This document shows, piece by piece, positions 1 to 64,000 of a DNA stretch of 64,000 nucleotides. A model generated the notes under the pieces. It was not told the DNA's origin. It searched no databases and saw nothing but the letters and a program-made list of their open reading frames with translations. How positions within the stretch are numbered: the stretch's first letter is position 1; every line of letters begins with the position of its first letter. Both the position numbers and the translations under genes were made by a program. Source of the stretch: Pirellulales bacterium (GTDB lineage Bacteria > Planctomycetota > Planctomycetia > Pirellulales > DATAWG01); NCBI GenBank assembly GCA_038210495.1, contig JBBQWR010000007.1, positions 1 through 64,000 on the forward strand, given 5' to 3'.

Positions 1-619
1 GTACGACAACAAGTTCGTGGTCAAGGGAGACGGCGTGACCACGGGCAAGCACGAACTGGAGCTGCGCAAGAAAGGCGCCGGGCCGCTGTACTATAACGCC
101 TATCTGACCTACTTCACGCTCGAAGACCACATCACCCGGGCCGGCCTGGAAGTGAAGGTCAACCGGCAGATCTACAAGCTCACGCGAGACGACAAGACGA
201 CCCAAGTCGCCGGCTCGCGGGGCCAGGTCATCGATCAGCGGGCCGAAAAGTATCGCCGCGCGGAGCTCAAGGACAACGACCTGCTCAAGAGCGGCGACTT
301 GGTCGAAGTGGAACTGGAGATCGACTCGAAGAACGACTACGAGTATCTGATCTTCGAGGACATGAAGGCCGCGGGATTCGAGGCGGTCGAAGTCCGCTCA
401 GGCTACGGCGGCAACGCCCTGGGGGCCTACATGGAGATGCACGACAACCGCACCAGCTTCTTCGTGAGAACGCTAGCCCGGGGCAAGCACAGCGTGGCCT
501 ATCGCCTGCGTGCGGAAATCCCCGGCCGCTACAGCGCCCTGCCGGCCAAAGGCTGGGCGATGTACGCCCCGGAATTGAAGGCCAACTCAGACGAGCTGAA
601 GCTGCGAATCGAGGATTGA
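1..619 (+). CDS. Alpha-2-macroglobulin family protein, C-terminal fragment; the ORF enters from upstream of the window
   Basis: The frame is open from base 2. The C-terminal ~200 aa ([23 protein letters not shown] end, [24 protein letters not shown]) resemble the A2M receptor-binding/C-terminal domain and parallel the C-terminal part of the 2887-aa A2M-like protein at 25249. Stop at 617-619. Confidence 0.5.
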
Positions 620-673
620 CGGAACGTGGCGAGTGGCGAGTGAGGCTTCAGACTTGGACCACGCCTAAACGCC

Positions 674-704
<31 letters not shown>

Positions 705-777
705 GTGCAGCCTGTGAGCGCACATGAACAATCACTGCTGGGTAAGCCAGCAGTGGCACCCGATCCAGCAAGCAGCC

Positions 778-1797
778 ATGCCCTCCTCCATCGCTTTAGT
801 CACCGGCGCCAGCGGCTTCCTCGGCCGCTATGTCGTCGAGCAGCTTCTTGCGCGCGGCGACCGCGTTCGAGCTTACTGCCGCGCCGATAACGCCGACATT
901 CGCTCGCTAGGCGCCGAAATCTTCCTCGGCGACATCACCAATGCCGAACAAACGATCGCGGCCTGCGCGGGTGTCGATACCGTCTATCATGTCGCGGGCG
1001 TGGCCGGTCTGTGGGGCTCCTGGGAACACTTTCATTCCATTAATACCGTCGGCACGCGCTCGGTCATCGACGGTTGCCGGCGGCATGGTGTGCGGCGGTT
1101 GGTCTACACGAGCACTCCCAGCGTGACGTTCGATGGCCGCGACCAGTGCGGCGTCGACGAATCGGCGCCGTACGCCCGGCGCTGGCTCTGTCATTATCCG
1201 CATTCCAAAGCACTCGCCGAGCAACTTGTGCTGGCGGCCAACGGCAATGGGCTGTTTACTTGCGCGCTGAGGCCGCACTTGATCTGGGGCCCGGGCGATC
1301 GGCATCTGGTTCCACGGTTGATCGAACGGCAGCGGGCCGGCCAACTGCGGCGCGTCGGGGATGGCCGCAATCTGATCGACATGGTGTATGTCGAAAATGC
1401 CGCCGCCGCCCATTTGCAAGCGGCCGATGCACTAGGGCCCGAGTCAGCCGCATGTGGCAAGGCCTATTTCATCAGCCAAGGGGAGCCGGTTAACTGTTGG
1501 CGGTGGATCGGCGAACTGTTGGCGCTGGCTGGCTTGGGTCCGGTGCGCGGCTCAATACCGACTTCGGTTGCCTGGTCGATCGGCGCCGGCGTGGAAACGG
1601 TTCACAAAACGCTAGGCCTTCAATCCGAGCCCCGGATGACACGGTTTCTCGCGGCGCAGTTAGGACGAACGCATTATTTCAATATCAGCCGAGCCCGGGC
1701 CGACTTTGGTTATCGCCCGCGCGTTTCGACTATCGACGGGATGAAACAGTTAGGCGCGTCGTTTTCGCAGCATCAGAAGCCAAGCGGGGCCGAGTGA
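778..1797 (+). CDS. NAD-dependent epimerase/dehydratase (3-beta-hydroxysteroid dehydrogenase/isomerase family)
   Basis: N-terminal Rossmann motif VTGASGFLGRYVVEQLL directly after Met at 778. Later YxxxK-type region. The ORF track gives 724..1797, but the Met preceding the GxxGxxG motif is chosen as the start. Confidence 0.8.
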   Translation: MPSSIALVTGASGFLGRYVVEQLLARGDRVRAYCRADNADIRSLGAEIFLGDITNAEQTIAACAGVDTVYHVAGVAGLWGSWEHFHSINTVGTRSVIDGCRRHGVRRLVYTSTPSVTFDGRDQCGVDESAPYARRWLCHYPHSKALAEQLVLAANGNGLFTCALRPHLIWGPGDRHLVPRLIERQRAGQLRRVGDGRNLIDMVYVENAAAAHLQAADALGPESAACGKAYFISQGEPVNCWRWIGELLALAGLGPVRGSIPTSVAWSIGAGVETVHKTLGLQSEPRMTRFLAAQLGRTHYFNISRARADFGYRPRVSTIDGMKQLGASFSQHQKPSGAE

Positions 1798-1915
1798 CCT
1801 CGATATTGCGAGCTTTGCCTAGCATTCCAAGCCGCGCTCTGGTCCGGTAAAATGCCGTGCAGCTTACAACCGAAACGATCGGTGGGCCTCGCCCACCCTA
1901 CAGGGAAAGCAAGCG

Positions 1916-3421
1916 ATGTTCGAATCGATTCAGAATGGTTTGACCGGCGCCCTACGCACGCTGAGCGGCAAGGGCCGGCTGACCGAAGCCAATATGCGCG
2001 AGGGGCTGAAGCTGGTCGAGAACGCCCTGCTCGAAGCGGACGTCAGCTACCAGGTGGCCAAGGATTTCGTCGAAGCGGTTTCCGTGAAGGCGGTCGGCGA
2101 GACCGTGCTCAAATCGCTCAATCCCGGGCAGCAAGTTGTCGGCTTCGTCCATAGCGAACTGATCGACTTGATGGGGCCGGTGGACCATTCGCTGCATCTG
2201 AAGCCGGGCACGACCGTGCTCATGCTGTGCGGTTTGCAAGGCTCGGGCAAGACGACCACGTGCGGCAAGCTGGGGCGAATGATCAAGGAGCGCGCCGGCA
2301 AACCGATGCTCGTGGCGGCTGACCTCCAGCGCCCCGCGGCGATTCACCAGTTGCACGTGCTGGGGGAGCAGCTTGGAATTCCGGTGTATTCGGAGCCGGG
2401 CGCCACCAATCCGGTCGTGGTTTGTCAAAACGCGGTGAAGAAAGCCCGGGCCGAGGGGATCAGCGTCGTCATTCTCGACACGGCCGGCCGGCTGCACATC
2501 GATCAGGAATTGATGGAGCAACTCGAGCGGATCGACAAGCAGGTCAGTCCCGAGCAAGTGTATCTGGTCGTCGACGGCATGACCGGCCAGGACGCGGTCA
2601 ACAGCGCGAAAGCGTTCAACGAATCGATCACGCTCGACGGCGTCATCATGACGAAGCTCGATGGTGACTCGCGCGGCGGCGCGGCGCTGTCGGTCAAAGC
2701 AGTGACCGGCGTGCCGATCAAGTTCATCGGCACGGGCGAGCATCTCGATGCCTTGGAAGAATTCCATCCCGATCGCATGGCAGGGCGAATTCTCGGAATG
2801 GGCGACGTGCTCACGCTGGTCGAAAAGGCCCAGACGACGCTCGACCAGGATGAGATGGCGGCCCAGGAGGCCCGGCTCAAGAAGGGCGAATTTACGCTCG
2901 ACGATTTCCGCAACATGATGCGCCAAGCTCGTCGAATGGGGCCGCTCGGCAAGTTGATGGGCATGCTTCCCGGCATGGGCGCCATGAAGGATATGCTCGG
3001 AGACGCCGATCTCGAAGGGGACATGAACCGGCTGTTTGGGATCATCGATTCGATGACCGCCGACGAGCGCCGCAATCCCAGCCGCGTAGTCGATCAGAGC
3101 CGCAGGCGGCGGATCGCGGCCGGCGCCGGTGTCGAGCCCCACGAGGTGAATGACCTGGTCAAGCAATTCGACGGCATGGCGGCGATGATGAAGAGTTTTG
3201 CCGGAATGGGAATGCGCGATCGGATGAAGGCCATGCAGAGCTTGCAGGGGGGCATGGCGAATCCCGGCGCCATGCTGACCAAGGCCAAGCAGGGAACCGG
3301 CAAGCGACTGACGCCCGACGAAAAGCGGAAGCTGAAGAAGCAACGCGAGAAGGACCTCAAGCGGCGAAAGTTCGAGATTAAGCAGAAGAACGAATCCCCC
3401 GACCGCCGGAATCCGGGCTAG
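1916..3421 (+). CDS. ffh: Signal recognition particle protein Ffh, with a K/R-rich C-terminal extension
   Basis: N domain, G domain with [15 protein letters not shown]-loop and DTAGR motif, and a Met-rich M domain ([14 protein letters not shown]). The final ~60 aa are lysine/arginine rich ([22 protein letters not shown]). Confidence 0.95.
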
Positions 3422-3473
3422 GGCGAGCGAAGTCGAATGAACCGTCCGGTGTCGGCTGCCGCGGTCGACGTTA

Positions 3474-3556
3474 GAGCCGCGCACGAAGTAAGCGCGGTTG
3501 CACCGACTCGCTCGGCTGGCCCGTCACCCGCCATGTGCTTACTTCGTGCGCGGCTC
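3474..3556. terminator. Long hairpin: arms AGAGCCGCGCACGAAGTAAGCGCGG / GCTTACTTCGTGCGCGGCTCT with a ~37-nt loop, between ffh and rpsP
   Basis: Near-perfect ~22-bp inverted repeat read directly from the sequence. A second copy of the same arm sequence lies at 60129-60200. Confidence 0.5.
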
Positions 3557-3748
3557 TAGCGTCGCAAAAATTTCTCGATCGACCGCCGTTTTACCGGTCG
3601 CATTGCCGTGGCGAAATTTGTATAGTGTTAGTTTCGCCATTGGCGACAGCCATGAGTAGGGTGGGCACTGCCCGCATTTCTTGGCCGCTTCGGCGTGCAT
3701 TTTCGGTGGGCAATTCCCCCCTACATTGATTTTCAGGAGACGACGAGC

Positions 3749-4252
3749 GTGGCAGTCAGAATTCGCATGAAACGGATGGGACGCAAGCACCGGTCGTTTT
3801 TCCGGATTTGCGCAACGGATTCTCGCGCGCCGCGAGATGGGCGCGTGCTAGAGGAGTTGGGCACCTACGATCCTTCGATCCCGGAAACCGACGCCCGAAC
3901 GACGCTCAATGGCGACCGGCTGAAGTATTGGCTTGGCGTGGGAGCGCTTCCGTCGGAAAAAGTCGCCATCTTGATCAAGAAATACGGTCCCGAAGGGACC
4001 CACTTGCAGCAGCTCGAATCGGCCCGGCAAAAGCTTTCCGCGCCCAAATCGATTCCCGATCCGGGGGCGCCGACGTTCGTGATGCAGCCGAAAAAGACCA
4101 AGGCCGAAGAAGTCACGGCAGCTGCCGCCGCGCAGGCAGCTGCGGCCAGCGAGCCGGCGCCAGCCGCCGAAGCAGCTCCCGCCGCCGAACCCGCTGCGGC
4201 CCCAGTCGAACTGGCCACAGCCCCTGCCGAAGAGCCGCCGGCCCCGAGCTAA
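3749..4252 (+). CDS. rpsP: 30S ribosomal protein S16 with an Ala/Pro/Glu-rich C-terminal tail
   Basis: GTG start at 3749 preceded by AGGAGA 9 nt upstream. VAVRIRMKRMGRKHRSFFRICATDSRAPRDGR matches the S16 N-terminus (MAVKIRLARHGAKKRPFY...). The ORF-track Met at 3695 is upstream of the conserved N-terminus. Confidence 0.85.
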   Translation: MAVRIRMKRMGRKHRSFFRICATDSRAPRDGRVLEELGTYDPSIPETDARTTLNGDRLKYWLGVGALPSEKVAILIKKYGPEGTHLQQLESARQKLSAPKSIPDPGAPTFVMQPKKTKAEEVTAAAAAQAAAASEPAPAAEAAPAAEPAAAPVELATAPAEEPPAPS

Positions 4253-4391
4253 CGCAAGTTATGAGAACCCCTCTCCCCTGGGAGAAGGCAGGGTGAGGGC
4301 CGTGACGCTGTAACTTGGCTTGCCCTCACACCAACCCTCTCCCAAAGAGAGAGGGAGCCGATAACAACGAAATATTTTGGACTCCAGGACG

Positions 4392-5189
4392 ATGCGCTTC
4401 GATGTCCTCACGTTGTTCCCCGGTATGTTCCCGGGCTACTTGGGGCAAAGCCTGCTGAAGCTGGCGATCGAGCGGGGCTTGGTGGATGTGCGACTGCACA
4501 ACATCCGCGACTGGGCCAAAGGACGACATAAAGTAATGGACGATCGTCCCTACGGGGGCGGACCCGGCATGATCCTTAAGGTCGAGCCGGTGGTCGAATG
4601 CGTCGAAGCGATTCGGGCGGAAAGTGGCGATGAGTCAACGGGTGGCGATGAGTCAACGGGTGGCGATGTCTCAACGGGTGGCGATGATTCACCAGGTGGC
4701 GGCGGCTCAATCGGCCCGGGCCATCTGATCGTGCTCACGCCTCAGGGGCGCCGGCTGACGCAGCCGATCGTCGAAGAGTTAGCCGGGCACAAGCGATTGG
4801 TTTTGCTCTGTGGTCGGTACGAGGGATTTGACGATCGGGTGCGGCAAATTCTCGAGCCCGATGAATTGTCGATCGGCGATTTTATTTTGGGAGGTGGCGA
4901 GGTCGCGGCGATGGTGGTCATCGACGCGGTGATTCGCCTCCTGCCGGGAGTGTTGGGAGACGAGCAAAGCGCGGCGTGCGATTCGTTTTCCGGCGTCGAT
5001 CGATTATTGGAACACGCGCAATATACACGCCCTCGCGAGTACCGCGGCCTGACCGTGCCCGAGGTGCTGCTGGGGGGCAACCACGAGGAGATCGCCCGCT
5101 GGCGACAAGAGCAGAGCGAGCAAAAAACAGCCGCTCGAAGAGCAAACGACGAATGTCTAGTCAATGACGAATGCTCAAATGACGAATGA
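4392..5189 (+). CDS. trmD: tRNA (guanine37-N1)-methyltransferase TrmD with an internal Gly/Asp/Ser/Thr repeat insertion
   Basis: MRFDVLTLFPGMF...YGGGPGM...LLCGRYEGFDDR are TrmD hallmarks. The insertion GDESTGGDESTGGDVSTGGDDSPGGGG is encoded by a 21-bp tandem repeat at ~4624-4704. The stop codon lies inside a hairpin arm at 5181-5193. Confidence 0.9.
   Translation: MRFDVLTLFPGMFPGYLGQSLLKLAIERGLVDVRLHNIRDWAKGRHKVMDDRPYGGGPGMILKVEPVVECVEAIRAESGDESTGGDESTGGDVSTGGDDSPGGGGSIGPGHLIVLTPQGRRLTQPIVEELAGHKRLVLLCGRYEGFDDRVRQILEPDELSIGDFILGGGEVAAMVVIDAVIRLLPGVLGDEQSAACDSFSGVDRLLEHAQYTRPREYRGLTVPEVLLGGNHEEIARWRQEQSEQKTAARRANDECLVNDECSNDE
4624..4704 (+). repeat. 21-bp tandem repeat (~3.8 copies) inside trmD, encoding (GDxSTGG)n
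   Basis: ggcgatgagtcaacgggtggc repeated with point variants; read directly from the sequence. Confidence 0.8.
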
Positions 5190-5300
5190 CGAACACTCGC
5201 AACTTGAGGCCTTCGTCATTCGTGTTTCGCCTTTAGACATTGATTAGACCTTCGTTATTAGACATTACATATTTGACTTAGACATTGCGAATACGAACGA
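5141..5300. repeat. Intergenic block of TGACGAA(TG) heptamer-like repeats and TTAGACAT repeats, including hairpin 5181-5224
   Basis: gacgaatgtctagtcaatgacgaatgctcaaatgacgaatgacgaac... then cttcgtcattcgtg; ttagacat occurs 3 times. A closely related block lies at 35071-35285. Confidence 0.6.
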
Positions 5301-5317
5301 ATTCAAGGAATCATGCC

Positions 5318-5722
5318 ATGAGTCAGCAAATTCTTGCTTTGGTCGAAAAGAGCAGTCTGAAGGCCGAGCCGCCGAGGTTCGAAATCGGCGATACGGTCGA
5401 CGTCCACACGCGGATTCTGGAAGGCGAAAAAGAGCGAATCCAAATCTTCTCGGGCGTCGTCATTGCCCGCAGCGGCTCCGGCACGCGAGAGATGTTCACG
5501 GTCCGCCGGATCGTGCAGAGCGAAGGGGTCGAGCGCAAGTTCCCGCTCCACTCGCCCAAGATCGCCAAGGTCGAGGTCAAGCGGTCGGGCGTCGTTCGGC
5601 GAGCGAAGCTGTATTTCCTCCGCGATCGCATCGGCAAGGCTGTCCGGTTGCGCGAACGCCGCGGCGAAAATGTCGTCGAAGGTTTGGCCAGCGTCCCCAA
5701 GTCCGGCAAAAAGTCGAAGTAG
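5318..5722 (+). CDS. rplS: 50S ribosomal protein L19
   Basis: MSQQILALVEK...FEIGDTVDVHTRI...RRAKLYFLRDR is typical L19. AAGGA lies upstream of the ATG. Confidence 0.9.
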   Translation: MSQQILALVEKSSLKAEPPRFEIGDTVDVHTRILEGEKERIQIFSGVVIARSGSGTREMFTVRRIVQSEGVERKFPLHSPKIAKVEVKRSGVVRRAKLYFLRDRIGKAVRLRERRGENVVEGLASVPKSGKKSK

Positions 5723-5754
5723 CGGCGGCGGTCAACCCGCCTATTTCCTCCCCC

Positions 5755-6198
5755 ATGCGGCGTCGCTCCATGCGCCTGCTCGACAACCTACAGAGCGTCT
5801 GGCGCGACTGGTTCGGCCCGAAGACGCTCGGGCAGCAGGGCGAAGTCATCGCCGCCCGCTATCTGAAAAAGCTCGGCTATAAAATTATCGCCCGGGGCTC
5901 GCACGTCCATCGGGGCGAGATCGACGTCATCGTCGTCGACGTGCGGACTATCGTTTTTGTCGAGGTGAAAACGCGGCGGTCGCACGATCGCGGCCATCCC
6001 GCCGATGCTGTCGGCCGCGAAAAACAATATCGGCTAACTCGATTGGCCATGGTCTACCTGAAGCGAAACGGTCTACTCGAATGCCAAAGTCGCTTCGATG
6101 TCGTAGCCATCACCTGGCCGAAGACGCAACGCCGGCCGATAATCGAGCATTTCAAGAATGCATTCGAGCCCACGTCGCAGGGGCAGATGTTTTATTGA
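5755..6198 (+). CDS. YraN family endonuclease-like protein (UPF0102)
   Basis: GEIDVIVVDVRTIVFVEVKTRRS core motif. The position downstream of rplS matches the common trmD-rplS-(rnhB)-yraN neighbourhood. Confidence 0.7.
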   Translation: MRRRSMRLLDNLQSVWRDWFGPKTLGQQGEVIAARYLKKLGYKIIARGSHVHRGEIDVIVVDVRTIVFVEVKTRRSHDRGHPADAVGREKQYRLTRLAMVYLKRNGLLECQSRFDVVAITWPKTQRRPIIEHFKNAFEPTSQGQMFY

Positions 6199-6421
6199 CG
6201 GACTTCGGCGGCCGCCGAAAAACGACGCGCAGGGCGTGAGAATCGCCCGAAGCACACGACCAAAACGTTGCTATTTACCGAAACAAGTCCTAGAATTTTG
6301 GAGTGATCCATTCTTAGCGCCAGCGGCAGCTTGCGCGATTGCGAGCCTTTTTTGTTCGCACAACGACTTCGGCGGCCTTCCGTCCCCAGGTTGTCGCCGC
6401 CGATTTTCCGGAGCCGGCGCC

Positions 6422-6940
6422 ATGCAAGCAATCCATCTCAGCACAGCCATTGATCGAGGCAGCGAAGTCCAACGAGGCGAGTTGACGATCAACGCCGCCT
6501 TTCTCCAAGAGATCAAAGAAGATAACCGCGAGTTGCGTGAATTGCTCGCCGATTGCCTCGCGGCTTGCGAGCCGGCCGGCTGGCGGCGAACGATCGACCC
6601 GATGAAGCTCACCCGGCTGCTCGGCAAGCTGCGGGATCAACTGGGTATGCATTTCGCGCTCGAGGAAGCCTATGGCTATTTCGACGACGCCGTGTCGGTC
6701 GCCCCCCAGATCAGCCAACGAGCGCTCGAGCTTCGCCAGCAGCATCGCCCTTTGTTCGTGGAAATGTGCCAACTGGTGGACGAGACCGAGCAATTGCGCT
6801 ACCACGAACCCACGAGCGTTCACTGGCAGGATATCGCCGAGAACTTCTTCAATTTCCACGAGCGCTTCCGCCAGCACGAGGCGGCCGAAGACCAACTGAT
6901 CATGCAAATGATCAACGAAGAAATCGGCTGCGGCGACTAA
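6422..6940 (+). CDS. Hypothetical protein, possibly a hemerythrin-like HHE cation-binding domain
   Basis: Start chosen at MQAIHLS. H-x3-E and H...H...E spacing (HFALEEAYGYF; HWQDIAENFFNFHERFRQHEAAED). Assignment is weak. Confidence 0.45.
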   Translation: MQAIHLSTAIDRGSEVQRGELTINAAFLQEIKEDNRELRELLADCLAACEPAGWRRTIDPMKLTRLLGKLRDQLGMHFALEEAYGYFDDAVSVAPQISQRALELRQQHRPLFVEMCQLVDETEQLRYHEPTSVHWQDIAENFFNFHERFRQHEAAEDQLIMQMINEEIGCGD

Positions 6941-6952
6941 TGCCCCGTGGCG

Positions 6953-6980
6953 AGCGGGGAGCGTAAGCTCCCTGTCCCCG
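6953..6980. repeat. REP-like palindromic element GAGCGGGGAGCGTAAGCTCCCTGTCCCC (hairpin GGGAGC-GTAA-GCTCCC)
   Basis: Lies 13 nt after the stop codon. Other family members at 15039-15068, 19808-19835, 40705-40730 and 58953-58980. Confidence 0.6.
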
Positions 6981-7112
6981 ACGCAATCTCCTTCTCACGC
7001 GCATTCGTGTTCGAAGGTTCGCCGCAATCGTTTTCCGCCCGACTTCGGCGTCCATTCCCCTTGCCCTGGGCTAGTTTGTTGTGCCCCTTCGGGGCATAAG
7101 CAATGGCGAAAC

Positions 7113-8837
7113 CTACTTTACCGCCACCGGCAACCGATACACCGCATACGAAGGGTTCTCATATTCCGCCTTGGCATTCCATCGCGGCATGTCCGGCAAT
7201 TGTTGCACGATCGCATAGTGCGCACGATATTGACTCGCCAACTCGTTGAGGCGGGCCGGCGTCAATTGCCCCAGCGATTCGCGCCATAGCGTTGGCGGCA
7301 GATCGGGCGACAGACCGTGAATATCGCTCAGCCGCTGAGCCCATTGTTTGATGCTCGCCGCGTCCTGCGGGATGTCTTTCCAGTTCACCACTTCGGCGCG
7401 CTCGGCGTGCCAGCGGAGCGTCGCCGAGAGCCGCGGCGTGAAAAATACCGCGTCCGGCGGCGTGTTGTTTTTGATCCACTCGCATGCTTTCAGCCAATCG
7501 TCGTAATTCATATTTTTGTCCGACCGCGGCACAACCGGCGCGGCGTTGTTTGCAAGCAGCGAAATCGGCAGATGCTGCGTTTGAAAGCCCAAGTCGCCGA
7601 GAACGATCAGCGCGAGCCCTGCGACCCAATAGTGTGCGACGAGCAAGCCGGATTGTCGGGGGCCAATGCGGGCTTGCCCAGCAGCGCCGCCTGTAATCTC
7701 GCTTGACGAAGCACTGCTGGACAAGCCAGTCGTGGCGCCCCATCCTATTTGCGCGAGCCACCACAAGCCCACGAGCGACACGCCCATGGGAATCAGCACA
7801 TCGGTCATGCGGAACCAATAGAATCGCAACAGCGCCGCGGCAATGTCGGGCGACATGTACGACAATCCCACGAGCGCATATCCGGCCAACGTCAGGAGCA
7901 ACGAAGCGCTCGCGAACCATCGCAACCGTCGCTGGGCCGGATCGCTCGGCGCGGCGGTCACCATCGTGAGCCACAGCCCGCAAAGCAATAGATGCCGGCT
8001 GGGAAATCCTTCTCGGAATTTGTCGGCCGATAGATGATGCGGCAGTCGCTTCAGATAAACGTCATTCGCAAGCCGAACCGTCTCCGCATCGACTCCGCGG
8101 TTGAGCGAGAGCGCGAACCACAGCCCTGGCAAAGCCAGTAAGAATCCAGCTGCGAGTCCCGGCGCGATCTTGCGGAGCGGCGGACGAGCATCGCCTGCTC
8201 CGAGCCACGCCACGACCGCGGCCAGCGTCGACCAGCCGCCGACGATGACATGCAGCGAACTGGCCAAGCCGAGAAAGATCCACGCTCGGTTCCACCGCTC
8301 GCGCAGGATCGCTTCCAAAGCCAGAAACACCAGCGCATACGAAAAGCCCTTGGCTTCGATTCCCCCGATGACCCACTCGCCGGCCATGTGGGCATTTTCG
8401 TTAAGCAGAACAAACAAGCCGGCGGTCAACACGGCAAACCACGCTCTGGGTAGCACGACCCAGCTAAGCCGCCGCCAAGTCCAGGCCAGCAGGGCCCAAG
8501 TGACGAGCCGCCCCACCCAGGCCACTTGCTCGAGCGGGAGCCATTTGATCAGCCAGCCGAACGTCCAATAAAATACCTGATGGGCATCGGCCGTATTGAC
8601 GAAAAAGTCGTTCGCGCACCAAGCCGGATTCCAATAATGCTTGGCCTTGGACAAATAGTGACATTCGTTGACATCCGGCACGGGCCAGGCGCCGTGCAAC
8701 GCAAACACGCCAAAGATCAACACAACCTCGGCCGCGGCCAACCAAATCCGCCCGGCGGATGAGACTCGGGCCGGCTGCGAAGCGGAGAGAACGTCATTCA
8801 TGCGGGCGGCGCCGGTTTCGACCAGGAGATTGTGCAA
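7113..8837 (-). CDS. Large polytopic membrane protein, possibly a GT-C-fold glycosyltransferase (ArnT/PMT-like)
   Basis: ~12 predicted hydrophobic helices, an acidic first-loop motif (DVNECHY) and a ~170-aa C-terminal soluble domain. The start codon is uncertain; an internal Met at ~8801 is possible. Confidence 0.5.
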   Translation of the reverse strand: MHNLLVETGAARMNDVLSASQPARVSSAGRIWLAAAEVVLIFGVFALHGAWPVPDVNECHYLSKAKHYWNPAWCANDFFVNTADAHQVFYWTFGWLIKWLPLEQVAWVGRLVTWALLAWTWRRLSWVVLPRAWFAVLTAGLFVLLNENAHMAGEWVIGGIEAKGFSYALVFLALEAILRERWNRAWIFLGLASSLHVIVGGWSTLAAVVAWLGAGDARPPLRKIAPGLAAGFLLALPGLWFALSLNRGVDAETVRLANDVYLKRLPHHLSADKFREGFPSRHLLLCGLWLTMVTAAPSDPAQRRLRWFASASLLLTLAGYALVGLSYMSPDIAAALLRFYWFRMTDVLIPMGVSLVGLWWLAQIGWGATTGLSSSASSSEITGGAAGQARIGPRQSGLLVAHYWVAGLALIVLGDLGFQTQHLPISLLANNAAPVVPRSDKNMNYDDWLKACEWIKNNTPPDAVFFTPRLSATLRWHAERAEVVNWKDIPQDAASIKQWAQRLSDIHGLSPDLPPTLWRESLGQLTPARLNELASQYRAHYAIVQQLPDMPRWNAKAEYENPSYAVYRLPVAVK

Positions 8838-9162
8838 AATTGCTTAAGAAGTCCTCACAAAACCACCTCGGAGAAGGATACAATCCCAAGTCTTGCTCCG
8901 CGGACTGCGCCAAATGGGGACAGCTCTCGGCGGTTTTGCGAGCAGTTCTAATCGCTAGAGCCTAATCGAGCACCGCGTCAGTGAACAGGCCGACGATGCT
9001 TCCGCAATGGGGGCGATCTCTTGGCGCGAGTGTGTCGGTGTCGCGGGAATTATCGGGCCGTGTCTTGCACGCCCCGGCGCCAAAGCATCCAATGTCGCTC
9101 GGCCCTATGTTTGGGCAAGGCTATAATCGGATTCATCGCGTTGGGCCACCAGGAACTTCGGC

Positions 9163-10596
9163 TTGAAAAAGAGATTGCGATCCGGGTTGCTCGCTTTGGG
9201 ATTGGTTGTCGCCTGCTCGAATGCGGCCGGCGCGGCGGACGGAGAACGGCTGGATTTACCGATCTGGTCCGGCGGACCGTTTGTCCTGATGCTGTTGGGA
9301 ATCGCAGTTCTTCCCCTCGCGGCGCCGCATTTCTGGGAGCGGAATCGCAATAAGGCGATCTTCTCGGCTCTGATGGCTGCGCCTGTCGTTGTTGCCCTGT
9401 TGGCGCTGGGCGGAGGCGCCAAGTCACCGGCCAACATCTTCGAACGGCCGGGCGCCCAGGCGCTACTGCATGCATCGCAAGATTATCTGTCCTTCATTAT
9501 CCTGCTGGCTTCGCTGTACACGATCTCCGGCGGAATCGTGTTGTCCGGCGATATTCGAGCCAAGCCGCTGACGAACGTGCTGATTTTGGCGATCGGCGCC
9601 GCGCTGGCCAACGTCATTGGAACGACCGGGGCGAGCATGCTACTGATTCGGCCGCTGCTGCAAATCAACAGCGAGCGCCGTAACACGCGGCATTTGCCCG
9701 TGTTCTTCATCTATGTCGTCGGCAATCTCGGCGGACTGCTGACGCCGCTTGGCGACCCACCGCTGCTGCTCGGGTTTTTGCATGGAATCCGTTTTACATG
9801 GACGCTATCGCTCTGGCCTCATTGGCTTTTGGCGAATGGGATCGTGCTAACGATTTTTGCGATTTGGGACTCGATCGCTTATCGGCGCGAGAGCCCCGAG
9901 GCTATTCGCTTGGACAACATCCGGATCGAGCCGATTCGAGTAAGAGGACTTTTGAACGTGCCGCTGCTCGCCGGCATTCTGCTCGCCGTCGGTTTTCAAT
10001 CGGCCGAGTTGGCCGAAGGCGCGAGAGCTTGGGTTGGCCGGTTCGTGCCGTGTCCGAATTTAACGCTACGATTCCCTTGGGGCGACCTCGCGATGATCGC
10101 GATGGCCGGTTTATCGCTAGGTTTCACGCCGTCGGCGTTGCGGAAGTCCAATGCGTTTACGTGGAAGGCGATCGTCGAGGTGGCGGTCCTGTTCGCCGGC
10201 ATCTTCTTGACGATGGTTCCCGCGCTGGGCTGGATAGCGCAGCATGGCGACCGATTCGGCGTGACCAAACCGTGGCAATATTTTTGGCTGACCGGCGGCC
10301 TGTCGTCGGTTTTGGATAACGCGCCAACCTATTTGACGTTTGCCACGTTGGCGGCTGGCCCCCACGATTTTGCCTGGCTTATGACGAACAAGCCGTTGGT
10401 TCTAGCGGCGATCAGCACCGGGGCCGTGTTCATGGGAGCCGTTTCCTACATCGGCAACGGCCCCAATTTCATGGTCAAAGCGATTGCCGACGAGTCTGGT
10501 CTCAAAACACCGTCATTCTTTGGCTACTTGACGTATTCGGGACTCATTCTAATTCCGACGTTTATCGTCGTGACGCTCGTCTTCTTTGTGAAGTAA
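9163..10596 (+). CDS. Ion transporter of the ArsB/NhaD/CitMHS permease superfamily, with an N-terminal signal-like segment
   Basis: 477 aa with ~12 TM segments. Internal repeat with a GDPPLLLGF-type motif typical of NhaD/ArsB-like permeases. Confidence 0.6.
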
Positions 10597-11052
10597 ACGA
10601 CTCTTACTACGTCCACCGGTAGTCGAAATGGCATCCACCGATGGAATTCAGCAGGCAAAGCGCGAACAGGTTCAGCAGGCTCAAAAGGCAGAACTGCTTG
10701 AGAACCTAGCAATGGATGCCGCAAGGACCGGCAATCGTCGAAAATCGATGGCGGATGTCCATTAGAAAAACCACTATCAACAATGCATTAAAATCAGTCC
10801 TTTTAATACTTTGGACGGCAGTGCAAGCCGCCATATCCGGCCGCGCATTTCGCTCCTGGCACATGACTTTCTTTTGCCCGTAGCCTTGCTCGCATGTACT
10901 CGTGTGCGGCGGGCGACGAATCAGGTCATCGATGGCTTGGCTGTCGAAGGCGGGACTAAACGATCTCTGCCCGCTACGGCGGAACAGAGAGCGACGCGAT
11001 ACAGTGATCTCAAGTGAACTGACTTCAAATCAAAGCATAAGGGCTGGCGACT

Positions 11053-11406
11053 ATGAAAATGATCGTGGCGATTATCCGCCCAGAAAGATTGGACGCTGTG
11101 ATTGCGGCGTTGGACGAACGCGATGTACATCTGATGACCGTGAGCGATGTTCGAGGCTGCGGCCGGCAGCGAGGTTTTACCGAAACGTATCGCGGCGCCG
11201 AATATAAAACGCGACTGCTCCAGAAAATCAAACTCGAGATTGCCGTGAACGAGCAGTTCGTGGCGCCGACGATGGACGCCATCGTCACGGCGTCTCGCTC
11301 CGATGGCGGCGGCGCGGTCGGCGACGGCAAAATCTTCGTGTTCTCGCTGGACGACTGCATTCGGATTCGCACCGGCGAACAAGGAATGGTGGCGATCGGG
11401 CCGTGA
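11053..11406 (+). CDS. glnB: Nitrogen regulatory protein P-II (GlnB/GlnK family)
   Basis: GCGRQRGFTETYRGAEYKTRLLQKIKLEIAV...GDGKIFVF closely matches canonical P-II (GFGRQKGHTELYRGAEY...GDGKIFV). The T-loop Tyr is present. Confidence 0.85.
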   Translation: MKMIVAIIRPERLDAVIAALDERDVHLMTVSDVRGCGRQRGFTETYRGAEYKTRLLQKIKLEIAVNEQFVAPTMDAIVTASRSDGGGAVGDGKIFVFSLDDCIRIRTGEQGMVAIGP

Positions 11407-11422
11407 TCGAGATTGCGATCAC

Positions 11423-11518
11423 CGTAGGTCAGGTATCCTGCCTGACGCACGGTGTTCTCATCTTACCGAGTGGTTCGATCATCTAACCTGGTTGTCAGGC
11501 AGGATGCCTGACCTACGT
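11423..11518. terminator. Bidirectional terminator candidate: inverted repeat CGTAGGTCAGGTATCCTGCCTGAC / GTCAGGCAGGATGCCTGACCTACG, each arm itself a GTCAGGCA-N5-TGCCTGAC palindrome
   Basis: ~24-bp arms separated by ~45 nt between convergent glnB (+) and the ABC permease (-). Confidence 0.5.
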
Positions 11519-13147
11519 TCGGCGATGCGAGACAAATGCTGCCCCCGCCAGGGTCAGCCCGAGCGCGCCGGTCACGAGCAGAATGCACAGACCGGCCAGT
11601 TCGTTTTGAATGTTGAAGTGCAACAGTTGGGAGATGCGCACGCCGAGCGTCATCACTCCCGGTGGCACGACGAGGATCGTGGCCGACAATTCCCCGATTC
11701 CAATAATCACCGCAGCTAACCAAGCCCAGGCGATCGCCTGGCAGCGCATCGGCAAGACCACGGCGAAAAATCGACGCCCGGCGCTGGCGCCGTCCAACGC
11801 CGCGACGTCGAGCAGGTCTTGGGGCACGGTTCGGAAGACGTGCCAAAGTAGCAGGATGGCGATCGGCAGTCCGCGAATCGCCTGCGCGATGGCCACGACG
11901 GCGATCGTGCGGTCGTAGAGAAAATTCAAAAGCGGCAGAGAGCGATCGTTAAAAAGCTCGATCAGCCAACCTCCCACCAGAGGTCCCGGAATAGCCATCC
12001 CCGCCACCGCGACAAGCAACGCCGCCTGGGCCATCAAGCCGCTGCGCCGAGCTAACCAACCAAGCGGCGTGGCGATCATCAAGACCAGGACGCCAGCCGT
12101 CGTGGCGATCGTCAGCGACCAGCCGATTTCGCGGTGATATCGCAGCGCGCTGCCCGCGACAATTTCCCAACATCGGCCTGCCGACCAACTACGCAGATAT
12201 CCACCAACGCTCGGTGCGACGGTCATCCCCGCTTTGCAAATCAAATTCAGTAGCGGCACACCCACCACCGCCAACCCAATGGCCACCACTAATATGCCCA
12301 GCGGCCAGCGAGCCCGGCCTAGCCGATACACCAGCGGTGGACGAGCCGTCCACTGCGGCCGCCAACTGGCGATGGCGCTACAGAGCCATGCGCCGCATGC
12401 AATCAAGCATCCGGTGAGAGCCACGCCAATCAGCGTCGGCGGAGGAGTTTGTCCCGGCTCGGCCAAGAGCGCGAACTGCGTGTAAACCTCCTCGGCATAG
12501 GTCCGCAGTCGTGTGGCGCCGACCTGAAATAAATCGGTCACGGTCATATCGGTGGCGACACCGATCGCGACCCAGATCGCCGCCAGACCAGTTGCCGGCA
12601 GAGCGTGCGGCAGCGTCACGCGCCACAGCACTTGCCCGGGCGACCCATCGAGCAGCGCCATCTCCTCGAGCTCCGGTTCTACGAATCGGACCACCAATCC
12701 CACGATAAACGCAACCCAGGGGATCGCGGCCAGTCCATGCACCCAAATCGCGCCGGCCCAGCCTTCGAGCAGCCCCGGCTCATAGGGCCCGGCTGTGAAC
12801 AAGGTATACCAGCCCGACATGCCAAATCCGGCTTGCCATCCGGCGGCTTGAAGATAAAGCGGCATGACCATCAAGCTGGCTAACAATCCGGCCACGAGCG
12901 TGCGAAACGGAAGGTCAGTTCGAAACAGCGCGAGTCCCAGAAGCACACCAACCAGCAGGCCGATCGCCAGCGTTCCGGCGACAAGAAACAGCGTGTTCTC
13001 AACGAGCGACCAGCTTCGAGCATCGGCTGAGAGTCTGGCGATAAGCAGCGGAGCGGCGGCGACAACGACGTAGGTCAGGCCAGTGGCTTGACGAGTTGCC
13101 ACGCGATGCCAGAATTTGAGTAAACACATCGTGGCGAAGCGAAGCAT
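11513..13147 (-). CDS. ABC transporter permease with two fused transmembrane domains (iron(III)/thiamine FbpB-like type)
   Basis: 544 aa. Two repeated ABC-TMD units with EAA-like loops (e.g. LLDVAALDGASAGRRFFAVVLP). No cognate ATPase or binding protein lies adjacent in the window. Confidence 0.7.
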   Translation of the reverse strand: MLRFATMCLLKFWHRVATRQATGLTYVVVAAAPLLIARLSADARSWSLVENTLFLVAGTLAIGLLVGVLLGLALFRTDLPFRTLVAGLLASLMVMPLYLQAAGWQAGFGMSGWYTLFTAGPYEPGLLEGWAGAIWVHGLAAIPWVAFIVGLVVRFVEPELEEMALLDGSPGQVLWRVTLPHALPATGLAAIWVAIGVATDMTVTDLFQVGATRLRTYAEEVYTQFALLAEPGQTPPPTLIGVALTGCLIACGAWLCSAIASWRPQWTARPPLVYRLGRARWPLGILVVAIGLAVVGVPLLNLICKAGMTVAPSVGGYLRSWSAGRCWEIVAGSALRYHREIGWSLTIATTAGVLVLMIATPLGWLARRSGLMAQAALLVAVAGMAIPGPLVGGWLIELFNDRSLPLLNFLYDRTIAVVAIAQAIRGLPIAILLLWHVFRTVPQDLLDVAALDGASAGRRFFAVVLPMRCQAIAWAWLAAVIIGIGELSATILVVPPGVMTLGVRISQLLHFNIQNELAGLCILLVTGALGLTLAGAAFVSHRRT

Positions 13148-13377
13148 CCCGGAGGGATGCCAGACGGTAGCCGGCGGTAAGGCCGTACGCGGCCGACACC
13201 GCCGGTTTGGCGATAGCGCGAGCTATTCGACCCCGGCAGGGGCCGCAGAATTGCGCTAACAGGGGGCCGGTTGTCTGCGACCCCTGCCGGGGTCCATTCA
13301 TTCGTTGAGACGTGTAAACCGGCGGTGTCGGCCTAAAGGCCTCTGCCGCCGGCTACCATCTGGCATCCCTCCGGGAT
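13145..13377. repeat. ~233-bp nested imperfect palindrome (33-bp terminal inverted repeats plus two inner stem pairs); MITE-like or structured RNA
   Basis: CATCCCGGAGGGATGCCAGACGGTAGCCGGCGG (13145-13177) is the reverse complement of 13345-13377 with 1 mismatch. Inner pairs: GGCCGACACCGCCGGTTT with AAACCGGCGGTGTCGGCC, and GACCCCGGCAGGGGCCGCAG with CTGCGACCCCTGCCGGGGTC. Confidence 0.6.
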
Positions 13378-13527
13378 GCGTTTCCGATCGTCAAGTCACA
13401 CCGGAAAGTTACCTAATTCGACAGCGCACTTTCGCTGACCCGTCGCTGAATTCGTGAGAATTCAGATTCCTGCGGCGGACAATATCTCGGAATTCTCACG
13501 AATTCCGCTACGAAATGCACGATAGTG

Positions 13528-14931
13528 CTAATACTGGTCCCCGCCACCGAGTTTTTCTTCAATCTTGTCCGCTTGCCACGCGATGGCGGTGAGGACTTGT
13601 GAGAAGAGCGGGCCGGTGAGCGAATCGGCCATCACGCTCCCTTGCAGGGTAACCATCTCTCGATCGCCGACTTTCTCGAACGCGAACGCCCCGTGGACCA
13701 GCTTCGAGTTGTATCGCAAGAGGGCTTGGGCGTTCTCCTCGCTTGCCACGCCACAGGTCGAGCGGAACGAGACGACCGCGTGTCCCCCTTCGTCGTGCTG
13801 ACCAAACGCGATCGTCACCGTTTGTTTGCGCAGCGCGCCGACGGGCACCGTTACTTGCCAACTGTCGCCGCTCTCGTCGAGCTTATAACTGCCGGCCGAG
13901 ATAACGCCGCGAACCAGTTGCCGCGGATCGGTCGGCGTGGAAAGATCGAGATCGTCGAACGACGGAAGCCCGGCGCCGGCCGTGGACGCCGTCGCGGCGG
14001 CAGCGGCAGTTTGCGGCGGCGCGGGTTGCGGCGCGTAGGGCTGCTGCGGCGCCTGTTGTGGATACGAAGTCTGCGGCGTTGCGCCTGCGGCCATTGCATC
14101 GCGGATCATACCGGGCATCATCATGCCAAAACCGGCGCCGAAGCCCATTCCCATCGGGCCATTGGCGCCGCCGCCCCCCTGCTCCGCCATCTTGGCCATG
14201 CTTTGGGCGGCCTGAAATTTCATAAAGGCGTTGAGATCACCCACGGCCCCCATCGAGCTCCGCGAGTCGATCGCTTGCTGGACTTCATCGGGCGGCGTGA
14301 TCGCGTTAATGAAGAAATCGACCAGCTCCAAGCCATACTTGGCGAAGTCCGCAGTGACTTTAGCCCGCGTGCCCGAGGCGATTTGCTCGTAGTGGGTCGG
14401 CATGTCGAGAAGGCTGAGGCCCGAGGCGCCCAGCATGTCGGCCATTCGGGACACGATCAAATCGCGGAGAAACGACGTCACGGCATCGGTCGTGTATTTG
14501 CCTTGCGTGCCCACTAGCGTGTTGAGCAGGACCGCGCTATCGGCGACCCGCAACGAATACTTTCCGAACGAGCGAAGCCGGACCATGCCGAAATCCTTGT
14601 CGCGAAATACGATCGGCTGCGGCGTGCCCCATTTTTGGTCGACGAACGTCTGCTTGCCGACGAAATAAACCGATGCCTGGAACGGCGACTTTTCCCAGGG
14701 GATCGTCAATATCCGCGTGAGAATCGGCACATTAGCCGTGGTCAGCGTGTGCCGGCCGGGCGGAAAGCTGTCGAGCGCCTTGCCGTCGCGGAAGAAGACT
14801 CCCTCCTGGTGTTCTTGCACGATGAGTTGGGCGCCGTACTTGATGTCGGCGGAGCCTTCTTGGGGAATCCGCTGAACCAGCGTTTGGTTCGACTCGTCGA
14901 AAAATTGGATGACTTCGAGCCGAAGGCCCAT
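13528..14931 (-). CDS. SPFH/band-7 domain protein with a Gln/Pro/Ala-rich linker and a C-terminal YbjN-like domain
   Basis: The N-terminal ~250 aa resemble SPFH (Band_7_1 type: [26 protein letters not shown]...). A low-complexity linker ([23 protein letters not shown]) follows. The C-terminal ~130 aa resemble the YbjN/putative sensory transduction regulator fold. Confidence 0.6.
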
Positions 14932-15038
14932 ATGCGTGCATTCCTGTGAGAATTTTTGCCGTGGCGCCGGTGGGATGGCAGCCGGCGGTCGGGCGGCGGT
15001 TTTGTTTTCGCTTGTTGTGTGTCGGTTTCGTTGCGTCT

Positions 15039-15068
15039 GGGACAGGGAGCTTACGCTCCCCGCTCGCC
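15039..15068. repeat. REP-like element GGGACAGGGAGCTTACGCTCCCCGCTCGCC (reverse orientation of the 6953 family)
   Basis: Lies 8 nt downstream of the stop codon (on the minus strand) of the 15076..15834 gene. Confidence 0.6.
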
Positions 15069-15075
15069 TATGAGG

Positions 15076-15834
15076 TTATTCGAGCCCTTTGAGTAGCTCG
15101 GCGCGCTGGTCGACTCCGCGGTCAATTTCGTCCAGGATTTGGTTCAGCCGAGGCAGCATCGTGGCAGGATCGGGTGGACCGGCTTCGGTCGCGACCGGTG
15201 TCGCTGAGATCGGCGCCGCGGGATCGGGCGAGGCGGGCGTGCCGGTCAAATCGTGCGGCGGCAAATCGGGCGGCGCGGCGGTTTGCACAGGTCCGCGCTC
15301 CGGCGCGCCGGCGAGCCGTTCGATCGATGAGGCTAAATCCTCGACGTGTCCCATCAATCCCATGTCGTGCTCGTAAACGCGGTCCAAAAGCGTTTCGTTC
15401 ACCCGGACCAAGTCGAACACTCCACTGTATCCTTGCCAGCCGCCGCGAATCCGAGCGATGACGCGATCGATCTTGGCCCGCAAGTGGTCGTATTGCGTCA
15501 GCAGTTCGAGGTGTCCCGCGTTGGCCAATATTGAACCGACCGTTTCCAGAGATCGTTTGCTTTGATCGAGCCGATCGGCGAGCCACGATCGCTGAAGCGA
15601 ATCGCTGTCGCGGCGATATTCTTTTTCGAGATAGCCGCGAAAGCCGGGGATATGCCGCAGGATCGATTCGAGGGGGCCACGATGTTCGGTGTGTTGGCGG
15701 GGTTCGGGCACGGTTTGGACTCCAACGTAATTGAGCGGGGAAGCGGCGGCGCGCGATTTTATCAGGGATTCGCTTGCGACAACGTAATCTTGGCGGCGAT
15801 ATTGTCGGCGGCCGTGTTGCCGCCGCGCCGTCAT
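15076..15834 (-). CDS. Hypothetical protein (253 aa), Arg-rich N-terminus and Pro/Asp-rich C-terminal region
   Basis: Start chosen at MTARRQ (ATG at 15834). No recognisable domain. Lies directly upstream of the SPFH gene on the same strand. Confidence 0.45.
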   Translation of the reverse strand: MTARRQHGRRQYRRQDYVVASESLIKSRAAASPLNYVGVQTVPEPRQHTEHRGPLESILRHIPGFRGYLEKEYRRDSDSLQRSWLADRLDQSKRSLETVGSILANAGHLELLTQYDHLRAKIDRVIARIRGGWQGYSGVFDLVRVNETLLDRVYEHDMGLMGHVEDLASSIERLAGAPERGPVQTAAPPDLPPHDLTGTPASPDPAAPISATPVATEAGPPDPATMLPRLNQILDEIDRGVDQRAELLKGLE

Positions 15835-16113
15835 AATACCAGGGTCTGCAATGCGGACGCAAACGGTGGCCCGCAGCGCAACTGCCGAGCCAGCAAACGG
15901 GTTAGGGGCGGCGCGAGCAAGCCGCTGGCGATGCCAGCAGATACCGCGACCCCCGTCGCGATTTTGCACGTCGATCGCCACTCAGCCGGTCTTGGCGTGC
16001 AAGGGTGTTCTCTGCTATAGTCCGCCCCGCTCCGGGTCTAGGAACTGGATTTGCCAGCCCGGCGCCCTCGTCTGACTCATCTCATCGACATTCCGAAACA
16101 GTTGCGACTTCCG

Positions 16114-16860
16114 ATGCGCACACCATACGGCACTGGCCGGCGGCTGATTTCGTTTTGCCTGCTGCTTGCGCTGATGGGCGGCTGCACCTGGGGCTCGAAG
16201 AATGGCGTACCGTGGTGGGGCACGAAGAAGCAAAAGGACGAAGCCGCCGCCGATCTCGATAAATATGGTCCGGTCGCGTTTCAGCGTATCGACGTCGTTA
16301 AGAAATACGGCGAGTACGCGGCCAAGGGGAGCGAGACTGAAAAACAGCAGGTCGCCTCGCGACTGGCCATCGATATTCAAACCGAGCAAGATCCGCTCGT
16401 GCGAATCCAAATCATCCGCACGCTGGCGGGTATTCCGAACGAGACGGCCGCTGGAGTGCTGGGGGCCGGCATCAAGGATCCGGATTCCGAAGTGCGGATC
16501 GCGGTCTGCGAAGCCTGGGGCAAACGAACCGGACACTCCAAATCGCCAGATGAACCCTCGGCCCGCATGTTGGCCGAGACATTGTCGAGCGACACGAACA
16601 TCGACGTGCGTCTGGCAGCCGCGAAAGCTCTTGGCGCGGCGAAGAACGATCCGCGAGCCGTCGGGGCGCTTGCCATCGCGCTCAAGGATCCCGATCCCGC
16701 GATGCAGCACCGATCGGTCGCTTCGCTGAAGCAGGTGTCGGGGCAGAATTTCGGCGACGACGTGCAGAAGTGGCAACAGTGGGCGACGACGGTTGCGCCG
16801 CCCAGCGCTGCGGCCGACACGCCGAGCATCGCCTCTCAGCCGCAGCCGGCGCCACGCTAG
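16114..16860 (+). CDS. Lipoprotein with HEAT/PBS-lyase-like repeats
   Basis: Signal peptide with lipobox (LLLALMGGC). Repeated ...DPDSEVRIAVCEAWGK / TNIDVRLAAAKALGAAKNDPRAVGALAIALKDPDPAMQHRSV HEAT-like units. Confidence 0.6.
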   Translation: MRTPYGTGRRLISFCLLLALMGGCTWGSKNGVPWWGTKKQKDEAAADLDKYGPVAFQRIDVVKKYGEYAAKGSETEKQQVASRLAIDIQTEQDPLVRIQIIRTLAGIPNETAAGVLGAGIKDPDSEVRIAVCEAWGKRTGHSKSPDEPSARMLAETLSSDTNIDVRLAAAKALGAAKNDPRAVGALAIALKDPDPAMQHRSVASLKQVSGQNFGDDVQKWQQWATTVAPPSAAADTPSIASQPQPAPR

Positions 16861-17250
16861 GCGACGAAATCAGCGGGCGCACTCGTACATAGCCGCGGCT
16901 ATGTATGGCCGGCAAAGTTTCTCCAGCCGGTCGCGCTTATCTTTCGTCCAACTTGAAGCCGATCGTGGAAATCCGCGAGCTTCTTCCGACCGGCGTTGTT
17001 TCGCCGATTTCGCGGGGCGGTCGTTCCGTTTGTGAAGGGACCGGCGAGTTGAATGCACTCATCCGGTTCATTTTCCGATATGACTACTCGTGGCCATTGC
17101 GGCACGAAAGTGGCGGACGCCTTGTCGCGATGGGTCACTCGCTTTTAACGTTGGGCGATCCCGACGCAACGCATATTTATCGCTGTGACGTGGATAATTT
17201 CGTCCAGCCAGCCGCCCTCTGCATTACGCCAACTCACGGACATCACTTCG

Positions 17251-18708
17251 ATGCAGCGCTTCATTTTAATTTTTGTCGCGTCCGGGTTGATTACATTCGG
17301 TGCTTCTCGATCTCGGGCCGACGACGATCGAGAACCCGCTGAACCTATCGCCCAGAACGAACCGGCGCTGAACGAACCGGCGCTGAACGAACCGGCTCAA
17401 AACGAATCGGCTCAGCTCGACGCCGGTCCCGAGGCGGCCAGCCACTGCGTTACGATCCTAGGCGATGCTCTACAGTCGCTCGCTCTCGAAAAATGGATCG
17501 CGGCCATTGCGGATTGCAAATCCATCGTCGAGCAGTTGGACTTGCAATCAGTTCGAGCCCAATTGAACGATCGCAGCGCCAAAGCCGTTGGCGTCTGGCG
17601 TCTGGCGAGCGCCGAGCGGGCAAAGCTCGTCGTCAAACCAAACTTGCCCATCGCGCCGGAGCTTGCCGCTCTGCGCGACAAAATCCATAAGGCAGTGGCC
17701 AACTACGAGCAGCGGCCATTGAACGCCGCGCAGCAATCTCCTTGGGAGGTCATGCACCGCATCGTGGCCTACGGGATCGGAACCGAAATTCGCCGCGATG
17801 GCCCGACCGGTGACAAAGTCAACGCCATCGGCTGGCTGCTGTGGGGCAATCGCGCGGCGAGCGAGCCGCTGATGGTCGTGTCCGCGGGCCGCCCCCTCTG
17901 CCGCGTCGGACCAGGGCTACAAGGTCATCCGGGGCAATTCCTCGGTATGCTCGCGCAGTCGCAAGTCAGCATTCTCACTCCATTCCAACTCGACGGCCAC
18001 TCGTTCACCGTCGCCGATCTCGTGGAGCAAGAAAAGGCCGACTGCAGCACGCACATCGAATTGACCTTCAAACTGATCGCCCTCTCGTACTATTTGCCGA
18101 GCAACGAAACCTGGATCGCCAAAAATGGCGAGCGATGGTCGATTTCGCGGCTGGTGCAGGAAGAAATTCAACAGCCGCTGCGGACCGGCGCCTGCGGCGG
18201 AACTCATCGGCTGTTTAGCCTAAGCAATGCCTACCGTTATCGCGCAAAGCAAGGCTTACCGATCGACGGTGAATTCAAGCGGGCCGAGAAGTACGTCCGC
18301 GACTACCATCGTTACACGCTGGGCGCGCTGCAAAACCCGGACGGCAGCTTCAGCACCGAATGGTTCACCAAGCCGGCGAACGCGGACGACCCCGCGCGGA
18401 AGATTCAAACGACCGGCCACATGATGGAATGGCTCGCGCAGAGCCTGCCGGACTCCGAGCTGCGCGATCCGCGCGCGATCAAGACCATCGATTTTCTGGC
18501 GACGCAACTGTCGCAGGACCCGGTGAAGGATTGGAGCGTTGGCCCGCTCGGCCACGCCCTGCATGCCCTGATTATTTACGATCAGCGAGCGTTCGGCGAA
18601 GCCAATCCAGCGATCGCATCTTCCGTCGCCAAGGCGAATCGACCGGCCAACATGGCAACGCGGCCCCTGTATCCGCCGGTCCCGCGGAGCGGCGTCGACC
18701 AATGGTAG
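17251..18708 (+). CDS. Secreted hypothetical protein with an N-terminal NEPAL pentapeptide repeat
   Basis: Signal peptide MQRFILIFVASGLITFGASRSRA. A 15-bp tandem repeat at 17355-17415 encodes NEPALNEPALNEPAQNESAQ. The remainder has no confident domain assignment. Confidence 0.5.
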   Translation: MQRFILIFVASGLITFGASRSRADDDREPAEPIAQNEPALNEPALNEPAQNESAQLDAGPEAASHCVTILGDALQSLALEKWIAAIADCKSIVEQLDLQSVRAQLNDRSAKAVGVWRLASAERAKLVVKPNLPIAPELAALRDKIHKAVANYEQRPLNAAQQSPWEVMHRIVAYGIGTEIRRDGPTGDKVNAIGWLLWGNRAASEPLMVVSAGRPLCRVGPGLQGHPGQFLGMLAQSQVSILTPFQLDGHSFTVADLVEQEKADCSTHIELTFKLIALSYYLPSNETWIAKNGERWSISRLVQEEIQQPLRTGACGGTHRLFSLSNAYRYRAKQGLPIDGEFKRAEKYVRDYHRYTLGALQNPDGSFSTEWFTKPANADDPARKIQTTGHMMEWLAQSLPDSELRDPRAIKTIDFLATQLSQDPVKDWSVGPLGHALHALIIYDQRAFGEANPAIASSVAKANRPANMATRPLYPPVPRSGVDQW

Positions 18709-18720
18709 TCGGCCGGCGCC

Positions 18721-19737
18721 TCATTCGACTATCCATGTATCGCCGGAGTTGAGCAGTCCGGTCAAATCGCCGGCGCCTCGTTTCGCTCGCGCATCGTCGA
18801 TCTGGGCGTTGACCATCTGGTCGTACATCGGTCGTTCGACATCGCGGAAAACGCCGATCGGCTCGGGAAATTGCGGATACCGCATGCGGCTCAAAAAATA
18901 CGCGAGGCTCGGCTCGGTCAGCTTCTCGTCGTGAATCAACAGATCGTCCTCGGTGATTCCCTTGCCGAGGGTTACGACCTCCAGTTGCATTCCCGTCTGT
19001 CGGATTCCCTTGTCGCGATTCTTGCCGAAGACCAGCGGCTTGCCGTGCTCTAGCTCGATCGTTTGATCCATCTTGGTCAGCCGATCGGTCGCCCAATCGA
19101 ACTCGCCGTCGTTGAACACGTTACAGTTTTGATAAACCTCGACGAACGATGTGCCGCGATGCTCGGCGGCCCGCTTGAGGATCATCGACAAATGTTTGAT
19201 ATTCACGTCGATCGAGCGAGCGACGAACGTGGCTTCGCAGCCGATTGCGACCGATAGCGGGTGGATCGGGTTGTCGACCGAGCCGGCCGGCGTGCTCTTG
19301 GTCACTTTGCCCAGCGGCGAAGTCGGCGAGTATTGCCCCTTGGTCAGGCCGTAGATCCGATTGTTGAACAACACGATCTTGATGTCCAAATTCCGGCGAA
19401 TCGCGTGCATCAGATGGTTGCCGCCGATTGATAGCCCGTCGCCATCGCCTGTGATGACCCAGACCATCAGTTCGGGCCGAGTCACCTTGAGCCCCGTCGC
19501 GACCGCCGGCGCCCGGCCGTGAATCGAATGAATGCCGTAAGTATTCATGTAGTAGGGAAACCGGCTGGAGCAACCGATGCCCGAGACGAACACCATTCTC
19601 TCGGGCGGAACGCCGAGCGACGGCAGCACTTTTTTCATCTGGGCCAAAATCGAATAATCCCCGCAACCGGGGCACCAGCGAATGTCTTGGTCGCTGGCAA
19701 AGTCTTGGGGCGTGAGAACGGGAAGTGTCGTGGACAT
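18721..19737 (-). CDS. korB: 2-oxoglutarate:ferredoxin oxidoreductase subunit beta (TPP-binding)
   Basis: MSTTLPVLTPQDF... start; CPGCGDYSIL and GIGCSSRFPYYM...GDGDGLSIGGNH are TPP-binding motifs of OFOR beta subunits. The ATG at 19737 is preceded by a heptamer array rather than a Shine-Dalgarno sequence. Confidence 0.85.
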   Translation of the reverse strand: MSTTLPVLTPQDFASDQDIRWCPGCGDYSILAQMKKVLPSLGVPPERMVFVSGIGCSSRFPYYMNTYGIHSIHGRAPAVATGLKVTRPELMVWVITGDGDGLSIGGNHLMHAIRRNLDIKIVLFNNRIYGLTKGQYSPTSPLGKVTKSTPAGSVDNPIHPLSVAIGCEATFVARSIDVNIKHLSMILKRAAEHRGTSFVEVYQNCNVFNDGEFDWATDRLTKMDQTIELEHGKPLVFGKNRDKGIRQTGMQLEVVTLGKGITEDDLLIHDEKLTEPSLAYFLSRMRYPQFPEPIGVFRDVERPMYDQMVNAQIDDARAKRGAGDLTGLLNSGDTWIVE

Positions 19738-19746
19738 GGGGAAGTA

Positions 19747-19776
19747 GTCGGGAGTAGGGAGACGGGAGTCGGGAGT
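19747..19776. repeat. Heptamer array GTCGGGA/GTAGGGA/GACGGGA (4 units), 10 nt 5' of the korB start
   Basis: gtcgggagtagggagacgggagtcgggagt; the same units recur at 23430-23452 and 23527-23554. Confidence 0.6.
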
Positions 19777-19807
19777 TACATAGCTGCGGCATTCTGCCGC
19801 GTAGTCG

Positions 19808-19835
19808 AGCGGGGGGGCGTAAGCCCCCTGTCCCA
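19808..19835. repeat. REP-like element GAGCGGGGGGGCGTAAGCCCCCTGTCCC
   Basis: Variant of the 6953 family, located between korA and korB. Confidence 0.55.
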
Positions 19836-19857
19836 TCGGTCAACACTAATCAGACAC

Positions 19858-21774
19858 TTAATTCTTCAACAACGACTCAATCGCCGCAGCTACGTCGGCC
19901 ACGGCGAATGGCTTGCCCTGAACTTTGTTCAGCCCATGGGCGTCAACCAAATACGTCGCGCGAATCAACATTCTTAGCTGCCCGAGATTCAATTCCGGAA
20001 TCAGCACTTTTTCGTATTTGCTAAGCAACTCGCCGAGATTCGCCGGAAACGGATTGAGGTAGCGCAAGTGGGCATGGGCGACCGCGGCGCCCTCGGCTCG
20101 CGCTTCGCGGACCGCCGTCTCGCAGGCGCCGTACGTGCCACCCCAACTTAAGACCAACAGCCGGCCGCTCGCTGGCCCTTCGACCTTCTGAGGCGGCAAC
20201 TCGCGCGCAACCCCCGCGATCTTATCGGCCCGCAGATGCACCATATGCTCGTGGTTGGCCGGCTCGTAATTCACGCTCCCGGTGATGTCCTGTTTCTCCA
20301 GCCCACCGATTCGGTGCATCAGGCCCGGCGTTCCCGGCAGCGCCCAGGGCCGGGCCAACCGCCCGTCGCGAGTATAGGGCATGAACGCATCGCCATCGAT
20401 CGCGGCCGGCGGATGCGGCGACTCGATCGGCGGCAGGGCTTTCACATCCGGAATGCGCCACGGCTCGGACCCGTTCGCTATATAACCGTCGCTCAGGACC
20501 ATCACCGGCGTCATATATCGCACCGCGATCTGCCACGCCTCTTGCACGATTTCAAAACAATCCGCGGGTCCTTGAGCGGCCAGCACGGGCAGCGGGCATT
20601 CGCCGTTGCGTCCAAAAATTGCCTGTAGCAGGTCGGCCTGTTCGGTCTTCGTCGGCAGTCCGGTGCTTGGCCCGCCGCGCTGCACGTTGACGATAATCAT
20701 GGGCAGTTCGGTCATCACCGCCAAGCCGATTCCCTCCTGCTTGAGCGCGATCCCTGGGCCGCTCGATGTCGTGACGGCCATCGCTCCGCCGAACGACGCG
20801 CCAACGCAAGCCGTGATCGCCGCGATCTCGTCCTCCGCCTGAAATGTCCGCACGCCGAAATTCTTGTACCGCGTGAGCTCGTGCAATATGTCGCTGGCGG
20901 GCGTGATCGGATAGGAGCCAAAAAACAGCTCGCATTGGCTCCGCTCGGCCGCGACCATCAGGCCCCAAGCCAGCGCTTGATTGCCCGTGATGTTGCGGTA
21001 TGTGCCCGGCGGAAGCTTCGCCTTGGCGACGGCATAGTGATCGCCGAAGGCCTCGGTCGTCTCGCCATAGTTGTAACCGGCATAGAGAGCCCGGCGATTG
21101 GCCTCGGCCACCTGCTGCGACTTGGCGAATTTGTCGTCGATGTATCGCAGTGTCGGATCGAGCGGGCGATCGTAGAGCCAAAACACCAACCCCATCGCGA
21201 AAAAATTGCGGCAACGGTCGCTTTCTTTCATCCCCAGTCCAAGCTCACCGACGGCCAGTCGCGTGATCTTCGTCATCTCGACCGGGAACAGCCGATAACC
21301 GTCGAGCGAGCCATCGTCGAGCGGATTGGTCTGGTAGCCGGCCTGCTTGAGGTCCTTCTCGTCGAACGCGTCGCCGTTGACGATCAGGATGCCGCCTTTC
21401 ACCAAGTCGCCGAGATTCGTCACCAACGCGGCCGGGTTCATGGCGACCAGCGCGTCGACTTGGTCGCCGGGCGTGAAGATTTCTTGACTGGCGAAGTGGA
21501 TCTGAAAGCCGCTCACGCCGGCCTTCGTGCCACGCGGCGCGCGAATCTCGGCCGGGAAATCGGGAAACGTCGCGACATCGTTGCCGACCAGGGCCGAGGT
21601 GTTGGTCAACTGCGTGCCGGCCAACTGCATTCCGTCCCCCGAGTCGCCGCAAAACCGAACCGTGGCGTCGGTGATGTGCGTGACCGGCTTGATCGATCGA
21701 GGAGGCGCCGTGCGGAGCGATTCCTTCAGCTGGGGCGACTGAAGGCTATCGACAGTCGTCGAGGATTGGATCAT
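19858..21774 (-). CDS. korA: 2-oxoglutarate:ferredoxin oxidoreductase subunit alpha (fused alpha/gamma type)
   Basis: Start chosen at MIQSSTTVDS (ATG 21774). Pyruvate flavodoxin/ferredoxin oxidoreductase core domains. Paired with the downstream korB on the same strand. Confidence 0.8.
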   Translation of the reverse strand: MIQSSTTVDSLQSPQLKESLRTAPPRSIKPVTHITDATVRFCGDSGDGMQLAGTQLTNTSALVGNDVATFPDFPAEIRAPRGTKAGVSGFQIHFASQEIFTPGDQVDALVAMNPAALVTNLGDLVKGGILIVNGDAFDEKDLKQAGYQTNPLDDGSLDGYRLFPVEMTKITRLAVGELGLGMKESDRCRNFFAMGLVFWLYDRPLDPTLRYIDDKFAKSQQVAEANRRALYAGYNYGETTEAFGDHYAVAKAKLPPGTYRNITGNQALAWGLMVAAERSQCELFFGSYPITPASDILHELTRYKNFGVRTFQAEDEIAAITACVGASFGGAMAVTTSSGPGIALKQEGIGLAVMTELPMIIVNVQRGGPSTGLPTKTEQADLLQAIFGRNGECPLPVLAAQGPADCFEIVQEAWQIAVRYMTPVMVLSDGYIANGSEPWRIPDVKALPPIESPHPPAAIDGDAFMPYTRDGRLARPWALPGTPGLMHRIGGLEKQDITGSVNYEPANHEHMVHLRADKIAGVARELPPQKVEGPASGRLLVLSWGGTYGACETAVREARAEGAAVAHAHLRYLNPFPANLGELLSKYEKVLIPELNLGQLRMLIRATYLVDAHGLNKVQGKPFAVADVAAAIESLLKN

Positions 21775-22251
21775 GGATCGAACATCCCGATGGGCAACGT
21801 GCGTTGGAAATCCGCGAACATCTTCGGCGAGCGCCGGGCGACACGCGGTGAACCGACAAGGCAGCGGCTGGTGCGGCAAACAGATTGCGCCGGCGGCCGC
21901 TCGGACGAGAACTCCGCGGCAGCTTGGATGGCCAAGTCGACTCATTGGGAAAATGTCGACCGACAGCGCTTCCGCCCATGACGTCTCCCGAAGAGACACA
22001 AGCTTTGGTGAGCTAAATTGCGGGTTCGGAGCGCCAATTTTGCGGCATCTGGCGAACCGGCATCGCTATTATAAGCGAGTCATCAAGCACGACGCCACAA
22101 TTTTCCATGCTTCGGCGGTTAGTTCCTGCTCGAATCCCGGTTTCATCGTCAGCCTACTTCCGCCTATACTTTTACGGCGCATCTGAAGGAGGCCTCGCGC
22201 CCCTTCGCTTGCATGATCGCTAACGTTCCATAATCTTATTGCGCCCTCAAA

Positions 22252-22282
22252 TAGTGGACAAAAGTATATGTCCCGCTATAAT
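22252..22282 (+). promoter_or_regulatory. Sigma-70-like promoter candidate: TGGACA, 16-nt spacer, TATAAT
   Basis: tggacaaaagtatatgtcccgctataat lies in an AT-richer intergenic stretch ~50 nt upstream of a small ORF with a strong Shine-Dalgarno sequence. Confidence 0.3.
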
Positions 22283-22332
22283 CCTGGTATTGGCCGATCT
22301 GAGAATCGCCCTTTCAACCCAGGAGGTGGACG

Positions 22333-22548
22333 ATGGTTTCGCTCACGGATGCCGGCGGATGGAATGTTTTTGAGGCGCGGATGCCACTTCGAGAAGCGCG
22401 AGCGATCGGACTCGTCTTGCCCGCCGTGCTAGCACGGTACAATATCGTTTTCCCGACGCTGGCCGAAGCAGGGCTCGCGCCGACGGATGGCCGGGACTGG
22501 ACCAAACGGATGCCCCGGAGCGTCGCAACTGATTCTGTCGTCCAATAA
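22333..22548 (+). CDS. Small hypothetical protein (71 aa)
   Basis: The ATG at 22333 is preceded by AGGAGG at a 6-nt spacing, one of the few canonical Shine-Dalgarno sequences in the window. No recognised domain. Confidence 0.3.
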   Translation: MVSLTDAGGWNVFEARMPLREARAIGLVLPAVLARYNIVFPTLAEAGLAPTDGRDWTKRMPRSVATDSVVQ

Positions 22549-22623
22549 CCGGGGCTTCGGCGAAGCGCCTCCAGCCTTGGCCACCCTTCAATTGAAACTT
22601 GGCGGATCACTAGCGCCGCCTGC

Positions 22624-23409
22624 TCACTGCCATTTCGGTTCGCGTTTTTCCAGAAAGGCGGCCAAACCTTCGGCGGCCGCTTCGGTGGTTCGGGCCGTGG
22701 CGCTGATCGCGGCCCCGGCGGTGAGCATCGTCGGCAACTGCTCGCCGAGCGTTTCGTTGAGCATGCGTTTGGTCATCAGCAAGGCCTCGGGGGCACAAGC
22801 GGCACAGTAGCCCGCCAGTTCCGTCGCGCGGGGCCAAAGATGATTGCCGGGCACCACCTCGTGAAAGATGCCCCACTGGTAGGCCTGGCCTGCGGACGCG
22901 ATCTGTGCGGTCAGCAATAGATAGGCCGCCCGGCCGGCGCCGATCCGAAAAGTCAGCAGCGGCGCGACCATGCCGGCCACCAACCCGCGGCGCGGTTCCG
23001 GCAGCCCAAATGTCGCGTCGTCGCTGGCGATCACGATGTCGCAGGCCAGCGCCAGCCCGGCCCCTCCGGCCAGCGCCGCGCCACCGACGGCAGCGATCAG
23101 CGGTTTGGGAAACTGGAGCATTCGCTCGAGCAAATCTCGATAGGCGACCGAGTCTTCATGCCAACGGGCCTGCGCGTCCGTTTGCATACTAGCGGCCTGC
23201 ATTTCCGCCAAATCCATCCCGGCGCAGAAGGCTGGCCCCGATCCAGTAAGAACCACCGCCCGAACGCGCCGCTCGCCGTGCAAATCGCCGAGAGCCTGAT
23301 CGAGCTCGGCCAGCATGGCCCTCGACAGGGCGTTCCGCTTCTCCGGGCGATTCAAGATGATCGTACCCGTATGCTCGTGAACGTGAATCTTCACCAGCGG
23401 CTTAGTCAT
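22624..23409 (-). CDS. Enoyl-CoA hydratase/isomerase (crotonase) family protein
   Basis: MTKPLVKIHVHEHTGTIILNRPEKRNAL...VLTGSGPAFCAGMDL...GGAALAGGAGLALACDIVIASDDATFGLPE is the classic crotonase fold signature. Confidence 0.8.
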   Translation of the reverse strand: MTKPLVKIHVHEHTGTIILNRPEKRNALSRAMLAELDQALGDLHGERRVRAVVLTGSGPAFCAGMDLAEMQAASMQTDAQARWHEDSVAYRDLLERMLQFPKPLIAAVGGAALAGGAGLALACDIVIASDDATFGLPEPRRGLVAGMVAPLLTFRIGAGRAAYLLLTAQIASAGQAYQWGIFHEVVPGNHLWPRATELAGYCAACAPEALLMTKRMLNETLGEQLPTMLTAGAAISATARTTEAAAEGLAAFLEKREPKWQ

Positions 23410-23429
23410 GGTTTTGCCTCTGGCAAAAA

Positions 23430-23554
23430 GTCGGGAGTCGGGAGACGGGAGTTGAAGCAGCCTCTGCGGCGCCAAGATTGGAGACAGCATAACTTGCGGC
23501 GTCGGGCCGGCGAAGCCGGCTTGTCTCACTCCCGACTCCCGACTCCCGTCTCCC
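23430..23554. repeat. Inverted pair of GTCGGGA-type heptamer arrays (23430-23452 and 23527-23554) forming a ~120-nt hairpin between two minus-strand genes
   Basis: gtcgggagtcgggagacgggagt ... actcccgactcccgactcccgtctcccc. The left arm is ~21 nt 5' of the enoyl-CoA hydratase ATG. The right arm overlaps the last codons of the 23526 gene. Confidence 0.6.
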
Positions 23555-23891
23555 CACTATTTCCGTCCGGCGCGGGTAGCTTCAGGTCCAAAATGGCCGT
23601 GCCGAGCAGCTTGCCTTGCGTGTCGATGCGTAGCGACTGACTGGCGCCGCCGCCGAGTGCGTTGTAGAGCACGAAATTCAGCGCCCAAATTTTCGGCAGC
23701 TCGAATCGCTCGACTCGATCGCCGCCGAGCCCGCAAAAGTATTCGGCGACTCTCTCGGATGTCAGCTCGCGCTGCAGGTAGGCAAACCCGGCCGGCGTGT
23801 ACGCTACGACGCCGATGTTCGCGTGGTTGCCCTTGTCGCCGCTGCGAGCATGAGCGATTTGGCCAAGGGTAATGGTAGCAGTATTGAACAT
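23526..23891 (-). CDS. Hypothetical protein, possibly DUF4387-like (AtuA-associated small protein family)
   Basis: Start chosen at MFNTATITL (ATG 23891). ARSGDKGNHANIGVVA ... FELPKIWALNFVLYNALGGGASQSLRIDTQGKLLGTAILDLKLP recalls DUF4387 proteins. Recall-based and weak. Confidence 0.4.
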   Translation of the reverse strand: MFNTATITLGQIAHARSGDKGNHANIGVVAYTPAGFAYLQRELTSERVAEYFCGLGGDRVERFELPKIWALNFVLYNALGGGASQSLRIDTQGKLLGTAILDLKLPAPDGNSGETGVGSRE

Positions 23892-23907
23892 GGAGAAAAT
23901 TTGTAGA

Positions 23908-23926
23908 TCAGGCACTCTGTGCCTGA
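23908..23926. repeat. GTCAGGCA-type palindrome TCAGGCACTCTGTGCCTGA (same family as 11423/11493)
   Basis: Perfect 7-bp stem with a 5-nt loop. A half-site variant lies at 23977-23997. Confidence 0.5.
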
Positions 23927-24004
23927 CGAGGGGAGCAACCTATATGTCTGCCATCAGGTCGATTTAACCCACGCATGTCAGTCACACAGTGCCTGACTTA
24001 CGCC

Positions 24005-25006
24005 TCACCGCCAACGGCCTTCGGTCGGGCTGCCCCACATATCGGAATTATGGCCTAACAATTGTTTCAACGGCTCAGTCACCGCATTGAGTTCCACGAT
24101 CGCGTCGCCATCCAAAATCAACGCACCCGCAGCGGCATTCTTGGCGACCTGCTCCGGGCTATGCGCTCCAGCGATCACCGCCGTGACTCCCGGTTGCTGC
24201 AAGCACCACGCCAGGGCCACCGCCGCCATCGGCTGTTCGATTCTACCCGCAATCGCACGGATGCGATCGATCGCCGCGAATGTTTCGCTCTCTGCGCCGG
24301 CGAAACCATGTCGCGAGCGGGGCCGCGTCGGGGCAAAGTGCCGGCTCCGTGTGCGACCCTCGGGTACTTCGTCGGCGGTGCGGAATTTTCCGGTGAGCAA
24401 GCCTTGGCAGAGCGGCGAGTAGCACAGCACGCCGATCTCGTGGCGCCGGCACAGTTCCAACTCGGAGAACTCGATACTGCGATACAGCAGATTGAAAGGC
24501 AGCTGATTCGATTCACAGCGCCCCGCCGCGAGCAGATCGCTCAAATCGAGCGGGCCATAATTGCTCACGCCGAAGACGCGGACCTTCCCGGCATCCGCGA
24601 GCCGGTCCATCTGACGTAGCACGTCGTCGACCGGCACGGCATGATTGGGCCAGTGAATTTGATATAGATCGACATAGTCGGTATTCAAGCGGCGCAGGCT
24701 GGCCTCGCACGCCGCCGCGACACCGCCACCGGCCAGATGGTCGGGATTGATCTTCGTGGCGACGATGTATTGCTCGCGCCGCCCCGCCAGCGCTTTACCG
24801 AGCAGCTCTTCCGATTGGCCGGCGCCGTAGGCCTCGGCCGTGTCGAAAAAGTTGATTCCCGCGTCGATCGCGGCTTCAATGGTTCGCAGGCAGTCCGCTT
24901 CTGTTTGGCCGCCCCAATTGATGTCGTCCTGCAAGATCATCTGCCAGCAGCCGAAGGCAATGCGGGAGACGCTGAGCGGACTGCGGCCGAGTGGAGCAAG
25001 TAGCAT
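24005..25006 (-). CDS. Aldo/keto reductase family oxidoreductase
   Basis: AFGCWQM...GINFFDTAEAYG...YVDLYQIHWPN...VSNY are hallmark AKR motifs. Confidence 0.85.
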   Translation of the reverse strand: MLLAPLGRSPLSVSRIAFGCWQMILQDDINWGGQTEADCLRTIEAAIDAGINFFDTAEAYGAGQSEELLGKALAGRREQYIVATKINPDHLAGGGVAAACEASLRRLNTDYVDLYQIHWPNHAVPVDDVLRQMDRLADAGKVRVFGVSNYGPLDLSDLLAAGRCESNQLPFNLLYRSIEFSELELCRRHEIGVLCYSPLCQGLLTGKFRTADEVPEGRTRSRHFAPTRPRSRHGFAGAESETFAAIDRIRAIAGRIEQPMAAVALAWCLQQPGVTAVIAGAHSPEQVAKNAAAGALILDGDAIVELNAVTEPLKQLLGHNSDMWGSPTEGRWR

Positions 25007-25007
25007 C

Positions 25008-25029
25008 GTGGCGGGTGGCGGGTGGCGAG
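25008..25029. repeat. Heptamer array GTGGCGG x2 + GTGGCGA, directly abutting the AKR start codon (sense strand TCGCCACCCGCCACCCGCCAC-G-ATG)
   Basis: Same heptamer family as the array at 58988-59051. Confidence 0.6.
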
Positions 25030-25248
25030 ATTAAAAATTAGCCGCGTCTCTCACGACGCGCTCAACCGGATCGCAACATTCTGCGCGACGGTTACCGGCT
25101 TGTTACAATAATCGCAAACTTTTCACCGTGTCAAAGCGTCTAATATAGCAGCCGGGGATTATTGCGCGCCCGATCGCGGCGGGCGACCCGGCCAATGAAC
25201 TGGTAAATCAGCGCGGTCGCGGCTCATTTCACAATTTCGGAGCTAAAG

Positions 25249-28200
25249 ATGAAACGCATGTTCTCGGTAGCGGCGGCCGTTCTTTCGATCACCGTCGGCC
25301 TCGGCGTGACGTTGCGATTGGTCGGCGCAGACGCGAAAGAGGCTCCGGCTCCGCCCGAGACAAAAAAGCCGGCCGCGGCGGCCGACGGCGGCCTGTTCGC
25401 CGTGCCGCATGTGCCGACGAAAATCAGCGAACTGCTGGCGGATCACAAATACGCCGACGCGATTGCGGCCATCGATGCCGCTCGCAAAGACGCCAAAGCG
25501 AAAGATGCCCCCTGGGACTATCTGGCCTATCTCAAGGGCCGGGCCCTGCATCTGGATGGCCAGTACGACGCGGCCGTCAAGCAGTTCACCGCGATGGAAA
25601 AGGAATTTCCAGGCAGCCCCTGGGCTCGCCGCGCTCGATTCGGCAAAGCCGTGTCGCTGGCTCGCAAGGGTGATTTTCGCGCGGCCGAGCTCATCTACCG
25701 CACGGAGGTCGAGTATCTGCTCTCGTCGGCCCGCAAGCAGGAGATCGCCGACCTGTATCTGGAATTCGCCGACGCCTATTTCAAGCCGAAGGACGAAATC
25801 CAGCACAAGCCGGATTACCAAAAAGCGCTTGAGTTCTATCTGAAGGCCTTGGAGGTCGGCCCGCAGAACGATCGCCGGGCCGAGATCGAACTGCAGACGG
25901 CCCGCAGCTATCAATTGCTCAATCAACTGCCCGAGGCGGCTAAGCGATTTAGCCAGTTCATCAAGGACCATCCCGGCCTGCCGGCCGTGATCGAGGCCCG
26001 ATTCCGCTTGGGCGAGGTTCAGCTAGCGCAGAGCCAACAGCAAGAGGCTCGCCGCACTTGGCAAGATCTGCTTGCCGCGCATGCCGATTCGAAGTCCGAG
26101 CGAATTCCCGAGGCCGCATATCGCTTGGCGTTTACTTACAACCTACCGAATCCCCAGACCGATGAAGAACTCAGCCTCGGCATAAGCACGCTCGAATCGT
26201 TTATTAAAAATTATCCGGATCACAAGCTCGCGTCGCAGGCCCATCTGCTCATCGCCAATAGCTACATCGCCCGCGGCCGGTACGAAGACGCGGTCAAGTC
26301 GTTGATTCGGTTCCTGGCCGACAAGCGTTACGCCGATCGCGAGGAAGTGGCCGACGCCCGGAATCTGCTCGGCCGTTCGTACCAACTCCAGCGAAAGTTC
26401 ACCGCCGCGCTCGAGGCTTGGCGCGATTATCTGACCAAGCATCCCTCGCATCACGCTTGGAGCGACGTGCAGCGCGAGATCGTCAACACGGAATACCTGA
26501 TGGCCGACGACAAGGCCCAGGCGAAGCAATACGACGAAGCCCGCAAGCTGTGGAACGATTTTCTCGCCAAATATCCGCTCGATCCCCGCGATCCGCAGAT
26601 TCTTTATCTGTTCGGCTGGATGAACTACCAGCAGGAAAGATTTCCCGAGGCGAACAGCGACTGGCGTCGGCTGGCGTCAAAATATCCGGGCACTGAGCCG
26701 GCCCAGCGCGGCCAACTCATGATCGCCGCGACGCTCGAAGGCAAGCTCGGCAAGCTGGAAGAGGCGCTCCAGGAATACAAAAAGGTCCAGCCGGGCAATT
26801 GCCAAAATCTGGCCCAAATGGCCATCAACCGGCTCACGGCCAAGAGCATGGCGATCGTCACCGAGCGGGTATTTCGCAGCGACGAGACTCCCAAGATTAA
26901 GCTCACCAGCCGCAACATCGAGTCGGTCACCGTCCGGGCCTACAAGGTCGATCTTGAAACCTATTTCCGCAAGATGCACGTCGTCCAAGGGGTCGAGGGA
27001 CTCGACATCGCCCTGATCGATCCGGACAAAACGTTCGAATTCAAGATCCCCAAATACAATGAGTATCAGCAGGTCGAGAACGAGATCGAGCTACCGCTGT
27101 TCAAAGACATAGCCAAGGATGCGGCCAACGCCGACGCCAAAGACGCCGGCAAGCTGACGCCCTCTGGCGCCTGGGCCGTCACGGTGAGCAGCAAGACGCT
27201 CGAAGCCACAACGCTAGTATTGCAAAGTGACCTGGACCTGATCGTCAAAAGCTCGCGCGATGAGCTGTTCGTGTTCGCCGAAAACATGCGGACCGGAAAA
27301 CCCTGGCCGGGCGTAAAACTCTTACTCTCCAATGGCCAGCAGGTGTTTGGCGAAGTCGCCTGCGGCGCCGATGGCGTGCTCAAGCAGTCGTTCAAGGAGC
27401 TCAAGGGAGCCGGCGACGTGCGGGTCTTCGCGCTGGCCGACGGGGGCGTGGCGTCGAATGTCGTTAGTCTACAGGGGGTTGGCGTCGCTCAAGGGCTCGT
27501 CGACAAGGGTTACATCTACACCGATCGGCCCGCCTATCGAGCCGGGCAGATTGTGCATGTTCGCGGCATTCTGCGGCGGGCGGTGGACGACAACTACACG
27601 GTCGAAAAGGGGAAGAAGGAGACCGTCGAGGTCTACGATCCGCGCAGCCGGCTGATCTGGCAGGAAGAGACCAAGCTGTCGGACGTCGGGAGTCTGCACA
27701 TGTATTTTACGCTCCCGGCGACCAGTCCCGTGGGGCCGTATCGCGTGGTGGTCCACGATGACGAGGGGCACAGCCACGCGGGCGGGTTCACGGTGCACGA
27801 GTATCAGATCGACCCGGTGCGGCTGTCGGTCGATATCGATCGCCACGTGTTCTATCGGGGGGAAGAGATCGAAGGGACGATTCGGGCCGCGTTCTACTAC
27901 GGGGCGCCGCTCGCCGACCGCGAAGTGACCTATAAGCTGGCCGACGGCCGCGTGAATAGCGCCAAGACCGACGACAAGGGAGAGGTGCATTTCAAGCTGC
28001 CGACCCGCGACTTCCGCGAGACGCAGACGCTACCGCTGGTCGTCACGCTGGCCGAGCGGAATCTGACGACCGTGCAGAATTTCTTCCTGGCGACGCAAGG
28101 GTTCGCGATCAGCATGAGCACAGTCCGGCCGGTGTATGTGGCCGGCGAAACGTTCGAGGTGACGCTCAAGGCGATGGACGCGGAGAACAAGCCACTCGCT

Positions 28201-31200
28201 CAAAAACTCACGCTCAATGTGCTTGAGCGGACGGTCGTAGATGGCAAGGTCGGCGAGAAGCAGGTCGATACGTTTGAAGTGGCGACCGACGCCAAGGACG
28301 GAACGGCGCGTAAGACGCTCAAGCTCGAAAAGGGCGCCGAATATATCTTGCGAGCCGAAGGCATCGATCGGTTCAAGAACCCGGTGGTCGGCCAGTATCG
28401 GATCAAGATTTCCGATGAGAACGACAGCGTGCGGCTGCGCATCTTGGCCGATCGGCACACGTACAAAGTCGGTGACGCGGCCGACGTGCAACTGCACTGG
28501 CGCGAGAAGCCGGCCCTGGCGCTGGTCACGTTCCAAGGCGCGCGAGTGCTCGATTATCGGCTCGTGCAACTGGAGACCGGGGCGAACAAGCTGGCGATTC
28601 CCATGTCGGCCAAGCTCGCGCCGAATTTTGATCTCACGGTCGCGGTCATGACCGACGCCGGGCGACTGGAAAAGGGGCTAGGGGCAGGTGATGGGACTAG
28701 GGAGAAGAAGGCAGGCGGAAACGATGCAGTTAAGTTACCGGAGAGTCCGCTTAAGGTGGCGAAGGCGCCGGCGAAGCGATTTCATGAGGCTTCGAGTCCG
28801 TTCAGCGTCGAGCGGCAACTTACGCTGAAGCTTGAAACCAAGCGGAAGGAGGGGGCGAAGGGCGCCATTCGGCCGGGCGAAGAGGTGGAACTGGTCATCG
28901 TCGCCACCGATCCGCAAGGCAAGCCGGTCGCGGCCGAGGTCAGCCTTGGGATGGTCGAACAGGCGCTCTTGAATATGTTCCCGCCGAACGTGCCGGCGAT
29001 CGATGAATTTTTCAAAGGCGTGCCCCGGCAATCGGCGCTTCACACTTCGACCAGTGTCGTATTTGGCTATTTCCCCGCAACGCATCCGATCGATCGGCAT
29101 TTGCTTTCGGAGGTCCAGCGGCAAGAGATTGCGAAGGAGGAGGCGGAGAGCACGGCAGTGCGCACGCGCCTATTACTGCAGGCGCAACAACAGGCGGCGA
29201 ACCAATCCGATGCAACTCCCGCGCTCGTCATTCAAGAGGAAGCAGCAGAACAGTTGCTGGGCTCGGAACAGCCGAGAGCACAAGCCGGCGCTCTCTTTAC
29301 GGACGGAAGCACCGGGATTCAAGCCGGCGGGATCGCAGGCTCTGGCGGCCTTGGCAATGTTGACTTAGCTTTAGACGGGGTTCACGCCTATGGATGGACT
29401 GGCGACCAACATAACTCTGGCGAGGCGGCCGCCAATGAAGATCGAACTACCGCGGCCGTCGCTTACACGGATCAGGCGGCGATTCCCTTTCCGGTTAAGC
29501 CCGGAATTCAATATCCAACTCACGCTCAGGGGCGGACGTTGACGCGGGATCGCATGCGTTATAGTCAACTTCAAGTCGATCCAAGCGGCGGCGTCGGAGG
29601 CGGGGCTTCTGCCGGTGGATGGGCAGCAAATTCAAATAGGCCAGCAGCTTCGACGCCAATTGGCCGGACGCCTCAACTTGGGGCCGTCCCGCATATGAAT
29701 CGACTGTTCGACATGCCCCCGCAGCTTGGCCGAACGAGTGGCGAATTGGAATATGCGTTGAATGGCGGCGATTTGAGCGACAACTACGCCGTCGTTGCTC
29801 AAGACGGTAGCCAGCGGAATTGGTCGTTCGGCGCCAACTGGGCGCTTGGAGACGGCGGTCGCAAGGAATTGGCCGCCAAACGTGTCGCGGAATTGCAAAC
29901 GGCGATCGCCAATAAGGCGCTCGTCACGCCGCAGCGCGGGTTGGTCGAAACGGCTTATTGGAATCCGGCGATTGTCACCGACGACAAAGGCCGGGCGAGC
30001 GTCACGATCTCGATGCCCGATCAATCGACGGCCTGGAAGCTATCGGCCAAGGGAATCACGGCCGATACGCTGGCCGGCGAAGGGGAATTGGATCTGGTAG
30101 TGAAAAAGGACCTGTTCGGCGAATTGAAACTGCCGACGGCGTTCACCGACGGCGACGACGCCCAGATTCTCGCGACGATCCACAACGGCCTGTTGGACAA
30201 GGGTCAGATCGAGGTCACGCTCAAGACGACGATGGGCGGCAAGTCGACCGAGGAGAAAAAGACGATCGACGTCACGGCCACAGGGTTGTCCGAGTTGACG
30301 TTCCCGCTCGCCGTTCGCCGCCCGACCGCGGATGACAAGGCCGAGAAGAAGGTCGACGCCAAGAAAGAGGACAACCCGGCCGACGACAGCCAGGTGACGA
30401 TAGAGTTATCGGTCTCCTCGGGCGCCGAGCGCGACGTGGTTCGCCGCGTCGTGCCGATTCATCCTTACGGCATGTCGGTCTACGCGACGGCCGGCGGCGC
30501 CGCGTCCTCCGACACCACCGTGTGGGTCGAGGCGCCCAAGGACATGCCGCTGGCGGCCCCAAGCCTCCAGATTCTCGTCGGGCCGACGATTCAGCAGAGC
30601 CTCTTGGACGTGCTGTTTGGAACCGCGCCAACCTGTGAGATTGATGTGCTCCGGTCTGCCTCGGCGCTGGATTCGCCGGCCAGCGATCTGATGGCCGCGC
30701 TGGCTCTGCAAAAGCTGATCAATACGACCCGCGACGCTGGCAACCCGCAAGCCCGGTTGCTCGACGATCGGGTCCGCTCGGCAATCAGCCTGCTTGTCTC
30801 ATCGCAACTGGACGATGGCAGTTGGAGTTGGGGCGGCCAAGGCCTTCAAGCACAGGCCGCTCAAGGTCATCGCCTGGGGACGGCCCGCGTGATTTGGGCG
30901 CTTTCGCTGGCCAAATCGGCCGGCTACAAACTGCCCGGCGAGCAGTTCGAGAAGGGGCTGACGTTCCTGCAAAGCCAAATCGCGACCACTGCCGAGACCG
31001 ACTACGAAACCAAGGCCGTGCTCTTGCACGCCCTGGCCGCGGCGGGGCGCGGTGACTTCACGCTGGCCAATCGGCTGTATCGCAATCGCCCGGCGCTCAC
31101 GACCGCCGCGCTCGTGTATCTCTCGCTGGCGCTAGCGGAGATGGACCACCAGCCGATGGCCGAGGATCTTTTGAAACTGCTCGATCAGCGGAATTTGGAT

Positions 31201-33912
31201 GACGAAGACGCCACGGGCAAGCTCGGCTCGCTCGCTTGGAGCCGATCGTCGGCCGAGATTCGGTCTCTCTATGCGCTGGCGCTGGAACAAGTGCTGGCCG
31301 ATAGCCCCAAGCTCAAACTGCAAGTCGATTGGCTGATGACCCATCGCACGGGCCATCGCTGGTCGCCCGACAAAGCCACCGGGCCGGCCACGCTCGCGCT
31401 CGCCCGCTGGTTCGCCAAGACCCAGTTCGACGACGAGCATTACAAGCTGACCGTCACGGTCAACGACGTGGAAGTGAAGACGCTTGACATCGACAAGAAT
31501 TCGGGCGGTCTGGTCGTCGATGTGCCCGCCCACGCGCTAGTCGCCGGCAAGCAGCGGATTCACTTCGGGCTCATCGGCCGCGGCCGATATACGTTCCAAG
31601 CGATTCTGAGCGGCTTCGTGGATGCCGACAAACTGAAGGGCACGATGCAAGGAGTCGTCGTCAACCGGTACTATGAGCCGGCCCCGATCGAGCTCGACGG
31701 CAAGGAAATTCCTCGTGGATTCGGCGTCCTGCAAGGCTCGTACACGTCGTTCCGCAATCCGCTCACGCAACTGGCCGTCGGCAAGCGGGGACATGTCGAA
31801 CTCCAGATCGATCGCCCGTACGAACCGACGATGCGAGAAGAATACTGGGTCGTTACCGAGCCCCTGCCCAGCGGAGTAACCGTGATCGAAAACTCGATCA
31901 GCGGCAATTTCGAGCGGTTCGAGCTCGGCGCCGGCGCGATCACCTTCTATCTCCGGTCGTCGACGACATCGAGCCGGATTCACTTCGACGTCCACGGCTA
32001 TCTGCCGGGCCAATATCGCGCGGCGCCCACCGTGGTCCGCGACGCCTATCGGCTCGACAAGATGGTCGTGGCCGCCGCGACAAAACTGACCGTGCTGGCC
32101 CTCAACGCCAAGAGCGCCGACGCCTATCGCCTCACGCCGCAGGAATTGTATGAGCTGGGCAAGCGATACTTCGAGAAGGCGGATTACAAAGCGGCCGGAG
32201 AGCATCTCACCGAGCTAATGGCCAAGTGGAACATCCAGCCGGAGGTGTACAAGGAAACGGCCCGGATGCTCTTGGACATCCACTTGCAAACCGGCCCGCC
32301 GGCGCAGGTCGTGCATTACTTCGAGATCATCAAGGAGAAGTGGCCGGAGCTCGAATTCCCGTTCGAGAAAATCGTCAAGGTGGCGACCGCTTATCACGAG
32401 ATGGGCGAGTACGAGCGGAGCTACCTGGTCTTCCGCGCCACGGCCGAGAGCAGTTTTCTGCGCGAAGCGGCCGTCGGCGGGTTCTTGGAATCGCAGGGTG
32501 AATTTCTGCGGAGCATCGCGTTCATGAACCGGCTGCTGGCCGAATATCCCCCCGAGCCGTATGTGGTGGCGGCGACGTTCGCCCTCTCGCAGCGGGTCTA
32601 TGGCATGGCGCCCAAGGCGGCCGATGACCCAAAACTCCGCGAGAAGAAGATCAACAAGGTCGATCTGATCGGGCAGGCCGTCGCTATGCTCGATAATTTT
32701 CTGTCCGATTACCCCGACGACCCGGCCGCCGATCAGGCCTCGTTCTCGCTAGCCAATGCCCTGTTGGAACTTAAGTCGTACAAGGAAGTGATCGCCCGGG
32801 CGACCAAATTCGCCGCCCGGTATCCCAAGAGCGATTATCTCGATAGTTTCTGGTACATCGTGGCCTACGGTCATTTCGCCTTGGGGGAGCATGAGCAGGC
32901 CCTGACGATGGCCAAGAAGGTGGCCGAGGCCAAGCGGATCGATAAATTATCGGGCCGCGAGACCGAAAGCCCCAACAAATGGGAAGCGATCTACATCATG
33001 GGCCAGGTGTACCACAGCCTGGGGAAGGCGGCCGAGGCGATCGTCGAATATACGCGAGTCGCCGATCGGTTCGCCGACGCGAAGGAGGCCATCGCCTATT
33101 TCACGCGCAAGGAAATCACATTGCCCGAAGTGACGGTGATCCGCCCGGCTGACGCTGCCGAGGTGGAACTCAAATTCCGCAATGTCGCCACCGCCGACGT
33201 GAAACTGTACCGAATCGACCTGATGAAGTTCGGCCTGCTGAAGCGTAATCTGGCCGGGATCACGCAGATCAATCTGGCGGGGATTCGACCGTTCTTCGAG
33301 AGCAAGCTCGAGCTCGGCGATGGGAAGGATTTCCGCGACCGCACGCACAAGATCGCGCTGCCGATCAAGGAAGAAGGCGCCTATCTGATCGTCTGCCGCG
33401 GCGGCGATCTATATGCCAGCGGGCTGGTGCTGCTCAGCCCGCTGTCAGTCGAAGTGCAAGAAGACGCCTCGGCCGGGCAGGTGCGCGTCACGGTGAAGAA
33501 CGTGCTCAAGGACACCTACATCTCGGACGTCCAGGCCAAGGTGATCGGCAGCCGGAACGAGGACTTCGTGTCCGGCGAAACGGATCTCCGCGGCGTGTTC
33601 GTGGCCCAAGGGGTGCGCGGCGCGAGCACGGTGATCGCCCAAGCGGACAGCGGGCGTTATGCGTTCTTCCGCGGCAAGACCGAGCTTGGCCCACCGGAAC
33701 CGGCCGCATCGCCGCCGGCTCCGGCCAAGCAGTCCGAACAAACCGACAATCAGATGGAAAAGCCCCAGCAAGGCGAGAATCGCCGGGGCGACAATGGCCT
33801 GCTCGACAATCTGCAACGGGGCAACAACTCGTTGCAAGACTTCAACAACGACAAGCTGCAGAATTTCTATAAGCAGAACAAGAGTGGCGTGAAGGCGAAG
33901 GAGGCGTATTGA
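25249..33912 (+). CDS. Giant secreted TPR / alpha-2-macroglobulin / TPR fusion protein (2887 aa)
   Basis: Signal peptide. N-terminal TPR repeats (YbgF-like), then MG-type beta-sandwich repeats, then an A2M/TED-like region (LVSSQLDDGSWSWGGQG alpha-alpha toroid motif) and receptor-binding-like domain (cf. the 1..619 fragment). A second TPR block and a C-terminal beta-rich domain follow. No obvious CxEQ thioester motif was seen. Low-complexity Gln/Ala/Gly insert at ~29150-29800. Confidence 0.8.
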   Translation: MKRMFSVAAAVLSITVGLGVTLRLVGADAKEAPAPPETKKPAAAADGGLFAVPHVPTKISELLADHKYADAIAAIDAARKDAKAKDAPWDYLAYLKGRALHLDGQYDAAVKQFTAMEKEFPGSPWARRARFGKAVSLARKGDFRAAELIYRTEVEYLLSSARKQEIADLYLEFADAYFKPKDEIQHKPDYQKALEFYLKALEVGPQNDRRAEIELQTARSYQLLNQLPEAAKRFSQFIKDHPGLPAVIEARFRLGEVQLAQSQQQEARRTWQDLLAAHADSKSERIPEAAYRLAFTYNLPNPQTDEELSLGISTLESFIKNYPDHKLASQAHLLIANSYIARGRYEDAVKSLIRFLADKRYADREEVADARNLLGRSYQLQRKFTAALEAWRDYLTKHPSHHAWSDVQREIVNTEYLMADDKAQAKQYDEARKLWNDFLAKYPLDPRDPQILYLFGWMNYQQERFPEANSDWRRLASKYPGTEPAQRGQLMIAATLEGKLGKLEEALQEYKKVQPGNCQNLAQMAINRLTAKSMAIVTERVFRSDETPKIKLTSRNIESVTVRAYKVDLETYFRKMHVVQGVEGLDIALIDPDKTFEFKIPKYNEYQQVENEIELPLFKDIAKDAANADAKDAGKLTPSGAWAVTVSSKTLEATTLVLQSDLDLIVKSSRDELFVFAENMRTGKPWPGVKLLLSNGQQVFGEVACGADGVLKQSFKELKGAGDVRVFALADGGVASNVVSLQGVGVAQGLVDKGYIYTDRPAYRAGQIVHVRGILRRAVDDNYTVEKGKKETVEVYDPRSRLIWQEETKLSDVGSLHMYFTLPATSPVGPYRVVVHDDEGHSHAGGFTVHEYQIDPVRLSVDIDRHVFYRGEEIEGTIRAAFYYGAPLADREVTYKLADGRVNSAKTDDKGEVHFKLPTRDFRETQTLPLVVTLAERNLTTVQNFFLATQGFAISMSTVRPVYVAGETFEVTLKAMDAENKPLAQKLTLNVLERTVVDGKVGEKQVDTFEVATDAKDGTARKTLKLEKGAEYILRAEGIDRFKNPVVGQYRIKISDENDSVRLRILADRHTYKVGDAADVQLHWREKPALALVTFQGARVLDYRLVQLETGANKLAIPMSAKLAPNFDLTVAVMTDAGRLEKGLGAGDGTREKKAGGNDAVKLPESPLKVAKAPAKRFHEASSPFSVERQLTLKLETKRKEGAKGAIRPGEEVELVIVATDPQGKPVAAEVSLGMVEQALLNMFPPNVPAIDEFFKGVPRQSALHTSTSVVFGYFPATHPIDRHLLSEVQRQEIAKEEAESTAVRTRLLLQAQQQAANQSDATPALVIQEEAAEQLLGSEQPRAQAGALFTDGSTGIQAGGIAGSGGLGNVDLALDGVHAYGWTGDQHNSGEAAANEDRTTAAVAYTDQAAIPFPVKPGIQYPTHAQGRTLTRDRMRYSQLQVDPSGGVGGGASAGGWAANSNRPAASTPIGRTPQLGAVPHMNRLFDMPPQLGRTSGELEYALNGGDLSDNYAVVAQDGSQRNWSFGANWALGDGGRKELAAKRVAELQTAIANKALVTPQRGLVETAYWNPAIVTDDKGRASVTISMPDQSTAWKLSAKGITADTLAGEGELDLVVKKDLFGELKLPTAFTDGDDAQILATIHNGLLDKGQIEVTLKTTMGGKSTEEKKTIDVTATGLSELTFPLAVRRPTADDKAEKKVDAKKEDNPADDSQVTIELSVSSGAERDVVRRVVPIHPYGMSVYATAGGAASSDTTVWVEAPKDMPLAAPSLQILVGPTIQQSLLDVLFGTAPTCEIDVLRSASALDSPASDLMAALALQKLINTTRDAGNPQARLLDDRVRSAISLLVSSQLDDGSWSWGGQGLQAQAAQGHRLGTARVIWALSLAKSAGYKLPGEQFEKGLTFLQSQIATTAETDYETKAVLLHALAAAGRGDFTLANRLYRNRPALTTAALVYLSLALAEMDHQPMAEDLLKLLDQRNLDDEDATGKLGSLAWSRSSAEIRSLYALALEQVLADSPKLKLQVDWLMTHRTGHRWSPDKATGPATLALARWFAKTQFDDEHYKLTVTVNDVEVKTLDIDKNSGGLVVDVPAHALVAGKQRIHFGLIGRGRYTFQAILSGFVDADKLKGTMQGVVVNRYYEPAPIELDGKEIPRGFGVLQGSYTSFRNPLTQLAVGKRGHVELQIDRPYEPTMREEYWVVTEPLPSGVTVIENSISGNFERFELGAGAITFYLRSSTTSSRIHFDVHGYLPGQYRAAPTVVRDAYRLDKMVVAAATKLTVLALNAKSADAYRLTPQELYELGKRYFEKADYKAAGEHLTELMAKWNIQPEVYKETARMLLDIHLQTGPPAQVVHYFEIIKEKWPELEFPFEKIVKVATAYHEMGEYERSYLVFRATAESSFLREAAVGGFLESQGEFLRSIAFMNRLLAEYPPEPYVVAATFALSQRVYGMAPKAADDPKLREKKINKVDLIGQAVAMLDNFLSDYPDDPAADQASFSLANALLELKSYKEVIARATKFAARYPKSDYLDSFWYIVAYGHFALGEHEQALTMAKKVAEAKRIDKLSGRETESPNKWEAIYIMGQVYHSLGKAAEAIVEYTRVADRFADAKEAIAYFTRKEITLPEVTVIRPADAAEVELKFRNVATADVKLYRIDLMKFGLLKRNLAGITQINLAGIRPFFESKLELGDGKDFRDRTHKIALPIKEEGAYLIVCRGGDLYASGLVLLSPLSVEVQEDASAGQVRVTVKNVLKDTYISDVQAKVIGSRNEDFVSGETDLRGVFVAQGVRGASTVIAQADSGRYAFFRGKTELGPPEPAASPPAPAKQSEQTDNQMEKPQQGENRRGDNGLLDNLQRGNNSLQDFNNDKLQNFYKQNKSGVKAKEAY

Positions 33913-33944
33913 CGAGGATTGTGGTAGGTTATTTCGCGTTTCAG

Positions 33945-34172
33945 GCGCAAGCGCGCGAGCTTACGCCCCGAAGGGGCAGCCACACGAAAGCCCAGGGCAA
34001 CGCCCTGGGCTGAGGCGCCTCCACCAGTGCAAAGCCCTGAAGGGGGCGAAACAATTGTCGCGGTTGTGACGCCCTGTCAGGGCTTAAACGCACGTCGTTT
34101 TTCAACCCAGGGCGTTGCCCTGGCTGATTTGTTGCGCCCCGTTGGGGCTCCGGACTTCTCGAATCGGAGCGC
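33945..34172. repeat. Cluster of seven GC-rich mini-hairpins between convergent genes (bidirectional terminator region)
   Basis: The seven hairpins are gccccgaaggggc, cccagggcaacgccctggg, gccctgaagggggc, gccctgtcagggc, ccagggcgttgccctgg, gccccgttggggc and ctccg...cggag. The cccagggcaacgccctggg and ccagggcgttgccctgg hairpins are reverse complements of each other. Confidence 0.55.
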
Positions 34173-34184
34173 TGGCGTCTAGCC

Positions 34185-35072
34185 TCACGCACCCGCTTTG
34201 CGAAAGTTCAGCAGCGGCCACAGTTGGCCTTCCCGCCGCGCGTAGAGAATCGACACTAACTCGCCTTGGGCGTCGATGGCCGCAAGTTGTGCGCTGTCGT
34301 TCGTTCCGAAAGGCGATCCGAACGGCAAACCGTGGATGACGAGTTCGACCTCCACATCACTTAGCGCGAGCGTCGGCAGCGAGTCGAGCGCCGCGCGGGG
34401 CGAAAGGATGCGACTCGGCAATGTCTCGGCGTTTAGCGTCCGCGGATCGCAGGCGTCCGCCACATGGAATGGCCCGATCGCCGTGCGCTGCAGAGCCGAC
34501 ATCACTGCCGCGGTTCCCAGCGACTCGGCAAGGTCGCGACCGATCGACCGCACGTACGTGCCCGAACTGCATGCGATCTGGAGCGTCAGTTCCGGATAAT
34601 CGTAGCTCTCGATCCATAGCTTATGCACCGTGATGGCCCGCGACTGCAATTCGACGTCGCGGCCCTTTCTCGCCAGCTCGTACGCTCGACGGCCGGCGAC
34701 TTTGATCGCCGAAAAGATCGGTGGCCGCTGCTGAATCTCGCCGATCATGGCCGCGGCGGCGTGCTGTATCTCGTCGAGCGTTGGGATCGGCGGATCGATC
34801 AGCTCGGTGATCTCGCGCTCGATGTCCTCCGACTCGCTCGAACGTCCGAGCAAGAATACGCCGCGATAGCGCTTCGGCATCCGCTGCACATATTCGACCA
34901 ATCGCGTCGCCGGGCCAAGGCATGCAATCAGGACTCCCGAGGCGATCGGATCGAGGGTGCCAGCATGTCCGATCTTCGCCGGCTTGACAAGATGTTTGAT
35001 CCGCCCGAGCACGGCTGCCGACGACAACCCGACGGGCTTATTGAGATTCAGAAGGCCGAACATGGGGGGCAA
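34185..35072 (-). CDS. truB: tRNA pseudouridine(55) synthase TruB
   Basis: FGLLNLNKPVGLSSAAVLGRIKHL...HAGTLDPIASGVLIACLG is the TruB catalytic Asp motif region. Confidence 0.9.
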   Translation of the reverse strand: MPPMFGLLNLNKPVGLSSAAVLGRIKHLVKPAKIGHAGTLDPIASGVLIACLGPATRLVEYVQRMPKRYRGVFLLGRSSESEDIEREITELIDPPIPTLDEIQHAAAAMIGEIQQRPPIFSAIKVAGRRAYELARKGRDVELQSRAITVHKLWIESYDYPELTLQIACSSGTYVRSIGRDLAESLGTAAVMSALQRTAIGPFHVADACDPRTLNAETLPSRILSPRAALDSLPTLALSDVEVELVIHGLPFGSPFGTNDSAQLAAIDAQGELVSILYARREGQLWPLLNFRKAGA

Positions 35073-35285
35073 ATGACTAATGACGAATGTCTAATCAATG
35101 ACGAATGACGAAGCTCGAATGACGAAGGACTGAGATCACGTTTTTGCAGTAATGCTTAGGTCGACTAATTTTCTCGACATCACAAACGTGCTCGAAGATT
35201 CGACATCAGACCTTCGTCATTCGTCAATTAAGCATTAGTCATTGATTAGACATTGGGTATTTCGTCATTCGTCATTCCTCATCAA
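35071..35285. repeat. Intergenic TGACGAA/TTCGTCA heptamer and TTAGACAT repeat block, related to 5141-5300
   Basis: aatgacgaatgtctaatcaatgacgaatgacgaag ... cttcgtcattcgtcaattaagcattagtcattgattagacattg ... ttcgtcattcgtcattcc; it shares a 30-nt near-identical segment with the 5141-5300 block. Confidence 0.6.
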
Positions 35286-36556
35286 TTCGCCACCTGGGCC
35301 AAGACATACGGCCCCTTGGGGATGACGGCTAGCGTGGCGTTGGGTCCGTATTCGGCGAGGCTTTCGGCCACGGCTTGCTCGACGCTGGCGGCGCTCTCGA
35401 CGAACAGCCGATCGATCGTCTCGCGGGGCAGGCCGTCGCTGACGACCTTAACTCGGACCTTGCGGCGCACCTTGGCCAGCTCTTCAAGCTGCCACTGGTC
35501 CATCACAAAATAGTCCTTGCCCAAGATCCGCTCGACGAACAAGTCGAGGCTTGAATTGTCGGTGAACAAGCTTTGAAACTCGGGACTGCCGATCCCTTCC
35601 GACAGGCTTGCGGCCAAAATGATCGTGCCCCCTTGCTTGACGATCGGCAGCGCGCCGGTCAGACCCTTTACGGCCTGATAAAACGTCGTGTCGAGCGGGT
35701 AGCCGGCGGAACTGGTCACGACCACGTCGACCGGCTCGGGCACGGTGTCGACCACCACGCCGCGGACAAATTCGACTCCCTCCAAAAACGCCGCCTCCAT
35801 GTCACCGGCGACCCACTTGAGCGGCCGGCGTTCGGAATCGATCACGACGTTGACGATGAAATCGCAGCCCGTGTGGCGGCCGATCCAGGTGTTCTCTTCG
35901 TGGACCGGATTGCCGTCCAAGATGCCGCAGTCGGCCTTGGGGTGCTCAAGAAAATCGGGCCCGTGCCAGACTTTTACGGTTTCCAGGGCCGCGATGCCGG
36001 GGCAGATTAGCTTGCGCCCGCCGGAAAAACCGGCCATCAAATGCGGCTCGATCAGGCCTGTAGTGATTTTCAGGTCGGCTTCGACATAGTTGCGGTCGAT
36101 CCAGATTGGCACGCCGCGAGGGCTGTCCCCCAGGTAGACATGCTCATTGAGGATCGTGCCATGATGATTGACGCAGCGGTAATTAACCGCGATTTCATGA
36201 CCGACTAACTCGACGAGCTCGGCGCCTTCGTTCGGACGGTGCAGACCGGTGGCGATCAGGATCGCGATCGCGGCTCGGGGAATACCCGACTGCTCGAGCG
36301 TTTCGAGCACCGGCTGGAGAATCATTTGATTGGGAACAGGCCGCGTGATGTCGCAAATGACGACACACGCGCTCTTGCGCCCCTTGGCCAGTTCGGCGAG
36401 CGGCGGCGCGGCAGTGGGTTTTTCGAGAACCCGCCGCAAGTCGCCGCGCGGATCGGCCAGCGGAATGGCGTCTTTATACGCCAGCTTTCGCGTGACCCGC
36501 TCGGTCGGCAGATCGATATCGAGCCCCGTGCGGCCGTATTCGAGATGGAATCGCAT
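35282..36556 (-). CDS. LarA-like nickel-dependent lactate racemase family protein (DUF2088)
   Basis: 424 aa with an N-terminal DUF2088-like domain. Conserved His/Lys-rich stretches (e.g. [19 protein letters not shown]) resemble LarA nickel-pincer cofactor binding residues. Confidence 0.65.
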
Positions 36557-36630
36557 GACGAGGAGCCCGAGAAGAGGAGGCCGCGATTGTGCGATCCATC
36601 GCCCGGGGCGGCCGAAAATCGTGCAATGGG

Positions 36631-36885
36631 CTATTTGCCCTTTCCAGCCGGTTTGGCGGCAGGCTTCGCCGCGGCGGCGTCTCCCTCGGCGCCTTCCTCT
36701 TCCTTCTTCTTTTTCTTCTTCTTCATCGCCAGCTTAAACACGCGGACTTTCGGCAGACCGAGGGCGCTGGTCTCATCGGACCAACGGTCCGATTCCTTTA
36801 GCCGGGTGATCCGCTCGGCCCGATTCAGCACGCCGCGGGCTCGCGTCATACCCTTGCGAACGCGCAAACTCTTATCCATCGTCAT
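36631..36885 (-). CDS. Small basic protein with a poly-Lys / [12 protein letters not shown] histone-H1-like tail (hypothetical; possibly nucleoid- or ribosome-associated)
   Basis: Start chosen at [20 protein letters not shown]. The C-terminus [30 protein letters not shown] is read directly. No family recognised. Confidence 0.4.
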
Positions 36886-37151
36886 GATCGAATAGCTCCA
36901 GCAAATAACTTCAGACTGTGTATTGATTGCGTTGCGGCACGACACTTTGCGGTCATGCTAGCCCAGCAGTATAAGGCATTTTGCAGGAGCGTTCAATATA
37001 ACGCGCGTGCAGAAATCAAGCCGGGTAGCCGGATTGGCAGGGTAGCGGACGGAGGTGTGGGAATGGTGGCTGGGGCTCAAGGCGCTTCGCCGAAGCCTCG
37101 GTGGGCGGCGTGGCTGCATATTCGGCGTCAGCAAGGAAGAACTACCGATGA

Positions 37152-38321
37152 TTAAGCGCCTGGCGGCGGTACGGCGATGCCAATAGCTAGCGCCTGTTCC
37201 AGATCGTCTTTGAGATCCTCAAATGCTTCGAGTCCCACGGAAATTCGCACCAGCCCGTCCGTGATGCCGAAGGAGAGCCGGGCCGCGGAGTCGTAGCTGG
37301 CGTGGGACATGGCGGCGGGCTGCTCGATGAGCGATTCGACGGCGCCCAAGCTGACGGCTAATTGGAACAGCCGTGTGCTCTCGGCCACGCGCTTGGCGGC
37401 CGCGAAATCACCATTCACTTCGAACGACACCATCGCGCCGAAGCCTCCCTGCATTTGCTTGGCCGCCACCTTGTGTCCAAGATGCCCCTTTAGCCCAGGA
37501 TAGAGCACCCGGCGAACGCGGCGATCGGCCGATAGAAACTCGGCGATCCTCGCGGCGGTTCGGCATTGCTCAAGCACTCGCAATTCCAGCGTTTTCAAAC
37601 CCCGCGTGCACAAAAATGCTTCCAAAGGCGACATCACGGCGCCCGTCGCATTTTGAATGAAGTACAGCTTCTTCAGCAGTTCGGCGTCGCGCACGACCAA
37701 GGCGCCGCCAAGCACATCGCTATGGCCGCCCAGATATTTCGTCGCCGAATGCATCGCGATATCCGCGCCCAATTCCAGCGGTCGCGTGAGCACCGGCGTC
37801 GCGAACGTGCTGTCGACGCCTAGCAAAATCCCGCGCCGCCGCGCGAGCTCCGCGCAGGCGGCGATATCGGTGATCGACAACAGCGGGTTGCCGGGGCTCT
37901 CGATCCACAGGAGCTTGGTTTTCGGCGTAACGGCCGCCGCGAACTGGTCGATGTCCGTCGCCGGCGCTAGCGTCACCCCGATTCCGGCTCGATTGCAGAT
38001 TTTGTGCAGCAATCGAAACGTGCCACCGTAGATATCCGAGCCGGCGAGAATGTGATCGCCCGATTCGAGCAGCATCGTCGCGCAGTGGATCGCCGCCATG
38101 CCCGAGGAAAACGCCAGGGCGCCGCAGCCTCCTTCGAGCGAGGCGAGCGTTGTCTCGAAAGCCTTGCGGGTCGGGTTGCCGCTGCGTGAGTAGTCGAATT
38201 CGCCCCACGAGCCCGCGCCCGGCTGAACGAATGTTGCCGCCAAATGCATCGGCGCCACCACGGCGCCCGTTTGCGGATCGGGCGGATTGCCGACGTGAAT
38301 GGCTCGGGTGCGAAATTTCAT
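37152..38321 (-). CDS. PLP-dependent Cys/Met metabolism enzyme (cystathionine beta-lyase / gamma-synthase family)
   Basis: SRSGNPTR...AFSSGMAAI...DSTFATP...HSATKYLGGHSD is the trans-sulfuration family signature with the PLP lysine. Confidence 0.85.
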   Translation of the reverse strand: MKFRTRAIHVGNPPDPQTGAVVAPMHLAATFVQPGAGSWGEFDYSRSGNPTRKAFETTLASLEGGCGALAFSSGMAAIHCATMLLESGDHILAGSDIYGGTFRLLHKICNRAGIGVTLAPATDIDQFAAAVTPKTKLLWIESPGNPLLSITDIAACAELARRRGILLGVDSTFATPVLTRPLELGADIAMHSATKYLGGHSDVLGGALVVRDAELLKKLYFIQNATGAVMSPLEAFLCTRGLKTLELRVLEQCRTAARIAEFLSADRRVRRVLYPGLKGHLGHKVAAKQMQGGFGAMVSFEVNGDFAAAKRVAESTRLFQLAVSLGAVESLIEQPAAMSHASYDSAARLSFGITDGLVRISVGLEAFEDLKDDLEQALAIGIAVPPPGA

Positions 38322-39649
38322 GACTCGAGCGCCTGCGCCAAATCGGCCACGAGATCTTCCGGATTCTCAATCCCGCAAGCCAGCCGGATCATGTTGTCCG
38401 AAATGCCAAACCGCTCCCGATCGGCCGGCGGGCATTCGTAATAACTCATCACGAGCGGCTGCTCGATCAGCGATTCCACGCCCCCCAAGCTCGGCCCAAT
38501 GCGAGGAATTTTTACCGAGTCGACGACCCGCGCCGTCGCGCGCCAATCGGCGTCTCGCACCAAGAACGTCACCAGCCCGCCGAAGCCCCGCATGGTGCGC
38601 TTCGCGACTTCGTAATAGGGATGCGAGGGCAGACCCGGATAATAGACCCGCTCGATCCGCGGATGGCCGGCCAAGAACTGGGCGACCGCCATGCCATTTT
38701 CATTGTGCCTGCGCATCCGCAACTCGAACGTCTTGAGGCCCCTGCTCAACAGATAGATATTGTGCGGCGAGTTGATGGCGCCCATGATGCCCCGCAGCTT
38801 TCGCACGGGCTCGAGCTTCTCGGCGGTTCCGGTCACGGCGCCCGCCAAGAGATCGTTGTGTCCACCGAGATATTTTGTCGCCGAGTGCATCACATAGTCG
38901 ATGCCGGCCGCCAGCGGTCGAATGTTGAAAGGCGTGCCGAGCGTGGCGTCGATGAGCGTTTCCACCCCGTGCCGCCGGCCAAGATCGGCGAACCGGTCGA
39001 GATCGACGATGCTCAGGTGGGGATTCGTCGGCGACTCGCTAATGAGCAACCGCGTTTGCGGATTGATGGCGGCCTCCATCGCGTCGTAGTCGCAGGCCTT
39101 CACCTGCCGGGTGACCACGCCGAATCGCGCCAGATGTTTGGAGCAAAATTCGCGGCTGCGGTGATAACACTCGTCGAAGAAAATCACTTCGTCGCCGGAG
39201 TTGAGCTTGGCCATCAGCAAACCGACGAGCGCCGACATGCCGGTCGAAAACACGAGCGCCGCTTCGCCCCCTTCGAGAGCCGCCAACTTCCGCTCGACGG
39301 ATCGCTCGCTCGGATTGCCATAACGGCCATATTCTTCCCGAGGCTGTTTTTGCTCGATGAAATCGATCACCGATTGCGTATCGTCAAACGTATAGGTCGA
39401 CGTCGCGAAAATCGGATCGGTTAGCGAATGGGCAAATTTCTGGCGGTCTTCGCCGCCATGCACGGCGATCGTCGAAAGTCTCGGCGCAGGGCCCTGCGAG
39501 CGCTCATCGCCAGCGGCCAACTCTGCGACAGCCTCGCTTTTAGCGATGGGCGATGCGGATGGTGTTTTCGCGCCGCCCACGAGCGGCGGGTGAGCACTGG
39601 TTGAAGTGTGCGAATCCAGCGCGGCGGCGGCGGATGGTTTTGTCGTCAT
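38318..39649 (-). CDS. Second PLP-dependent Cys/Met metabolism enzyme (cystathionine gamma-synthase / O-succinylhomoserine sulfhydrylase-like) with a ~60-aa low-complexity N-terminal extension
   Basis: YGRYGNPS...FSTGMSAL...HSATKYLGGHND. It overlaps the downstream paralog by 4 nt (ATGA), suggesting an operon. Confidence 0.8.
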   Translation of the reverse strand: MTTKPSAAAALDSHTSTSAHPPLVGGAKTPSASPIAKSEAVAELAAGDERSQGPAPRLSTIAVHGGEDRQKFAHSLTDPIFATSTYTFDDTQSVIDFIEQKQPREEYGRYGNPSERSVERKLAALEGGEAALVFSTGMSALVGLLMAKLNSGDEVIFFDECYHRSREFCSKHLARFGVVTRQVKACDYDAMEAAINPQTRLLISESPTNPHLSIVDLDRFADLGRRHGVETLIDATLGTPFNIRPLAAGIDYVMHSATKYLGGHNDLLAGAVTGTAEKLEPVRKLRGIMGAINSPHNIYLLSRGLKTFELRMRRHNENGMAVAQFLAGHPRIERVYYPGLPSHPYYEVAKRTMRGFGGLVTFLVRDADWRATARVVDSVKIPRIGPSLGGVESLIEQPLVMSYYECPPADRERFGISDNMIRLACGIENPEDLVADLAQALES

Positions 39650-40460
39650 AAAACCCGATCAAACTCGACAGCCGATTGGGGGCAAGCTAAAGCGGTAATC
39701 CACGCGGACGCCGCAGCACGCCTCACAAGATTCGCGTTGTCTTGCGGCCAAAAAAAAGCCGCATCACGCCGAATTGGATCGGCTGTGGCGCGGCTCCCTT
39801 GTGTCAAGTTTGATCGCTTTTGATTGCCAAGAGACTTTTCCGCGACGCATCTGGCCGTAACCAACCTGCATTCATCTCGTCGCGCGGAAAACACCTTGTC
39901 AAACGGAGGCGATGGCACTTTAGCAGTGGTGGCTGCAAGCGGCCGCAAATCCCGTTAGCCCAATTCTAGTGCGGCGCCGCGGCGGTTGCAACCGTTCATC
40001 GCGAGCCGCAATGGCTTCGGCCAATGACGGATGCGAATCGGCCGAGCATAGACGACGCAATTGAACCCTCTCGCGCCTCATGCTACGATTGATCTGCGTT
40101 CCCCCGGAGGGCAAGCGAAAGGCTAGCGGCCACACTGGAAATGGCCCGACCGATGCCGTTTTTACCGGAGAAAACGAGGTTTTCGGCACTGAGCGCAGCG
40201 CTACGCGCAGCAGTCAATGCGCTGGCGATCCCGATCTAACCCGGATCAACGCCGTTTGGCATTCGCTGCCCGTGGCCCTCCGCTCCGGCATTCTCGCGAT
40301 GTTTAACGCGGCCAGTCCCCCGGCGGCGATCGCGAAGCTGAGCCGGCCCCGAACGGCGAAGCCGTCCCGGCGCTGATCGGGCCGCTAGGCGTACTGGCCA
40401 CGCCCCCCGCGGCAAGGTAAAACTCATGGCGGTCGAATCCGGTTCTCAGCGCCTTGCCGG

Positions 40461-40658
40461 GTGGATTGTTGCTGCCACCGCACGATTGTCGAACTCATCG
40501 GCAACACGACCACCGACGCGGGCCTCATCGTTCGTGCCGCCCTCGATCAAACGGACTATCCAACTGGACTAAAAATCAGCGACAACCAACTGGCCCAAGT
40601 CAAACTGATCCGAGCTGACTTTCATGGCGAATGGAACTACGCCGTCCGCCCTCGCTAA
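40461..40658 (+). pseudogene. Possible C-terminal remnant of an ISAzo13-family transposase
   Basis: ELIGNTTTDAGLIVRAALDQTDYPTGLKISDNQLAQVKLIRADFHGEWNYAVRP recalls the conserved C-terminal region of ISAzo13-type transposases (from memory). It is only 65 aa with no upstream DDE region in frame. Confidence 0.3.
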
Positions 40659-40704
40659 ACTTAATCAACTTATTCTTTCGCCCGTCCTAACCGCGCGCCG
40701 CGGT

Positions 40705-40730
40705 GAGCGAGGCGCGTAAGCTCCCTGTCC
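40705..40730. repeat. Degenerate REP-like element GAGCGAGGCGCGTAAGCTCCCTGTCC
   Basis: Shares the GCGTAAGCTCCCTGTCC core with 6953-6980. Confidence 0.45.
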
Positions 40731-40847
40731 AGCGTCCAACCACTTCGAACGACGTCACGTCCCTTGCAATCCGGACTATCACCCCTTGATAATACCGGCG
40801 AACATCTTGCGCCCATTCGTCTTTGACATCATCCGGGACCTCTCTTC

Positions 40848-42203
40848 ATGCGAACCCACGCTCGTTCAGCCACTGGGATTCTTACTATTATAATCGGCTT
40901 CGCTTTCGCCTTTCTCGCCATGGCGGCCGGCGCCATGAATTTCGTTTCGGCCGAGGAAAATCGGCCCGTGAAATCACTGAATCATTTTCCGTCGGTCGAC
41001 AAACTGCCGGCGCATCCCGACTTGCCCGGTCCGCTGGTGATGCTCGACGGCACGCGCGTGTCGAGCATCGAGCAATGGAACACGTCGCGCAAGCCCGAGC
41101 TCAAGGCGCTATTCCAGCATTACATGTACGGCTTCTTGCCCACGGCGCCGGAAAAAATCTCGGCCGAGGTTTTCCGCGAAGACAAGGATTTTTACGCCGG
41201 CAAGGCCACGCTACGTCAGATTCGCATTTCGCTCGGACCAGCCGGTTGTCCGCCCATCAATCTGTTGTTGTTTGTTCCCAATCGCAGCGCCACCAAAGCC
41301 AGCCCTCCCGTCATTTTGGGCCTCAACTTCAACGGCAATCACACGGTCGATCTGGACAAACGGATCGCGATTCCGACCGCTTGGATGCCCGACGACCCGA
41401 GCGCGGGCGTCGCCAATCACCGCGCGACGGAAAAAGGGCGCGGCTCGCAGGCCGATCGTTGGCAAATCGAGCATGCCATCGACCGCGGGTATGCGGTGGC
41501 GACGTTTTATTACGGCGACATTGCGCCCGACAAATCGGGGCCGCTGGGAGGCGTGATGCCTTACTTCATTCGCAAAGAAAAAACAACGTCGACGGACGAC
41601 GACTGTGGGGCCATCGCCGCCTGGGCTTGGGGCCTGAGCCGAGCGGTCGATTATCTGCTGACGGATTCCGATATCGACAGTCATCGGATCATCGTCTTCG
41701 GCCATTCGCGAAACGGCAAAGCGGCCATTCTAGCCGGAGCGATGGACGACCGGATCGCCGCGACGATCGCGCATCAAGCCGGTTGCGGCGGCACATCTCC
41801 CAGTCGCCGTCGGAATCCGAAGGGGGAATCGGTCAAAATCATCAACGAGCATTTTCCGCACTGGTTCGACGGCGCGTTCAAAATGTTCGTCGGCCAGGAG
41901 GACAAGTTGCCCGTCGATCAAAATTGCCTGATCGCCCTCTGCTGCCCACGGCCCGTGCTGCTGACCTGCGGCGAGGTGGATCAATGGGCCGATCCGGCCG
42001 GCGAGCTAGAAAATCTGCGGGCCGCGGACGACGTCTACCGTCTCTTCGGCGTCGAAGGAATTTCCAAGGACGCCAAACCGGAAAACAACAAGCGGATCGG
42101 CGGCCATCTCGCCTATTACACCCGCGAAGCGCCGCACACCGTCGATAAAGTTTTCTGGGAGGCCTTCCTCGACTTCGCCGATACGGCCTGCCCGGCTAAA
42201 TAG
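40848..42203 (+). CDS. Secreted carbohydrate esterase family 15 (glucuronoyl esterase)-like protein
   Basis: Signal peptide. GHSRNGKAAILAGAMDDRIAA matches the G-C/H-S-R-x-G catalytic Ser motif of CE15 glucuronoyl esterases. Confidence 0.65.
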   Translation: MRTHARSATGILTIIIGFAFAFLAMAAGAMNFVSAEENRPVKSLNHFPSVDKLPAHPDLPGPLVMLDGTRVSSIEQWNTSRKPELKALFQHYMYGFLPTAPEKISAEVFREDKDFYAGKATLRQIRISLGPAGCPPINLLLFVPNRSATKASPPVILGLNFNGNHTVDLDKRIAIPTAWMPDDPSAGVANHRATEKGRGSQADRWQIEHAIDRGYAVATFYYGDIAPDKSGPLGGVMPYFIRKEKTTSTDDDCGAIAAWAWGLSRAVDYLLTDSDIDSHRIIVFGHSRNGKAAILAGAMDDRIAATIAHQAGCGGTSPSRRRNPKGESVKIINEHFPHWFDGAFKMFVGQEDKLPVDQNCLIALCCPRPVLLTCGEVDQWADPAGELENLRAADDVYRLFGVEGISKDAKPENNKRIGGHLAYYTREAPHTVDKVFWEAFLDFADTACPAK

Positions 42204-42284
42204 AAAGGCTGCCGATCAAGTCGGGCAGATGACTTGTAGAGCCGAGAAGTGGCGCGGTGGTTTAGGTTGGGCCTATCTGTTGGC

Positions 42285-44242
42285 CGGCTCTTTCGTATGC
42301 CGGTGCCTCAATAGCCCGACCATGCTCCGTTTCCACTTCCCGCTCATCGAACCGGACAGGCGGATTTCCCGCATCCGGCTCTCGGACAAGGTTATCATGC
42401 GTTCGCCCACGGAAGGTTGGGTTTCAGCCGGCTGAGCCGTACCAGGCCCAGTTCGTTGTGCAGGTATTCGGCCGGAAATCGCCGATACTTCTGCTCCTGC
42501 ACTTTGTGCTTGCGACACAACCACTGGCGCAGCCGACGCGCGACATGCTGATCGATGGCTCGATACGCAGCGCCCGCCGGCTCAAGACAGAAGTAAGTCG
42601 CCCAGCCAACCAACTTGCGGTTGAGTCGACGAGTCATCTCCTTGGCGTCTTGGAGGGTGGTGTTGGAAGCGGTCATCTCGCTGGTCTCGCGACAGAGTCG
42701 CTGGACTTTCTTTCGCGACGGTTTCGTGCCCAGATAGGCGCGACCCGTGCGCGGCGAGTAGCACCGCCCCAACGTATAGCCCAGAAAGTCGAAGTCCTCT
42801 TCGGGCAGTCGGCAAACGTGCGTCTTCGTCTCGTTGACCGTCAGCTTGAGCGTCTGCATCATGTTCCGCATGGCGGACATCGCCGCATCGGCGCTGCCGC
42901 GGCAGCAGATCACGAAGTCATCCGCGTAGTTGACGATCCGAGCGCGAAACCGCCGCTCGTGTCCCAACGTCTTCCAGCCCAGCACGAATCGACGCATGTA
43001 GAGATTGCTGAGCAGCGGCGAGATCGGGGCGCCTTGCGGGCTGCCACGACCCGTGTCCTTGTTGCGAGTCGTTCGTTGCAGATTGCCCCGCGCGTCCGTC
43101 TCTTCCACCGGCGCTTCGAGCCACATCTTAACTAGATGCAGCACCTGCTTGTCGCTTACGCGACGCGCCACCGATGTCATCAACTCCGCGTGGGGAATGC
43201 TGTCGAAGTATCCGCTTAGGTCCGCGTCCACAACCTCCGTATGCCCCGTGCTTAGCAGCCGATGGACCTCCTGTACGGCGTCCAACGCGCTGCGTCCGGG
43301 CCGGTAGGCGTATTGCTCCGGCTGCAAGTCGGTCTCGAAGATCGGTTCGAGAACCAGCAAGGCAGCCATTTGCACGACACGATCCTTGATCGTGGGAATA
43401 CCCAACGGTCGTTGTTTGCCGTCCGGCTTGGGAATGTACACCCGCCGGACTGCCTGGGGTCGGTACGTCTTCGTCCTGAGTTCCTCCGCTAGTTCGTCCA
43501 ACCAGCGCTGCACGCCGTAGGCTTCGATGTCCGCGAACGTCTGTCGATCGACTCCCGGAGCGCCTCCGTTGAGGAGGCAGCGGCGGTGAGCCGTCCACAG
43601 CACATCCTGACGATACACCTTGTCGTACAGCGCATAGAAACGATAGTTGGGCGATTCCTTCGCTTTGGCATGCAACGCTTCCTGGAGCTTCTGAACCGTA
43701 GGTAGAGTTGGTAGGCTCATCGCCAATCTTGCCATTGCTGGCTTACGGTCCCGCGCCACTTCCGGCGTTGGCCTTGAACTGAGGTCCCTTCGCTCCGCCG
43801 GAGTTACCCGGCTTCCTCGCTACTACGGACCTCTCCGTCACCCCACGCGGCCCGGCTCTGTCCCTCGCGGGCTGCCAGTTGACGGTCACGCGCCGTCACC
43901 GCTGGGGCTTCCCGTGTTGCGTCAAGTTTCCTTATGCAGACATGCCGCCGCCAATACCCCGGTGGGATCGCTGAGGTGTTTCGCTCGACTCATATCCTCT
44001 CAGCGACAGCGGCCTTCCCCGTCCCTTTGACAGGTCGGCTCCCACATTACCCGTTTCGAGGCCTACGCGGCGTTCACTCACGTTGCGGCCTGCCTGCTCG
44101 CGGAGTTGCCCAAGGCAACCCTTTACACCGAAGGCTCCGGCGGCTTCGTTACCTCCACCGCCGCTCCGATTGCTACCGGCCGGAGCGAAACCTTGCCGGG
44201 CGGGAATTGCACCCGCTGAAAACTCACGCCTTTCACGGCGCA
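42285..44242 (-). mobile_element. Bacterial group II intron (full-length, ~1.95 kb) with an intron-encoded RT/maturase; the 3' boundary is approximate (+/-30 nt)
   Basis: The minus-strand 5' end GUGCGCC lies at plus 44236-44242. ~480 nt of domains I-III precede the ORF. Domain V-like GAGCCGGAUGCGGGAAAUCCGCCUGUCCGGUUC (plus 42349-42381) with an AGC triad lies 13 nt after the ORF stop. A domain VI region follows. Confidence 0.75.
42395..43759 (-). CDS. Group II intron reverse transcriptase/maturase (intron-encoded protein)
   Basis: RT domains 0-7 ([15 protein letters not shown] in [10 protein letters not shown]), X/maturase domain ([19 protein letters not shown]) and a C-terminal D/En-like region. 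Confidence 0.9.
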
Positions 44243-44327
44243 CAAAGGGGACGGGAGGCTGGTGGCATGGGAGTTGCAAAGTTAGAGCGGCGACTGGTTA
44301 GTCCTTTTAATCCCATCCGAACCTTGC

Positions 44328-45033
44328 TTGAAGGAATCGCACGTGGACGTGCTCGTAATCGACATCGGCGGCACCTCAGTCAAATTCTGGCACACGGCGC
44401 ACGAGGAGCATCGAAAGTTTCCTTCCGGCAAGCGACTCACGCCGGAGGTCATGATTAAAGAAGCGATGGACTTGGTCCGCGATTGGGAGTGGGAGGCGAT
44501 AGCGCTGGGATTGCCCTGTCGGGTCAGCAACGGCCGCTCCGTCGAAGATCCGCAGAACCTCGGGCCCGGTTGGGTAGGGTTCAATTTCGCCGCTGCGTTC
44601 GGCAAGCCCGTGCGAGTGATGAACGACGCATCCCTGCAAGCCTTGGGAAGCTACGACCGGACGCATGGTATTTTTGGGTCTTGGCACTGCGGTCGGCTCG
44701 GCCTATATCGCCGATCATCTGGTGCTTTCGCTCGATCTGGGCCGGATGAAAGTCGGGGATGAGCCACTCTACAAGTTGCTGGGCGACGAAGGCTTCGAGG
44801 AGCTCGGCGCCAAGAAATGGCAGGCCGTCGTGCACCAAGTCATTCCCGCCCTGAAAAACGCCATGATGGCCGACTACGTCGTCCTCGGTGGCGGCAGCGT
44901 CAAGCACATCGACGAACTGCCCGAAGGGGTCCGTCGCGGCCACAATCGGACCGTGGTCGAGGGAGGCCGAAAGCTCTGGGAAGAACTCCCCGATCCGGGC
45001 GAAAAACATGCCGGGGTTTGGCTCATTCTTTGA
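44328..45033 (+). pseudogene. ROK-family sugar kinase (glucokinase-like) interrupted by a +1 frameshift near a T5 run at ~44660-44672
   Basis: ORF 44328..44762 (VLVIDIGGTSVKF ATPase motif, ...NDASLQALGSYDRT) and ORF 44665..45033 (MVFLGLGTAVGSAYIADH..., a ROK GxGxGxG motif) are consecutive parts of one ROK protein in different frames. Confidence 0.5.
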
Positions 45034-45294
45034 ATCGGCGCCGTGCCATTGGGTAACTAGGCAACCGATTGCTTTCAATTTGCCGAACATCCGTTATGCA
45101 GGACTGGCGCCATCGCCGCATTTTCGAGCAAATCGCAGTGTGAATTTTGCGCGCTGGCGGTTAAAATCGAAATGTCGCCTCGTCGGCCCAGTTTCAGTTG
45201 CCGACCCCCCATCGAACTATCGGGCGGGAGATAGAGGCCCAAGATCGGTCGTCTCTCAAACCCTGGACCGCCGTAAGAAGAAAGAGCAAACGCA

Positions 45295-45519
45295 ATGCTG
45301 ACCGAGAGAGAAATCTCGCTGAAATGGCGCGAACTGTTTCGTAGTCTTCCGATCACCGAGGGAGTGTACACCAAGGCGTCCGAACTGATCGAAGAGCTTC
45401 CGACCACCAGCCCCCTGCGACAGCGCTACGCGAGCGAATTATCCGATCTTCGGCGGCTGGCCATGCCGCCAAAAGCGGCGACCGCGAAGAAGAGGGCGAA
45501 GGGAAAATCCGCCGGATGA
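45295..45519 (+). CDS. Small hypothetical protein (74 aa) with a basic C-terminal tail
   Basis: ORF only; no recognised domain. Confidence 0.25.
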   Translation: MLTEREISLKWRELFRSLPITEGVYTKASELIEELPTTSPLRQRYASELSDLRRLAMPPKAATAKKRAKGKSAG

Positions 45520-45541
45520 TCGTCGAACCGAGGAGTATTCG

Positions 45542-47395
45542 TTGCACCCGGATATTGCGTCGTCATGCCGGCCGACCGGCTGGATCATTTCTCCGCTGGC
45601 CGATATTACTCTGCTGCTGGCCAGCCCTCTGGCGATCGTGCCGGCCGTCTTCGTAGCGGCCCGGCATTTTTCTCCCGAGTTTATTTTTTTGGTCGTGGGT
45701 TCGTTCGCCTCGATCGGCCATCATCTGCCGGGCTTTCTGCGGGCTTATGGCGATCCGGCTTTGTTTCGCCGTTTTCGTTGGCGTTTTCTTCTCGCGCCGC
45801 CGCTCGTGCTAGCGACGGCGATTTTGTTTACTTCGCGGAAGTTTCACGGGCTCACGCTGATCCTGTTCGTCTGGGCCACATGGCACATCATCATGCAGAC
45901 CTATGGCCTGATGAGGATCTACGATTTGAAACGCGGCATCCGCGCGGCGTGGGACGCGCGGATGGATTTTTGCGTTTGCGCGGCCATGTTCGTCGCCGGA
46001 ATTCTGTTCAGCCAAGCCCGCCTGTTTTCGATTCTCGAAATCTTTCAAGGAGTGGGCATCGGGTTGGCTCCGCCGAAAACAATCGCCGTCCTGAGATGGA
46101 CGTTGGGGACCGGAATCGGAATTGTCTTGGTCGCGTATGCGATCCAGGTGCTATGTCAGACTCGAGCCGCAGGCCCCAGTTGGGCCAAGCTCGCGCTGCT
46201 GATGGTCACGGGCGCGCTGTATTGGAGCTGCGGGTCGTTAAGCACGAATTTGTTGATCGGCGTGGCCCTCTTCGAGGTTTTTCACGCCGTTCAGTACAAC
46301 GCCCTGGTGTGGAGTTATAACCGCCGAATGGCCGACCGCGAAGGAACTCGCTTCGGACCATTGCGATTCATGTTCGCCGGCGGTTGGTTGCCCGTGGCGA
46401 TGTATCTGGCGGTGATCGCGGCCTTCGGCTCCCTCAAATGGTTCACCGAGTCGCTCGATCATTCGGCGGCGAAAACGCTGCTGCTAACGCTTCTGCTGAC
46501 CTCCACCGCGCTCCATTTCTATTTCGATGGCTTCATTTGGAAGGTGAGCGAGCGGGAGACGCAGCGGAACTTGGGGTTTGACAACGGGGGACGCATGGCC
46601 GGCGCCGTCACCGCCCTGAAGCACATGGCGAAATGGGGCAGTCTAGCGGCGGTCGTCGTGGTGCTGTTCTGGGTGGAAGCCAGCGCGGCGCCACGAACCG
46701 ACGCCCAGGAGCGGGCCTGGGTGAACAATGTTTCGCGGTGGACTCCCGATTTGCCTGAGGTCCTGATGCGCCAAGCGCAACTGGCCCTTGCGGCCAAGGA
46801 CGGCTCGACGGCGGTCGATGCCGCGCGGCGCGCCGTGCAGTTGCTTCCCAATTCGCCGGAAGCTCGCTTGTTGCTGGTAAAATCACTGGTCGCTCTACGA
46901 GATTTTCCAGCCGCCAATGAAGCAGCCATGGGCGCGGTCGCATTGTGCCCCGATTCGGCCGAAGCCAATTACCAGTTGGGCCTGATCGATGTCCAACTTC
47001 GCAACTTCATAACGGCGGAATTCGCTCTGCGGCGGTCGCTCGCGAGCAATGGCGTTTCGGCCGATACCCACTTGCAACTGGGAAACGTCTATTTTCTGAC
47101 CGGACGACCGGAGCTTGCCGAACAATGTTTCCGCAGAGCGGTCGAACTTTCTCCCGGCATGGCCGAGGGGCATGGAAACCTCGGTTCGGTGCTACTCCAG
47201 ATGGGACGGGTGTCCGAAGCCAGGCAATCGCTGGTGAGCGCGCTCGGATTGGGCGATAACGCCCAGTGCCATTACAATCTGGCCTTGATCCTCTTGAACG
47301 AGGGCGGAATTTCCGCGGCGCGAGCCCATTTCGTCCGCAGCCAGCAACTGGGTCAGCCGATTAGTCCCGAGCTCCGCATGGCGGCCGGCCTGTAG
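45542..47395 (+). CDS. Polytopic membrane protein with a C-terminal TPR domain (possibly O-antigen ligase/polymerase-like)
   Basis: ~10 hydrophobic helices in the first ~380 aa, then TPR-like repeats (NSPEARLLLVKSL..., ANYQLGLIDVQL..., HLQLGNVYFLTGRPELAEQCFRRAVEL, HGNLGSVLLQMGR...). The family call is tentative. Confidence 0.55.
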   Translation: MHPDIASSCRPTGWIISPLADITLLLASPLAIVPAVFVAARHFSPEFIFLVVGSFASIGHHLPGFLRAYGDPALFRRFRWRFLLAPPLVLATAILFTSRKFHGLTLILFVWATWHIIMQTYGLMRIYDLKRGIRAAWDARMDFCVCAAMFVAGILFSQARLFSILEIFQGVGIGLAPPKTIAVLRWTLGTGIGIVLVAYAIQVLCQTRAAGPSWAKLALLMVTGALYWSCGSLSTNLLIGVALFEVFHAVQYNALVWSYNRRMADREGTRFGPLRFMFAGGWLPVAMYLAVIAAFGSLKWFTESLDHSAAKTLLLTLLLTSTALHFYFDGFIWKVSERETQRNLGFDNGGRMAGAVTALKHMAKWGSLAAVVVVLFWVEASAAPRTDAQERAWVNNVSRWTPDLPEVLMRQAQLALAAKDGSTAVDAARRAVQLLPNSPEARLLLVKSLVALRDFPAANEAAMGAVALCPDSAEANYQLGLIDVQLRNFITAEFALRRSLASNGVSADTHLQLGNVYFLTGRPELAEQCFRRAVELSPGMAEGHGNLGSVLLQMGRVSEARQSLVSALGLGDNAQCHYNLALILLNEGGISAARAHFVRSQQLGQPISPELRMAAGL

Positions 47396-47421
47396 GAACA
47401 CAAACGAACGATCGCGCGAAC

Positions 47422-47652
47422 ATGAGTTCCAAGACGAAATTGCTGCTTGTCGGCTGGTCGCTTGCCCTGGCGGGGCTGGCAATCGTGGTTTGGCAGACGA
47501 CCTCCACCGCCGGCGGCGGATCGGATCGCATCTTCAACGTCGGCGTCGCGGCCCTGATCGTGGGAAATGTGCTGCGCGTGTATGCCAGATATCGGCCGAG
47601 AAAACCGAAACCTGTCGCTCCCAAAACTGGTGACCCGTCGCGGTCTTCGTAG
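47422..47652 (+). CDS. Small membrane protein (76 aa), hypothetical
   Basis: Two hydrophobic segments; ORF only. Confidence 0.3.
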   Translation: MSSKTKLLLVGWSLALAGLAIVVWQTTSTAGGGSDRIFNVGVAALIVGNVLRVYARYRPRKPKPVAPKTGDPSRSS

Positions 47653-47700
47653 CACGGACGCCTTGCCCGTGCAAGGACGCCGTCAACTTGTTTGCTATTG

Positions 47701-48741
47701 CTAACGCAGCAAAAAAAACGTCGTCGCGCTGATTCCCAGCGCCGTCAAACCCGCGATTGCGGCCAGGATCCAAAACAGGCTGTGATTCGCCCGGGCGAGC
47801 GCGAGCGAGGCGATCGTCACGCCTGCCTGAGCGAACAACATACTGTAAAAGAACTTGCGACTTCGCTCCCGATGGATGTCGGATTCGACCCCGCTGCGGG
47901 CGACTTGAAGCTCGTAAAGCTGGGCCACCGTCCGATTGTATTGCGACTCGCGGCGACAGCGACGAGCATCGTAATCGAGCGCCGCGACCTCGATTTCCGA
48001 CGATAGCTTGTCGGCTCCGGCCGTCGTTCCGGCGTCGGCGGATCGCGGCAAGCTGGTTAGGAAACCTCGAAGCTGGCCGATCGCCGAATTGGTCGGCTCG
48101 CAAGCGGCGGAAAATTCGACCGAATTGTGTTCGACCGTGGCCGTCACTTCTTCCACGCGCTCGGGCGTGACGGCTCGCACGAGGTGGGCCAATTCGGCCT
48201 CCGTCCGCTGTTTGGGCATGAGCGCCAGGGCAGTTCGCAGATCGTCGAACTCCACGCCGTCCGGCAGTGGCTTGCTGGTCTCGAAGGGGAGCGATTGACC
48301 GGCCAAAAATTGGAGCGTTCCATTCTTCTGGGCGCTCGTCAGCCACTGGGCCAGTTGAGCCGGTGGCGACTTCGAATAATCGCCATTGGAATTTTTTGAT
48401 TCGGCGATCAGTGCCCAGTGCTGCGACAAGCTGCGCAGCGCATCGGCCAATCGGTCGGGCGTCGGACGATCGACGTGCGTCAAACTGCGCAGCAGCGTGA
48501 CCGTGCCGGCGAGCGAAGTCTCTCGCAGCCGTTTCGATTGATAGAATGACCATTGATCGCCGGCCTTGGCCTGATGCTGACCGGCCAGCGAGCGATAGTA
48601 CATGGACTGAGTCATCTCGCTCGATGAAATCCCGGCCAGCGCCGTCGCCAGCACGGTCATGACGATCGGCGTGATTTGCACGACATGGCCCCACAGAGTA
48701 GTCGGCTGAGCTGCGTGCGTGGTCGTGTCGGGTATATTCAT
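47701..48741 (-). CDS. Hypothetical protein with two C-terminal transmembrane helices
   Basis: Start chosen at MNIPDTT (ATG 48741). Mostly a soluble alpha-helical region followed by FFYSMLFAQAGVTIASLALARANHSLFWILAAIAGLTALGISATTFFLL. Confidence 0.5.
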   Translation of the reverse strand: MNIPDTTTHAAQPTTLWGHVVQITPIVMTVLATALAGISSSEMTQSMYYRSLAGQHQAKAGDQWSFYQSKRLRETSLAGTVTLLRSLTHVDRPTPDRLADALRSLSQHWALIAESKNSNGDYSKSPPAQLAQWLTSAQKNGTLQFLAGQSLPFETSKPLPDGVEFDDLRTALALMPKQRTEAELAHLVRAVTPERVEEVTATVEHNSVEFSAACEPTNSAIGQLRGFLTSLPRSADAGTTAGADKLSSEIEVAALDYDARRCRRESQYNRTVAQLYELQVARSGVESDIHRERSRKFFYSMLFAQAGVTIASLALARANHSLFWILAAIAGLTALGISATTFFLLR

Positions 48742-49321
48742 GACGATCGCCGGAATTGGTCGAAGGTGCGCGAGTTCGCTTTTGCGGCTCGATGGAGAAT
48801 GCCCGCAAATCGGCGGGATAGTACCGAAATGCACGTTTCACGGCAAGAGAGGCGACCTGGAAATGACCGGTTGCCAAATGCCAAGTCGCACGCTGCATGA
48901 CACGGTCGGCGAGGTTAACAAAAGGGGGGAGTAAATTTGGCCCGTTGGGCAGCGGCGAGAGGCGGGCCTGGAGCCGCGAAGCGGCGCCACATAGCCGCGG
49001 CAGCCTGCTGCGGAGTACATGGATGGCCAGTAAGCTGTCGCTGCCCAATGGATTACGATAGCGGGAGATTTGAAGTCGCCCATAGCGAAACCTCTGCTCT
49101 GCGGTAGCCGCTCGGTACTCCGCAGCAGGATGCCGCGGATATGGGGCCGAGCCTTCGGCTTGGCCGGAACGTTCGCGTCTCGTCGATTTACCGACCCTTG
49201 AAGGCCGATCCGTCTCCGTGGTAAGGTTGAGGGATTTTACTGGCCGCCGGAGGGCGCAGGGGGCGGGACAACAGGCGAACGGAAATGCTGACGGAAACAC
49301 GGTCTTAGCTAAGGATTCATC

Positions 49322-52300
49322 GTGCCGCGTCGTAGCGACATTCATAAGATTTTGCTGATTGGGTCGGGGCCGATCGTGATTGGTCAGGCCTGCGAGTTCG
49401 ATTATTCGGGCACGCAGGCGTGCAAGGCCTTGCGCGAAGAGGGTTACGAGGTCGTGCTCGTGAATTCCAATCCGGCCACGATCATGACCGATCCCGAGAT
49501 GGCCGACCGCACATATATCGAGCCGCTCACTTGGGAGACCGTCGCCCAGGTCATTGAAGTCGAGCGGCCCGATGCGCTGCTGCCGACGCTGGGCGGGCAG
49601 ACGGGCCTCAATTTGGCGATGGATCTGGCGCGCAACGGCGTTCTGGAAAAATACGGCGTCGAGATGATCGGCGCTCGGGCCGATGTCATCGCCAAGGCCG
49701 AGGAGCGCGAGCAGTTCAAGCAGGCGATGGAAAAGATCGGGCTCGAGGTCTGCCGCGGCCGGACGGTGCATAGCCTGACCGCCGCGCGGCAGACGTTGAA
49801 AGAAATCGGCCTGCCGTGCGTCATTCGCCCCAGCTTTACGATGGGGGGCAGCGGGTCCAGCATGGCCTACAATCGCGAGGAATTCGACGCCGTCGTGTCG
49901 CGCGGGCTGGACGCCTCGCCGATCGGCGAAGTGCTTGTCGAAGAGTCGATCGCGGGCTGGAAAGAATACGAAATGGAGGTGATGCGCGACGCCGACGACA
50001 ATTGCGTCATCATCTGCTCGATCGAAAACTTCGACCCGGTGGGCGTTCACACAGGCGATTCGATCACGGTCGCGCCGGCCCAAACGCTCACGGACAAGGA
50101 ATATCAGCGGATGCGCGACGCCTCGCTGGCCGTGATCCGCGAGATTGGCGTCGAGACGGGAGGTTCGAATATCCAGTTCGCCGTCGATCCGAAGACGGGC
50201 CGGATGATCGTGATCGAGATGAACCCGCGCGTGAGTCGCTCCAGCGCCCTGGCGTCCAAAGCCACTGGGTTTCCGATCGCCAAGATCGCCGCCAAGTTGG
50301 CCGTCGGCTATCGGCTGCATGAGCTGCCGAACGATATTACCCGCGAAACTCGGGCCTGCTTCGAGCCGACGATCGACTATGTCGTGACGAAGATTCCGCG
50401 GTTCGCGTTCGAAAAATTTCCCGAGGCCGATAGCCGGCTGACCACGCAGATGAAGAGCGTCGGCGAGACGATGGCGATCGGCCGGACGTTTAAGGAGTCG
50501 TTTCAAAAGGCGCTGCGGGGACTTGAGGTCGGCAGTTTTGGATTTGGTTGCGATAACAAAGACTTGTGGGGCACGCCGCAGCAGCCGCTGATGGACGAGA
50601 TTCGCGTGAAGCTGGCCACGCCCAACGCCGATCGGCCCTGGTATATCCGCTATGCGTTCAAAGCGGGCATGACGGCCGCCGAAATTCATGCCCTGACGCA
50701 GATCGATCCTTGGTTCCTCGACGAGCTCCAGCAGATCGTCGAGCTGGAAGAAGAGCTTCGCCGCTATAGCGACCCGAGCCAGATCGACGACCGGCTACTG
50801 CGGAAGGCGAAGCAGTTCGGCTTTTCGGATCGGCAGCTTTGCACGATTTGGAATTCCAGCGAGATGGATTTTCGCAACCATCGCAAGATGCGGGGAATCG
50901 CCGCGACGTTCAAGTCGGTCGACACGTGCGCCGCCGAGTTCGAGGCCTACACCCCTTATTTCTATTCGACCTACGAGCAGGAAGACGAGACGCCGCGCAA
51001 GCCCGAGGGGGGCAAGCGGATCATGATCCTCGGCGGCGGGCCCAATCGAATCGGCCAGGGGATCGAGTTCGATTATTGCTGCTGCCATGCGAGCTTCGCC
51101 CTCCGCGAGCTGGGCATCGAGTCGGTGATGGTCAACAGCAACCCGGAAACGGTGAGCACCGACTACGACACGAGCGATCTGCTATTCTTCGAGCCGCTGA
51201 CGACCGAGGACGTGCTGAACATCGTCGATCGCGTGCAGCCGGATGGCGTGATCGTGCAGTTCGGCGGCCAAACGCCGCTCAATCTATCGCGGGCACTGTC
51301 GAATGCCGGCGTGCCGATCATCGGGACCAGCGTCGACACGATCGAAGACGCGGAGGATCGCGAGAAGTTTCAGCGACTCTTGCACCGACTTGGGCTGCGG
51401 CAGCCGGCGAACGGCATCGCGCGGACAATGAACGAAGCCCGGGCCGAGGCGGTGAAGATCGGCTATCCGAATCTCGTGCGACCGAGTTTCGTGCTCGGCG
51501 GCCGGGCGATGGAAATCTGCTACGATCAGACTCAACTCGAGCGGTTCGTGGCCGAGGCGTTTGTCGTCGCTCAGGGACAGCCCGTGCTGATCGACCGGTT
51601 TCTGGAGGACGCGATCGAGGTGGACGTCGACGCGATCTGCGACGGCCAGACGGTGATCGTCGCGGGGATCATGGAGCATATCGAAGAGGCGGGCGTTCAT
51701 TCGGGCGACTCGGCCTGTGCGATTCCGCCATACAGCTTGACCGGCCCGATTCTCAATGAGATTCGCGAGGCGACGCACAAGATGGCCCGGCAACTTAAGG
51801 TCGTCGGACTGATGAACGTGCAATATGCCATCAAGCGCGAAGAGGGAAAGCAAGTGCTGTATGTGCTCGAAGTGAATCCTCGGGCCAGCCGCACGGCGCC
51901 GTTTGTCGCGAAGGCCACGGGCATGCCGATCGCGCGGGTGGCGGCCAAGGTGATGGCCGGCGTCTCGCTGGCCGAGCAAGGCTACACGTCCGACCCGATT
52001 CCGCTCTATGTGTCGGTCAAGGAGAGCGTGTTCCCGTTCAGCAAGTTCGCGGGCGTGGATATCGTGCTGGGGCCCGAGATGCGATCGACCGGCGAGGTAA
52101 TGGGGATCAGCGAGCGGTTCTCGATCGCATTCGCCAAGAGCCAATTGGCGGCGGGCATCATACTCCCCAAGGAAGGGCGGATTTTCATCAGCGTCGCTTC
52201 CAAGGGAGCCAAAGAGCATATGGTCGCGCTCGCGCCGCGGTTGGTGAAGCTCGGGTTCGAGTTGTGCGCCACCGACGGCACCGCTCGGGCAATCGAGTCG

Positions 52301-52603
52301 GTGGGCATCAAAGTCGAGCGCGTGAAGAAGTTGCAAGAGGGGCATCCTAACCTGATCGACATGCTGATCGATGGCCGGGTGCAGATGATCATGAACACGC
52401 CGCGGGGCAAGGGCGCCCGAACGGACGAGGGCCGCATTCGGGCCGCCTCGGTCAGCCACGGCGTTCCCTGCATCACGACGATTCCGGCCGCCGAGGCGTG
52501 CGTCAAGGCCATGGAGGCGCTGCTCGAAGAATCGATGGGCGTCCAGGCGCTTCAGGACCGGGTGATCAAACAGCCGGCAAGAGAGAATCTAACGAACGTG
52601 TGA
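49322..52603 (+). CDS. carB: Carbamoyl-phosphate synthase large subunit
   Basis: [58 protein letters not shown]... with duplicated ATP-grasp halves and a C-terminal MGS-like domain. No carA is adjacent upstream. Confidence 0.95.
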
Positions 52604-52775
52604 GGAGGGGGGCTAGGGGACCGCTGCGCGACGGCTCCGCCGTAGGGGTTAGGGGCAAGGGAAGGAAACGAAGATGCTCGCAGTACGGCCCACGCTCGAT
52701 CTTTTCCTTCCCCGCGGCTCCGCATCTTGTCCTCTCTCTAGTCCCTAACCCCACCACTCCTAGCCCCTTTGCCTT

Positions 52776-54755
52776 GTGCCATCCATTCGCCAACTAACGC
52801 CGAGCGTCGTCAATAAGATCGCCGCGGGCGAGGTGATCGAGCGCCCCGCGAGCGTCGTCAAGGAGCTCATGGAGAACGCCGTCGACGCCGGCGCGATGCG
52901 GATCGACGTCGGTGTTTCGCAGGGGGGCGTCGAACTAATCCGCGTCGTCGACAACGGCTGCGGAATCGCGGCGGACGAGCTTCAGTTGGCCGTCGCGCCG
53001 CATGCGACGAGCAAGATTTCCGACGCCGACGATCTGTTTCGAATCGGCACGCTCGGGTTTCGCGGCGAGGCACTGGCGTCGATCGCCGAGATCAGTCGGA
53101 CGGTGCTGCGGAGCCGCGCGTCCGGCGCCGACGCCGGCGCGGAACTCGAAATCACCGGTGGGCAGCAACGCCCGATCTCGCCGTGCGGATGCCCGACAGG
53201 GACGCTGATCGAGGTCCATAACCTGTTTTTCAATACGCCCGTCCGCCGCAAGTTTCTCCGCGCAACGCAGACCGAGATGGGGCATGTCACCGAGGCGTTC
53301 ACTCGCTTGGCGCTGGCGTATCCCGACCGCCACTTTACGCTCCGGCATCAAGAAAAACTGATGCACGATCTGCCGCCGACGAGCGATTGGCTGACGCGAA
53401 TCGCGGCGTTTTTCGGCGGCGAGTTGGCCGATCAACTCCTGCGAGTCGAAAGCCGCGACGGCGATCTGCGATTGGCCGGTTACGTCGCCAATCCGAGCCA
53501 AAGCCGGGCGAACAATCGGATGCAATTTCTGTTTCTCAACGGCCGAGCGATCCGCGATCGCTCGCTCCAGCACGCCTTGACCGAGGCCTATCGCGGCCTG
53601 CTGCTCACGGGCCGCTACCCGATCGCGTTTCTGGAAATCGAAATGCCGGCCGATGCGGTCGACGTCAACGTGCATCCGACGAAGCTCGAAGTCCGCTTCC
53701 AGGATGGCGGCCGGATCTATAGCCAACTGCTGGGAACGCTCCGCACGCGATTTCTGACGACCGACCTGACGGCGCGGCTGCAACCGGTTGGCGCCTCCGC
53801 GGCTGCGGGCGGCTCGATGGCCGATTTCGACCGACCGGAGGGAGACTCCGCGGGCGTGAATTTGCAAGTCGCTCACGATCCGACCGGAGCCCACGACCCG
53901 GCCCATTCGGCCCGGCTTCAAACTGAGCTCGTCGCCTGGGCAAAAGGACAATTGGGAGCGGCTGGAGCGGCGGTTGGAGAGTTTGTCCCTTTTCCCGCGC
54001 CAGTCAATTCGCTCGGCGGGGCGTCGGTTCACGTGCCGCGGCCGCATCACGCTCCGCTGGAGCTCGTGCCGCTCGACCGCAGCCGGTTCGCTGGCGACAT
54101 TTTGCAACCCTCGGCCGTAAGCGGCGTGGCCCTTGAGGCAATGCCTGTCGCTGAAACGGCTCGGCCGACGGCTTGGCGTTCCCCGGCGACACAGGCGATC
54201 CAGGTCCACGATCGCTACCTGATCGCCGAGACCGACGACGGCATGGTCGTGATCGATCAACACGCGCTTCACGAACGCGTGCTCTATGAGCAAATCCGCG
54301 AGAAGGTGCTGGCCGGAGCGCTCGAGTCGCAACGGCTATTGGTGCCCGAGCCGGTCGATCTCAGCCCAGCCGAATACGCGGCCGCGATCTCCGAACAGCA
54401 GCTGATTCAGCGATTGGGAGTCGAGATCGAGCCGTTCGGCGGCGAGACGGTGCTCGTCGTCAGTTATCCGGCCATGCTCGGCAAGTTGCGGCCGGCCGAA
54501 GTGCTGCGGAGCATCGTCGAGCGGCTGGTCGACGAGGGGAAGGCGCCGGACCGCCGCGACTTGCTCGATGAACTGTTGCACATGATCTCTTGCAAGGCGG
54601 CGATTAAAGCGGGCGACCCGCTCACGTCCGACGAAATCGCGGCCCTAGTGCAGCAGCGGCACTTGGCCCAGGACAGCCATCATTGTCCCCACGGCCGACC
54701 GACGGCCTTGGTCTTTACGCGAGACCAACTCGACAAGCAGTTCAAGCGAACGTGA
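52776..54755 (+). CDS. mutL: DNA mismatch repair protein MutL
   Basis: [37 protein letters not shown]...DNGCGI...[10 protein letters not shown] is the GHKL ATPase N-terminus. C-terminal dimerisation domain present. Confidence 0.9.
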
Positions 54756-55063
54756 GCGGCGCGTGTCAAGCGACGACAACCGATTCCCGGGGCGCGGCTG
54801 CCCAATTGATCGGCATCTTCGGCACAGACGGAATGGCCGACAGTCAAAATTTTTGTTTAGAGGTGTCGGGGATCGGCAAATTTGGCGCCGGACCCGCATC
54901 GGTTCTGTCATCCGCCGATAGCTGGCGCCGCACAAACAGGCGACCCTGCATCTTGGCGATCGTGATCGATTGCGGCGGTTCGTTGACACTTTGGCATAAC
55001 GCATTTAGAGTGAATAGGTTGTTGCCTGGGAACGTGTTCCGTCGGCGCCTGCGAAAGCAAAAC

Positions 55064-56452
55064 GTGGCTGGAAAAGCTTGGTCAGGAGTTTTTAACGAGG
55101 CGACGGACCGCCGAGTGGAGCAGTTTACCGAAAGCATTAGCTTCGACCGGCGACTGTATGCGCACGACATCCAAGGTTCGATCGCCCACGCCCGAATGCT
55201 GGCCTCGGTCAGCCTGCTGACGGCCGACGAATGCCAGCAAATTGAGCAGGGACTGTGTGAAATCCGCCAGCTAATTGAGCAAGGCGATTTTAAGTTCACG
55301 ATCGAGTTGGAAGACATTCACCTGCACATCGAGCGGGCGCTGATTGAGCGGCTGGGCGATGTCGGACGAAAGCTCCACACGGCCCGCAGTCGCAACGATC
55401 AAGTCGCGACCGATCTTCGCCTTTGGCAGCGCGAGGCGATCGACCAGCTCGACCAGCGGCTGATCGCGCTTCAACAAGCATTTGTGGGCCGCGCGGACCA
55501 AGACGAAGGCTGCATCCTGCCGGGCTACACGCACCTCCAGCGCGCCCAGCCGGTTCTAGCGGCGCACTATTGGCTTGCGTATTGCGAAAAACTGGAGCGC
55601 GATCGGCAAAGGTTGGCCGACTGCCGGCGACGAACGAATGTGTTGCCGTTGGGGTCGGCGGCGCTGGCTGGTACTTCGCTGCCGATCGACCGGGATTTTG
55701 TCGCGCGGGAGCTCGGATTCGATTCGGTCGCGGCCAACAGTCTGGATGCCACAAGCGACCGCGATTTCGTGCTCGAGTTTGCGTTCGCGCTAAGTCAGAT
55801 CGCCGTGCATCTGAGTGGCTGGGCAGAGGAGTGGATTCTGTGGTCGACCGCGGAATTCAATTTCCTGAAACTGCCGGAGGCGTTTTGCACGGGGTCGTCG
55901 ATCATGCCTCAAAAAGTCAATCCCGACGTGCTGGAACTCACGCGTGGCAAGACGGCTCGGGTGATCGGCAATTTGCAGGCCCTGCTGGTGCTCGTGAAGG
56001 GTTTGCCGCTGGCCTACAACCGAGATTTGCAGGAAGACAAGCAGCGGGTGTTCGATTCGTTCGACACGGTGGCCGCCTGTTTGGAATTGGCCGCGCCGCT
56101 TGTGGCCGAGACAAAGCTGAATCGAACGGCCATCACCGAGCGATTGGACCGCGGCTATTTGGACGCGACGACGTTGATGGAAGAGTTTATTCGCCGCGGG
56201 GTTCCGCAGCGCACGGCCCACGAGCTTGTCGGCCGGCTAGTCCGGAAAGCCATGGATCGCGGAGTTCGATTGTCGGATTTGGCGGCTAGCGAGTTTCACG
56301 AAGCTCATCCGCTGTTAGACGGCAGCTTCGAGGACTCACTGGGCGTCGAACGGGCGATCGCGCGGTTTGTCAGCTATGGCTCGACGGCCCCGTCGGAAGT
56401 GCGGCGACAGGTCGAGCAGTGGAGAAAACGGCTGGGAAAGCGTGAAGCGTGA
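55064..56452 (+). CDS. argH: Argininosuccinate lyase
   Basis: Proposed GTG start at 55064: (V)[34 protein letters not shown] aligns with the E. coli ArgH N-terminus [45 protein letters not shown] and [12 protein letters not shown] are fumarate-lyase signatures. The ORF-track start at 54683 would overlap mutL by 73 nt. Confidence 0.85.
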
Positions 56453-56500
56453 AGCGTGAAGCGTGAAGCGTGAAGCGTGGGGCGTGGGGCGTGGGGCGTG
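56440..56500. repeat. Heptanucleotide tandem array: GTGAAGC x5 then GTGGGGC x3; contains the argH stop codon and lies ~50 nt upstream of the next gene
   Basis: gcgtgaagcgtgaagcgtgaagcgtgaagcgtgaagcgtggggcgtggggcgtggggcgtg, read directly from the sequence. Confidence 0.85.
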
Positions 56501-56550
56501 AAAAAGGCGGGTGTTCGGCGAAGACGGCTGGCGCAAGAGGGGATGCAATT

Positions 56551-58911
56551 ATGAATCGCAACATACAGACGGGGCCTATGTTTAATTACCATTGGTTTGG
56601 TATTTGCGCGATTTCGGTCGGCGCCTTTTCGATGGCGAGCTTCGTCGTGGGACAGGAGCCGCCGGAGAAGAAGATGGCCGAAAAGAAAGCGGCGGGACCG
56701 GCTGGTCCTGTCGCGGCGCCACCGACGGCGCCCGCGGCTAAAGCTCCAGGCGCCAAAGCTGTCGCTGAGGCGCCCCCGTCGCCGGTGTTTAATCCCGAAA
56801 GCCCGGCGGTCGAAAATATCCTGGCGGCCAAGCCGAAGTCGCCCCGGGATGTGATGCAGGCCGTGATTTCGCTTGGCCAACTGGATCGACCGGATTTGGC
56901 CAAGCAAATGCTCGATCAACTGTTGGCCGCGAAGCTAGACGCCGCGGCCCTCGCCGACCTCAATCATCAGTTCGGCAGCGCGACGTTCATCCAGATGCTG
57001 ACCAGCGCGCCCTTGGCGCCGCAAGGACGCCAGTTAGCCGACGTGGTATTCGCCGCCGGCGCCGCCGAAAGCCGAAATCCCGAGCGGCTCGCTCTGCAGA
57101 TCAAGCAGCTCAGCGACCCGTCGTCCGATGTTCAGGCGAGCGCGCTGGAGGCACTGGCCGGCGGCGGATCGTATGCGGCCGCCGCGCTGTTTGCGGCTCT
57201 CGCAAGTCCCACGCCGCCGGCCAGAGCGGCGCTCGCCCGTCGGGCCTTGATCGAAATCGGGGACGACGCCGTGCGACCGCTCTTGGCGGCTCTCGAAGCC
57301 CGCGACGCTGCGACTCAGCTCAAGGCTCTCGATGGGCTGTCCGAACTCGACGTACCGACCGACGCGGTTCCGTACCTATTGGCTTGCGCCTTCTCGGGGA
57401 CCAGTTCCGAAGAAGTCCGGCAAGCCGCCACGCGCGTGTTGGCCAAAGCTTATCGAGGAACCCCGACGAAGTCCGACGCGGCGATCATCCTCTCGCGGGC
57501 GGCCCGCGAGTTCTTGGAGCACGATCATCCGCTCATCGCCGACGAAGGCGACAAAGTCTCTCTATGGCGGTGGGACGCCGTCGGCCATCGGCCGGTGATG
57601 GAGGCCTATCCGCCGCGGCAGGCCAGCACGGTGATCGCGGCCAAGCTCGCGAGCGGGTTGCAGCAAGTCGCCCCCGACGCTGCCGCTCGAGGGCAATTGT
57701 ATTTGATCAGTCTGCTTGAATCCGGAGTGGTTCGCGCGGGCCTCGACGCGCCGCTGCCCACCGGCGCCGGTAGCGAATTTGAATTGGCCGCGAAAATGGG
57801 AGTCGAGGCGGTCAACGACGCGCTCGCCCAGGCGATGGCCACCGGTCATCCGGCTGCGGCTCGGGGGGCCGCGGACGTGTTGGCCGCGATCGGCGATGCA
57901 AAATTGCTGACCCGCGACGGCGCCAGCGTCAGCCCCCTGGTCGAAGCTCTGCGCCAACCAGATCGCCGGCTGCGGATGGCGGCTACCGCGGCGATCATGA
58001 AGTTCAAGCCCTCTGCGCCATTCCCGGGCGCGTCGCTATTGACGGATTCGGTGGCCGACATGGCTCGCTCGACGGGCAAGCGCGGCGCCGCCATCGCGTT
58101 CTCCTCGATCGAGCCCCTTCAAACGCTGGCCGGCATGACCAATGCCCTCGGCTACGAGACGATGACGGCAACCAGCGGACGGCAGCTTGTGGCAGCGGCC
58201 TCGCAGGCGGCCGATACTGAGGTGATCTTAGTCAGCGGGCGAATCGATCATTCGCCCGCGTTCGACACGGTTCAGGCGCTACTCCGAGACCCGCGCACGG
58301 CGGATGCTCCGATTTGCGTCATGGCCGAACTCGATCAAATCGAGTGGCTGGGTCAGAAATACGAAGGCTTTCCGCATGTGTTCGTCGAACTGCGGCCGAT
58401 CTCGCTCGATCAGATGAAGCGGATAATTCTCAAGGCCACGGACCTTGCCGGCGATCGAATTCCGCCGGCGAACGTGCGGGCGCAGCATGTCGTTCAGGCG
58501 CTCGAATGGCTGGCTCAGTTGGCCGAGGCGCCGCCGGCGGTAGCCGATGCGCGGCGATACGAACCGATCGCCGAACGCGCGCTCTTTCGTCCGGCGACGA
58601 CCATCGCGGCGGCAAAAGTCATGACCCGACTCGGGACGCCGTCATCGCAATTGTCACTGGTGGACCTGGCCAGCGTCGCGACACAGCCGATCGAGTCGCG
58701 GCAGATCGCGGCCACGGCGTTTCGCGACAGCGTCCGCCACTTCGGTTTGCGGCTGAGTCCATCGGAAATTCTCCGCCAGTATCAACGTTACAACGAAAGC
58801 GCGCAGCTCGATGCGGCGACGCAAAAGGTTTTGTCCCATGTGTTGGATACGCTCGAACTGTCGGCGAAAAAGCAAGCGGCGAACGTAAGCCGTCCGCCGC
58901 GCGCGCCGTGA
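56551..58911 (+). CDS. Secreted HEAT/ARM-repeat protein (hypothetical, 787 aa)
   Basis: Start at MNRNIQTGPMFNYHWFGICAISVGAFSMASFVVGQE (signal-peptide-like) with a GAGGGGA purine tract upstream. Ala/Pro-rich linker, then alpha-helical repeat architecture (repeated ...ALEAL.../...AAIGDAKLL... units). Confidence 0.6.
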   Translation: MNRNIQTGPMFNYHWFGICAISVGAFSMASFVVGQEPPEKKMAEKKAAGPAGPVAAPPTAPAAKAPGAKAVAEAPPSPVFNPESPAVENILAAKPKSPRDVMQAVISLGQLDRPDLAKQMLDQLLAAKLDAAALADLNHQFGSATFIQMLTSAPLAPQGRQLADVVFAAGAAESRNPERLALQIKQLSDPSSDVQASALEALAGGGSYAAAALFAALASPTPPARAALARRALIEIGDDAVRPLLAALEARDAATQLKALDGLSELDVPTDAVPYLLACAFSGTSSEEVRQAATRVLAKAYRGTPTKSDAAIILSRAAREFLEHDHPLIADEGDKVSLWRWDAVGHRPVMEAYPPRQASTVIAAKLASGLQQVAPDAAARGQLYLISLLESGVVRAGLDAPLPTGAGSEFELAAKMGVEAVNDALAQAMATGHPAAARGAADVLAAIGDAKLLTRDGASVSPLVEALRQPDRRLRMAATAAIMKFKPSAPFPGASLLTDSVADMARSTGKRGAAIAFSSIEPLQTLAGMTNALGYETMTATSGRQLVAAASQAADTEVILVSGRIDHSPAFDTVQALLRDPRTADAPICVMAELDQIEWLGQKYEGFPHVFVELRPISLDQMKRIILKATDLAGDRIPPANVRAQHVVQALEWLAQLAEAPPAVADARRYEPIAERALFRPATTIAAAKVMTRLGTPSSQLSLVDLASVATQPIESRQIAATAFRDSVRHFGLRLSPSEILRQYQRYNESAQLDAATQKVLSHVLDTLELSAKKQAANVSRPPRAP

Positions 58912-58952
58912 GGAATGCGACCCATGTACGTCGATCGTAGTGCTCGCGGTTA

Positions 58953-58980
58953 GGACAGGGGGCGAACTCCCCCGCTCGCC
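58953..58980. repeat. REP-like variant GGACAGGGGGCGAACTCCCCCGCTCGCC
   Basis: Reverse-orientation relative of the 6953 family. Lies 42 nt after the stop of the 56551 gene. Confidence 0.5.
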
Positions 58981-58987
58981 TTTATTG

Positions 58988-59051
58988 CTCGCCACCCGCC
59001 ACCCGCCACCCGCCACTCGCCACTCGCCACTCGCCACTCGCCACTCGCCAC
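58988..59051. repeat. Heptanucleotide tandem array: GCCACCC x3 then GCCACTC x5 (+ GCCACCT); ends 10 nt before the sigma-54 activator start codon
   Basis: ctcgccacccgccacccgccacccgccactcgccactcgccactcgccactcgccactcgccacct. Its reverse complement reads (GTGGCGA)5(GTGGCGG)3, giving the same 5+3 organisation as the array at 56440-56500. Confidence 0.85.
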
Positions 59052-59061
59052 CTGCCCCTGA

Positions 59062-60129
59062 ATGTCCCACTCCTTTCGACCTTTGGAAGCCAACGCCAGT
59101 GGGCCGCCGATCAAGGGGATCATCGGCTCCGGGCCGGCGATGACCGATGTCTATCGGATCACGCGGCAAGTGGCTCGGTCGAATGCGTCGGTCCTCCTGC
59201 TGGGCGAGACGGGCACCGGCAAGGAGCTGATCGCCAAGGCCATTCATCAGCTGAGTGCCCGCGGCACCGGCCCGTTTGTGCGCGTTAACTGCGGCGCCCT
59301 GACCGAAAGCCTGCTCGAAAGCGAGCTGTTCGGCCATGTCCGCGGCGCGTTCACCGGCGCCATCGCCAATCGGACCGGCCGATTCGAGGCCGCCCATACC
59401 GGCACGATCTTTTTGGACGAGATCAATTCGACGACGCCGAAGCTACAGGTCAAGCTACTGCGAGTTTTGCAGGAGCGCGAGTTCGAGCGCGTCGGCGACA
59501 CGCAGACCGTGCGGGTCGATACGCGCGTCGTGGCGGCAAGTAACCGGGATTTGCTCGAAGAGGTCGAAAAGGAGACCTTTCGCGAGGACCTGTACTATCG
59601 TCTCAACGTCGTGCCGATTCATCTGCCGCCGCTGCGGATGCGGCGTGAGGACATTCCCGAATTGGTCGGACATTTTCTCAATATCAGCAACGAGGAAAAC
59701 GATCGTTACGTCGTGCATATCGAACGCAAGGCAATCGAAGCGTTGCAGGACTACCATTGGCCGGGCAATGTCCGCGAGCTGCAAAATTACGTCGAGCGGG
59801 CCGTCGTCATGGCCAATGGCGACGAACTGAACTGCGAGCTACTGCCCCCGGCGGTGATGGGCGATAGCCGCCCCCGAAGCGGCAAGTTCAAGGCCGTCGA
59901 TCTCGATACGCTCACCGGCGAGCTCGTGCATCAGGGCCTCGCGACCGCCGGTCCGCAGGAAGACGCCCTGTATACGAAGATCGTCAACAAGGTCGAGCGG
60001 GAGCTGATCGCCCAGGTGATGGCGGCGTGCGACAACGTGCAGACGAAAGCGGCGAGCCGTCTGGGAATCAATCGCAATACGCTGCACAAGAAGCTGAAGG
60101 AGCACGGCTTGGAAGAAGGCGCCGACTAG
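59062..60129 (+). CDS. Sigma-54-dependent transcriptional activator (AAA+ sigma-54 interaction domain plus Fis-type HTH, no receiver/sensor domain)
   Basis: [18 protein letters not shown] Walker A, the GAFTGA motif ([17 protein letters not shown]), Walker [18 protein letters not shown], and the C-terminal [27 protein letters not shown]. Only ~25 aa precede the AAA+ core. Confidence 0.85.
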
Positions 60130-60200
60130 AGTCGCGCACGAAGTAAGCGCGGGGCGCCAACTCGCGCAACGTCGCTCGCGCTTACTTCGTGCGCGGCTCT
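60129..60200. terminator. Hairpin of the GCGCACGAAGTAAGCGCGG family (second copy), shared by convergent genes; both stop codons lie at or in the arms
   Basis: gagtcgcgcacgaagtaagcgcgg ... cgcgcttacttcgtgcgcggctct, same arm sequence as 3474-3556. Confidence 0.55.
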
Positions 60201-60535
60201 ATCGACCACTCGCAGCAGTCGTCGATCGCGCAGATGTCTTCGCACCGCGTCTCATGACTGTCGCGATCGAGGTGCGTGGACCCACTGTGCTCGCTGCCGA
60301 CGTACTTGGCCTTCGACCTACTGTTGTCGGATGTCTTGTGCGTATAGTGCATTCCCGGGGTGGTCGATTTCTCGGTCATCGTCCATCGCGCATGGCTCGT
60401 GTTCGACCGACCGGCGCGGGTCAGAGCCGAGGCGCTGTTTCCAGCCGGGCCCTTTGCCTGAGCGGCCGCGCCAAGCATGGCTGTGAGAGCCAGCGTCAGG
60501 CCGCCCACTATCAATTTGTGTGTTGCAGCGTTCAT
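60182..60535 (-). CDS. Small secreted Ser/Thr/His-rich protein with a Cys-rich C-terminus (hypothetical)
   Basis: Signal peptide MNAATHKLIVGGLTLALTAMLGAAAQA. C-terminal CEDICAIDDCCEW. Confidence 0.4.
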   Translation of the reverse strand: MNAATHKLIVGGLTLALTAMLGAAAQAKGPAGNSASALTRAGRSNTSHARWTMTEKSTTPGMHYTHKTSDNSRSKAKYVGSEHSGSTHLDRDSHETRCEDICAIDDCCEWSIEPRTK

Positions 60536-60663
60536 GGACTATCTCGGGTTGGCTGGATAGGTTTTTGACTGGTTGCCGCACGCAACGATCGGCTACTTCA
60601 TTATCCAGCAAAGCGAGATCGCGGCGCGGATGTTACAGTCCCGACGACCGGCGAGTTATACTC

Positions 60664-61653
60664 ATGGTCCGTCGTTTTCGTTCGGTTGAATATCGCCGCT
60701 CGCCCGAGGACCCACCCGTGAGAGATTTCCTAGCGTCCGCGTTGATTCTGTCTAGCTTTGTTGCCGCGTCTTCTATCGCGCCCTCCGCGATTCGGGCGGC
60801 GGAAGAGCCGGCAATCCGACATTCGTTCTTCGTCGCCGGTCCCAATTTCACCGGCATTATCGGCGAGGGTGGCAAGCAGGTCTGGGACTCGGGGCGGCCG
60901 GGCGCTCGCGACGGCTATGTGCTCGAAAACGGCAACGTGCTGATTGCCTGGGGCGATGTCGCCCGAGAATTCACGCGCGACAAGAATGTCGTGTTCGAGT
61001 ACAAGAAATCGGCCGACAGCGGTGAGCTCGGCACGATCGAACGATTGGAAAACGGGCGAACGCTGATTACCGAGCTCGGCCCGAAGCCGAGGCTCATGGA
61101 GGTCGAAAAGAACGGCAAAGTCGCGGTCAGTGTTCCGCTTCAGCCGGAAACCGACAACGCCCACATGCAGACCCGGATGGCTCGCAAGTTGCCAAACGGC
61201 AATTATCTCGTGCCGCATCTGCTGGCCTTCAAAGTGAAGGAGTACACACCCGAGGGGAAAATCGTGCGCGAGTTCAAAACCGATTTGGATGAGCTCGGCG
61301 GGCGAAAAGCCGAGAATTGGCCGTTCACCGCGATCCGCCTCGCCGATGGCCACACGCTCGTGAATCTGACTCACGGCAACAAAACGGTCGAGCTGAACGA
61401 CAAAGGCGACGTGGTTTGGAAAATCAGCAACGACGATTTTTCCGAAAAGCCATTCGCCGATCCATGCGGCGCCCAGCGCTTGCCCAATGGCAACACGGTG
61501 ATCGCGAGCTACGCCGCCACCGGCCCGATCAAGATCTTCGAAGTCACGCCGGACAAGAAGCTCGTGTGGCAATACACGGGGTCCGAGCACGCCCACGAGA
61601 TTCAAATCCTGACGACTAACGGCAAACCGATCTCCGGCACGCCGTTAAAGTAG
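60664..61653 (+). CDS. Secreted beta-propeller-like protein with repeated NGN motifs (hypothetical)
   Basis: Signal-like segment LASALILSSFVAASSIAPSAIRAAEE. Repeats ENGNVLIAWGD / ENGRTLITE / PNGNYLVPH / ADGHTLVNL / PNGNTVIAS suggest a PQQ/WD-like beta-propeller. The start could alternatively be the GTG at ~60716. Confidence 0.5.
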   Translation: MVRRFRSVEYRRSPEDPPVRDFLASALILSSFVAASSIAPSAIRAAEEPAIRHSFFVAGPNFTGIIGEGGKQVWDSGRPGARDGYVLENGNVLIAWGDVAREFTRDKNVVFEYKKSADSGELGTIERLENGRTLITELGPKPRLMEVEKNGKVAVSVPLQPETDNAHMQTRMARKLPNGNYLVPHLLAFKVKEYTPEGKIVREFKTDLDELGGRKAENWPFTAIRLADGHTLVNLTHGNKTVELNDKGDVVWKISNDDFSEKPFADPCGAQRLPNGNTVIASYAATGPIKIFEVTPDKKLVWQYTGSEHAHEIQILTTNGKPISGTPLK

Positions 61654-61729
61654 GAACGCGAATTGGCCATGAACCACCTTACGGGGGCGGCCCGTGAAAT
61701 CGCGAACTCCCATCGCCGGATGACGCGAT

Positions 61730-64000
61730 CTATCGCACGATCGGATCTTCAATCGACTCGCGCTCGAAGGTGAATTCGCCGTCGCGGAAGTCGACCTTGA
61801 TTTTGGCGCCTTCGGAGATGCCCTTGAGGACTTCGGTGGCCAGTGGATTTTGGATCTGCTGCTGAATGACTCGCTTGAGCGGTCGGGCGCCGAAGGTCGG
61901 ATCGTAGCCGCGGGCGGCGATTTCATCGAGAGCCGCCTCGGTCACTTCCAAGCTCAGCCCTGCTTCGGCGGCCTGGTCGAGCAGTCTTTCGACTTGAATC
62001 TCGCCGATGAGCCGAATCTGCCGCTCGCCGAGCGGGCGGAAAATAATCGTTTCGTCCACGCGATTGAGAAACTCGGGCAAGAACCGCTCTTGCAGAGCTT
62101 CTTTGATCGCCGTGCGAATCTCTTCTTCCGTTCCCTTTTCGCGGGTGATCTCCTGAATCATCTGGCTGCCGATGTTCGAGGTCATCACGACGATCGTGTT
62201 GGTGAAGTCGACCGTGTGGCCGAGATTGTCGGTCAGCCGGCCCTCGTCGAGCACTTGCAGCAAAATGTTGAAGACGTCGCGGTGAGCCTTTTCGATTTCG
62301 TCGAGCAGGACCACTGAATAGGGGCGGCGGCGGACGGCTTCGGTCAGGCGGCCCCCTTCTTCGTAGCCTACGTACCCTGGGGGAGCCCCGATGAGCCGGC
62401 TGACGGTGTGCCGTTCCATGAATTCGCTCATGTCGAGCCGGACCATCGCTCGCTCGTCGTCGAAGAGCACCTCCGCGAGCGCCTTGCAAAGCTCCGTTTT
62501 GCCGACGCCCGTGGGACCCAAGAAAATAAACGAGCCGATCGGCCGATGCGGATCTTGCAGGCCCGATCGATTGCGGCGAACGGCGTTGGCGACGGCGTCG
62601 ACCGCCTCTTCTTGACCGACGACGCGCTGATGCAGTCGTTCTTCGAGGACCAGCAGCTTCGCCCGCTCGCTTTCGAGCAGCCGGGTGAGCGGGATGCCAG
62701 TCCAGGCGCTCACGACCTCGGCGATTTCCTCGGGCCCGACTTCCTGGCGAAGCAGGCGCCGGGTCTTGCTCGCTTGAGTGGCGGGCTGGGCGGCCGTTTC
62801 CGTTTCGATGGCGGTGGCGAGCTTCTTGCGCTGAACGTCTAGCTCGTAAAGTTTTTGGTAGAGGTCTTCGCCGACGATGCTGCCCGAGGCTTGTGTTTCC
62901 TTGATCGTCGCGCTGGCCTTGTCGAATTCTCGCTCGACGGCGGCGAGCTTTTGCCGCGTTTGTTGCACGTCGCCGATGCCCAGTTTTTCGGCTTCCCACT
63001 GCTCGCGGAGACTGGCCAGCTTGTGGCGGAGCGATTGCATTTCCTCTTCGATGTCGCCGAGCCGTTCGCGGGTATGCTCTTCGGTCTCGTCGGCCAATTG
63101 CCGAGCGGCTAGCTCCAGTTGCACGAGTCGCCGCTGCACTTGGTCGATCTCGGACGGCACGCTTTCTAGCTCCATCGCCACGCGGCTGGCCGCCTCGTCC
63201 ATTAAATCGATCGCCTTGTCGGGCAAGAAACGATCGGGAATATAACGTGTCGACAACTTCGTCGCGGCCACGAGCGCCGAGTCTTTGATCTTTACGCCGT
63301 GATGCTCTTCGTATCGAGACTTGAGACCGCGGAGGATGGCGATCGTGTCTTCGATCGACGGCTCTCCGACCGTAACGGGCTGAAACCGGCGCTCCAGCGC
63401 GGCGTCTTTTTCGACGTGCTTGCGGTATTCGTCCAGTGTTGTGGCGCCGATGCAATGCAGCGATCCGCGGGCGAGAGCCGGCTTGAGCAGATTCGCGGCG
63501 TCGTTGGCGCCCTCGGCCGCCCCGGCGCCGATGACGGTGTGCAGTTCGTCGATGAACAGCACAATCTTGCCCTGGGACGATTCGACCTCGCGGAGCACGG
63601 CCTTTAGACGCTCTTCGAACTCGCCGCGAAATTTCGTGCCGGCGATGAGCGCGCCCATGTCCAGCGCGATGACCTGCTTGTCCTTCAGACTCTGCGGGAC
63701 GTCGCCGTTCACGATCCGCACGGCGAGTCCTTCGACGATTGCCGTTTTGCCGACGCCCGGTTCGCCGATCAGCACCGGGTTGTTCTTCGTCCGCCGTGAA
63801 AGAACCTGAATCACGCGGCGAATCTCTTGATCGCGGCCGATGACCGGGTCGAGCTTCTGCTGCCGGGCCCGTTGGACGAGATCGATCCCATACTTTTTCA
63901 GGGCCTGAAATTTCTCCTCCGGATTCTGATCGGTCACGCGAGCCGAGCCGCGAATCTCGCGCAGCGCGGCGAGCAATTCCTTCTCGCCAACGGCGTTCAG
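61730..64000 (-). CDS. clpB: ATP-dependent chaperone ClpB (5'-truncated by the window end; N-terminal domain lies beyond 64000)
   Basis: Two AAA+ modules ([15 protein letters not shown]; [15 protein letters not shown]), a long coiled-coil M-domain and C-terminal [10 protein letters not shown]. The frame stays open to the window edge. Confidence 0.95.

Follow-up and report, generated by a model that had tools for sequence, protein, structure and literature searches.

Two AT-rich blocks of a Pirellulales bacterium are best explained, in our judgement and with moderate confidence, as copies of a foldback repeat (~110-230 bp) that is dispersed and non-coding and evolves by slippage, and the function of which is a matter of inference. 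The blocks lie at 5141-5290 (trmD-rplS junction) and 35063-35285 (truB-larA junction) of a 64,000-nucleotide stretch of DNA, which was analysed as a whole and is called the window here. Their parts and neighbouring genes are:

4392-5189, + strand: trmD, with a C-terminal tail, NDECLVNDECSNDE followed by the stop, encoded by the element
5141-5193, + strand: first arm of block 1 (nhmmer arm profile 5135-5198, E 4.9e-13)
5194-5211, + strand: loop of block 1, 18 nt, cactcgcaacttgaggcc, with a small 4-bp hairpin (RNA fold)
5212-5290, + strand: second arm of block 1 (nhmmer 5269-5202 on the - strand, E 2e-7)
5318-5722, + strand: rplS (L19), downstream of block 1
34185-35063, - strand: truB, downstream of block 2
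35063-35125, - strand: truB-side arm of block 2 (nhmmer 35068-35125, E 5.4e-14)
35126-35210, - strand: loop of block 2, ~85 nt of unique sequence with small internal hairpins
35211-35285, - strand: larA-side arm of block 2 (nhmmer 35276-35211, E 6e-14)
35282-36556, - strand: larA-like gene (Lar_N + LarA_C), upstream of block 2

An earlier sequence-only reading had described related AT-richer repeat blocks at these two junctions, and this description was confirmed. The GC content of the blocks is ~41% (0.407 and 0.413), compared with 0.60-0.62 in the 500-nt flanks and 61% in the window. GACGAATGTCTARTCAATGACGAATG was found in the window at 5148 and 35082 only (0 expected; 100 shuffles), and all eight occurrences of TGACGAATGACGAA with up to two mismatches fell within the blocks (0.67 expected). 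The near-identical segment said to be shared over 30 nt is real, but the exact common stretch measures 26 nt with one R position. TRF placed period-7 arrays at 5163-5193, 35072-35130 and 35261-35282, and the nhmmer arm profile detected two copies only in the 64-kb window. The sequence features of the blocks are real and far above chance expectation. The short-read contigs of the source organism end inside block 1 and block 2 alike.

Both blocks consist of an AATGNCN array, a loop (18 nt or ~85 nt) and a reverse-complement array (NGNCATT). The TGACGAA heptamers and TTAGACAT units noticed before are present, but they are not separate repeats and represent the same word family on opposite strands: TTAGACAT and GATTAGACATTG are the reverse complements of AATGTCT and AATGTCTAATC words, so that each block is one imperfect palindrome and not two kinds of repeat. 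The first arm of block 1 reads AACGACG AATGTCTAGTC AATGACG AATGCTCA AATGACG AATGACGAA; the second arm is more decayed and is made of the reverse-complement words TTCGTCATT, TTAGACATT, GATTAGACC, TTATTAGACATT and again TTAGACATT. In block 2 the truB-side arm, which is the 3' arm on the transcribed - strand, reads AATGACT AATGACG AATGTCTAATC AATGACG AATGACGAAGCTCG AATGACGAAGG on the + strand. Block 1 can be aligned with block 2 in either orientation, and block 2 with its own reverse complement; the inverted matches between the blocks are 60 nt (83% complementary) and 42 nt (90%) long. The blocks are homologous imperfect palindromes. As the second arm is a reverse-complement array, either strand can form a long imperfect hairpin and the duplex could form a cruciform; the predicted RNA folds reach -47.3 kcal/mol (z -3.2) for block 1 and -84.3 kcal/mol (z -8.7) for block 2.

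The heptamer AATG[A/T/c]C[G/T/c], repeated in a short and degenerate tandem series, makes up the arm; units of other lengths occur inside it, namely a characteristic one of 11 nt (AATGTCTAATC) and some of 8 or 14 nt. Same-base frequency had its maxima at lag 7 (0.59) and lag 14 (0.49). Among 226 words, which were collected from each AATG start and whose positions 1-4 are constant by construction, position 6 was C in 93%, and positions 5 and 7 varied. Words were spaced by 7 (98 cases), 11 (33), 14 (32) or 8 nt (17), and an ordered, non-periodic architecture (7, 11, 7, 8/14, 7) is common to sites and genomes. With strict words, head-to-head and tail-to-tail pairs stood at 16:0, and the arm profile gave 18 paired elements. 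In the AATG orientation, 32 of 44 arms contain stops in all three frames; ATG or GTG occurs 5.3 times per arm in this orientation versus 0.25 times in the CATT orientation.

Pfam assignments give the gene order ffh-rpsP-trmD-rplS-UPF0102 on the + strand around block 1, and the larA-like gene followed by truB on the - strand around block 2. Both blocks are 5' of a translation gene, as had been stated, and block 2 is also downstream of the larA-like gene, whose stop codon (35282-35284) is included in the larA-side arm. The rplS ATG (5318) follows ~30 nt past the end of the second arm of block 1, and 8 nt lie between the end of the truB-side arm and the truB ATG (35063). Overlap with the trmD C-terminus had been ascribed to both blocks and holds for block 1 but not for block 2: the last 16 trmD codons and the TGA stop (5187-5189) come from the first arm of block 1. 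TrmD homologues end in ...KTxERRADLLxx, whereas the window's TrmD diverges after RRA. This comparison supports the earlier suggestion that the odd tail arose by repeat insertion, the element having probably supplied both tail and stop codon. Another TrmD homologue (P0037) has the C-terminal tail NPVNPVNPV, a type that a 9-mer array resembling (AATCCTGTN)n would encode.

The family extends beyond the window. The arm 22-mer AATGTCTARTCAATGACKAATG matched 17 loci in other genomes (~4 estimated by chance), most of them from Planctomycetota, and the array-loop-inverted-array layout was present in 17/17. Because of these 17 related sites the repeat is not restricted to two places without counterparts in relatives, an outcome that the sequence-only reading had named as counting against it. 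Positions 35238-35276 of block 2 are identical, over 39 nt, to a locus (L009) of a Phycisphaerales MAG; nothing similar to the loop of block 2 was found among the loci retrieved from other genomes. Going by public record titles, AATGNCN foldbacks also occur in Omnitrophota and Patescibacteria MAGs. Across 636 kb from 80 trmD loci of more distant planctomycetes there was just a handful of arrays, so the family is patchy. A relative with 78% TrmD identity (L019) carries three elements in 20.7 kb (rpsP-trmD, argB-argD and NTP-transferase/prs); it is the nearest large-contig relative and has none at its trmD-rplS junction. In locus L004, an efflux operon contains two elements at a distance of 2.2 kb. 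Neighbours elsewhere include argB-argD, NTP-transferase/PRPP synthase, OEP/CusB efflux, isocitrate dehydrogenase, fumarase, FolD and CTP synthase genes, among others; flanking genes are functionally diverse and, elsewhere, mostly metabolic or transport genes. In the gene-called cases, elements sit mostly between co-directional genes, with the upstream stop in the first arm or ≤8 nt from it and the downstream start 8-30 nt past the last word; elements also sit between convergent and divergent genes. These data show a multi-copy family that is strictly confined to intergenic DNA and fills gene spacers regardless of gene function.

These observations bear on the earlier proposal that the blocks are promoter or operator modules dedicated to translation-apparatus genes. 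Both window copies do lie just upstream of such genes, rplS and truB. However, a search for -35 and -10 hexamers 16-18 nt apart, which addresses the sigma-70 type only, found no promoter in 4900-5500 or 34850-35500, the neighbours in other genomes mostly serve metabolism or transport, and no element precedes rplS in L019 and L020 or truB in L103 and L104. Moreover, both copies are inside apparent operons, directly past the upstream stop codon. We regard such a module as scarcely credible. No intrinsic (Rho-independent) terminator, with a short GC-rich stem and a T-tract behind it, was found on the transcribed strand of either block, the sole two terminator matches being on the - strand at 5130-5150. 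Rfam, whose families include ribosomal-protein leaders such as that of L19, gave no gathering-level match in the blocks; at E≤10 there were chance C/D-box snoRNA matches only (9-16 bits versus cut-offs of 37-63).

Heptamer arrays could also arise purely locally, by slippage in place and without copying between sites, with the similarity of the blocks reflecting convergence from a small word vocabulary. The premise of this explanation is that a heptamer is the repeat-unit length most prone to slippage. Among the 38 TRF rows of the window, period 7 is indeed the most frequent, with 12 rows and many different units, and heptanucleotide repeats were presented as the most abundant class of long SSR, with polymerase slippage as the proposed cause, by Mrazek 2007 as cited in PMC4679880 and PMC4692102. 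Relatives also differ by 7- and 14-nt indels: comparison of the L019 element with the one that L101 carries at the same site gave differences of +7, -14 and -33 nt, the first two within arms, showing that elements of close relatives gain and lose whole words. Convergence, however, does not account for the ordered architecture shared across sites and genomes, or for exact matches of 26-39 nt that include non-word bases such as AATACCC. Further, two contigs of one Gemmataceae MAG have in common ~105 nt, made up of arm and non-repetitive loop, at ~90% identity; their flanks are unrelated, and the duplicated stretch includes a unique 65-nt loop. This duplication and the 39-nt Phycisphaerales match largely refute a purely local origin, which we consider very unlikely.

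The suggestion of a mobile mini-element was borne out in part. The repeat is multi-copy and dispersed, present or absent at orthologous junctions, and, in one genome, copied as a whole unit (arm and loop) into unrelated flanks. Against this, aligned within-genome copies and their flanks revealed no target-site duplication or flanking direct repeat, and no sharp ends: similarity fades gradually, word by word, at the outer words. In ~0.9 Mb of DNA from the retrieved loci, no autonomous IS or cognate transposase bounded by arms was detected. Genes between neighbouring copies are ordinary, and an IS4-type transposase adjacent to the element of L012 is not flanked by arms.

Alternatively, the element may be kept as an mRNA hairpin selected by the host: its long stem in the polycistronic transcript would shield the 3' end of the upstream mRNA, steer processing of the RNase III type, or clamp the upstream stop codon beside the downstream start and so keep translation coupled. 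The hairpins predicted are strong, the typical placement between the stop and start of co-directional genes would suit such a role, and there is a well-established precedent in E. coli, where REP hairpins stabilise the mRNA upstream of them. In addition, other word families fold back at equivalent junctions in relatives, such as a foldback of 9-mers, (AATCCTGTN)n, upstream of truB in L104, hinting that structure is kept over sequence; the hairpin itself could be what is wanted there. The pairing data argue otherwise. In-register arm complementarity was 74.2% within elements and 73.9% between elements, so that arms are no more complementary to their partner than to the arms of other elements, and this comparison gave no compensatory covariation between paired arms. 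Sense and antisense strands did not differ in fold energy, and there was no G-U bias. The equal complementarity, the equal folding of both strands and the exact 39-nt match point to selection on sequence and not on pairing. A hairpin would not need exact sequence conservation across classes, nor does it account for elements between convergent and divergent genes or for the trmD-rplS junction of L019, where the element is missing. We consider this explanation unlikely.

The arms might also be arrays of sites at which a host protein binds DNA or RNA (a nucleoid, regulatory or post-transcriptional protein) and reads AATGNC every 7 nt. The AATG core with C at position 6 and variable positions 5 and 7, which is the 1-4-plus-6 pattern of (GGGANTN)n, is consistent with this, as are the conservation of each arm to the common consensus independently of its partner and the conservation of sequence across Planctomycetota classes. 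Binding of S1, Csp or CsrA-type proteins has been proposed for TAACTGA arrays upstream of starts (MacGregor, PMC4679880). Against it, no candidate protein emerged, neighbouring genes have no common function, relatives do not consistently carry the element at a given junction, and none of the protein-binding leaders in Rfam matched. We find this account quite unlikely.

In our preferred explanation, a dispersed foldback repeat, the whole unit would be duplicated into new intergenic sites, with a transposase or recombination as candidate agents. After copying, replication slippage would alter each copy locally in steps of 7 nt, and only copies that do little harm would survive. Most arms present stops in all three inward frames from either side, so that insertion at the 3' end of a gene, as in trmD, swaps a short tail only; harm would be limited too by the near absence of ATG and GTG from the arm beside the downstream start. 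Effects on expression (mRNA hairpin, processing, coupling) are probably a by-product and not the element's reason to exist. The closeness of the arms to one consensus across distant Planctomycetota suggests a protein reader of the words, which would be a mobilising enzyme or a host factor. A purely selfish repeat would not usually be conserved over 22-39 nt in different classes, and perhaps phyla, and the element may have a host function. More speculatively, and with a rather low probability, all AATGNCN foldbacks would form a single ancient or horizontally spreading family, common to several Planctomycetota classes, whose arms would be ordered arrays of sites bound by a conserved protein (transposase or host factor). 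A transposase as reader would make the element a bacterial counterpart of eukaryotic Foldback transposons; a host factor would be one that recognises words at 7-nt spacing.

The closest likeness is to the Xanthomonas GGGAATC or (GGGANTN)n repeats, ~185-186 arrays per genome with 70-75 inverted pairs, which are intergenic, adjoin diverse genes and have no known function (Rehm et al. 2015, PMC4692102). Together with Nostoc GGGGA(C/T)T, they share with AATGNCN a heterogeneous 7-nt unit conserved at positions 1-4 and 6, short arrays (~4 units), a strongly intergenic location mostly between co-directional genes and near the upstream ORF end, many convergent inverted pairs capable of stem-loops or cruciforms, and random neighbour functions (PMC4692102). 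Arrays mostly stay between the same genes in related species, with variable length and sequence (PMC4692102). In contrast, AATGNCN is AT-rich in a 61% GC genome and without G-quadruplex capacity, its foldback is the rule and not limited to some of the arrays, its arms are ordered and contain the 11-nt unit, and genomes that are only distantly related contain one and the same 22-39-nt sequence. Under the more speculative reading above, and in view of the shared signature at positions 1-4 and 6, the bacterial excess of heptamers could reflect a common mode of protein reading, beyond slippage alone.

The TAACTGA repeats of marine Beggiatoaceae, Cyanobacteria and Bacteroidetes are similarly stop-rich heptamers a few nt upstream of starts, also in ribosomal-protein operons, without functional pattern in the downstream genes, and their patchy cross-phylum distribution suggests horizontal spread; they differ in being almost all direct (169 direct sets versus one indirect), with an unrelated unit and no foldback (MacGregor 2015, PMC4679880). 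REP, BIME and REPIN sequences resemble the element in being extragenic, multi-copy, palindromic, often inverted dimers with the capacity to form larger hairpins, and located within operons (Di Nocera et al. 2013, PMC3733652). CGTC-type REPs, however, have 8-9-bp stems, loops of 4-5 nt and a GTAG or CGTC tag that is left unpaired at the end (PMC3733652), whereas AATGNCN arms are 45-60 nt of heptamer words in which CGTC lies within paired words only and never as a terminal tag; arm length and the missing tag set the element apart from a REP or REPIN, which is a palindrome of 20-40 bp tagged at one end.

Bacterial MITEs (Correia/NEMIS, ERIC/IRU, RU-1) and Foldback (FB) elements are likewise small non-coding units with inverted arms and intergenic dispersal, and the MITE-type traits of inverted repeats, small size, no coding capacity and multiple dispersed copies are all present here. 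Eukaryotic FB transposons have long inverted arms made of short tandem repeats, as does the AATGNCN element, for which, in contrast to both groups, no target-site duplication, defined termini or autonomous relative with a transposase came to light in the retrieved loci.

The traits of heptamer SSRs (a 7-nt, heterogeneous unit, intergenic location, unit-number variation and inverted pairs) are all present as well. Cyanobacterial STRR heptamers, such as STRR2 (TTGGTCA), were reportedly described by Mazel et al. in 1990. They are described as direct arrays and not as structured foldbacks; going by description alone, they are, like AATGNCN, heptanucleotides repeated in tandem between genes. An array of STRR2 has the sequence (GGTCATT)n, and the same word occurs inside AATGNCN elements (for example at L002, L006 and L039). 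Calothrix heptamers are also mentioned (PMC4692102). By analogy, the AATGNCN repeat is a new family of a known kind of bacterial repeat, like Xanthomonas GGGAATC and the cyanobacterial STRR.

The two AT-richer blocks picked out by the sequence-only reading lie at the trmD-rplS junction (block 1, 5141-5290) and the truB-larA junction (block 2, 35063-35285), and their kinship was confirmed. The 26-mer GACGAATGTCTARTCAATGACGAATG occurs as two exact copies in the window, at 5148 and 35082 (0 expected from shuffles), and TRF located period-7 arrays at 5163-5193, 35072-35130 and 35261-35282. With up to two mismatches, TGACGAATGACGAA was found eight times in the window against 0.67 expected, all eight matches falling within the two blocks, and an arm profile scan of the window returned the four arms of the two blocks and no others. 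The lower GC content was likewise borne out (40.7% and 41.3%, compared with 61.1% for the window and 60-62% in the 500-nt flanks). The reading had distinguished two motif types; they are one motif on opposite strands, TTAGACATT being the reverse complement of AATGTCTAA and TTCGTCATT that of AATGACGAA. Genes were assigned by Pfam, with ffh, rpsP, trmD, rplS and UPF0102 following in this order on the plus strand; a tRNA/tmRNA search gave no match.

Block arms and adjoining genes
4392-5189, plus strand: trmD
~5141-5193 and ~5212-5290: arms of block 1, loop of 18 nt
5318-5722, plus strand: rplS
34185-35063, minus strand: truB, following the larA-like gene
~35063-35125 and ~35211-35285: arms of block 2, loop of 85 nt
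35282-36556, minus strand: larA-like gene, followed by truB

Both blocks are imperfect palindromes in which an array of AATG words is followed by a loop and then by the reverse-complement array. In alignment the blocks matched each other, also as reverse complements, with inverted matches of 60 nt (83% complementary) and 42 nt (90% complementary), and their predicted RNA folds reached -47.3 kcal/mol (z = -3.2) for block 1 and -84.3 kcal/mol (z = -8.7) for block 2. Across 44 arms from the window and related loci, the unit consensus was AATG[A/T/c]C[G/T/c]; position 6 was C in 93% of 226 words, and positions 5 and 7 were variable. The frequency of identical bases had maxima at lags 7 and 14. A free-running microsatellite was ruled out by a spacing order common to the arms (7, 11, 7, 8 or 14, 7) and by an 11-nt unit typical of them, AATGTCTAATC. 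We also rejected the 85-nt loop of block 2 as a shared module, since it is unique and no counterpart was found.

The element is strongly polar: by a strict definition the AATG array came first and the CATT array second in 16 cases to 0, the lone tail-to-tail case being L047, one of 80 more distant planctomycete trmD loci. In AATG orientation, 32 of the 44 arms carry stops in all three frames. The arm adjoining the downstream start holds 0.25 ATG/GTG per arm, compared with 5.3 in the other orientation; the proposition that this right arm lacks stop codons proved false (3.4 stops per arm), and only the scarcity of ATG/GTG holds. At loci with gene calls, the upstream stop lies inside the first arm or at most 8 nt from it, and the downstream start 8-30 nt past the last word.

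The odd C-terminal tail of TrmD had been ascribed to the repeat, and comparison of the C-termini of 120 homologues agrees. The homologues end in KTxERRADLL plus a few residues; the window's protein departs from this pattern after RRA and continues as NDECLVNDECSNDE, the in-frame translation of the first arm, from which the stop codon also comes. NDE-containing tails are also present in several other TrmD homologues, and one (P0037) ends in NPVNPVNPV, as expected from translation of a 9-mer array (AATCCTGTN)n. Overlap of repeat arrays with the trmD 3' end thus appears to be recurrent in this group. Within trmD itself, an 18-nt tandem repeat (GTGGCGATGAGTCAACGG, 4.3 copies, window 4624-4710) lies in frame, inserting GGDESTGGDESTGGDVSTGGDD into the protein and splitting the Pfam match into two stretches; TrmD is 265 aa long in the window and 225-236 aa in the closest homologues.

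We scanned 185,579 species genomes with the 22-mer AATGTCTARTCAATGACKAATG and obtained 17 loci, compared with ~4 expected by chance as estimated from database size. They belong to Planctomycetaceae (3), one Phycisphaerales MAG (4), a Gemmataceae MAG (2), Pirellulales (1), a Phycisphaerae MAG (2) and Planctomycetota without finer assignment (2), and, by record title only, to Parcubacteria (L008), Omnitrophota (L016) and Gracilibacteria (L017), with one locus each. At L017 the standard code, with UGA read as a stop, leaves the neighbouring ORFs (TPP enzyme, fumarase) uninterrupted. For Gracilibacteria this is unusual, and the bin assignment of this locus may be wrong. AATG-word arrays were present in 17/17 loci and an inverted partner array in most. 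Between the window and the Phycisphaerales MAG, 39 consecutive nt are identical, non-word bases AATACCC included, and five other genomes match the window over 31-32 nt. No match to AATGTCTARTCAATGACKAATG was found in viral contigs, nor any to block 2 in plasmids by blastn, where the low-complexity filter may contribute. Two independent Logan contigs of the source organism (SRR19962015) stop inside the blocks (position 1 of L001 at about window 5164, position 1 of L102 at about 35106), as expected for a multi-copy repeat. A sequence-based literature search found the element in no paper of the library covered, and nothing specific was found in the literature on repeats or MITEs of Planctomycetes. 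The blocks are members of a structured, multi-copy, intergenic family of foldback repeats with 7-nt word units.

Of orthologous junctions, some carry an element and others lack it, and the family changes by indels of whole words. At L019, a locus on a 2.1-Mb contig with a TrmD 78% identical to that of the window, the trmD-rplS spacer has no element, and three elements occur in the surrounding 20.7 kb (rpsP-trmD, argB-argD and NTP-transferase/PRPP synthase); at L020 (73% identical) none was found in 20.8 kb. L101, a close relative of L019, has its rpsP-trmD copy in the same position, between flanks ~90% identical, and its copy differs by an additional 7 nt (one extra word), the loss of 14 nt (two words) and a 33-nt loop deletion. 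The 80 more distant trmD loci (636 kb) yielded few arrays, in L039, L047 and L061. Synteny upstream of truB is not conserved in relatives. Immediately upstream of truB, L104 has a 9-mer foldback at 9883-9988, (GACAGGATT)n then (AATCCTGTN)n, of which L103 retains a remnant at ~9930-9965; a foldback of other 9-nt words, (CGCCAAGAT)n then (TTCTTGGCG)n, lies between AMP-binding and epimerase genes at 6499-6586 of L019. Further word arrays at other planctomycete loci are (AAATCTC)x5 directly after AATG words (L061, 16665-16720) and a 14-nt, CAGACAGCCATTC-like unit at the trmD-rplS junction (L068, 6640-6740).

In at least one genome the element was copied as a unit. Two contigs of one Gemmataceae MAG (L005 and L011) have ~105 nt in common at ~90% identity between unrelated flanks, and this stretch comprises one arm plus ~65 nt of non-repetitive loop; the copies in the Phycisphaerales MAG also have loop sequence in common. 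In an efflux operon at L004, two consecutive gene junctions 2.2 kb from each other each hold a complete element. The genes between these two copies encode OEP and CusB, with no transposase, and a composite transposon was rejected for this pair. The suggestion of a mobile mini-element is accordingly upheld in part: unit copying and presence/absence favour it, and against it alignments of within-genome copies revealed neither target-site duplications nor sharp termini, and no autonomous partner was found in about 0.9 Mb of DNA from the loci covered.

The alternative suggestion, a promoter or operator module for translation genes, is very improbable and in our view essentially excluded. Neither block contains a match to a sigma-70-type promoter, and the genes next to the elements cover diverse functions (isocitrate dehydrogenase, fumarase, HMGL-like, FolD, CTP synthase, ThuA, HlyD, TsaD, PHP, CNNM and creatininase). 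Fur/Zur boxes, IHF sites, ECF promoters and attC were compared with the words by eye and none fitted. Neither block has a canonical terminator on the transcribed strand. Permissive Rfam scans of both blocks gave chance-level C/D snoRNA hits only, which arise because UGACGA resembles the C box; a K-turn or C/D-box reading was dropped because of the full Watson-Crick pairing of the UGACGA words. At gathering thresholds, the only Rfam match in the whole window lay outside the blocks: group II intron domains D1-D4 (RF02003; 44078-44218, minus strand; 110.7 bits, E 6.7e-24). The reverse transcriptase of this intron may be encoded by a 454-aa ORF at 42395-43759, also on the minus strand.

The main rival to the reading favoured below is that the hairpin itself is useful in polycistronic mRNAs, through stability, processing or stop-start coupling. 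The stop/start geometry around the elements favours such a role, as do the foldbacks of unrelated sequence that relatives carry at these junctions, but the sites are not conserved and no covariation between arms was detected by local alignment or in-register comparison. In register, arms were 74.2% complementary within an element and 73.9% complementary to arms from other loci, so pairing shows no sign of compensatory maintenance; sense and antisense strands had equal fold energies and similar G-U counts, with no asymmetry. We therefore consider a useful hairpin unlikely. The conserved feature is the likeness of each arm to the common consensus. Such conservation across classes without pairing covariation is unusual and suggests that some protein may read the words, for which the arm sequence is a concrete bait. 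On balance we lean towards a reading in which copies would spread by a copy-and-paste process, drift by slippage afterwards and persist where harmless, helped by their stop-rich outer faces, with the words read by a protein; effects on mRNA would be by-products.

Whatever maintains them, the elements create false C-terminal tails (NDE-rich TrmD ends), spurious small ORFs and wrong start codons, and they fragment short-read assemblies of Planctomycetota, as with both Logan contigs of this organism.

The window holds other repeats. The heptamer is its commonest tandem-repeat period (12/38 TRF rows), and further period-7 arrays lie at 626-642, 17589-17607, 19746-19776, 23429-23452, 23528-23558, 25008-25027, 56438-56502 and 58988-59051, nearly all apparently between long ORFs. 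Their units are GC-rich and unrelated to AATGNCN: GTGGCGA, TGGCGTC, AGTCGGG/GGGAGTC, GTGGCGG, (AAGCGTG)x9 and (CTCGCCA)x9. The (GGGAGTC)n unit, which resembles the Xanthomonas GGGANTN repeats, forms a second foldback at 23429-23452 and 23528-23558 (array, ~75-nt spacer, (ACTCCCG)n reverse complement) and recurs at 19746-19776. Intergenic palindromes are unusually frequent in this genome. A GC-rich palindromic family (GGGGAGCGTAAGCTCCCTGTCC and variants; 6949-6986, 15031-15068, 40695-40730, 19813-19848 and 58938-58973) is dispersed, intergenic and at times adjoins heptamer arrays, and further dispersed or local inverted-repeat families, GGGTGCCACTGCTGGCTTGTCCAGCAGTG and GCTTACTTCGTGCGCGGCTCTAG among them, lie at 673-762 with 7711-7740, 3464-3564 with 60126-60209, 13144-13379 and 48986-49147; one has 34-nt arms, 97% complementary and 168 nt apart.

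Several bacterial groups abound in intergenic heptamer repeats, which have no known function. The cyanobacterial STRR heptamers fall into this general class. Among published descriptions, the closest is that of the Xanthomonas GGGAATC/(GGGANTN)n and Nostoc GGGGA(C/T)T repeats. In Xanthomonas there are ~185 arrays per genome, with unit positions 1-4 and 6 conserved and 70-75 convergent inverted pairs; ~90% are intergenic, mostly between co-directional genes near the end of the upstream ORF, the adjacent genes are of random function, most sites are retained from one species to another but with differing lengths, and no function has been settled (PMC4692102). The TAACTGA repeats of Beggiatoaceae, of the same general class, lie upstream of start codons, ribosomal-protein operons included, and are patchily distributed across phyla (PMC4679880). 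Both papers (PMC4692102, PMC4679880) cite Mrazek et al. 2007 for the finding that heptanucleotide units are the most abundant among long SSRs and for the proposal of polymerase slippage.

REP elements were rejected as relatives, the architecture having no short stem with a terminal GTAG or CGTC tag, and the family differs from MITEs in that no target-site duplication or autonomous partner was found in the copies and loci examined. It is like the G-rich Xanthomonas and Nostoc repeats in unit architecture and genomic behaviour, but is AT-rich and cannot form a quadruplex, which argues that quadruplex formation does not define the class. Unlike these published repeats, it is nearly always a foldback, and its arms are ordered and conserved in sequence between distant genomes. 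The blocks represent a known, functionally unexplained kind of repeat, to which the AATGNCN family is new.

Follow-up and report, generated by a model that had tools for sequence, protein, structure and literature searches.

Five Palindromic Repeats in a Planctomycetal Genome Are Probably REP-Type Elements of a Planctomycetia-Wide Family Associated With a Y1 Transposase

The 64-kb window (the whole stretch of DNA analysed here) contained five copies of a 29-nt unit, distributed over both strands and laid out as GGC-GAGCG-stem-loop-stem-TGTCC. With high confidence, we interpret these five sequences as non-autonomous REP-type elements of a Planctomycetia-wide family which is associated with, and presumably spread by, a class 3-type HUH/Y1 transposase. 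Elements of this kind are already known, and no new category is opened by them.

The exact 26-mer GAGCGGGGAGCGTAAGCTCCCTGTCC occurred twice in the window, at 6952-6977 (+) and 15040-15065 (-), and once more with two mismatches at 40705-40730 (+). A search with the frame GAGCG-N12-22-TGTCC added 19807-19833 (+) and 58953-58977 (-). Shuffled sequence is expected to yield the 26-mer 0.00 times and the 16-nt hairpin core 0.03 times. A covariance model trained solely on copies from other genomes was then run over the window. Copy 1 (6949-6977, +), which has the consensus sequence GGCGAGCGGGGAGCGTAAGCTCCCTGTCC and matches the 26-mer exactly, scored 52.8 bits, and copy 2 (15040-15068, -), identical to copy 1 and likewise an exact match, scored 53.7 bits. 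Copy 3 (19804-19833, +; 44.4 bits) reads GTCGAGCGGGGGGGCGTAAGCCCCCTGTCC, with the stem GGGGGC/GCCCCC and one extra G. Copy 4 (40702-40730, +; 26.4 bits) is a decayed copy, GGTGAGCGAGGCGCGTAAGCTCCCTGTCC, with the two mismatches mentioned above, and copy 5 (58953-58980, -; 30.8 bits) is the variant GGCGAGCGGGGGAGTTCGCCCCCTGTCC with a 5-bp stem and a 6-nt loop. Copies 1-3 look intact, and copies 4 and 5 are mutational wrecks. Because the next score was only 14.9 bits, the window holds five copies and no more. That runner-up (38141-38158, E 0.29) has foot and tail but no hairpin and lies inside a coding ORF; it was treated as a chance match.

The shuffles and the covariance model exclude a chance or compositional repeat. 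The five-copy repeat in both orientations reported in an earlier note is real, and its coordinates were correct to 1-4 nt, with the conserved unit extending 3 nt (GGC) further 5' than the version given there. The hairpin GGGAGC-GTAA-GCTCCC, which had been ascribed to every copy, does not hold for all of them: two stem pairs are broken in copy 4 and the loop of copy 5 is AGTTCG.

The unit consists of a conserved, non-palindromic 5' foot GGCGAGCG, a G+C-rich stem of 6 bp, a GTNA loop, and the 3' tail TGTCC. Among the 191 distinct copies outside the window, positions -3 to -1 were G, G, and C in 88-92%. The flanks past -4 and +2 were unconserved, and the unit was therefore rejected as the end of a longer element. 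A flank shared by two loci (L001 and L018) is a local duplication in one genome. The CGTC-like tail CCCCGTCC was present in one variant only (L024). Three stem pairs changed on both sides (AGC/GCT, GAC/GTC, and GGC/GCC), with 98.8% of cells paired. The foot and the tail were invariant, and the G.T oppositions between them were retained in 25 of 26 sequences and not "repaired." The covarying stem, the invariant foot and tail, and the kept G.T oppositions together point to sequence-specific and strand-specific recognition. The loops of the 191 copies included GTCA (85 copies), GTAA (43), GTGA (20), GTCG (7), GCGA (7), and GTTA (4). A GNRA loop, as previously proposed, is not a feature of the family, since the commonest loop is non-GNRA and the loop of copy 5 does not conform either; what stays constant is GTNA.

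An identical 29-nt unit was found in genomes from four Planctomycetia orders (Pirellulales, Planctomycetales, Isosphaerales, and Gemmatales) and on more than 120 metagenome contigs, which contradicts the earlier description of the repeat as genome-specific. The locus set, which consists of motif-selected DNA, comprised 203 copies in 149 loci, and a transposase gene was present in 11 of those loci. Pairs of copies within 150 nt of each other were tail-to-tail in 40 cases (gaps mostly 6-26 nt), head-to-head in 10 (mostly 23-27 nt), and tandem in nine. Such doublets are REPIN-like and common in the family, dominating elsewhere, whereas all five window copies are singletons. The exact unit sequence was not found in the supplements of Di Nocera (2013; PMC3733652) and Quentin et al. 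(2018, BMC Genomics 19:475; PMC6006769).

The proposal that the repeats belong with a Y1 transposase (IS200/IS605-like, RAYT-type) encoded elsewhere was borne out in other genomes. A Y1/HUH transposase gene with a product of 180-190 aa is flanked by inverted units in other Planctomycetia genomes and metagenomes, an arrangement seen at no fewer than eight independent loci (L008, L016, L022, L024, L026, L027, L055, and L063). L008 carries an intact Y1_Tnp gene for a protein of 187 aa (36.8 bits in Pfam, cutoff 23), with a REP 8 nt past its stop codon and an inverted, internally deleted copy 55 nt upstream. In L024 the gene has inverted copies at either flank, and such copies also bracket it in L055 and L063, both retrieved by the motif alone. 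An inverted pair stands immediately upstream of the gene in L022, and a copy abuts its ATG in L027 (Urbifossiella). There are 16 copies within 20.9 kb around the gene of L026, including tandem arrays at 39-nt spacing, and L016 comprises two gene fragments in one MAG, i.e., more than one gene copy. According to the gene tables, the TnpB partner was absent from the examined loci. Within the 64-kb window, neither tblastn nor a profile search of the six-frame translation detected a Y1 transposase gene; we infer that one is present in the window's own genome.

These loci bear on the possibility that the hairpins are solo left or right ends remaining from an autonomous insertion sequence of the IS200/IS605 type, and not independently mobilised REPs. 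Among proteins of solved structure, IS200/IS605 TnpA enzymes are nearest to the transposase in sequence, the Y...Q motif resembles that of IS200, L016 has its two gene fragments, and class 3 enzymes are regarded as intermediates between IS and REPtron (Quentin et al., 2018; PMC6006769), all of which would fit such an origin. We consider it very unlikely, since the copies exceed the genes more than tenfold in motif-selected DNA, the doublets and the tandem arrays of L026 are REP/BIME-like, and no tnpA remnants were detected next to the window copies. Furthermore, one and the same unit stands inverted at either flank of the gene, in contrast to the distinct, direct ends of IS200/IS605 elements.

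The transposase proteins were 176-200 aa long. In the HuH motif N-H-x-H, H108 was invariant and N107 and H110 nearly so; in the WWTE motif, W148 and W149 were invariant and T150 nearly invariant. Both residues of the catalytic motif Y170...Q174 were invariant or nearly so, and the N-terminal block WFLTWTTYGTWLPGDxRGFVS was conserved. Profile matches went to IS200-family transposase structures, the sequence matches in the PDB were IS200-type only, and NCBIfam REP_Tyr_transpos scored 39 bits versus a cutoff of 80. Judged by sequence, the transposase is closer to IS200 TnpA than to TnpAREP. The predicted structure shows the Y1 transposase fold: the AlphaFold model (pLDDT 85.8) matched ISDra2 TnpA, IS608 TnpA, and E. 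coli TnpAREP (4ER8), each with a probability of 1.00.

For the REP-type elements proposed here, the conserved HuH and tyrosine residues and the match in predicted fold suggest that the enzyme could bind, cleave, and rejoin the palindrome. By analogy with IS608 and ISDra2 TnpA and with E. coli TnpAREP, the Y1 enzyme would act where DNA is transiently single-stranded, recognising the hairpin together with the asymmetric foot of one strand, and would probably be strand-specific. Its catalytic tyrosine would cleave the unit, and the DNA would be rejoined elsewhere, so that the unit would be mobilised by the Y1 enzyme. The insertions that survive would be mainly intergenic, just past stop codons, where they would do little harm.

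All five window copies lie in spacers between Pfam-supported genes, and the distances to the stop codon of a flanking ORF were 8, 7, 24, 43, and 41 nt for copies 1-5. The earlier note had counted four of the five copies within 8-45 nt of a stop codon; the proximity holds, but the count is five of five, at 7-43 nt. Copy 1 begins 8 nt after the TAA of a hemerythrin-domain gene (6158-6940, +), and the stop of a convergent gene (7113-8837, -) is 135 nt away. Copy 2 follows the TAA of the gene at 15076-15981 (-) by 7 nt, with the ATG of an SPFH/Band-7 gene (13528-14931, -) 108 nt downstream, and it has the orientation of both genes. Copy 3 occupies the 120-nt spacer between the alpha (19858-21999, -) and beta (18721-19737, -) genes of a 2-oxoacid:ferredoxin oxidoreductase and is antisense to both within one operon. 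Two relatives (L150 and L151, 83-86% protein identity) lack this unit in the orthologous alpha-beta spacer; their spacers are too diverged to align, so the comparison demonstrates variable presence and not precise insertion. Copy 4 is preceded at 43 nt by the C-terminal remnant of an ISAzo13 transposase (40461-40658, +) and followed at 117 nt by a glucuronyl-esterase-like gene (40848-42203, +). The stop codon nearest to this copy belongs only to the transposase remnant. Copy 5 lies 41 nt past the TGA of a HEAT-repeat gene (56470-58911, +) and 81 nt upstream of a sigma-54 activator gene (59062-60129, +), and it is antisense to both. An array of the heptamer CTCGCCA (58988-59051) adjoins this copy. 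Overall, the orientation relative to genes was mixed, with two of the five copies (3 and 5) antisense to both neighbours.

For the 191 copies elsewhere, a crude stop-to-stop ORF test of extragenic position and of distance to stop codons has to be read with the spurious long ORFs that abound at about 61% G+C and with a doublet geometry that confounds orientation. The stop codon as a part or a target of the element was considered, as TAA directly precedes GGC in several genome copies, and was rejected: the flank logo shows only a weak C/A preference at -6 to -4, T stands at -6 in 16% of copies, and a stop codon exactly abuts the unit in 5 of 191. The window also contains a group II intron, which was considered as a hairpin-targeting intron; this link was rejected, with no copy near the intron ends.

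The same setting bears on whether the unit might be bound by a host protein, such as a nucleoid-associated protein, a gyrase-type enzyme, or an operator-binding protein. Classical E. coli REPs do bind IHF, gyrase, and Pol I (background in Quentin et al., 2018; PMC6006769), and the sequence-invariant foot and tail would suit a binding site. However, the copies are nearest to stop codons and not at promoters, an essential host site is not what one would expect from decayed copies and a presence that varies between orthologous positions, and the association with a transposase would be unexplained. We regard this explanation, like the chance repeat dismissed above, as extremely improbable.

In computed folding, the hairpin of copy 1 had an energy of -8.0 kcal/mol as ssDNA and -20.3 kcal/mol as RNA, and the RNA hairpin of copy 2 had -19.8 kcal/mol (z -3.7 and -4.5 for the RNA hairpins of copies 1 and 2). 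The RNA hairpins of copies 1-3 ranged from -16 to -20 kcal/mol. Copy 4 formed no stable hairpin and folded no better than shuffles. The stability of copies 1 and 2 as RNA (-20 kcal/mol) would agree with a structured RNA element in its own right, i.e., a 3'-UTR stabiliser, an attenuator, or a protein-binding hairpin under selection at the RNA level, whose proximity to a transposase is incidental. The covarying stem and the copies close behind stop codons would agree with it as well, and only in the GAGCG...TGTCC sense would the G.T oppositions of the lower stem become G.U pairs, a strand asymmetry. Nevertheless, an RNA element seems unlikely to us. Copies 3 and 5 run antisense to both neighbours, and the inverted doublets that are commonest elsewhere represent both strands at each site. 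The decayed copies 4 and 5 speak against purifying selection at individual sites, no Rfam match was obtained at the gathering threshold, there is no U-tract, and the repeated tight bracketing of the Y1 gene would be left without an explanation.

A role as terminator, which had been suggested for the repeats, is unsupported because the U-tract is absent and the orientation to genes is mixed. No T-run followed any of the five window copies in either orientation, and a terminator scan over 6800-20000, the region of copies 1-3, placed no copy among the terminator-like sites. Judging from the computed folds, it is possible that copies 1-3 stabilise mRNA. For elements spread by a transposase, any effect on transcripts, such as that of a stable 3' hairpin at copies 1 and 2, would arise as a side effect and would not be what maintains the family.

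In annotation, the 29-nt units need to be masked as repeats of REP type, since terminator, small RNA, or ORF segment would be wrong labels for them. Several gene models in public records extend into units, and several called transposase proteins bear REP-encoded C-terminal tails (GERGASAPC or QGADAPRSP). Class 3 Y1-transposase/REPtron-like systems are sparsely documented, and the family adds to them a well-defined, easily searchable, Planctomycetia-wide element; its clean covarying stem and strictly conserved asymmetric foot offer a concrete substrate for DNA recognition by intermediate HUH enzymes. More tentatively, the unit and the class 3-type Y1 transposase might be an ancient, mainly vertically inherited pair, a reading that we find rather doubtful. 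Such a pair would perhaps have kept the foot, the three basal G-C pairs, the GTNA loop, and the tail almost invariant across four orders even as the identity between transposases fell to about 55%. If true, this would mean either that unit and enzyme are firmly locked together in co-evolution or that they have been domesticated for a host function, and it would provide a tractable evolutionary intermediate from IS200/IS605 to classical REP-RAYT systems.

Classical REP/BIME/REPIN-RAYT systems include E. coli TnpAREP (PDB 4ER8) and the Pseudomonas REPINs, and were reportedly studied by Nunvar in 2010, Bertels and Rainey in 2011, and Ton-Hoang in 2012. The family described here resembles them in being made of short palindromes outside genes, present tens to hundreds of times, in both orientations and often as inverted doublets, which bracket a usually low-copy Y1 gene (REPtron). 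The stem covaries, the foot is conserved, and the predicted fold of the transposase matches 4ER8. On the other hand, the classical foot tag GT[AG]G (or CGTC), including the canonical GTAG, is absent from the foot of this unit, and classical REP sequences usually differ between genera whereas this unit is the same across four orders. The R. baltica REP families GTAG-20 and GTAG-21 (Di Nocera, 2013; PMC3733652) also differ from it in sequence.

With IS200/IS605 elements (IS608 and ISDra2), the system shares the HUH/Y1 catalytic core and the Y...Q motif, and there a hairpin and its flanking bases are recognised on one strand. It differs from them in that the window copies are gene-free and both flanks of the gene elsewhere are one and the same unit, inverted. 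The left and right ends of IS200/IS605 elements are distinct and directly oriented.

Class 3 TnpAY1 proteins flanked by "atypical secondary structures" were described by Quentin et al. (2018; PMC6006769) in Planctomyces limnophilus, Solibacter usitatus, and Legionella pneumophila, with ADG69454.1, ABJ83664.1, and ABQ56422.1 among the published proteins, and the table of manually identified REPs (Table S1) gives class 3 elements of only three species. The class 3 protein has about 178 aa, the HuH motif NH[VIL]H, a W[TA] motif, the Y-motif YV[VI][AENY]EQ, and extended N-terminal conservation (PMC6006769). The Y-motif is matched here only approximately, as YV-x-x-Q. The published pairing is interrupted, hence "atypical," whereas the present unit has a perfect 6-bp covarying helix; its foot is GCGA(G) and the published one CnGA, and the tail TGTCC is undescribed there. 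The likenesses comprise a protein of about 180 aa with HuH, W-T, and Y...Q motifs and N-terminal conservation, the dominance of Planctomycetes, and several short hairpins that flank the gene and recur in many genome copies. They further include the succession of a foot containing (C)GAGC, stem, GTNA loop, and stem, as seen in CACGAGCCGGAAGCGTGAGCGACGGGT of P. limnophilus and the consensus of the window. Set beside class 3 by the published motifs and element descriptions, the system appears to match class 3 TnpAY1.

A scan of the window with the 26-mer GAGCGGGGAGCGTAAGCTCCCTGTCC gave exact matches at 6952-6977 (+) and 15040-15065 (-) and a match with two mismatches at 40705-40730 (+), and none was expected from 100 dinucleotide-preserving shuffles. 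The 16-nt hairpin core, with 0.03 expected, gave the same picture, and the looser frame GAGCG-N12-22-TGTCC added 19807-19833 (+) and 58953-58977 (-). The window sequence and the flank logo of 191 distinct copies elsewhere showed that the unit begins three bases further 5' than the 26-mer, which gives a complete unit of 28-30 nt, GGC-GAGCG-(6-bp stem)-(loop)-(stem)-TGTCC. The full copies 1 to 5 lie at 6949-6977 (+), 15040-15068 (-), 19804-19833 (+), 40702-40730 (+), and 58953-58980 (-). A covariance model was then built from 26 copies of other genomes only, and every window position was scored with the filters off. The same five sites came first, in descending order of score, with 53.7, 52.8, 44.4, 30.8, and 26.4 bits. 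As the scores fell from 26.4 to 14.9 bits after the fifth site, the window holds five copies and no more, and the repeat family proposed in the earlier note was confirmed. That the unit is a host protein-binding site or a product of chance is hardly credible. The 14.9-bit match (E 0.29) at 38141-38158 (+), AGGCGAGCG-N-TGTCTC, is a unit foot and tail without the hairpin within the coding ORF 37152-38321 (-) and is probably a chance match; an internally deleted unit does occur beside the transposase gene of L008, a locus from elsewhere.

Copies 1 and 2 were identical in sequence and folded well (-8 kcal/mol as ssDNA, -20 kcal/mol as RNA, z about -4), and copy 3 had a compensated stem, GGGGGC/GCCCCC, with one extra G. 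In copy 4 two stem pairs were broken and the folding was no better than that of shuffled sequence, and copy 5 retained a 5-bp stem with the 6-nt loop AGTTCG. Judged by stem, loop, and folding, three copies look intact and two decayed. In the 191 distinct copies, positions -3 to -1 were G-G-C with 88-92% conservation, and conservation was gone at -4 and past +1. Their loops were mainly GTCA (85), GTAA (43), GTGA (20), GTCG (7), GCGA (7), and GTTA (4); the family constant is GTNA, and the GNRA loop put forward earlier is not a family property. In the 26-copy alignment the three basal G-C pairs were invariant, while the three upper pairs varied on both sides (A-T/G-C 9+15, A-T/G-C 4+20, one T-A), and 98.8% of the cells were paired, compared with 43-62% when the 3' partners were slid. 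The foot opposes the tail as G-C, A/C, G.T, C-G, and G.T. Both G.T oppositions were retained in 25 of the 26 sequences with no drift to G-C, so the two strands of the unit are not equivalent. To judge from the sequences, this retention looks more like recognition of specific bases than like a simple need for a stable helix.

The unit was not restricted to the window, nor is it genome-specific as the earlier note had supposed. Among 185,579 species, each represented by one genome, GAGCGGGGNNCGTAAGNNCCCTGTCC had 21 sites in 13 assemblies, all of them Planctomycetota. The carriers were two species of Singulisphaera, Planctomicrobium, Schlesneria, Lacipirellula, and MAGs, of which one bears the label "Planctomyces sp." and several are Planctomycetaceae or Planctomycetota. 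Together with Urbifossiella, the carriers span four orders of Planctomycetia (Isosphaerales, Planctomycetales, Pirellulales, and Gemmatales). When any loop was allowed, at least 120 metagenome contigs contained the unit. Only one contig among 2.9 million in a viral collection had it: L152 (IMGVR_UViG_3300044654_000030), with three copies within 4.5 kb (3036-7542). This contig could stem from a planctomycete prophage or be a chromosomal fragment that was misassigned.

In other genomes the unit brackets a Y1 transposase gene. Copies in two loci of one MAG shared a downstream sequence translating to ...WFLTWTTYATWLPGDARGFVS..., which was a frameshifted transposase gene in L016 and a gene remnant in L012. 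The gene was intact in L008 (187 aa, 854-1417 (-)), with a REP 8 nt past its stop and an inverted, internally deleted copy (CACAGGGAGCTTAC-TCGCC) 55 nt upstream of its start. Four further homologue loci were picked irrespective of the motif, and the unit was found at the gene in all four: inverted copies on both flanks in L024; an inverted pair in L022, with 14 nt between the nearer copy and the ATG; a copy directly adjoining the ATG in L027 (Urbifossiella); and in L026, which held 16 copies in 20.9 kb, one copy just upstream and four downstream, three of these in tandem at 39-nt spacing. The gene likewise lay between inverted copies in L055 and L063, found by the motif alone, and both "-> gene <-" and "<- gene ->" were seen. 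Several called proteins carried REP tails, read in one orientation or the other: GERGASAPC is the standard-code translation of GGCGAGCGGGGGGCGTCAGCCCCCTGT, and QGADAPRSP is that of its complement; P0065, P0074, P0083, and P0114 are among those with such ends. The public gene calls at 10537-10891 and 13570-14232 of L026 extend through REP copies, and the transposase call P0051 was lengthened by ~115 aa across four downstream copies.

In total, 203 copies were counted in 149 loci (877 kb), and only 11 loci had the transposase gene, 6 of which were fetched through the gene. It is quite improbable that the copies are solo ends of IS200/IS605-type insertion sequences, since the flanks are identical and inverted, the copies are in excess, and gene remnants are absent beside the window copies. 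Of the unit pairs no more than 150 nt apart, 40 were tail-to-tail, for the most part with gaps of 6-26 nt, 10 were head-to-head, usually with gaps of 23-27 nt, and 9 were tandem, which is the BIME/REPIN habit. These inverted doublets, the mixed orientation, the decayed copies, and the association with a transposase also make an autonomous RNA motif unlikely.

The transposase passed the Pfam Y1_Tnp threshold (36.8 bits, threshold 23) and matched NCBIfam REP_Tyr_transpos and transpos_IS200 below their cutoffs only. A search of 5.8 billion proteins returned 1,246 homologues, many of which carry the JGI name "REP element-mobilizing transposase RayT" and some of which are from Fimbriiglobus, Urbifossiella, and Gemmataceae. 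In alignments of 31-52 homologues, N107-H108-x-H110 (HuH), W148-W149-T150-E151, K129-x-Y131, and Y170...Q174 were invariant or nearly so, and the N-terminal block was strongly conserved. A profile search of PDB sequences found IS200/IS605-type transposases only (2F4F, 2EC2, 2FYX, ISDra2, and IS608). The AlphaFold model (pLDDT 85.8, pTM 0.79) matched ISDra2, IS608 TnpA, and E. coli TnpAREP with its REP hairpin (4ER8), all with a Foldseek probability of 1.00 and a TM of about 0.65 on target.

The window repeats very probably belong to a non-autonomous, REP-type family that relies on a class-3-like Y1 transposase. By analogy with the biochemistry of IS608, ISDra2, and TnpAREP, the transposase would recognize one strand of the hairpin and foot on single-stranded DNA and would then move or copy the unit. 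The 64-kb window contains no Y1 transposase gene, and this MAG would encode the enzyme elsewhere. The earlier reading was partly right; its link to a REP-associated transposase gained support from other genomes. The finding would be weightier were the conserved sequence the mark of an ancient pair of unit and transposase, passed on vertically and possibly domesticated.

The ORFs flanking the copies are ordinary genes with Pfam support. All five copies were intergenic, 7-43 nt from a stop and closer to it than to the next start; the earlier note had put four of the five within 8-45 nt of a stop. Copy 1 lies between a hemerythrin-domain gene (sense, 8 nt past its TAA at 6938-6940) and a convergent DUF6798 gene (antisense). 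Copy 2, in sense, is 7 nt past the TAA of the gene 15076-15981 (-) and 108 nt before an SPFH gene. Copy 3 is 24 nt from the nearest stop in the 120-nt spacer of the 2-oxoacid:ferredoxin oxidoreductase alpha (19858-21999 (-)) and beta (18721-19737 (-)) genes, almost certainly one operon, and is antisense to both. The nearest named relatives of the alpha subunit are "Pirellulales bacterium" (76-80% identity). In the relative L150 another hairpin, CGGACGGGTC(TTC/AGA)GACCC(A/G)TCC, is present twice at the same spot (4870-4935), which is thus occupied by a different REP-like family; the orthologous spacer of L151, also a relative, has GTTGTCC heptamers. Copy 4, in sense, is 43 nt past a 65-aa C-terminal remnant (40461-40658 (+)) of an ISAzo13-family transposase (DDE_Tnp_ISAZ013) and 117 nt before a glucuronyl-esterase-like gene. 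Copy 5 is 41 nt past the stop of a HEAT-repeat gene and precedes a sigma-54 activator gene by 81 nt, antisense to both.

No T-run follows any of the five copies, a consensus terminator scan of 6800-20000 picked up none of copies 1-3, and two copies oppose the local direction of transcription. These results do not support the canonical terminator role proposed previously. In E. coli, a REP hairpin at the 3' end protects the upstream mRNA. A similar putative shielding by copies 1 and 2 is plausible by analogy and is not needed to explain them. The location behind stops is most simply explained by insertions surviving where they are harmless, and a target preference could also be the cause.

Other repeats were seen in the window. 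At 3472-3561 and 60127-60204, TAGAG(C/T)CGCGCACGAAGTAAGCGCGG is paired with an inverted partner, GCTTACTTCGTGCGCGGCTCTA, at separations of 39 and 27 nt, which makes two intergenic, REPIN/MITE-like inverted doublets of a second palindromic family; the sigma-54 activator gene (59062-60129) ends in the TAG at 60127. Short tandem arrays of differing heptamers (AGTCGGG, GTGGCGG, AATGACG, AAGCGTG, and CTCGCCA) occur at 19746-19776, 23429-23452, 23528-23558, 25008-25027, 35072-35130, 56438-56502, and 58988-59051. At least some are in spacers upstream of genes (19746-19776 and 58988-59051), and two adjoin copies 3 and 5. An apparently complete group II intron spans ~42300-44246 (-), with Rfam D1-D4-4 at 44078-44218 (110.7 bits), domain V/VI (RF00029) at 42305-42383 (37.9 bits, slightly below the gathering score), an internal ORF with RVT_1 and GIIM domains (42395-43759), and GUGCG near 44246. 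The ORF 25249-33912 (+), of 2,887 aa, combines TPR repeats, a YfiO-like region, and bacterial alpha-2-macroglobulin domains (MG2, bMG3, A2M, and A2M_BRD).

REPs of this kind are known. In Rhodopirellula baltica, the GTAG-tagged families 20 and 21 occur with tyrosine transposases (Di Nocera et al., 2013, PMC3733652); the translations given for intragenic copies of those families do not match the present unit, whose sequence is absent from the supplements of that study. Within the literature searched, no description of the unit was found, and the unit and its conservation across four Planctomycetia orders appear to be undescribed. Its nearest relatives on record are the class 3 TnpAY1 systems, defined as a small class of Y1 transposases of about 178 aa with the HuH motif NHVH, W[TA], an IS200-like Y...Q motif, and extended N-terminal conservation, mainly from Planctomycetes, Acidobacteria, and Proteobacteria (Quentin et al., 2018, PMC6006769). 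The class 3 elements in Table S1 of that study, among them CACGAGCCGGAAGCGTGAGCGACGGGT from Planctomyces limnophilus and CCGAGCCGCGACCGTAAGGGAGCGGA from Legionella, agree in their ...CGAGC foot, in their ...AGC-GTNA-G... centre, and in overall length with the present unit, which differs in its perfect, covarying 6-bp stem, its GCGA(G) foot, and its TGTCC tail.

Follow-up and report, generated by a model that had tools for sequence, protein, structure and literature searches.

A nested palindrome in a Pirellulales genome as a probable gene-less member of a REP/REPIN-like repeat family with a Y1 transposase

Introduction

REP and REPIN repeats have been described together with their RAYT or TnpA-REP transposases (Nunvar 2010; Bertels and Rainey 2011, PMC3116915; Ton-Hoang/Messing 2012, PMC3479197). 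Each unit of these repeats is a single short hairpin whose foot is conserved, and two units in inverted orientation can fold together as one long hairpin. The families are intergenic and multi-copy without target duplication, and in the REPtron arrangement inverted units stand on either side of the enzyme gene. RAYT proteins are class-2 enzymes with the signature Y---NP (PMC6006769). REPIN–RAYT systems are described as mostly inherited vertically within lineages (bioRxiv 10.1101/2022.05.22.493013).

For the PVC superphylum Di Nocera et al. 2013 (PMC3733652) report GTAG-tagged REPs in R. baltica, O. terrae and Planctomyces spp., often arranged as close inverted dimers that form larger structures, as well as many tyrosine-transposase genes with flanking repeats in Rhodopirellula baltica. 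In the classification of Quentin et al. 2018 (PMC6006769), TnpA-Y1 proteins of subclass 1.2 are without REPs and come mostly from Cyanobacteria and Bacteroidetes. In Planctomycetes and Acidobacteria the genes of class 3 have atypical hairpins on their flanks; these hairpins show a CnGA foot and can be highly repeated (PMC6006769).

Here we analyse a 64-kb stretch of DNA from a Pirellulales bacterium (the window), in which a nested palindrome had been predicted between an SPFH gene and an ABC permease gene, and compare it with these systems.

Structure of the palindrome

A repeat search of the window identified a nested palindrome of 236 bp (Table 1) that consists of three nested inverted repeats. 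The outer repeat (13144-13177 / 13346-13379) comprises 34 nt and is 97% complementary with one mismatch, the second (13191-13208 / 13316-13333) comprises 18 nt and is 100% complementary without mismatch, and the innermost (13229-13249 / 13274-13294) comprises 21 nt and is 95% complementary with one mismatch. They enclose a centre of 24 nt with its midpoint at about position 13261. The nesting, the limit of one mismatch per segment and the central loop at about 13261 had all been predicted correctly; the extent of 233 bp (13145-13377, arms of 33, 18 and 20 bp) has to be enlarged slightly.

None of the three arms has a match in the window beyond its two expected places, and shuffled sequences predict 0.00, 0.12 and 0.00 matches, respectively. 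The fold energy is -191.6 kcal/mol for the minus strand and -196.3 kcal/mol for the plus strand, compared with -113 (minus) and -116 (plus) +/- 5.3 for shuffled sequences (z about -14.8). Not one of 200 shuffles folded as well. A chance origin of the nested repeats is excluded, and the palindrome as originally predicted is borne out by both the repeat search and the fold.

Each half of the palindrome contains three hairpins in the same order. The outer and the inner hairpin each have CAGA on their 3' side, and between them stands a hairpin of the type CCGGnGGT...ACCnCCGG with a (G/T)TAGCC foot. The sequence G-TAG-CC followed by CCGGCGGT...ACCGCCGG is present in both halves. Folded alone as single-stranded DNA, the left half-unit forms three local hairpins; the right half-unit was also folded as single-stranded DNA. 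When the two halves are compared, the modules are 92-95% identical whereas the spacers are only 25-43% identical, and the two halves of the 24-nt centre agree in 25% of their positions.

Table 1. Features of the nested palindrome and of related repeats in the window.
Feature	Position	Strand	Remarks
Whole nested palindrome	13144..13379		two inverted half-units and 24-nt centre; gene-less family member
Left half-unit, three hairpins	13143..13251	+	R1 70.7 bits, E 6e-16, full model 1-103
Outer hairpin GCATCCC-GGA-GGGATGC with CAGA foot	13144..13164	+	foot 13161-13164
TAGCC foot (preceded by G = GTAG) with middle hairpin	13168..13205	+	CCGGCGGT 13171-13178 / ACCGCCGG 13198-13205
Inner hairpin GACCCC-GGCA-GGGGCC with (G)CAGA foot	13229..13249	+	repeat search
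Non-conserved centre, 24 nt	13250..13273		position of the Y1 transposase gene in full-length relatives
Right half-unit, inverted	13272..13380	-	R1 67.2 bits, E 4.4e-15, full model 1-103
Mirror inner hairpin, TCTGC with GACCCC-TGCC-GGGGTC	13274..13294	+	repeat search
Mirror middle hairpin CCGGCGGT / CCGCCGG with GGCTA	13319..13355	+	GGCTA is the reverse complement of TAGCC
Mirror TCTG foot with outer hairpin GCATCCC-TCC-GGGATGC	13359..13379	+	repeat search
Second, diverged pair of the same superfamily	33962..34156		foot AGCC, middle hairpin CAGGGC-AAC-GCCCTG; R1 33962-34055(+) 27.3 bits, E 3e-5, and 34063-34151(-) 31.2 bits, E 3e-6
Possible solo or truncated half-unit of a diverged subfamily	7032..7098	-	TGCCCCGAAGGGGCA...TAGCCCAGGGC; weak, R1 19.2 bits, E 0.003

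Inspection of the border sequences (...GCGAAGCGAA, element, GTTTCCGATC...) revealed no direct repeat, as had been expected from the prediction that no target-site duplication is obvious.

The palindrome is situated in a spacer of 380 nt between two co-oriented genes on the minus strand, the gene of an SPFH/Band_7_1 protein (13528-14931, E 7.5e-64) coming first and that of a BPD_transp_1 ABC permease (11513-13147) second. As both genes are on the minus strand, the left end of the element adjoins the 5' end of the permease gene. The left repeat had been predicted to overlap the start region of the permease. This holds for the longest open reading frame, whose ATG (13147-13145) lies inside the terminal hairpin, but in an alignment of the permease with nine homologues conservation begins only at about residue 42, and the closest homologues start with M-ADARSW. 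The real start is therefore probably further downstream, at ATG 13129 or GTG 13102, and the overlap of hairpin and reading frame would be an effect of ORF calling. No terminator-like site, that is, a GC-rich hairpin followed by a T-run, was found on either strand between 12950 and 13700. A promoter consensus scan, which does not cover planctomycete promoters, detected a single promoter-like site in the spacer, located on the plus strand.

A dispersed family with the same layout

A covariance model of length 103 (R1) was derived from 70 half-units, all of them taken from other genomes, the window being excluded. Both half-units of the window match R1 over its full length (Table 1). The modular layout recurs at more than 100 loci in Planctomycetota, Verrucomicrobiota, Acidobacteriota and other MAGs, with several loci per genome. 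The 21-mer consisting of the outer hairpin and its foot (loop free, 18 specified bases) has more than 119 exact matches in the stretches of GTDB species representatives, compared with roughly 17 expected at random by our own estimate, and among the matches listed at least 11 loci with one exact hairpin variant lie in a single MAG. The matching loci share the remaining modules in the same order. Exactly this 21-nt hairpin with foot is common to Planctomycetota, Verrucomicrobiota, Acidobacteriota, Lentisphaerales and others. The original prediction had named multi-copy presence as a point to be checked and a lack of both other copies and conservation as the contrary outcome; many other copies exist.

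Within the family, the outer hairpin has a stem of 6-7 bp followed by a CAG(A/C) foot, and the two halves face each other. The inner hairpin type of the window is found at the equivalent position in other members (GACCCCnnnnGGGGTC, GCACCCCnnnnGGGGTGC). In the fetched loci and the window taken together, 246 of 296 matches to TAGCC[AG]GN[GT]G have a complementary arm within 60 nt. The base preceding TAG is T in 53%, G in 37% and A in 9% of the family units. Among 213 units the 20 nt beyond the outer hairpin contain no conserved base.

Covariation, the second point raised by the original prediction, is likewise present in the half-units from other genomes: in 16 of the 22 stem pairs both partners have changed, and the central stem pair of the middle hairpin occurs as U-A (42), G-C (24), C-G (3) and A-U (1). 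The fraction of paired cells is 95.7%, versus 31-53% when the partners are slid against each other, although the former value is inflated because the seed units had been selected for three perfect hairpins.

In viral contigs a single match was obtained, a solo half-unit, and there is no sign in these contigs of a phage vehicle.

Association with a Y1 transposase

In full-length relatives a gene for an IS200-type Y1/HUH transposase of about 148 aa is placed between the inner hairpins. At locus L041 the centre contains an open reading frame matching both Pfam Y1_Tnp (E 3e-19) and the NCBIfam IS200 transposase, and relatives of this protein, flanked by modules, are encoded at L017 and L025. Among metagenome loci with a Y1 protein at least 50% identical, a TAGCC module was found within 700 nt in 47 of 51, on both sides or nearby. 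The usual arrangement is a plus-strand module upstream of the gene and a minus-strand module downstream of it. The density of the motif is 1.15 per kb near the Y1 gene versus 0.037 per kb farther off, a 31-fold enrichment, and the modules track the similarity of the Y1 sequence (47 of 51 loci versus 3 of 29).

The associated proteins contain Y-I-x-x-Q-x-x-H-H together with DHVH/WQ and thus the class-1 signature Y---Q--HH. By sequence they are closest to TnpA of the ISDra2 type (PDB 2fyx, 2xm3; E 1e-7 to 5e-5), and E. coli TnpA-REP gave no match at E <= 0.01 in the PDB search. Within the 64-kb window no Y1 gene was detected by tblastn.

Comparison with known systems

The family resembles the REP/REPIN–RAYT systems in that its hairpins are short and have a conserved foot, which in the middle hairpin of the window is literally GTAG (5' GT[AG]G), in the pairing of two inverted units that could fold into one long hairpin, in its intergenic occurrence without target duplication, multi-copy in other genomes, and in the REPtron arrangement of those relatives that contain the enzyme gene. 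It differs in several respects. Each half has three different hairpins instead of one, two of the feet are CAGA and stand 3' of the hairpin, and the foot TTAG is commoner in the family than GTAG. The associated Y1 proteins are of class 1 and not of class 2 like the RAYTs. Furthermore, one hairpin sequence recurs in different phyla, in contrast to the mostly vertical inheritance of REPIN–RAYT systems. Such exact sharing of 21 nt would point either to horizontal transfer on repeated occasions or to a constraint of unusual strength on the hairpin that is recognised.

With the GTAG-tagged REPs of the PVC superphylum the family has the host groups, the GTAG hairpins and the frequent inverted dimers in common. 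The strings GTAGCC and TAGCCGG are absent from the text and supplements of PMC3733652, as far as these were available, and the consensus sequences of that article stand in a figure; a three-hairpin shell is not mentioned in this text, with which, rather than with the consensus sequences, the comparison was made. No description of a three-hairpin shell was found in the literature searched. The associated protein fits the motifs DH[IV]H, WQ and YIxNQxEHH and the median length of 148 aa of TnpA-Y1 subclass 1.2 (PMC6006769), which is, however, reported as REP-less and mostly from other phyla. The class 3 systems were considered as well, the CAGA foot of the window resembling CnGA. However, the consensus CnGA-GCCGCGACCGTnAGGGAGCGG and the hairpin GCCGCGACC-GTnA-GGGAGCGG of the class 3 REPtron differ from the window hairpins, and its protein motifs NHVH, W[TA] and Y----Q do not fit the associated Y1.

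In IS200/IS605 elements, as far as is known, the two ends carry different hairpins, both on one strand and without inversion. The family shares with these elements and with PATEs the Y1/HUH transposase, the presumed recognition of subterminal hairpins and the lack of a target duplication, but its ends are inverted mirror images of each other, as the 97% complementarity of the window ends illustrates. The BIMEs of E. coli and the enterobacterial ERIC/IRU elements are often transcribed within operons and influence the fate of the mRNA; for ERIC we know of no transposase partner. They too are mosaic intergenic palindromes of several hairpin units, but have no sequence similarity to the family and occur in different hosts.

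An Rfam scan of the palindrome region at E <= 10 yielded only microRNA-like hairpin noise and sub-threshold matches to Acido-Lenti-1 (RF01687; Weinberg 2010, PMC2864571), an RNA whose taxa, Acidobacteria and Lentisphaerae, overlap with those of the family. The weak matches are situated at both termini on the strand of the TCTG hairpin and score 22.4 and 21.4 bits, far below the gathering threshold of 37. In seven family-bearing loci of Acidobacteriota and Lentisphaerales there was no match to Acido-Lenti-1 at E <= 0.1, nor was there one at the gathering threshold in 16 family-bearing loci, where the Rfam scan returned one tRNA only. The resemblance was taken to be at the level of the hairpin, and an identity with Acido-Lenti-1 was rejected.

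Origin and possible effects of the palindrome

Taken together, we consider it likely that the palindrome belongs to a REP/REPIN-like selfish repeat family whose full-length form carries a Y1 gene, and that it is a non-autonomous copy lacking this gene. We infer that the palindrome is mobile and, by analogy, probably mobilised in trans. A Y1 enzyme whose gene lies at another site of the genome would recognise the small hairpins and their feet on single-stranded DNA, for example the lagging-strand template, and would cut and rejoin at the hairpins, so that the gene-less shell could be copied or moved without target duplication. This course of events is modelled on IS200/IS605 TnpA and E. coli TnpA-REP, whose behaviour is established.

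Such a repeat is ordinary for a REP-rich genome of the Pirellulales type, and the combination of the three-hairpin layout with a class-1 Y1 is a modest novelty. More tentatively, the family might represent a kind of REPtron that has not been described before, intermediate between an insertion sequence and a domesticated REPIN–RAYT system, with a subclass 1.2-like Y1 in a three-hairpin shell and gene-less shells scattered around. With its three hairpins, its CAGA and TAGCC feet and a Y1 of 148 aa the family is a compact and testable system in poorly studied phyla, in which the choice of substrate by HUH transposases and the spread of REPIN-like repeats between phyla could be addressed.

Because the palindrome occupies the spacer between co-oriented genes, transcription reading through both would yield an RNA with a hairpin of about -190 kcal/mol. 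This hairpin would end 0-45 nt before the permease start. It could shield the upstream SPFH mRNA from 3' exonucleases, and it could attract RNase III or dampen the expression of the permease. A role as 3'-UTR stabiliser of the SPFH gene, one of the functions originally considered, or as its terminator is thus possible as a side effect; any influence on SPFH or permease expression would be a secondary by-product and not the reason why the element exists.

The hairpin could also have been exapted as an RNA and be kept as a stabiliser or attenuator at the 3' end of SPFH or to hide the permease start, which would be compatible with a mobile origin. We regard this as unlikely. The two genes are neighbours in relatives as well, the stability of the predicted RNA hairpin is extreme (-191.6 kcal/mol), the distance of 0-45 nt applies to the candidate permease starts, and an effect of REPs on mRNA stability is established (discussed in PMC3733652). 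However, there is no T-run terminator, the family is found in many unrelated contexts, and no conservation was seen at the orthologous intergenic region: the palindrome is absent from the two orthologous SPFH–permease spacers recovered from the closest relatives, whose permease is only about 61% identical. In L121/L122 the spacer measures 111 nt and is without a family member. In L124 the spacer is also without one, yet two complete pairs are present elsewhere in the same 13.6-kb stretch.

Somewhat less probable still is that a full-length Y1 cassette at the spacer lost its gene by deletion in situ, so that this copy never moved without the gene. The shells of the gene-less and the gene-carrying forms are identical, and the only orthologous pair obtained in the flank search, L085/L104 from two MAGs, has elements of 184 and 339 nt, which shows an internal deletion or expansion in place. 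No empty site was found when the joined 200-nt flanks of 39 gene-less pairs were compared with all fetched loci. On the other hand, the genome matches comprise 43 gene-less pairs versus 3-4 loci with a Y1 gene, and the gene-less pairs vary little in size, as one would expect of a short form that multiplies in its own right. The distance between their middle hairpins is 100-200 nt (median 134, n = 43; 118 nt in the window), versus 450-700 nt (median 553) in pairs enclosing the Y1 gene.

We find it improbable that the modules are conserved for a host DNA-binding protein such as a nucleoid protein, gyrase or IHF and not for a transposase. Binding of such proteins has been proposed for the E. coli BIMEs, and an exact 21-nt hairpin with foot in several phyla is unusual for selfish repeats. 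Against this, the modules are enriched beside the Y1 gene and follow its sequence similarity, as described above, and no host factor has been identified.

A dedicated cis-regulatory RNA of the permease gene, be it riboswitch-like or a leader, had been among the original candidates and is largely refuted: its position upstream of the permease and the strong fold are all that speak for it, whereas the element is missing upstream of the permease orthologues in the two spacers recovered, belongs to no Rfam family at threshold, is a perfect palindrome that folds equally on both strands, and is multi-copy in many unrelated contexts and linked to a transposase gene.

Of the three original candidates the MITE comes closest, in that the element is multi-copy, gene-less and has a transposase-carrying full-length form, but a classical MITE of a DDE-type insertion sequence is just as implausible, for despite the 34-nt terminal inverted repeats, the small size and the lack of coding capacity there is neither a direct repeat at the borders nor a conserved target outside the ends, the enzyme of the full-length members is Y1/HUH and not DDE, and the terminal repeats resolve into sets of three hairpin modules with covarying stems.

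For the annotation of the locus, its probable nature as a selfish repeat means that both a riboswitch label and an extension of the permease reading frame into the palindrome should be avoided. In MAGs of the PVC group and of Acidobacteriota, R1 marks repeats that recurrently lead to contig breaks and spurious ORF starts.

Further repeats in the window

In the 64-kb window the family is represented by one close copy, a diverged pair and a weak solo unit (Table 1). The diverged pair is situated between the gene of a 2887-aa protein and a convergent gene. The window also contains hairpin doublets of at least four further kinds.

Structure of the palindrome

The original prediction of three stacked inverted repeats in the spacer between the SPFH gene and the permease was confirmed by a repeat search of the window; the three nested arm pairs enclose a 24-nt centre, and the element lies at the permease-proximal end of the 380-nt spacer. 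Each arm sequence was found only at its two expected sites in the 64-kb window, with about zero matches in shuffles. Single-strand folding gave -191.6 kcal/mol for the minus and -196.3 kcal/mol for the plus strand, compared with -113 and -116 ± 5.3 kcal/mol for shuffled sequences, and thus a z of about -14.8.

When the halves are folded separately as single-stranded DNA, both give three local hairpins. The terminal arm holds a palindrome of its own, GCATCCC-GGA-GGGATGC (outer hairpin), followed by CAGA. Inward of it lies GG-TAGCC and then the middle hairpin, CCGGCGGT...ACCGCCGG, which a spacer of about 20 nt separates from the inner hairpin, GACCCC-GGCA-GGGGCC, with GCAGA behind it. The right half mirrors the left. 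The hairpin modules are what is conserved between the halves, because the modules are 92–95% identical, as against 43% for the spacer and 25% for the centre. A recent duplication of a whole arm would have left uniform identity.

Features of the window
Feature	Position	Strand	Remarks
SPFH/Band_7_1 gene	13528-14931	minus	
BPD_transp_1 ABC permease ORF	11513-13147	minus	longest ORF; ATG 13147-13145, stop codon 11513-11515
Palindrome	13144-13379		236 bp
Outermost repeat	13144-13177 / 13346-13379		34 nt, 1 mismatch
Intermediate repeat	13191-13208 / 13316-13333		18 nt, 0 mismatches
Innermost repeat	13229-13249 / 13274-13294		21 nt, 1 mismatch
Diverged relative of the family	33962-34156		
2887-aa ORF	25249-33912		ends just before the diverged relative
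Two arms, marginal with R1	48970-49033, 49091-49164		12.6 and 9.1 bits
Second doublet of the SPFH-permease spacer	13441-13512	minus	GTAG-C-GGAATTC-GTGA-GAATTCC ... TGAATTC-TCAC-GAATTCA
REPIN	11424-11517		two inverted GTAG + GTCAGGCA-TCC-TGCCTGAC, 47 nt apart
Two doublets of one family	3466-3564, 60127-60201		TAGA-GCCGCGCAC-GAAGTAA-G(C)GCGG
Doublet with GGTG-like foot	673-762		GGGTG-CCACTGCTGG-CTTGT-CCAGCAGTG + mirror image
Further long intergenic inverted repeats	23429-23551, 35079-35292, 48986-49147		AGTCGGGAG repeats; TGACGAATGACGAA repeats; 33-nt arm pair

A family of repeats with covarying hairpins

One genome per GTDB species was searched for exact matches of the outer hairpin with its foot, GCATCCCNNNGGGATGCCAGA. 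As the original prediction had envisaged for a MITE, there are further copies: more than 119 stretches matched, against a roughly estimated random expectation of about 17. Among the matches listed, most came from MAGs of Planctomycetota and Verrucomicrobiota; the remainder included Acidobacteriota, Lentisphaerales and BRC1 besides a small number of other groups. One MAG had at least 11 loci. A handful of matches inside coding sequence (e.g. in the loci L013 and L089) look like chance.

The matched loci share one layout of constant order: outer hairpin, CAG(A/C), about 3 nt, (G/T)TAGCC, CCGGnGGT-loop-ACCnCCGG, about 20 nt, inner hairpin with CAGA, a variable centre and the mirror image. The hairpin structure is under selection. 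Seventy diverse half-units (single arms with all three hairpins; window excluded) were aligned, and 16 of the 22 stem pairs had changed on both sides, in seeds picked for three perfect hairpins. The middle stem varies between GGTGG/CCACC, GGGGG/CCCCC and GGCGG/CCGCC, the outer one between GCATCCC, CAACCC, CAAGCC and GACCCC. Paired cells amounted to 95.7%, a value inflated by the choice of seeds, compared with 31–53% when partners were slid by 1–3 columns. Free of this selection bias is the count of TAGCC[AG]GN[GT]G matches in the fetched loci and the window, 246 of 296 of which have a complementary arm within 60 nt.

The covariance model built from the 70 half-units (R1) recognised both halves of the palindrome over its full length (70.7 bits, E 6e-16; 67.2 bits, E 4e-15). 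In 213 units no conserved base was found within 20 nt beyond the outer hairpin; the family boundary therefore coincides with the ends of the palindrome.

At orthologous sites of two Planctomycetota MAGs (L085 702-885, L104 556-894; flanks 83–91% identical) the family elements measure 184 and 339 nt, which shows internal deletion or expansion in place. A search of 2.9 million viral contigs gave one match, a solo half-unit (L205 5240-5370, IMG/VR UViG_3300014160_000349) in the order CAACCC hairpin, GCAGA, GG-TAGCC hairpin, GCATCCC hairpin, CAGA.

Association with a Y1 transposase gene

One database locus, L041, has two inverted inner hairpins separated by 536 nt, with an ORF of 148 aa between them. 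Its product matched Pfam Y1_Tnp (E 3e-19), the NCBIfam IS200/IS605 transposase and, in the PDB, ISDra2-type TnpA structures (E 1e-7 to 5e-5); E. coli TnpA-REP was absent from these PDB results. The Y1 protein associated with the family carries the motifs DHVH, WQ and YIxNQxEHH. Relatives occur in L017, with complete shells on both sides of the gene, and in L025.

We also started from the protein, scanning metagenomes with an alignment of four such Y1 proteins and keeping 80 loci. A TAGCC module was situated within 700 nt of the Y1 gene in 47 of the 51 loci whose protein was at least 50% identical to that of L041, compared with 3 of the 29 more distant ones. Usually one module precedes the gene by 80–100 nt on the plus strand and another follows it after about 80 nt on the minus strand. 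The motif density was 1.15 per kb close to the gene but 0.037 per kb at greater distance. Loci such as L156, L159 and L161 show the complete order, with outer, TAGCC and inner hairpin on one side of the Y1 gene and their mirror image on the other.

The spacing of the middle hairpins falls into two classes, 450–700 nt (median 553) with an enclosed Y1 gene and 100–200 nt (median 134) in gene-less pairs. With 118 nt the element of the window falls into the gene-less class and is thus an empty shell of the Y1 cassette.

In the regions 400-1300 and 6600-7700, the L025 contig (Verrucomicrobiota) carries two diverged Y1 paralogues, which share 58% and 45% identity with the L041 protein, as well as gene fragments; a different hairpin unit, CAACGTTGAAACGTTGGGCTAGGGTCACTCATCCCTTCGGGATGA, is repeated there in tandem.

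Comparison with known systems

The palindrome is a gene-less REP/REPIN-like element of a Y1-transposase-associated family. The proposal of a MITE held in part: the element is a multi-copy, gene-less shell of a transposase cassette, but the enzyme is a Y1 transposase, and the target duplication expected of a classical MITE is absent from the element ends. The ends of IS200/IS605 elements are not known to be inverted, whereas those of the present family are.

The family resembles REP/REPIN-RAYT systems in its footed hairpins, inverted doublets and Y1 gene between inverted units. PMC3733652 reports GTAG-footed REPs from the PVC superphylum (R. baltica and O. terrae among others), together with numerous tyrosine-transposase genes flanked by repeats. 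Neither GTAGCC nor TAGCCGG occurs in its text and the supplements searched; the consensus sequences are in its figure. In motifs and length the Y1 protein has the signature of subclass 1.2 of Quentin et al. (PMC6006769); that subclass is described there as lacking REPs and as occurring mostly in Cyanobacteria and Bacteroidetes, whereas here REP-like repeats lie beside the gene. The combination of a three-hairpin shell, a class-1 Y1 and one hairpin sequence shared across phyla may be something new.

TnpA-Y1 class 3, known from Planctomycetes and Acidobacteria with repeated hairpins of CnGA foot (PMC6006769), does not fit the family in hairpin consensus or protein motifs. Rfam Acido-Lenti-1 was rejected likewise (22 bits for the element at a threshold of 37; no hit at E ≤ 0.1 in seven family-bearing Acidobacteriota or Lentisphaerales loci).

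Orthologous spacers and the permease start

The original prediction also considered a dedicated cis-regulatory RNA of the permease. The nearest permease relatives, in Pirellulales MAGs, are only about 61% identical. L121/L122 have SPFH and permease genes adjacent, with a 111-nt spacer holding only an unrelated small inverted repeat. The spacer of L124 (767 nt) contains two small ORFs, and R1 found no family member in it; two complete family pairs (125-355, 2643-2871) lie elsewhere in this 13.6-kb stretch. In L123 a different gene precedes the permease. As the recovered orthologous spacers (L121/L122, L124) lack the element and L124 has copies elsewhere, the pattern suits independent insertion rather than a cis-regulator inherited with the permease.

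The two L124 spacer ORFs (5398-5910) overlap, a called 69-aa gene being followed by an ORF which on reading resembles a ParE/RelE-type toxin. If so, the orthologous site would hold an insertion of toxin-antitoxin type.

The left repeat had been placed over the permease start. The ATG of the longest ORF is indeed inside the terminal hairpin, but the real start probably lies beyond the element, at ATG 13129 or GTG 13102, 15–42 nt past its end. In an alignment with nine homologues conservation sets in at residue ~42; the closest homologues begin M-ADARSW and others 17–25 residues earlier.

Proposed mobility and effect on the transcript

By analogy with IS608/ISDra2 TnpA and E. coli TnpA-REP (PMC3479197; reviewed in PMC6006769), a Y1 enzyme encoded elsewhere in the genome would bind the small footed hairpins on single-stranded DNA; by cutting and rejoining at the hairpins it could copy or move the gene-less shell. 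If SPFH and permease genes are co-transcribed, an RNA hairpin of about -190 kcal/mol is predicted just before the permease start. Such a hairpin could make the upstream message more stable, provide a site for RNase III or reduce expression of the permease. The spacer has no terminator-like T-run, and a scan with a consensus that does not cover planctomycete promoters found no minus-strand sigma-70-like promoter in it.

Other repeats in the window

The source genome is full of such hairpin doublets, of which at least four other kinds occur in the window. The second, unrelated doublet of the SPFH-permease spacer (-22.3 kcal/mol as DNA, z -7.2) is a canonical GTAG-footed REP pair. It may resemble a GTAG family of R. 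baltica, a guess based on REP-encoded peptides given in the supplement of PMC3733652. The only public contig with the exact SPFH protein (L001, Logan SRR19962015, 1572 nt) stops inside this doublet, 34 nt past the SPFH stop codon, an end to be expected if short-read assembly breaks at such repeats. The canonical REPIN, with its GTAG feet outward, overlaps the permease stop codon. The two TAGA doublets are similar to the class 3 REPs with CnGA foot (CAGAGCCGCGACCGTAAGGGAGCG) described by Quentin et al. from Planctomycetes and Acidobacteria.
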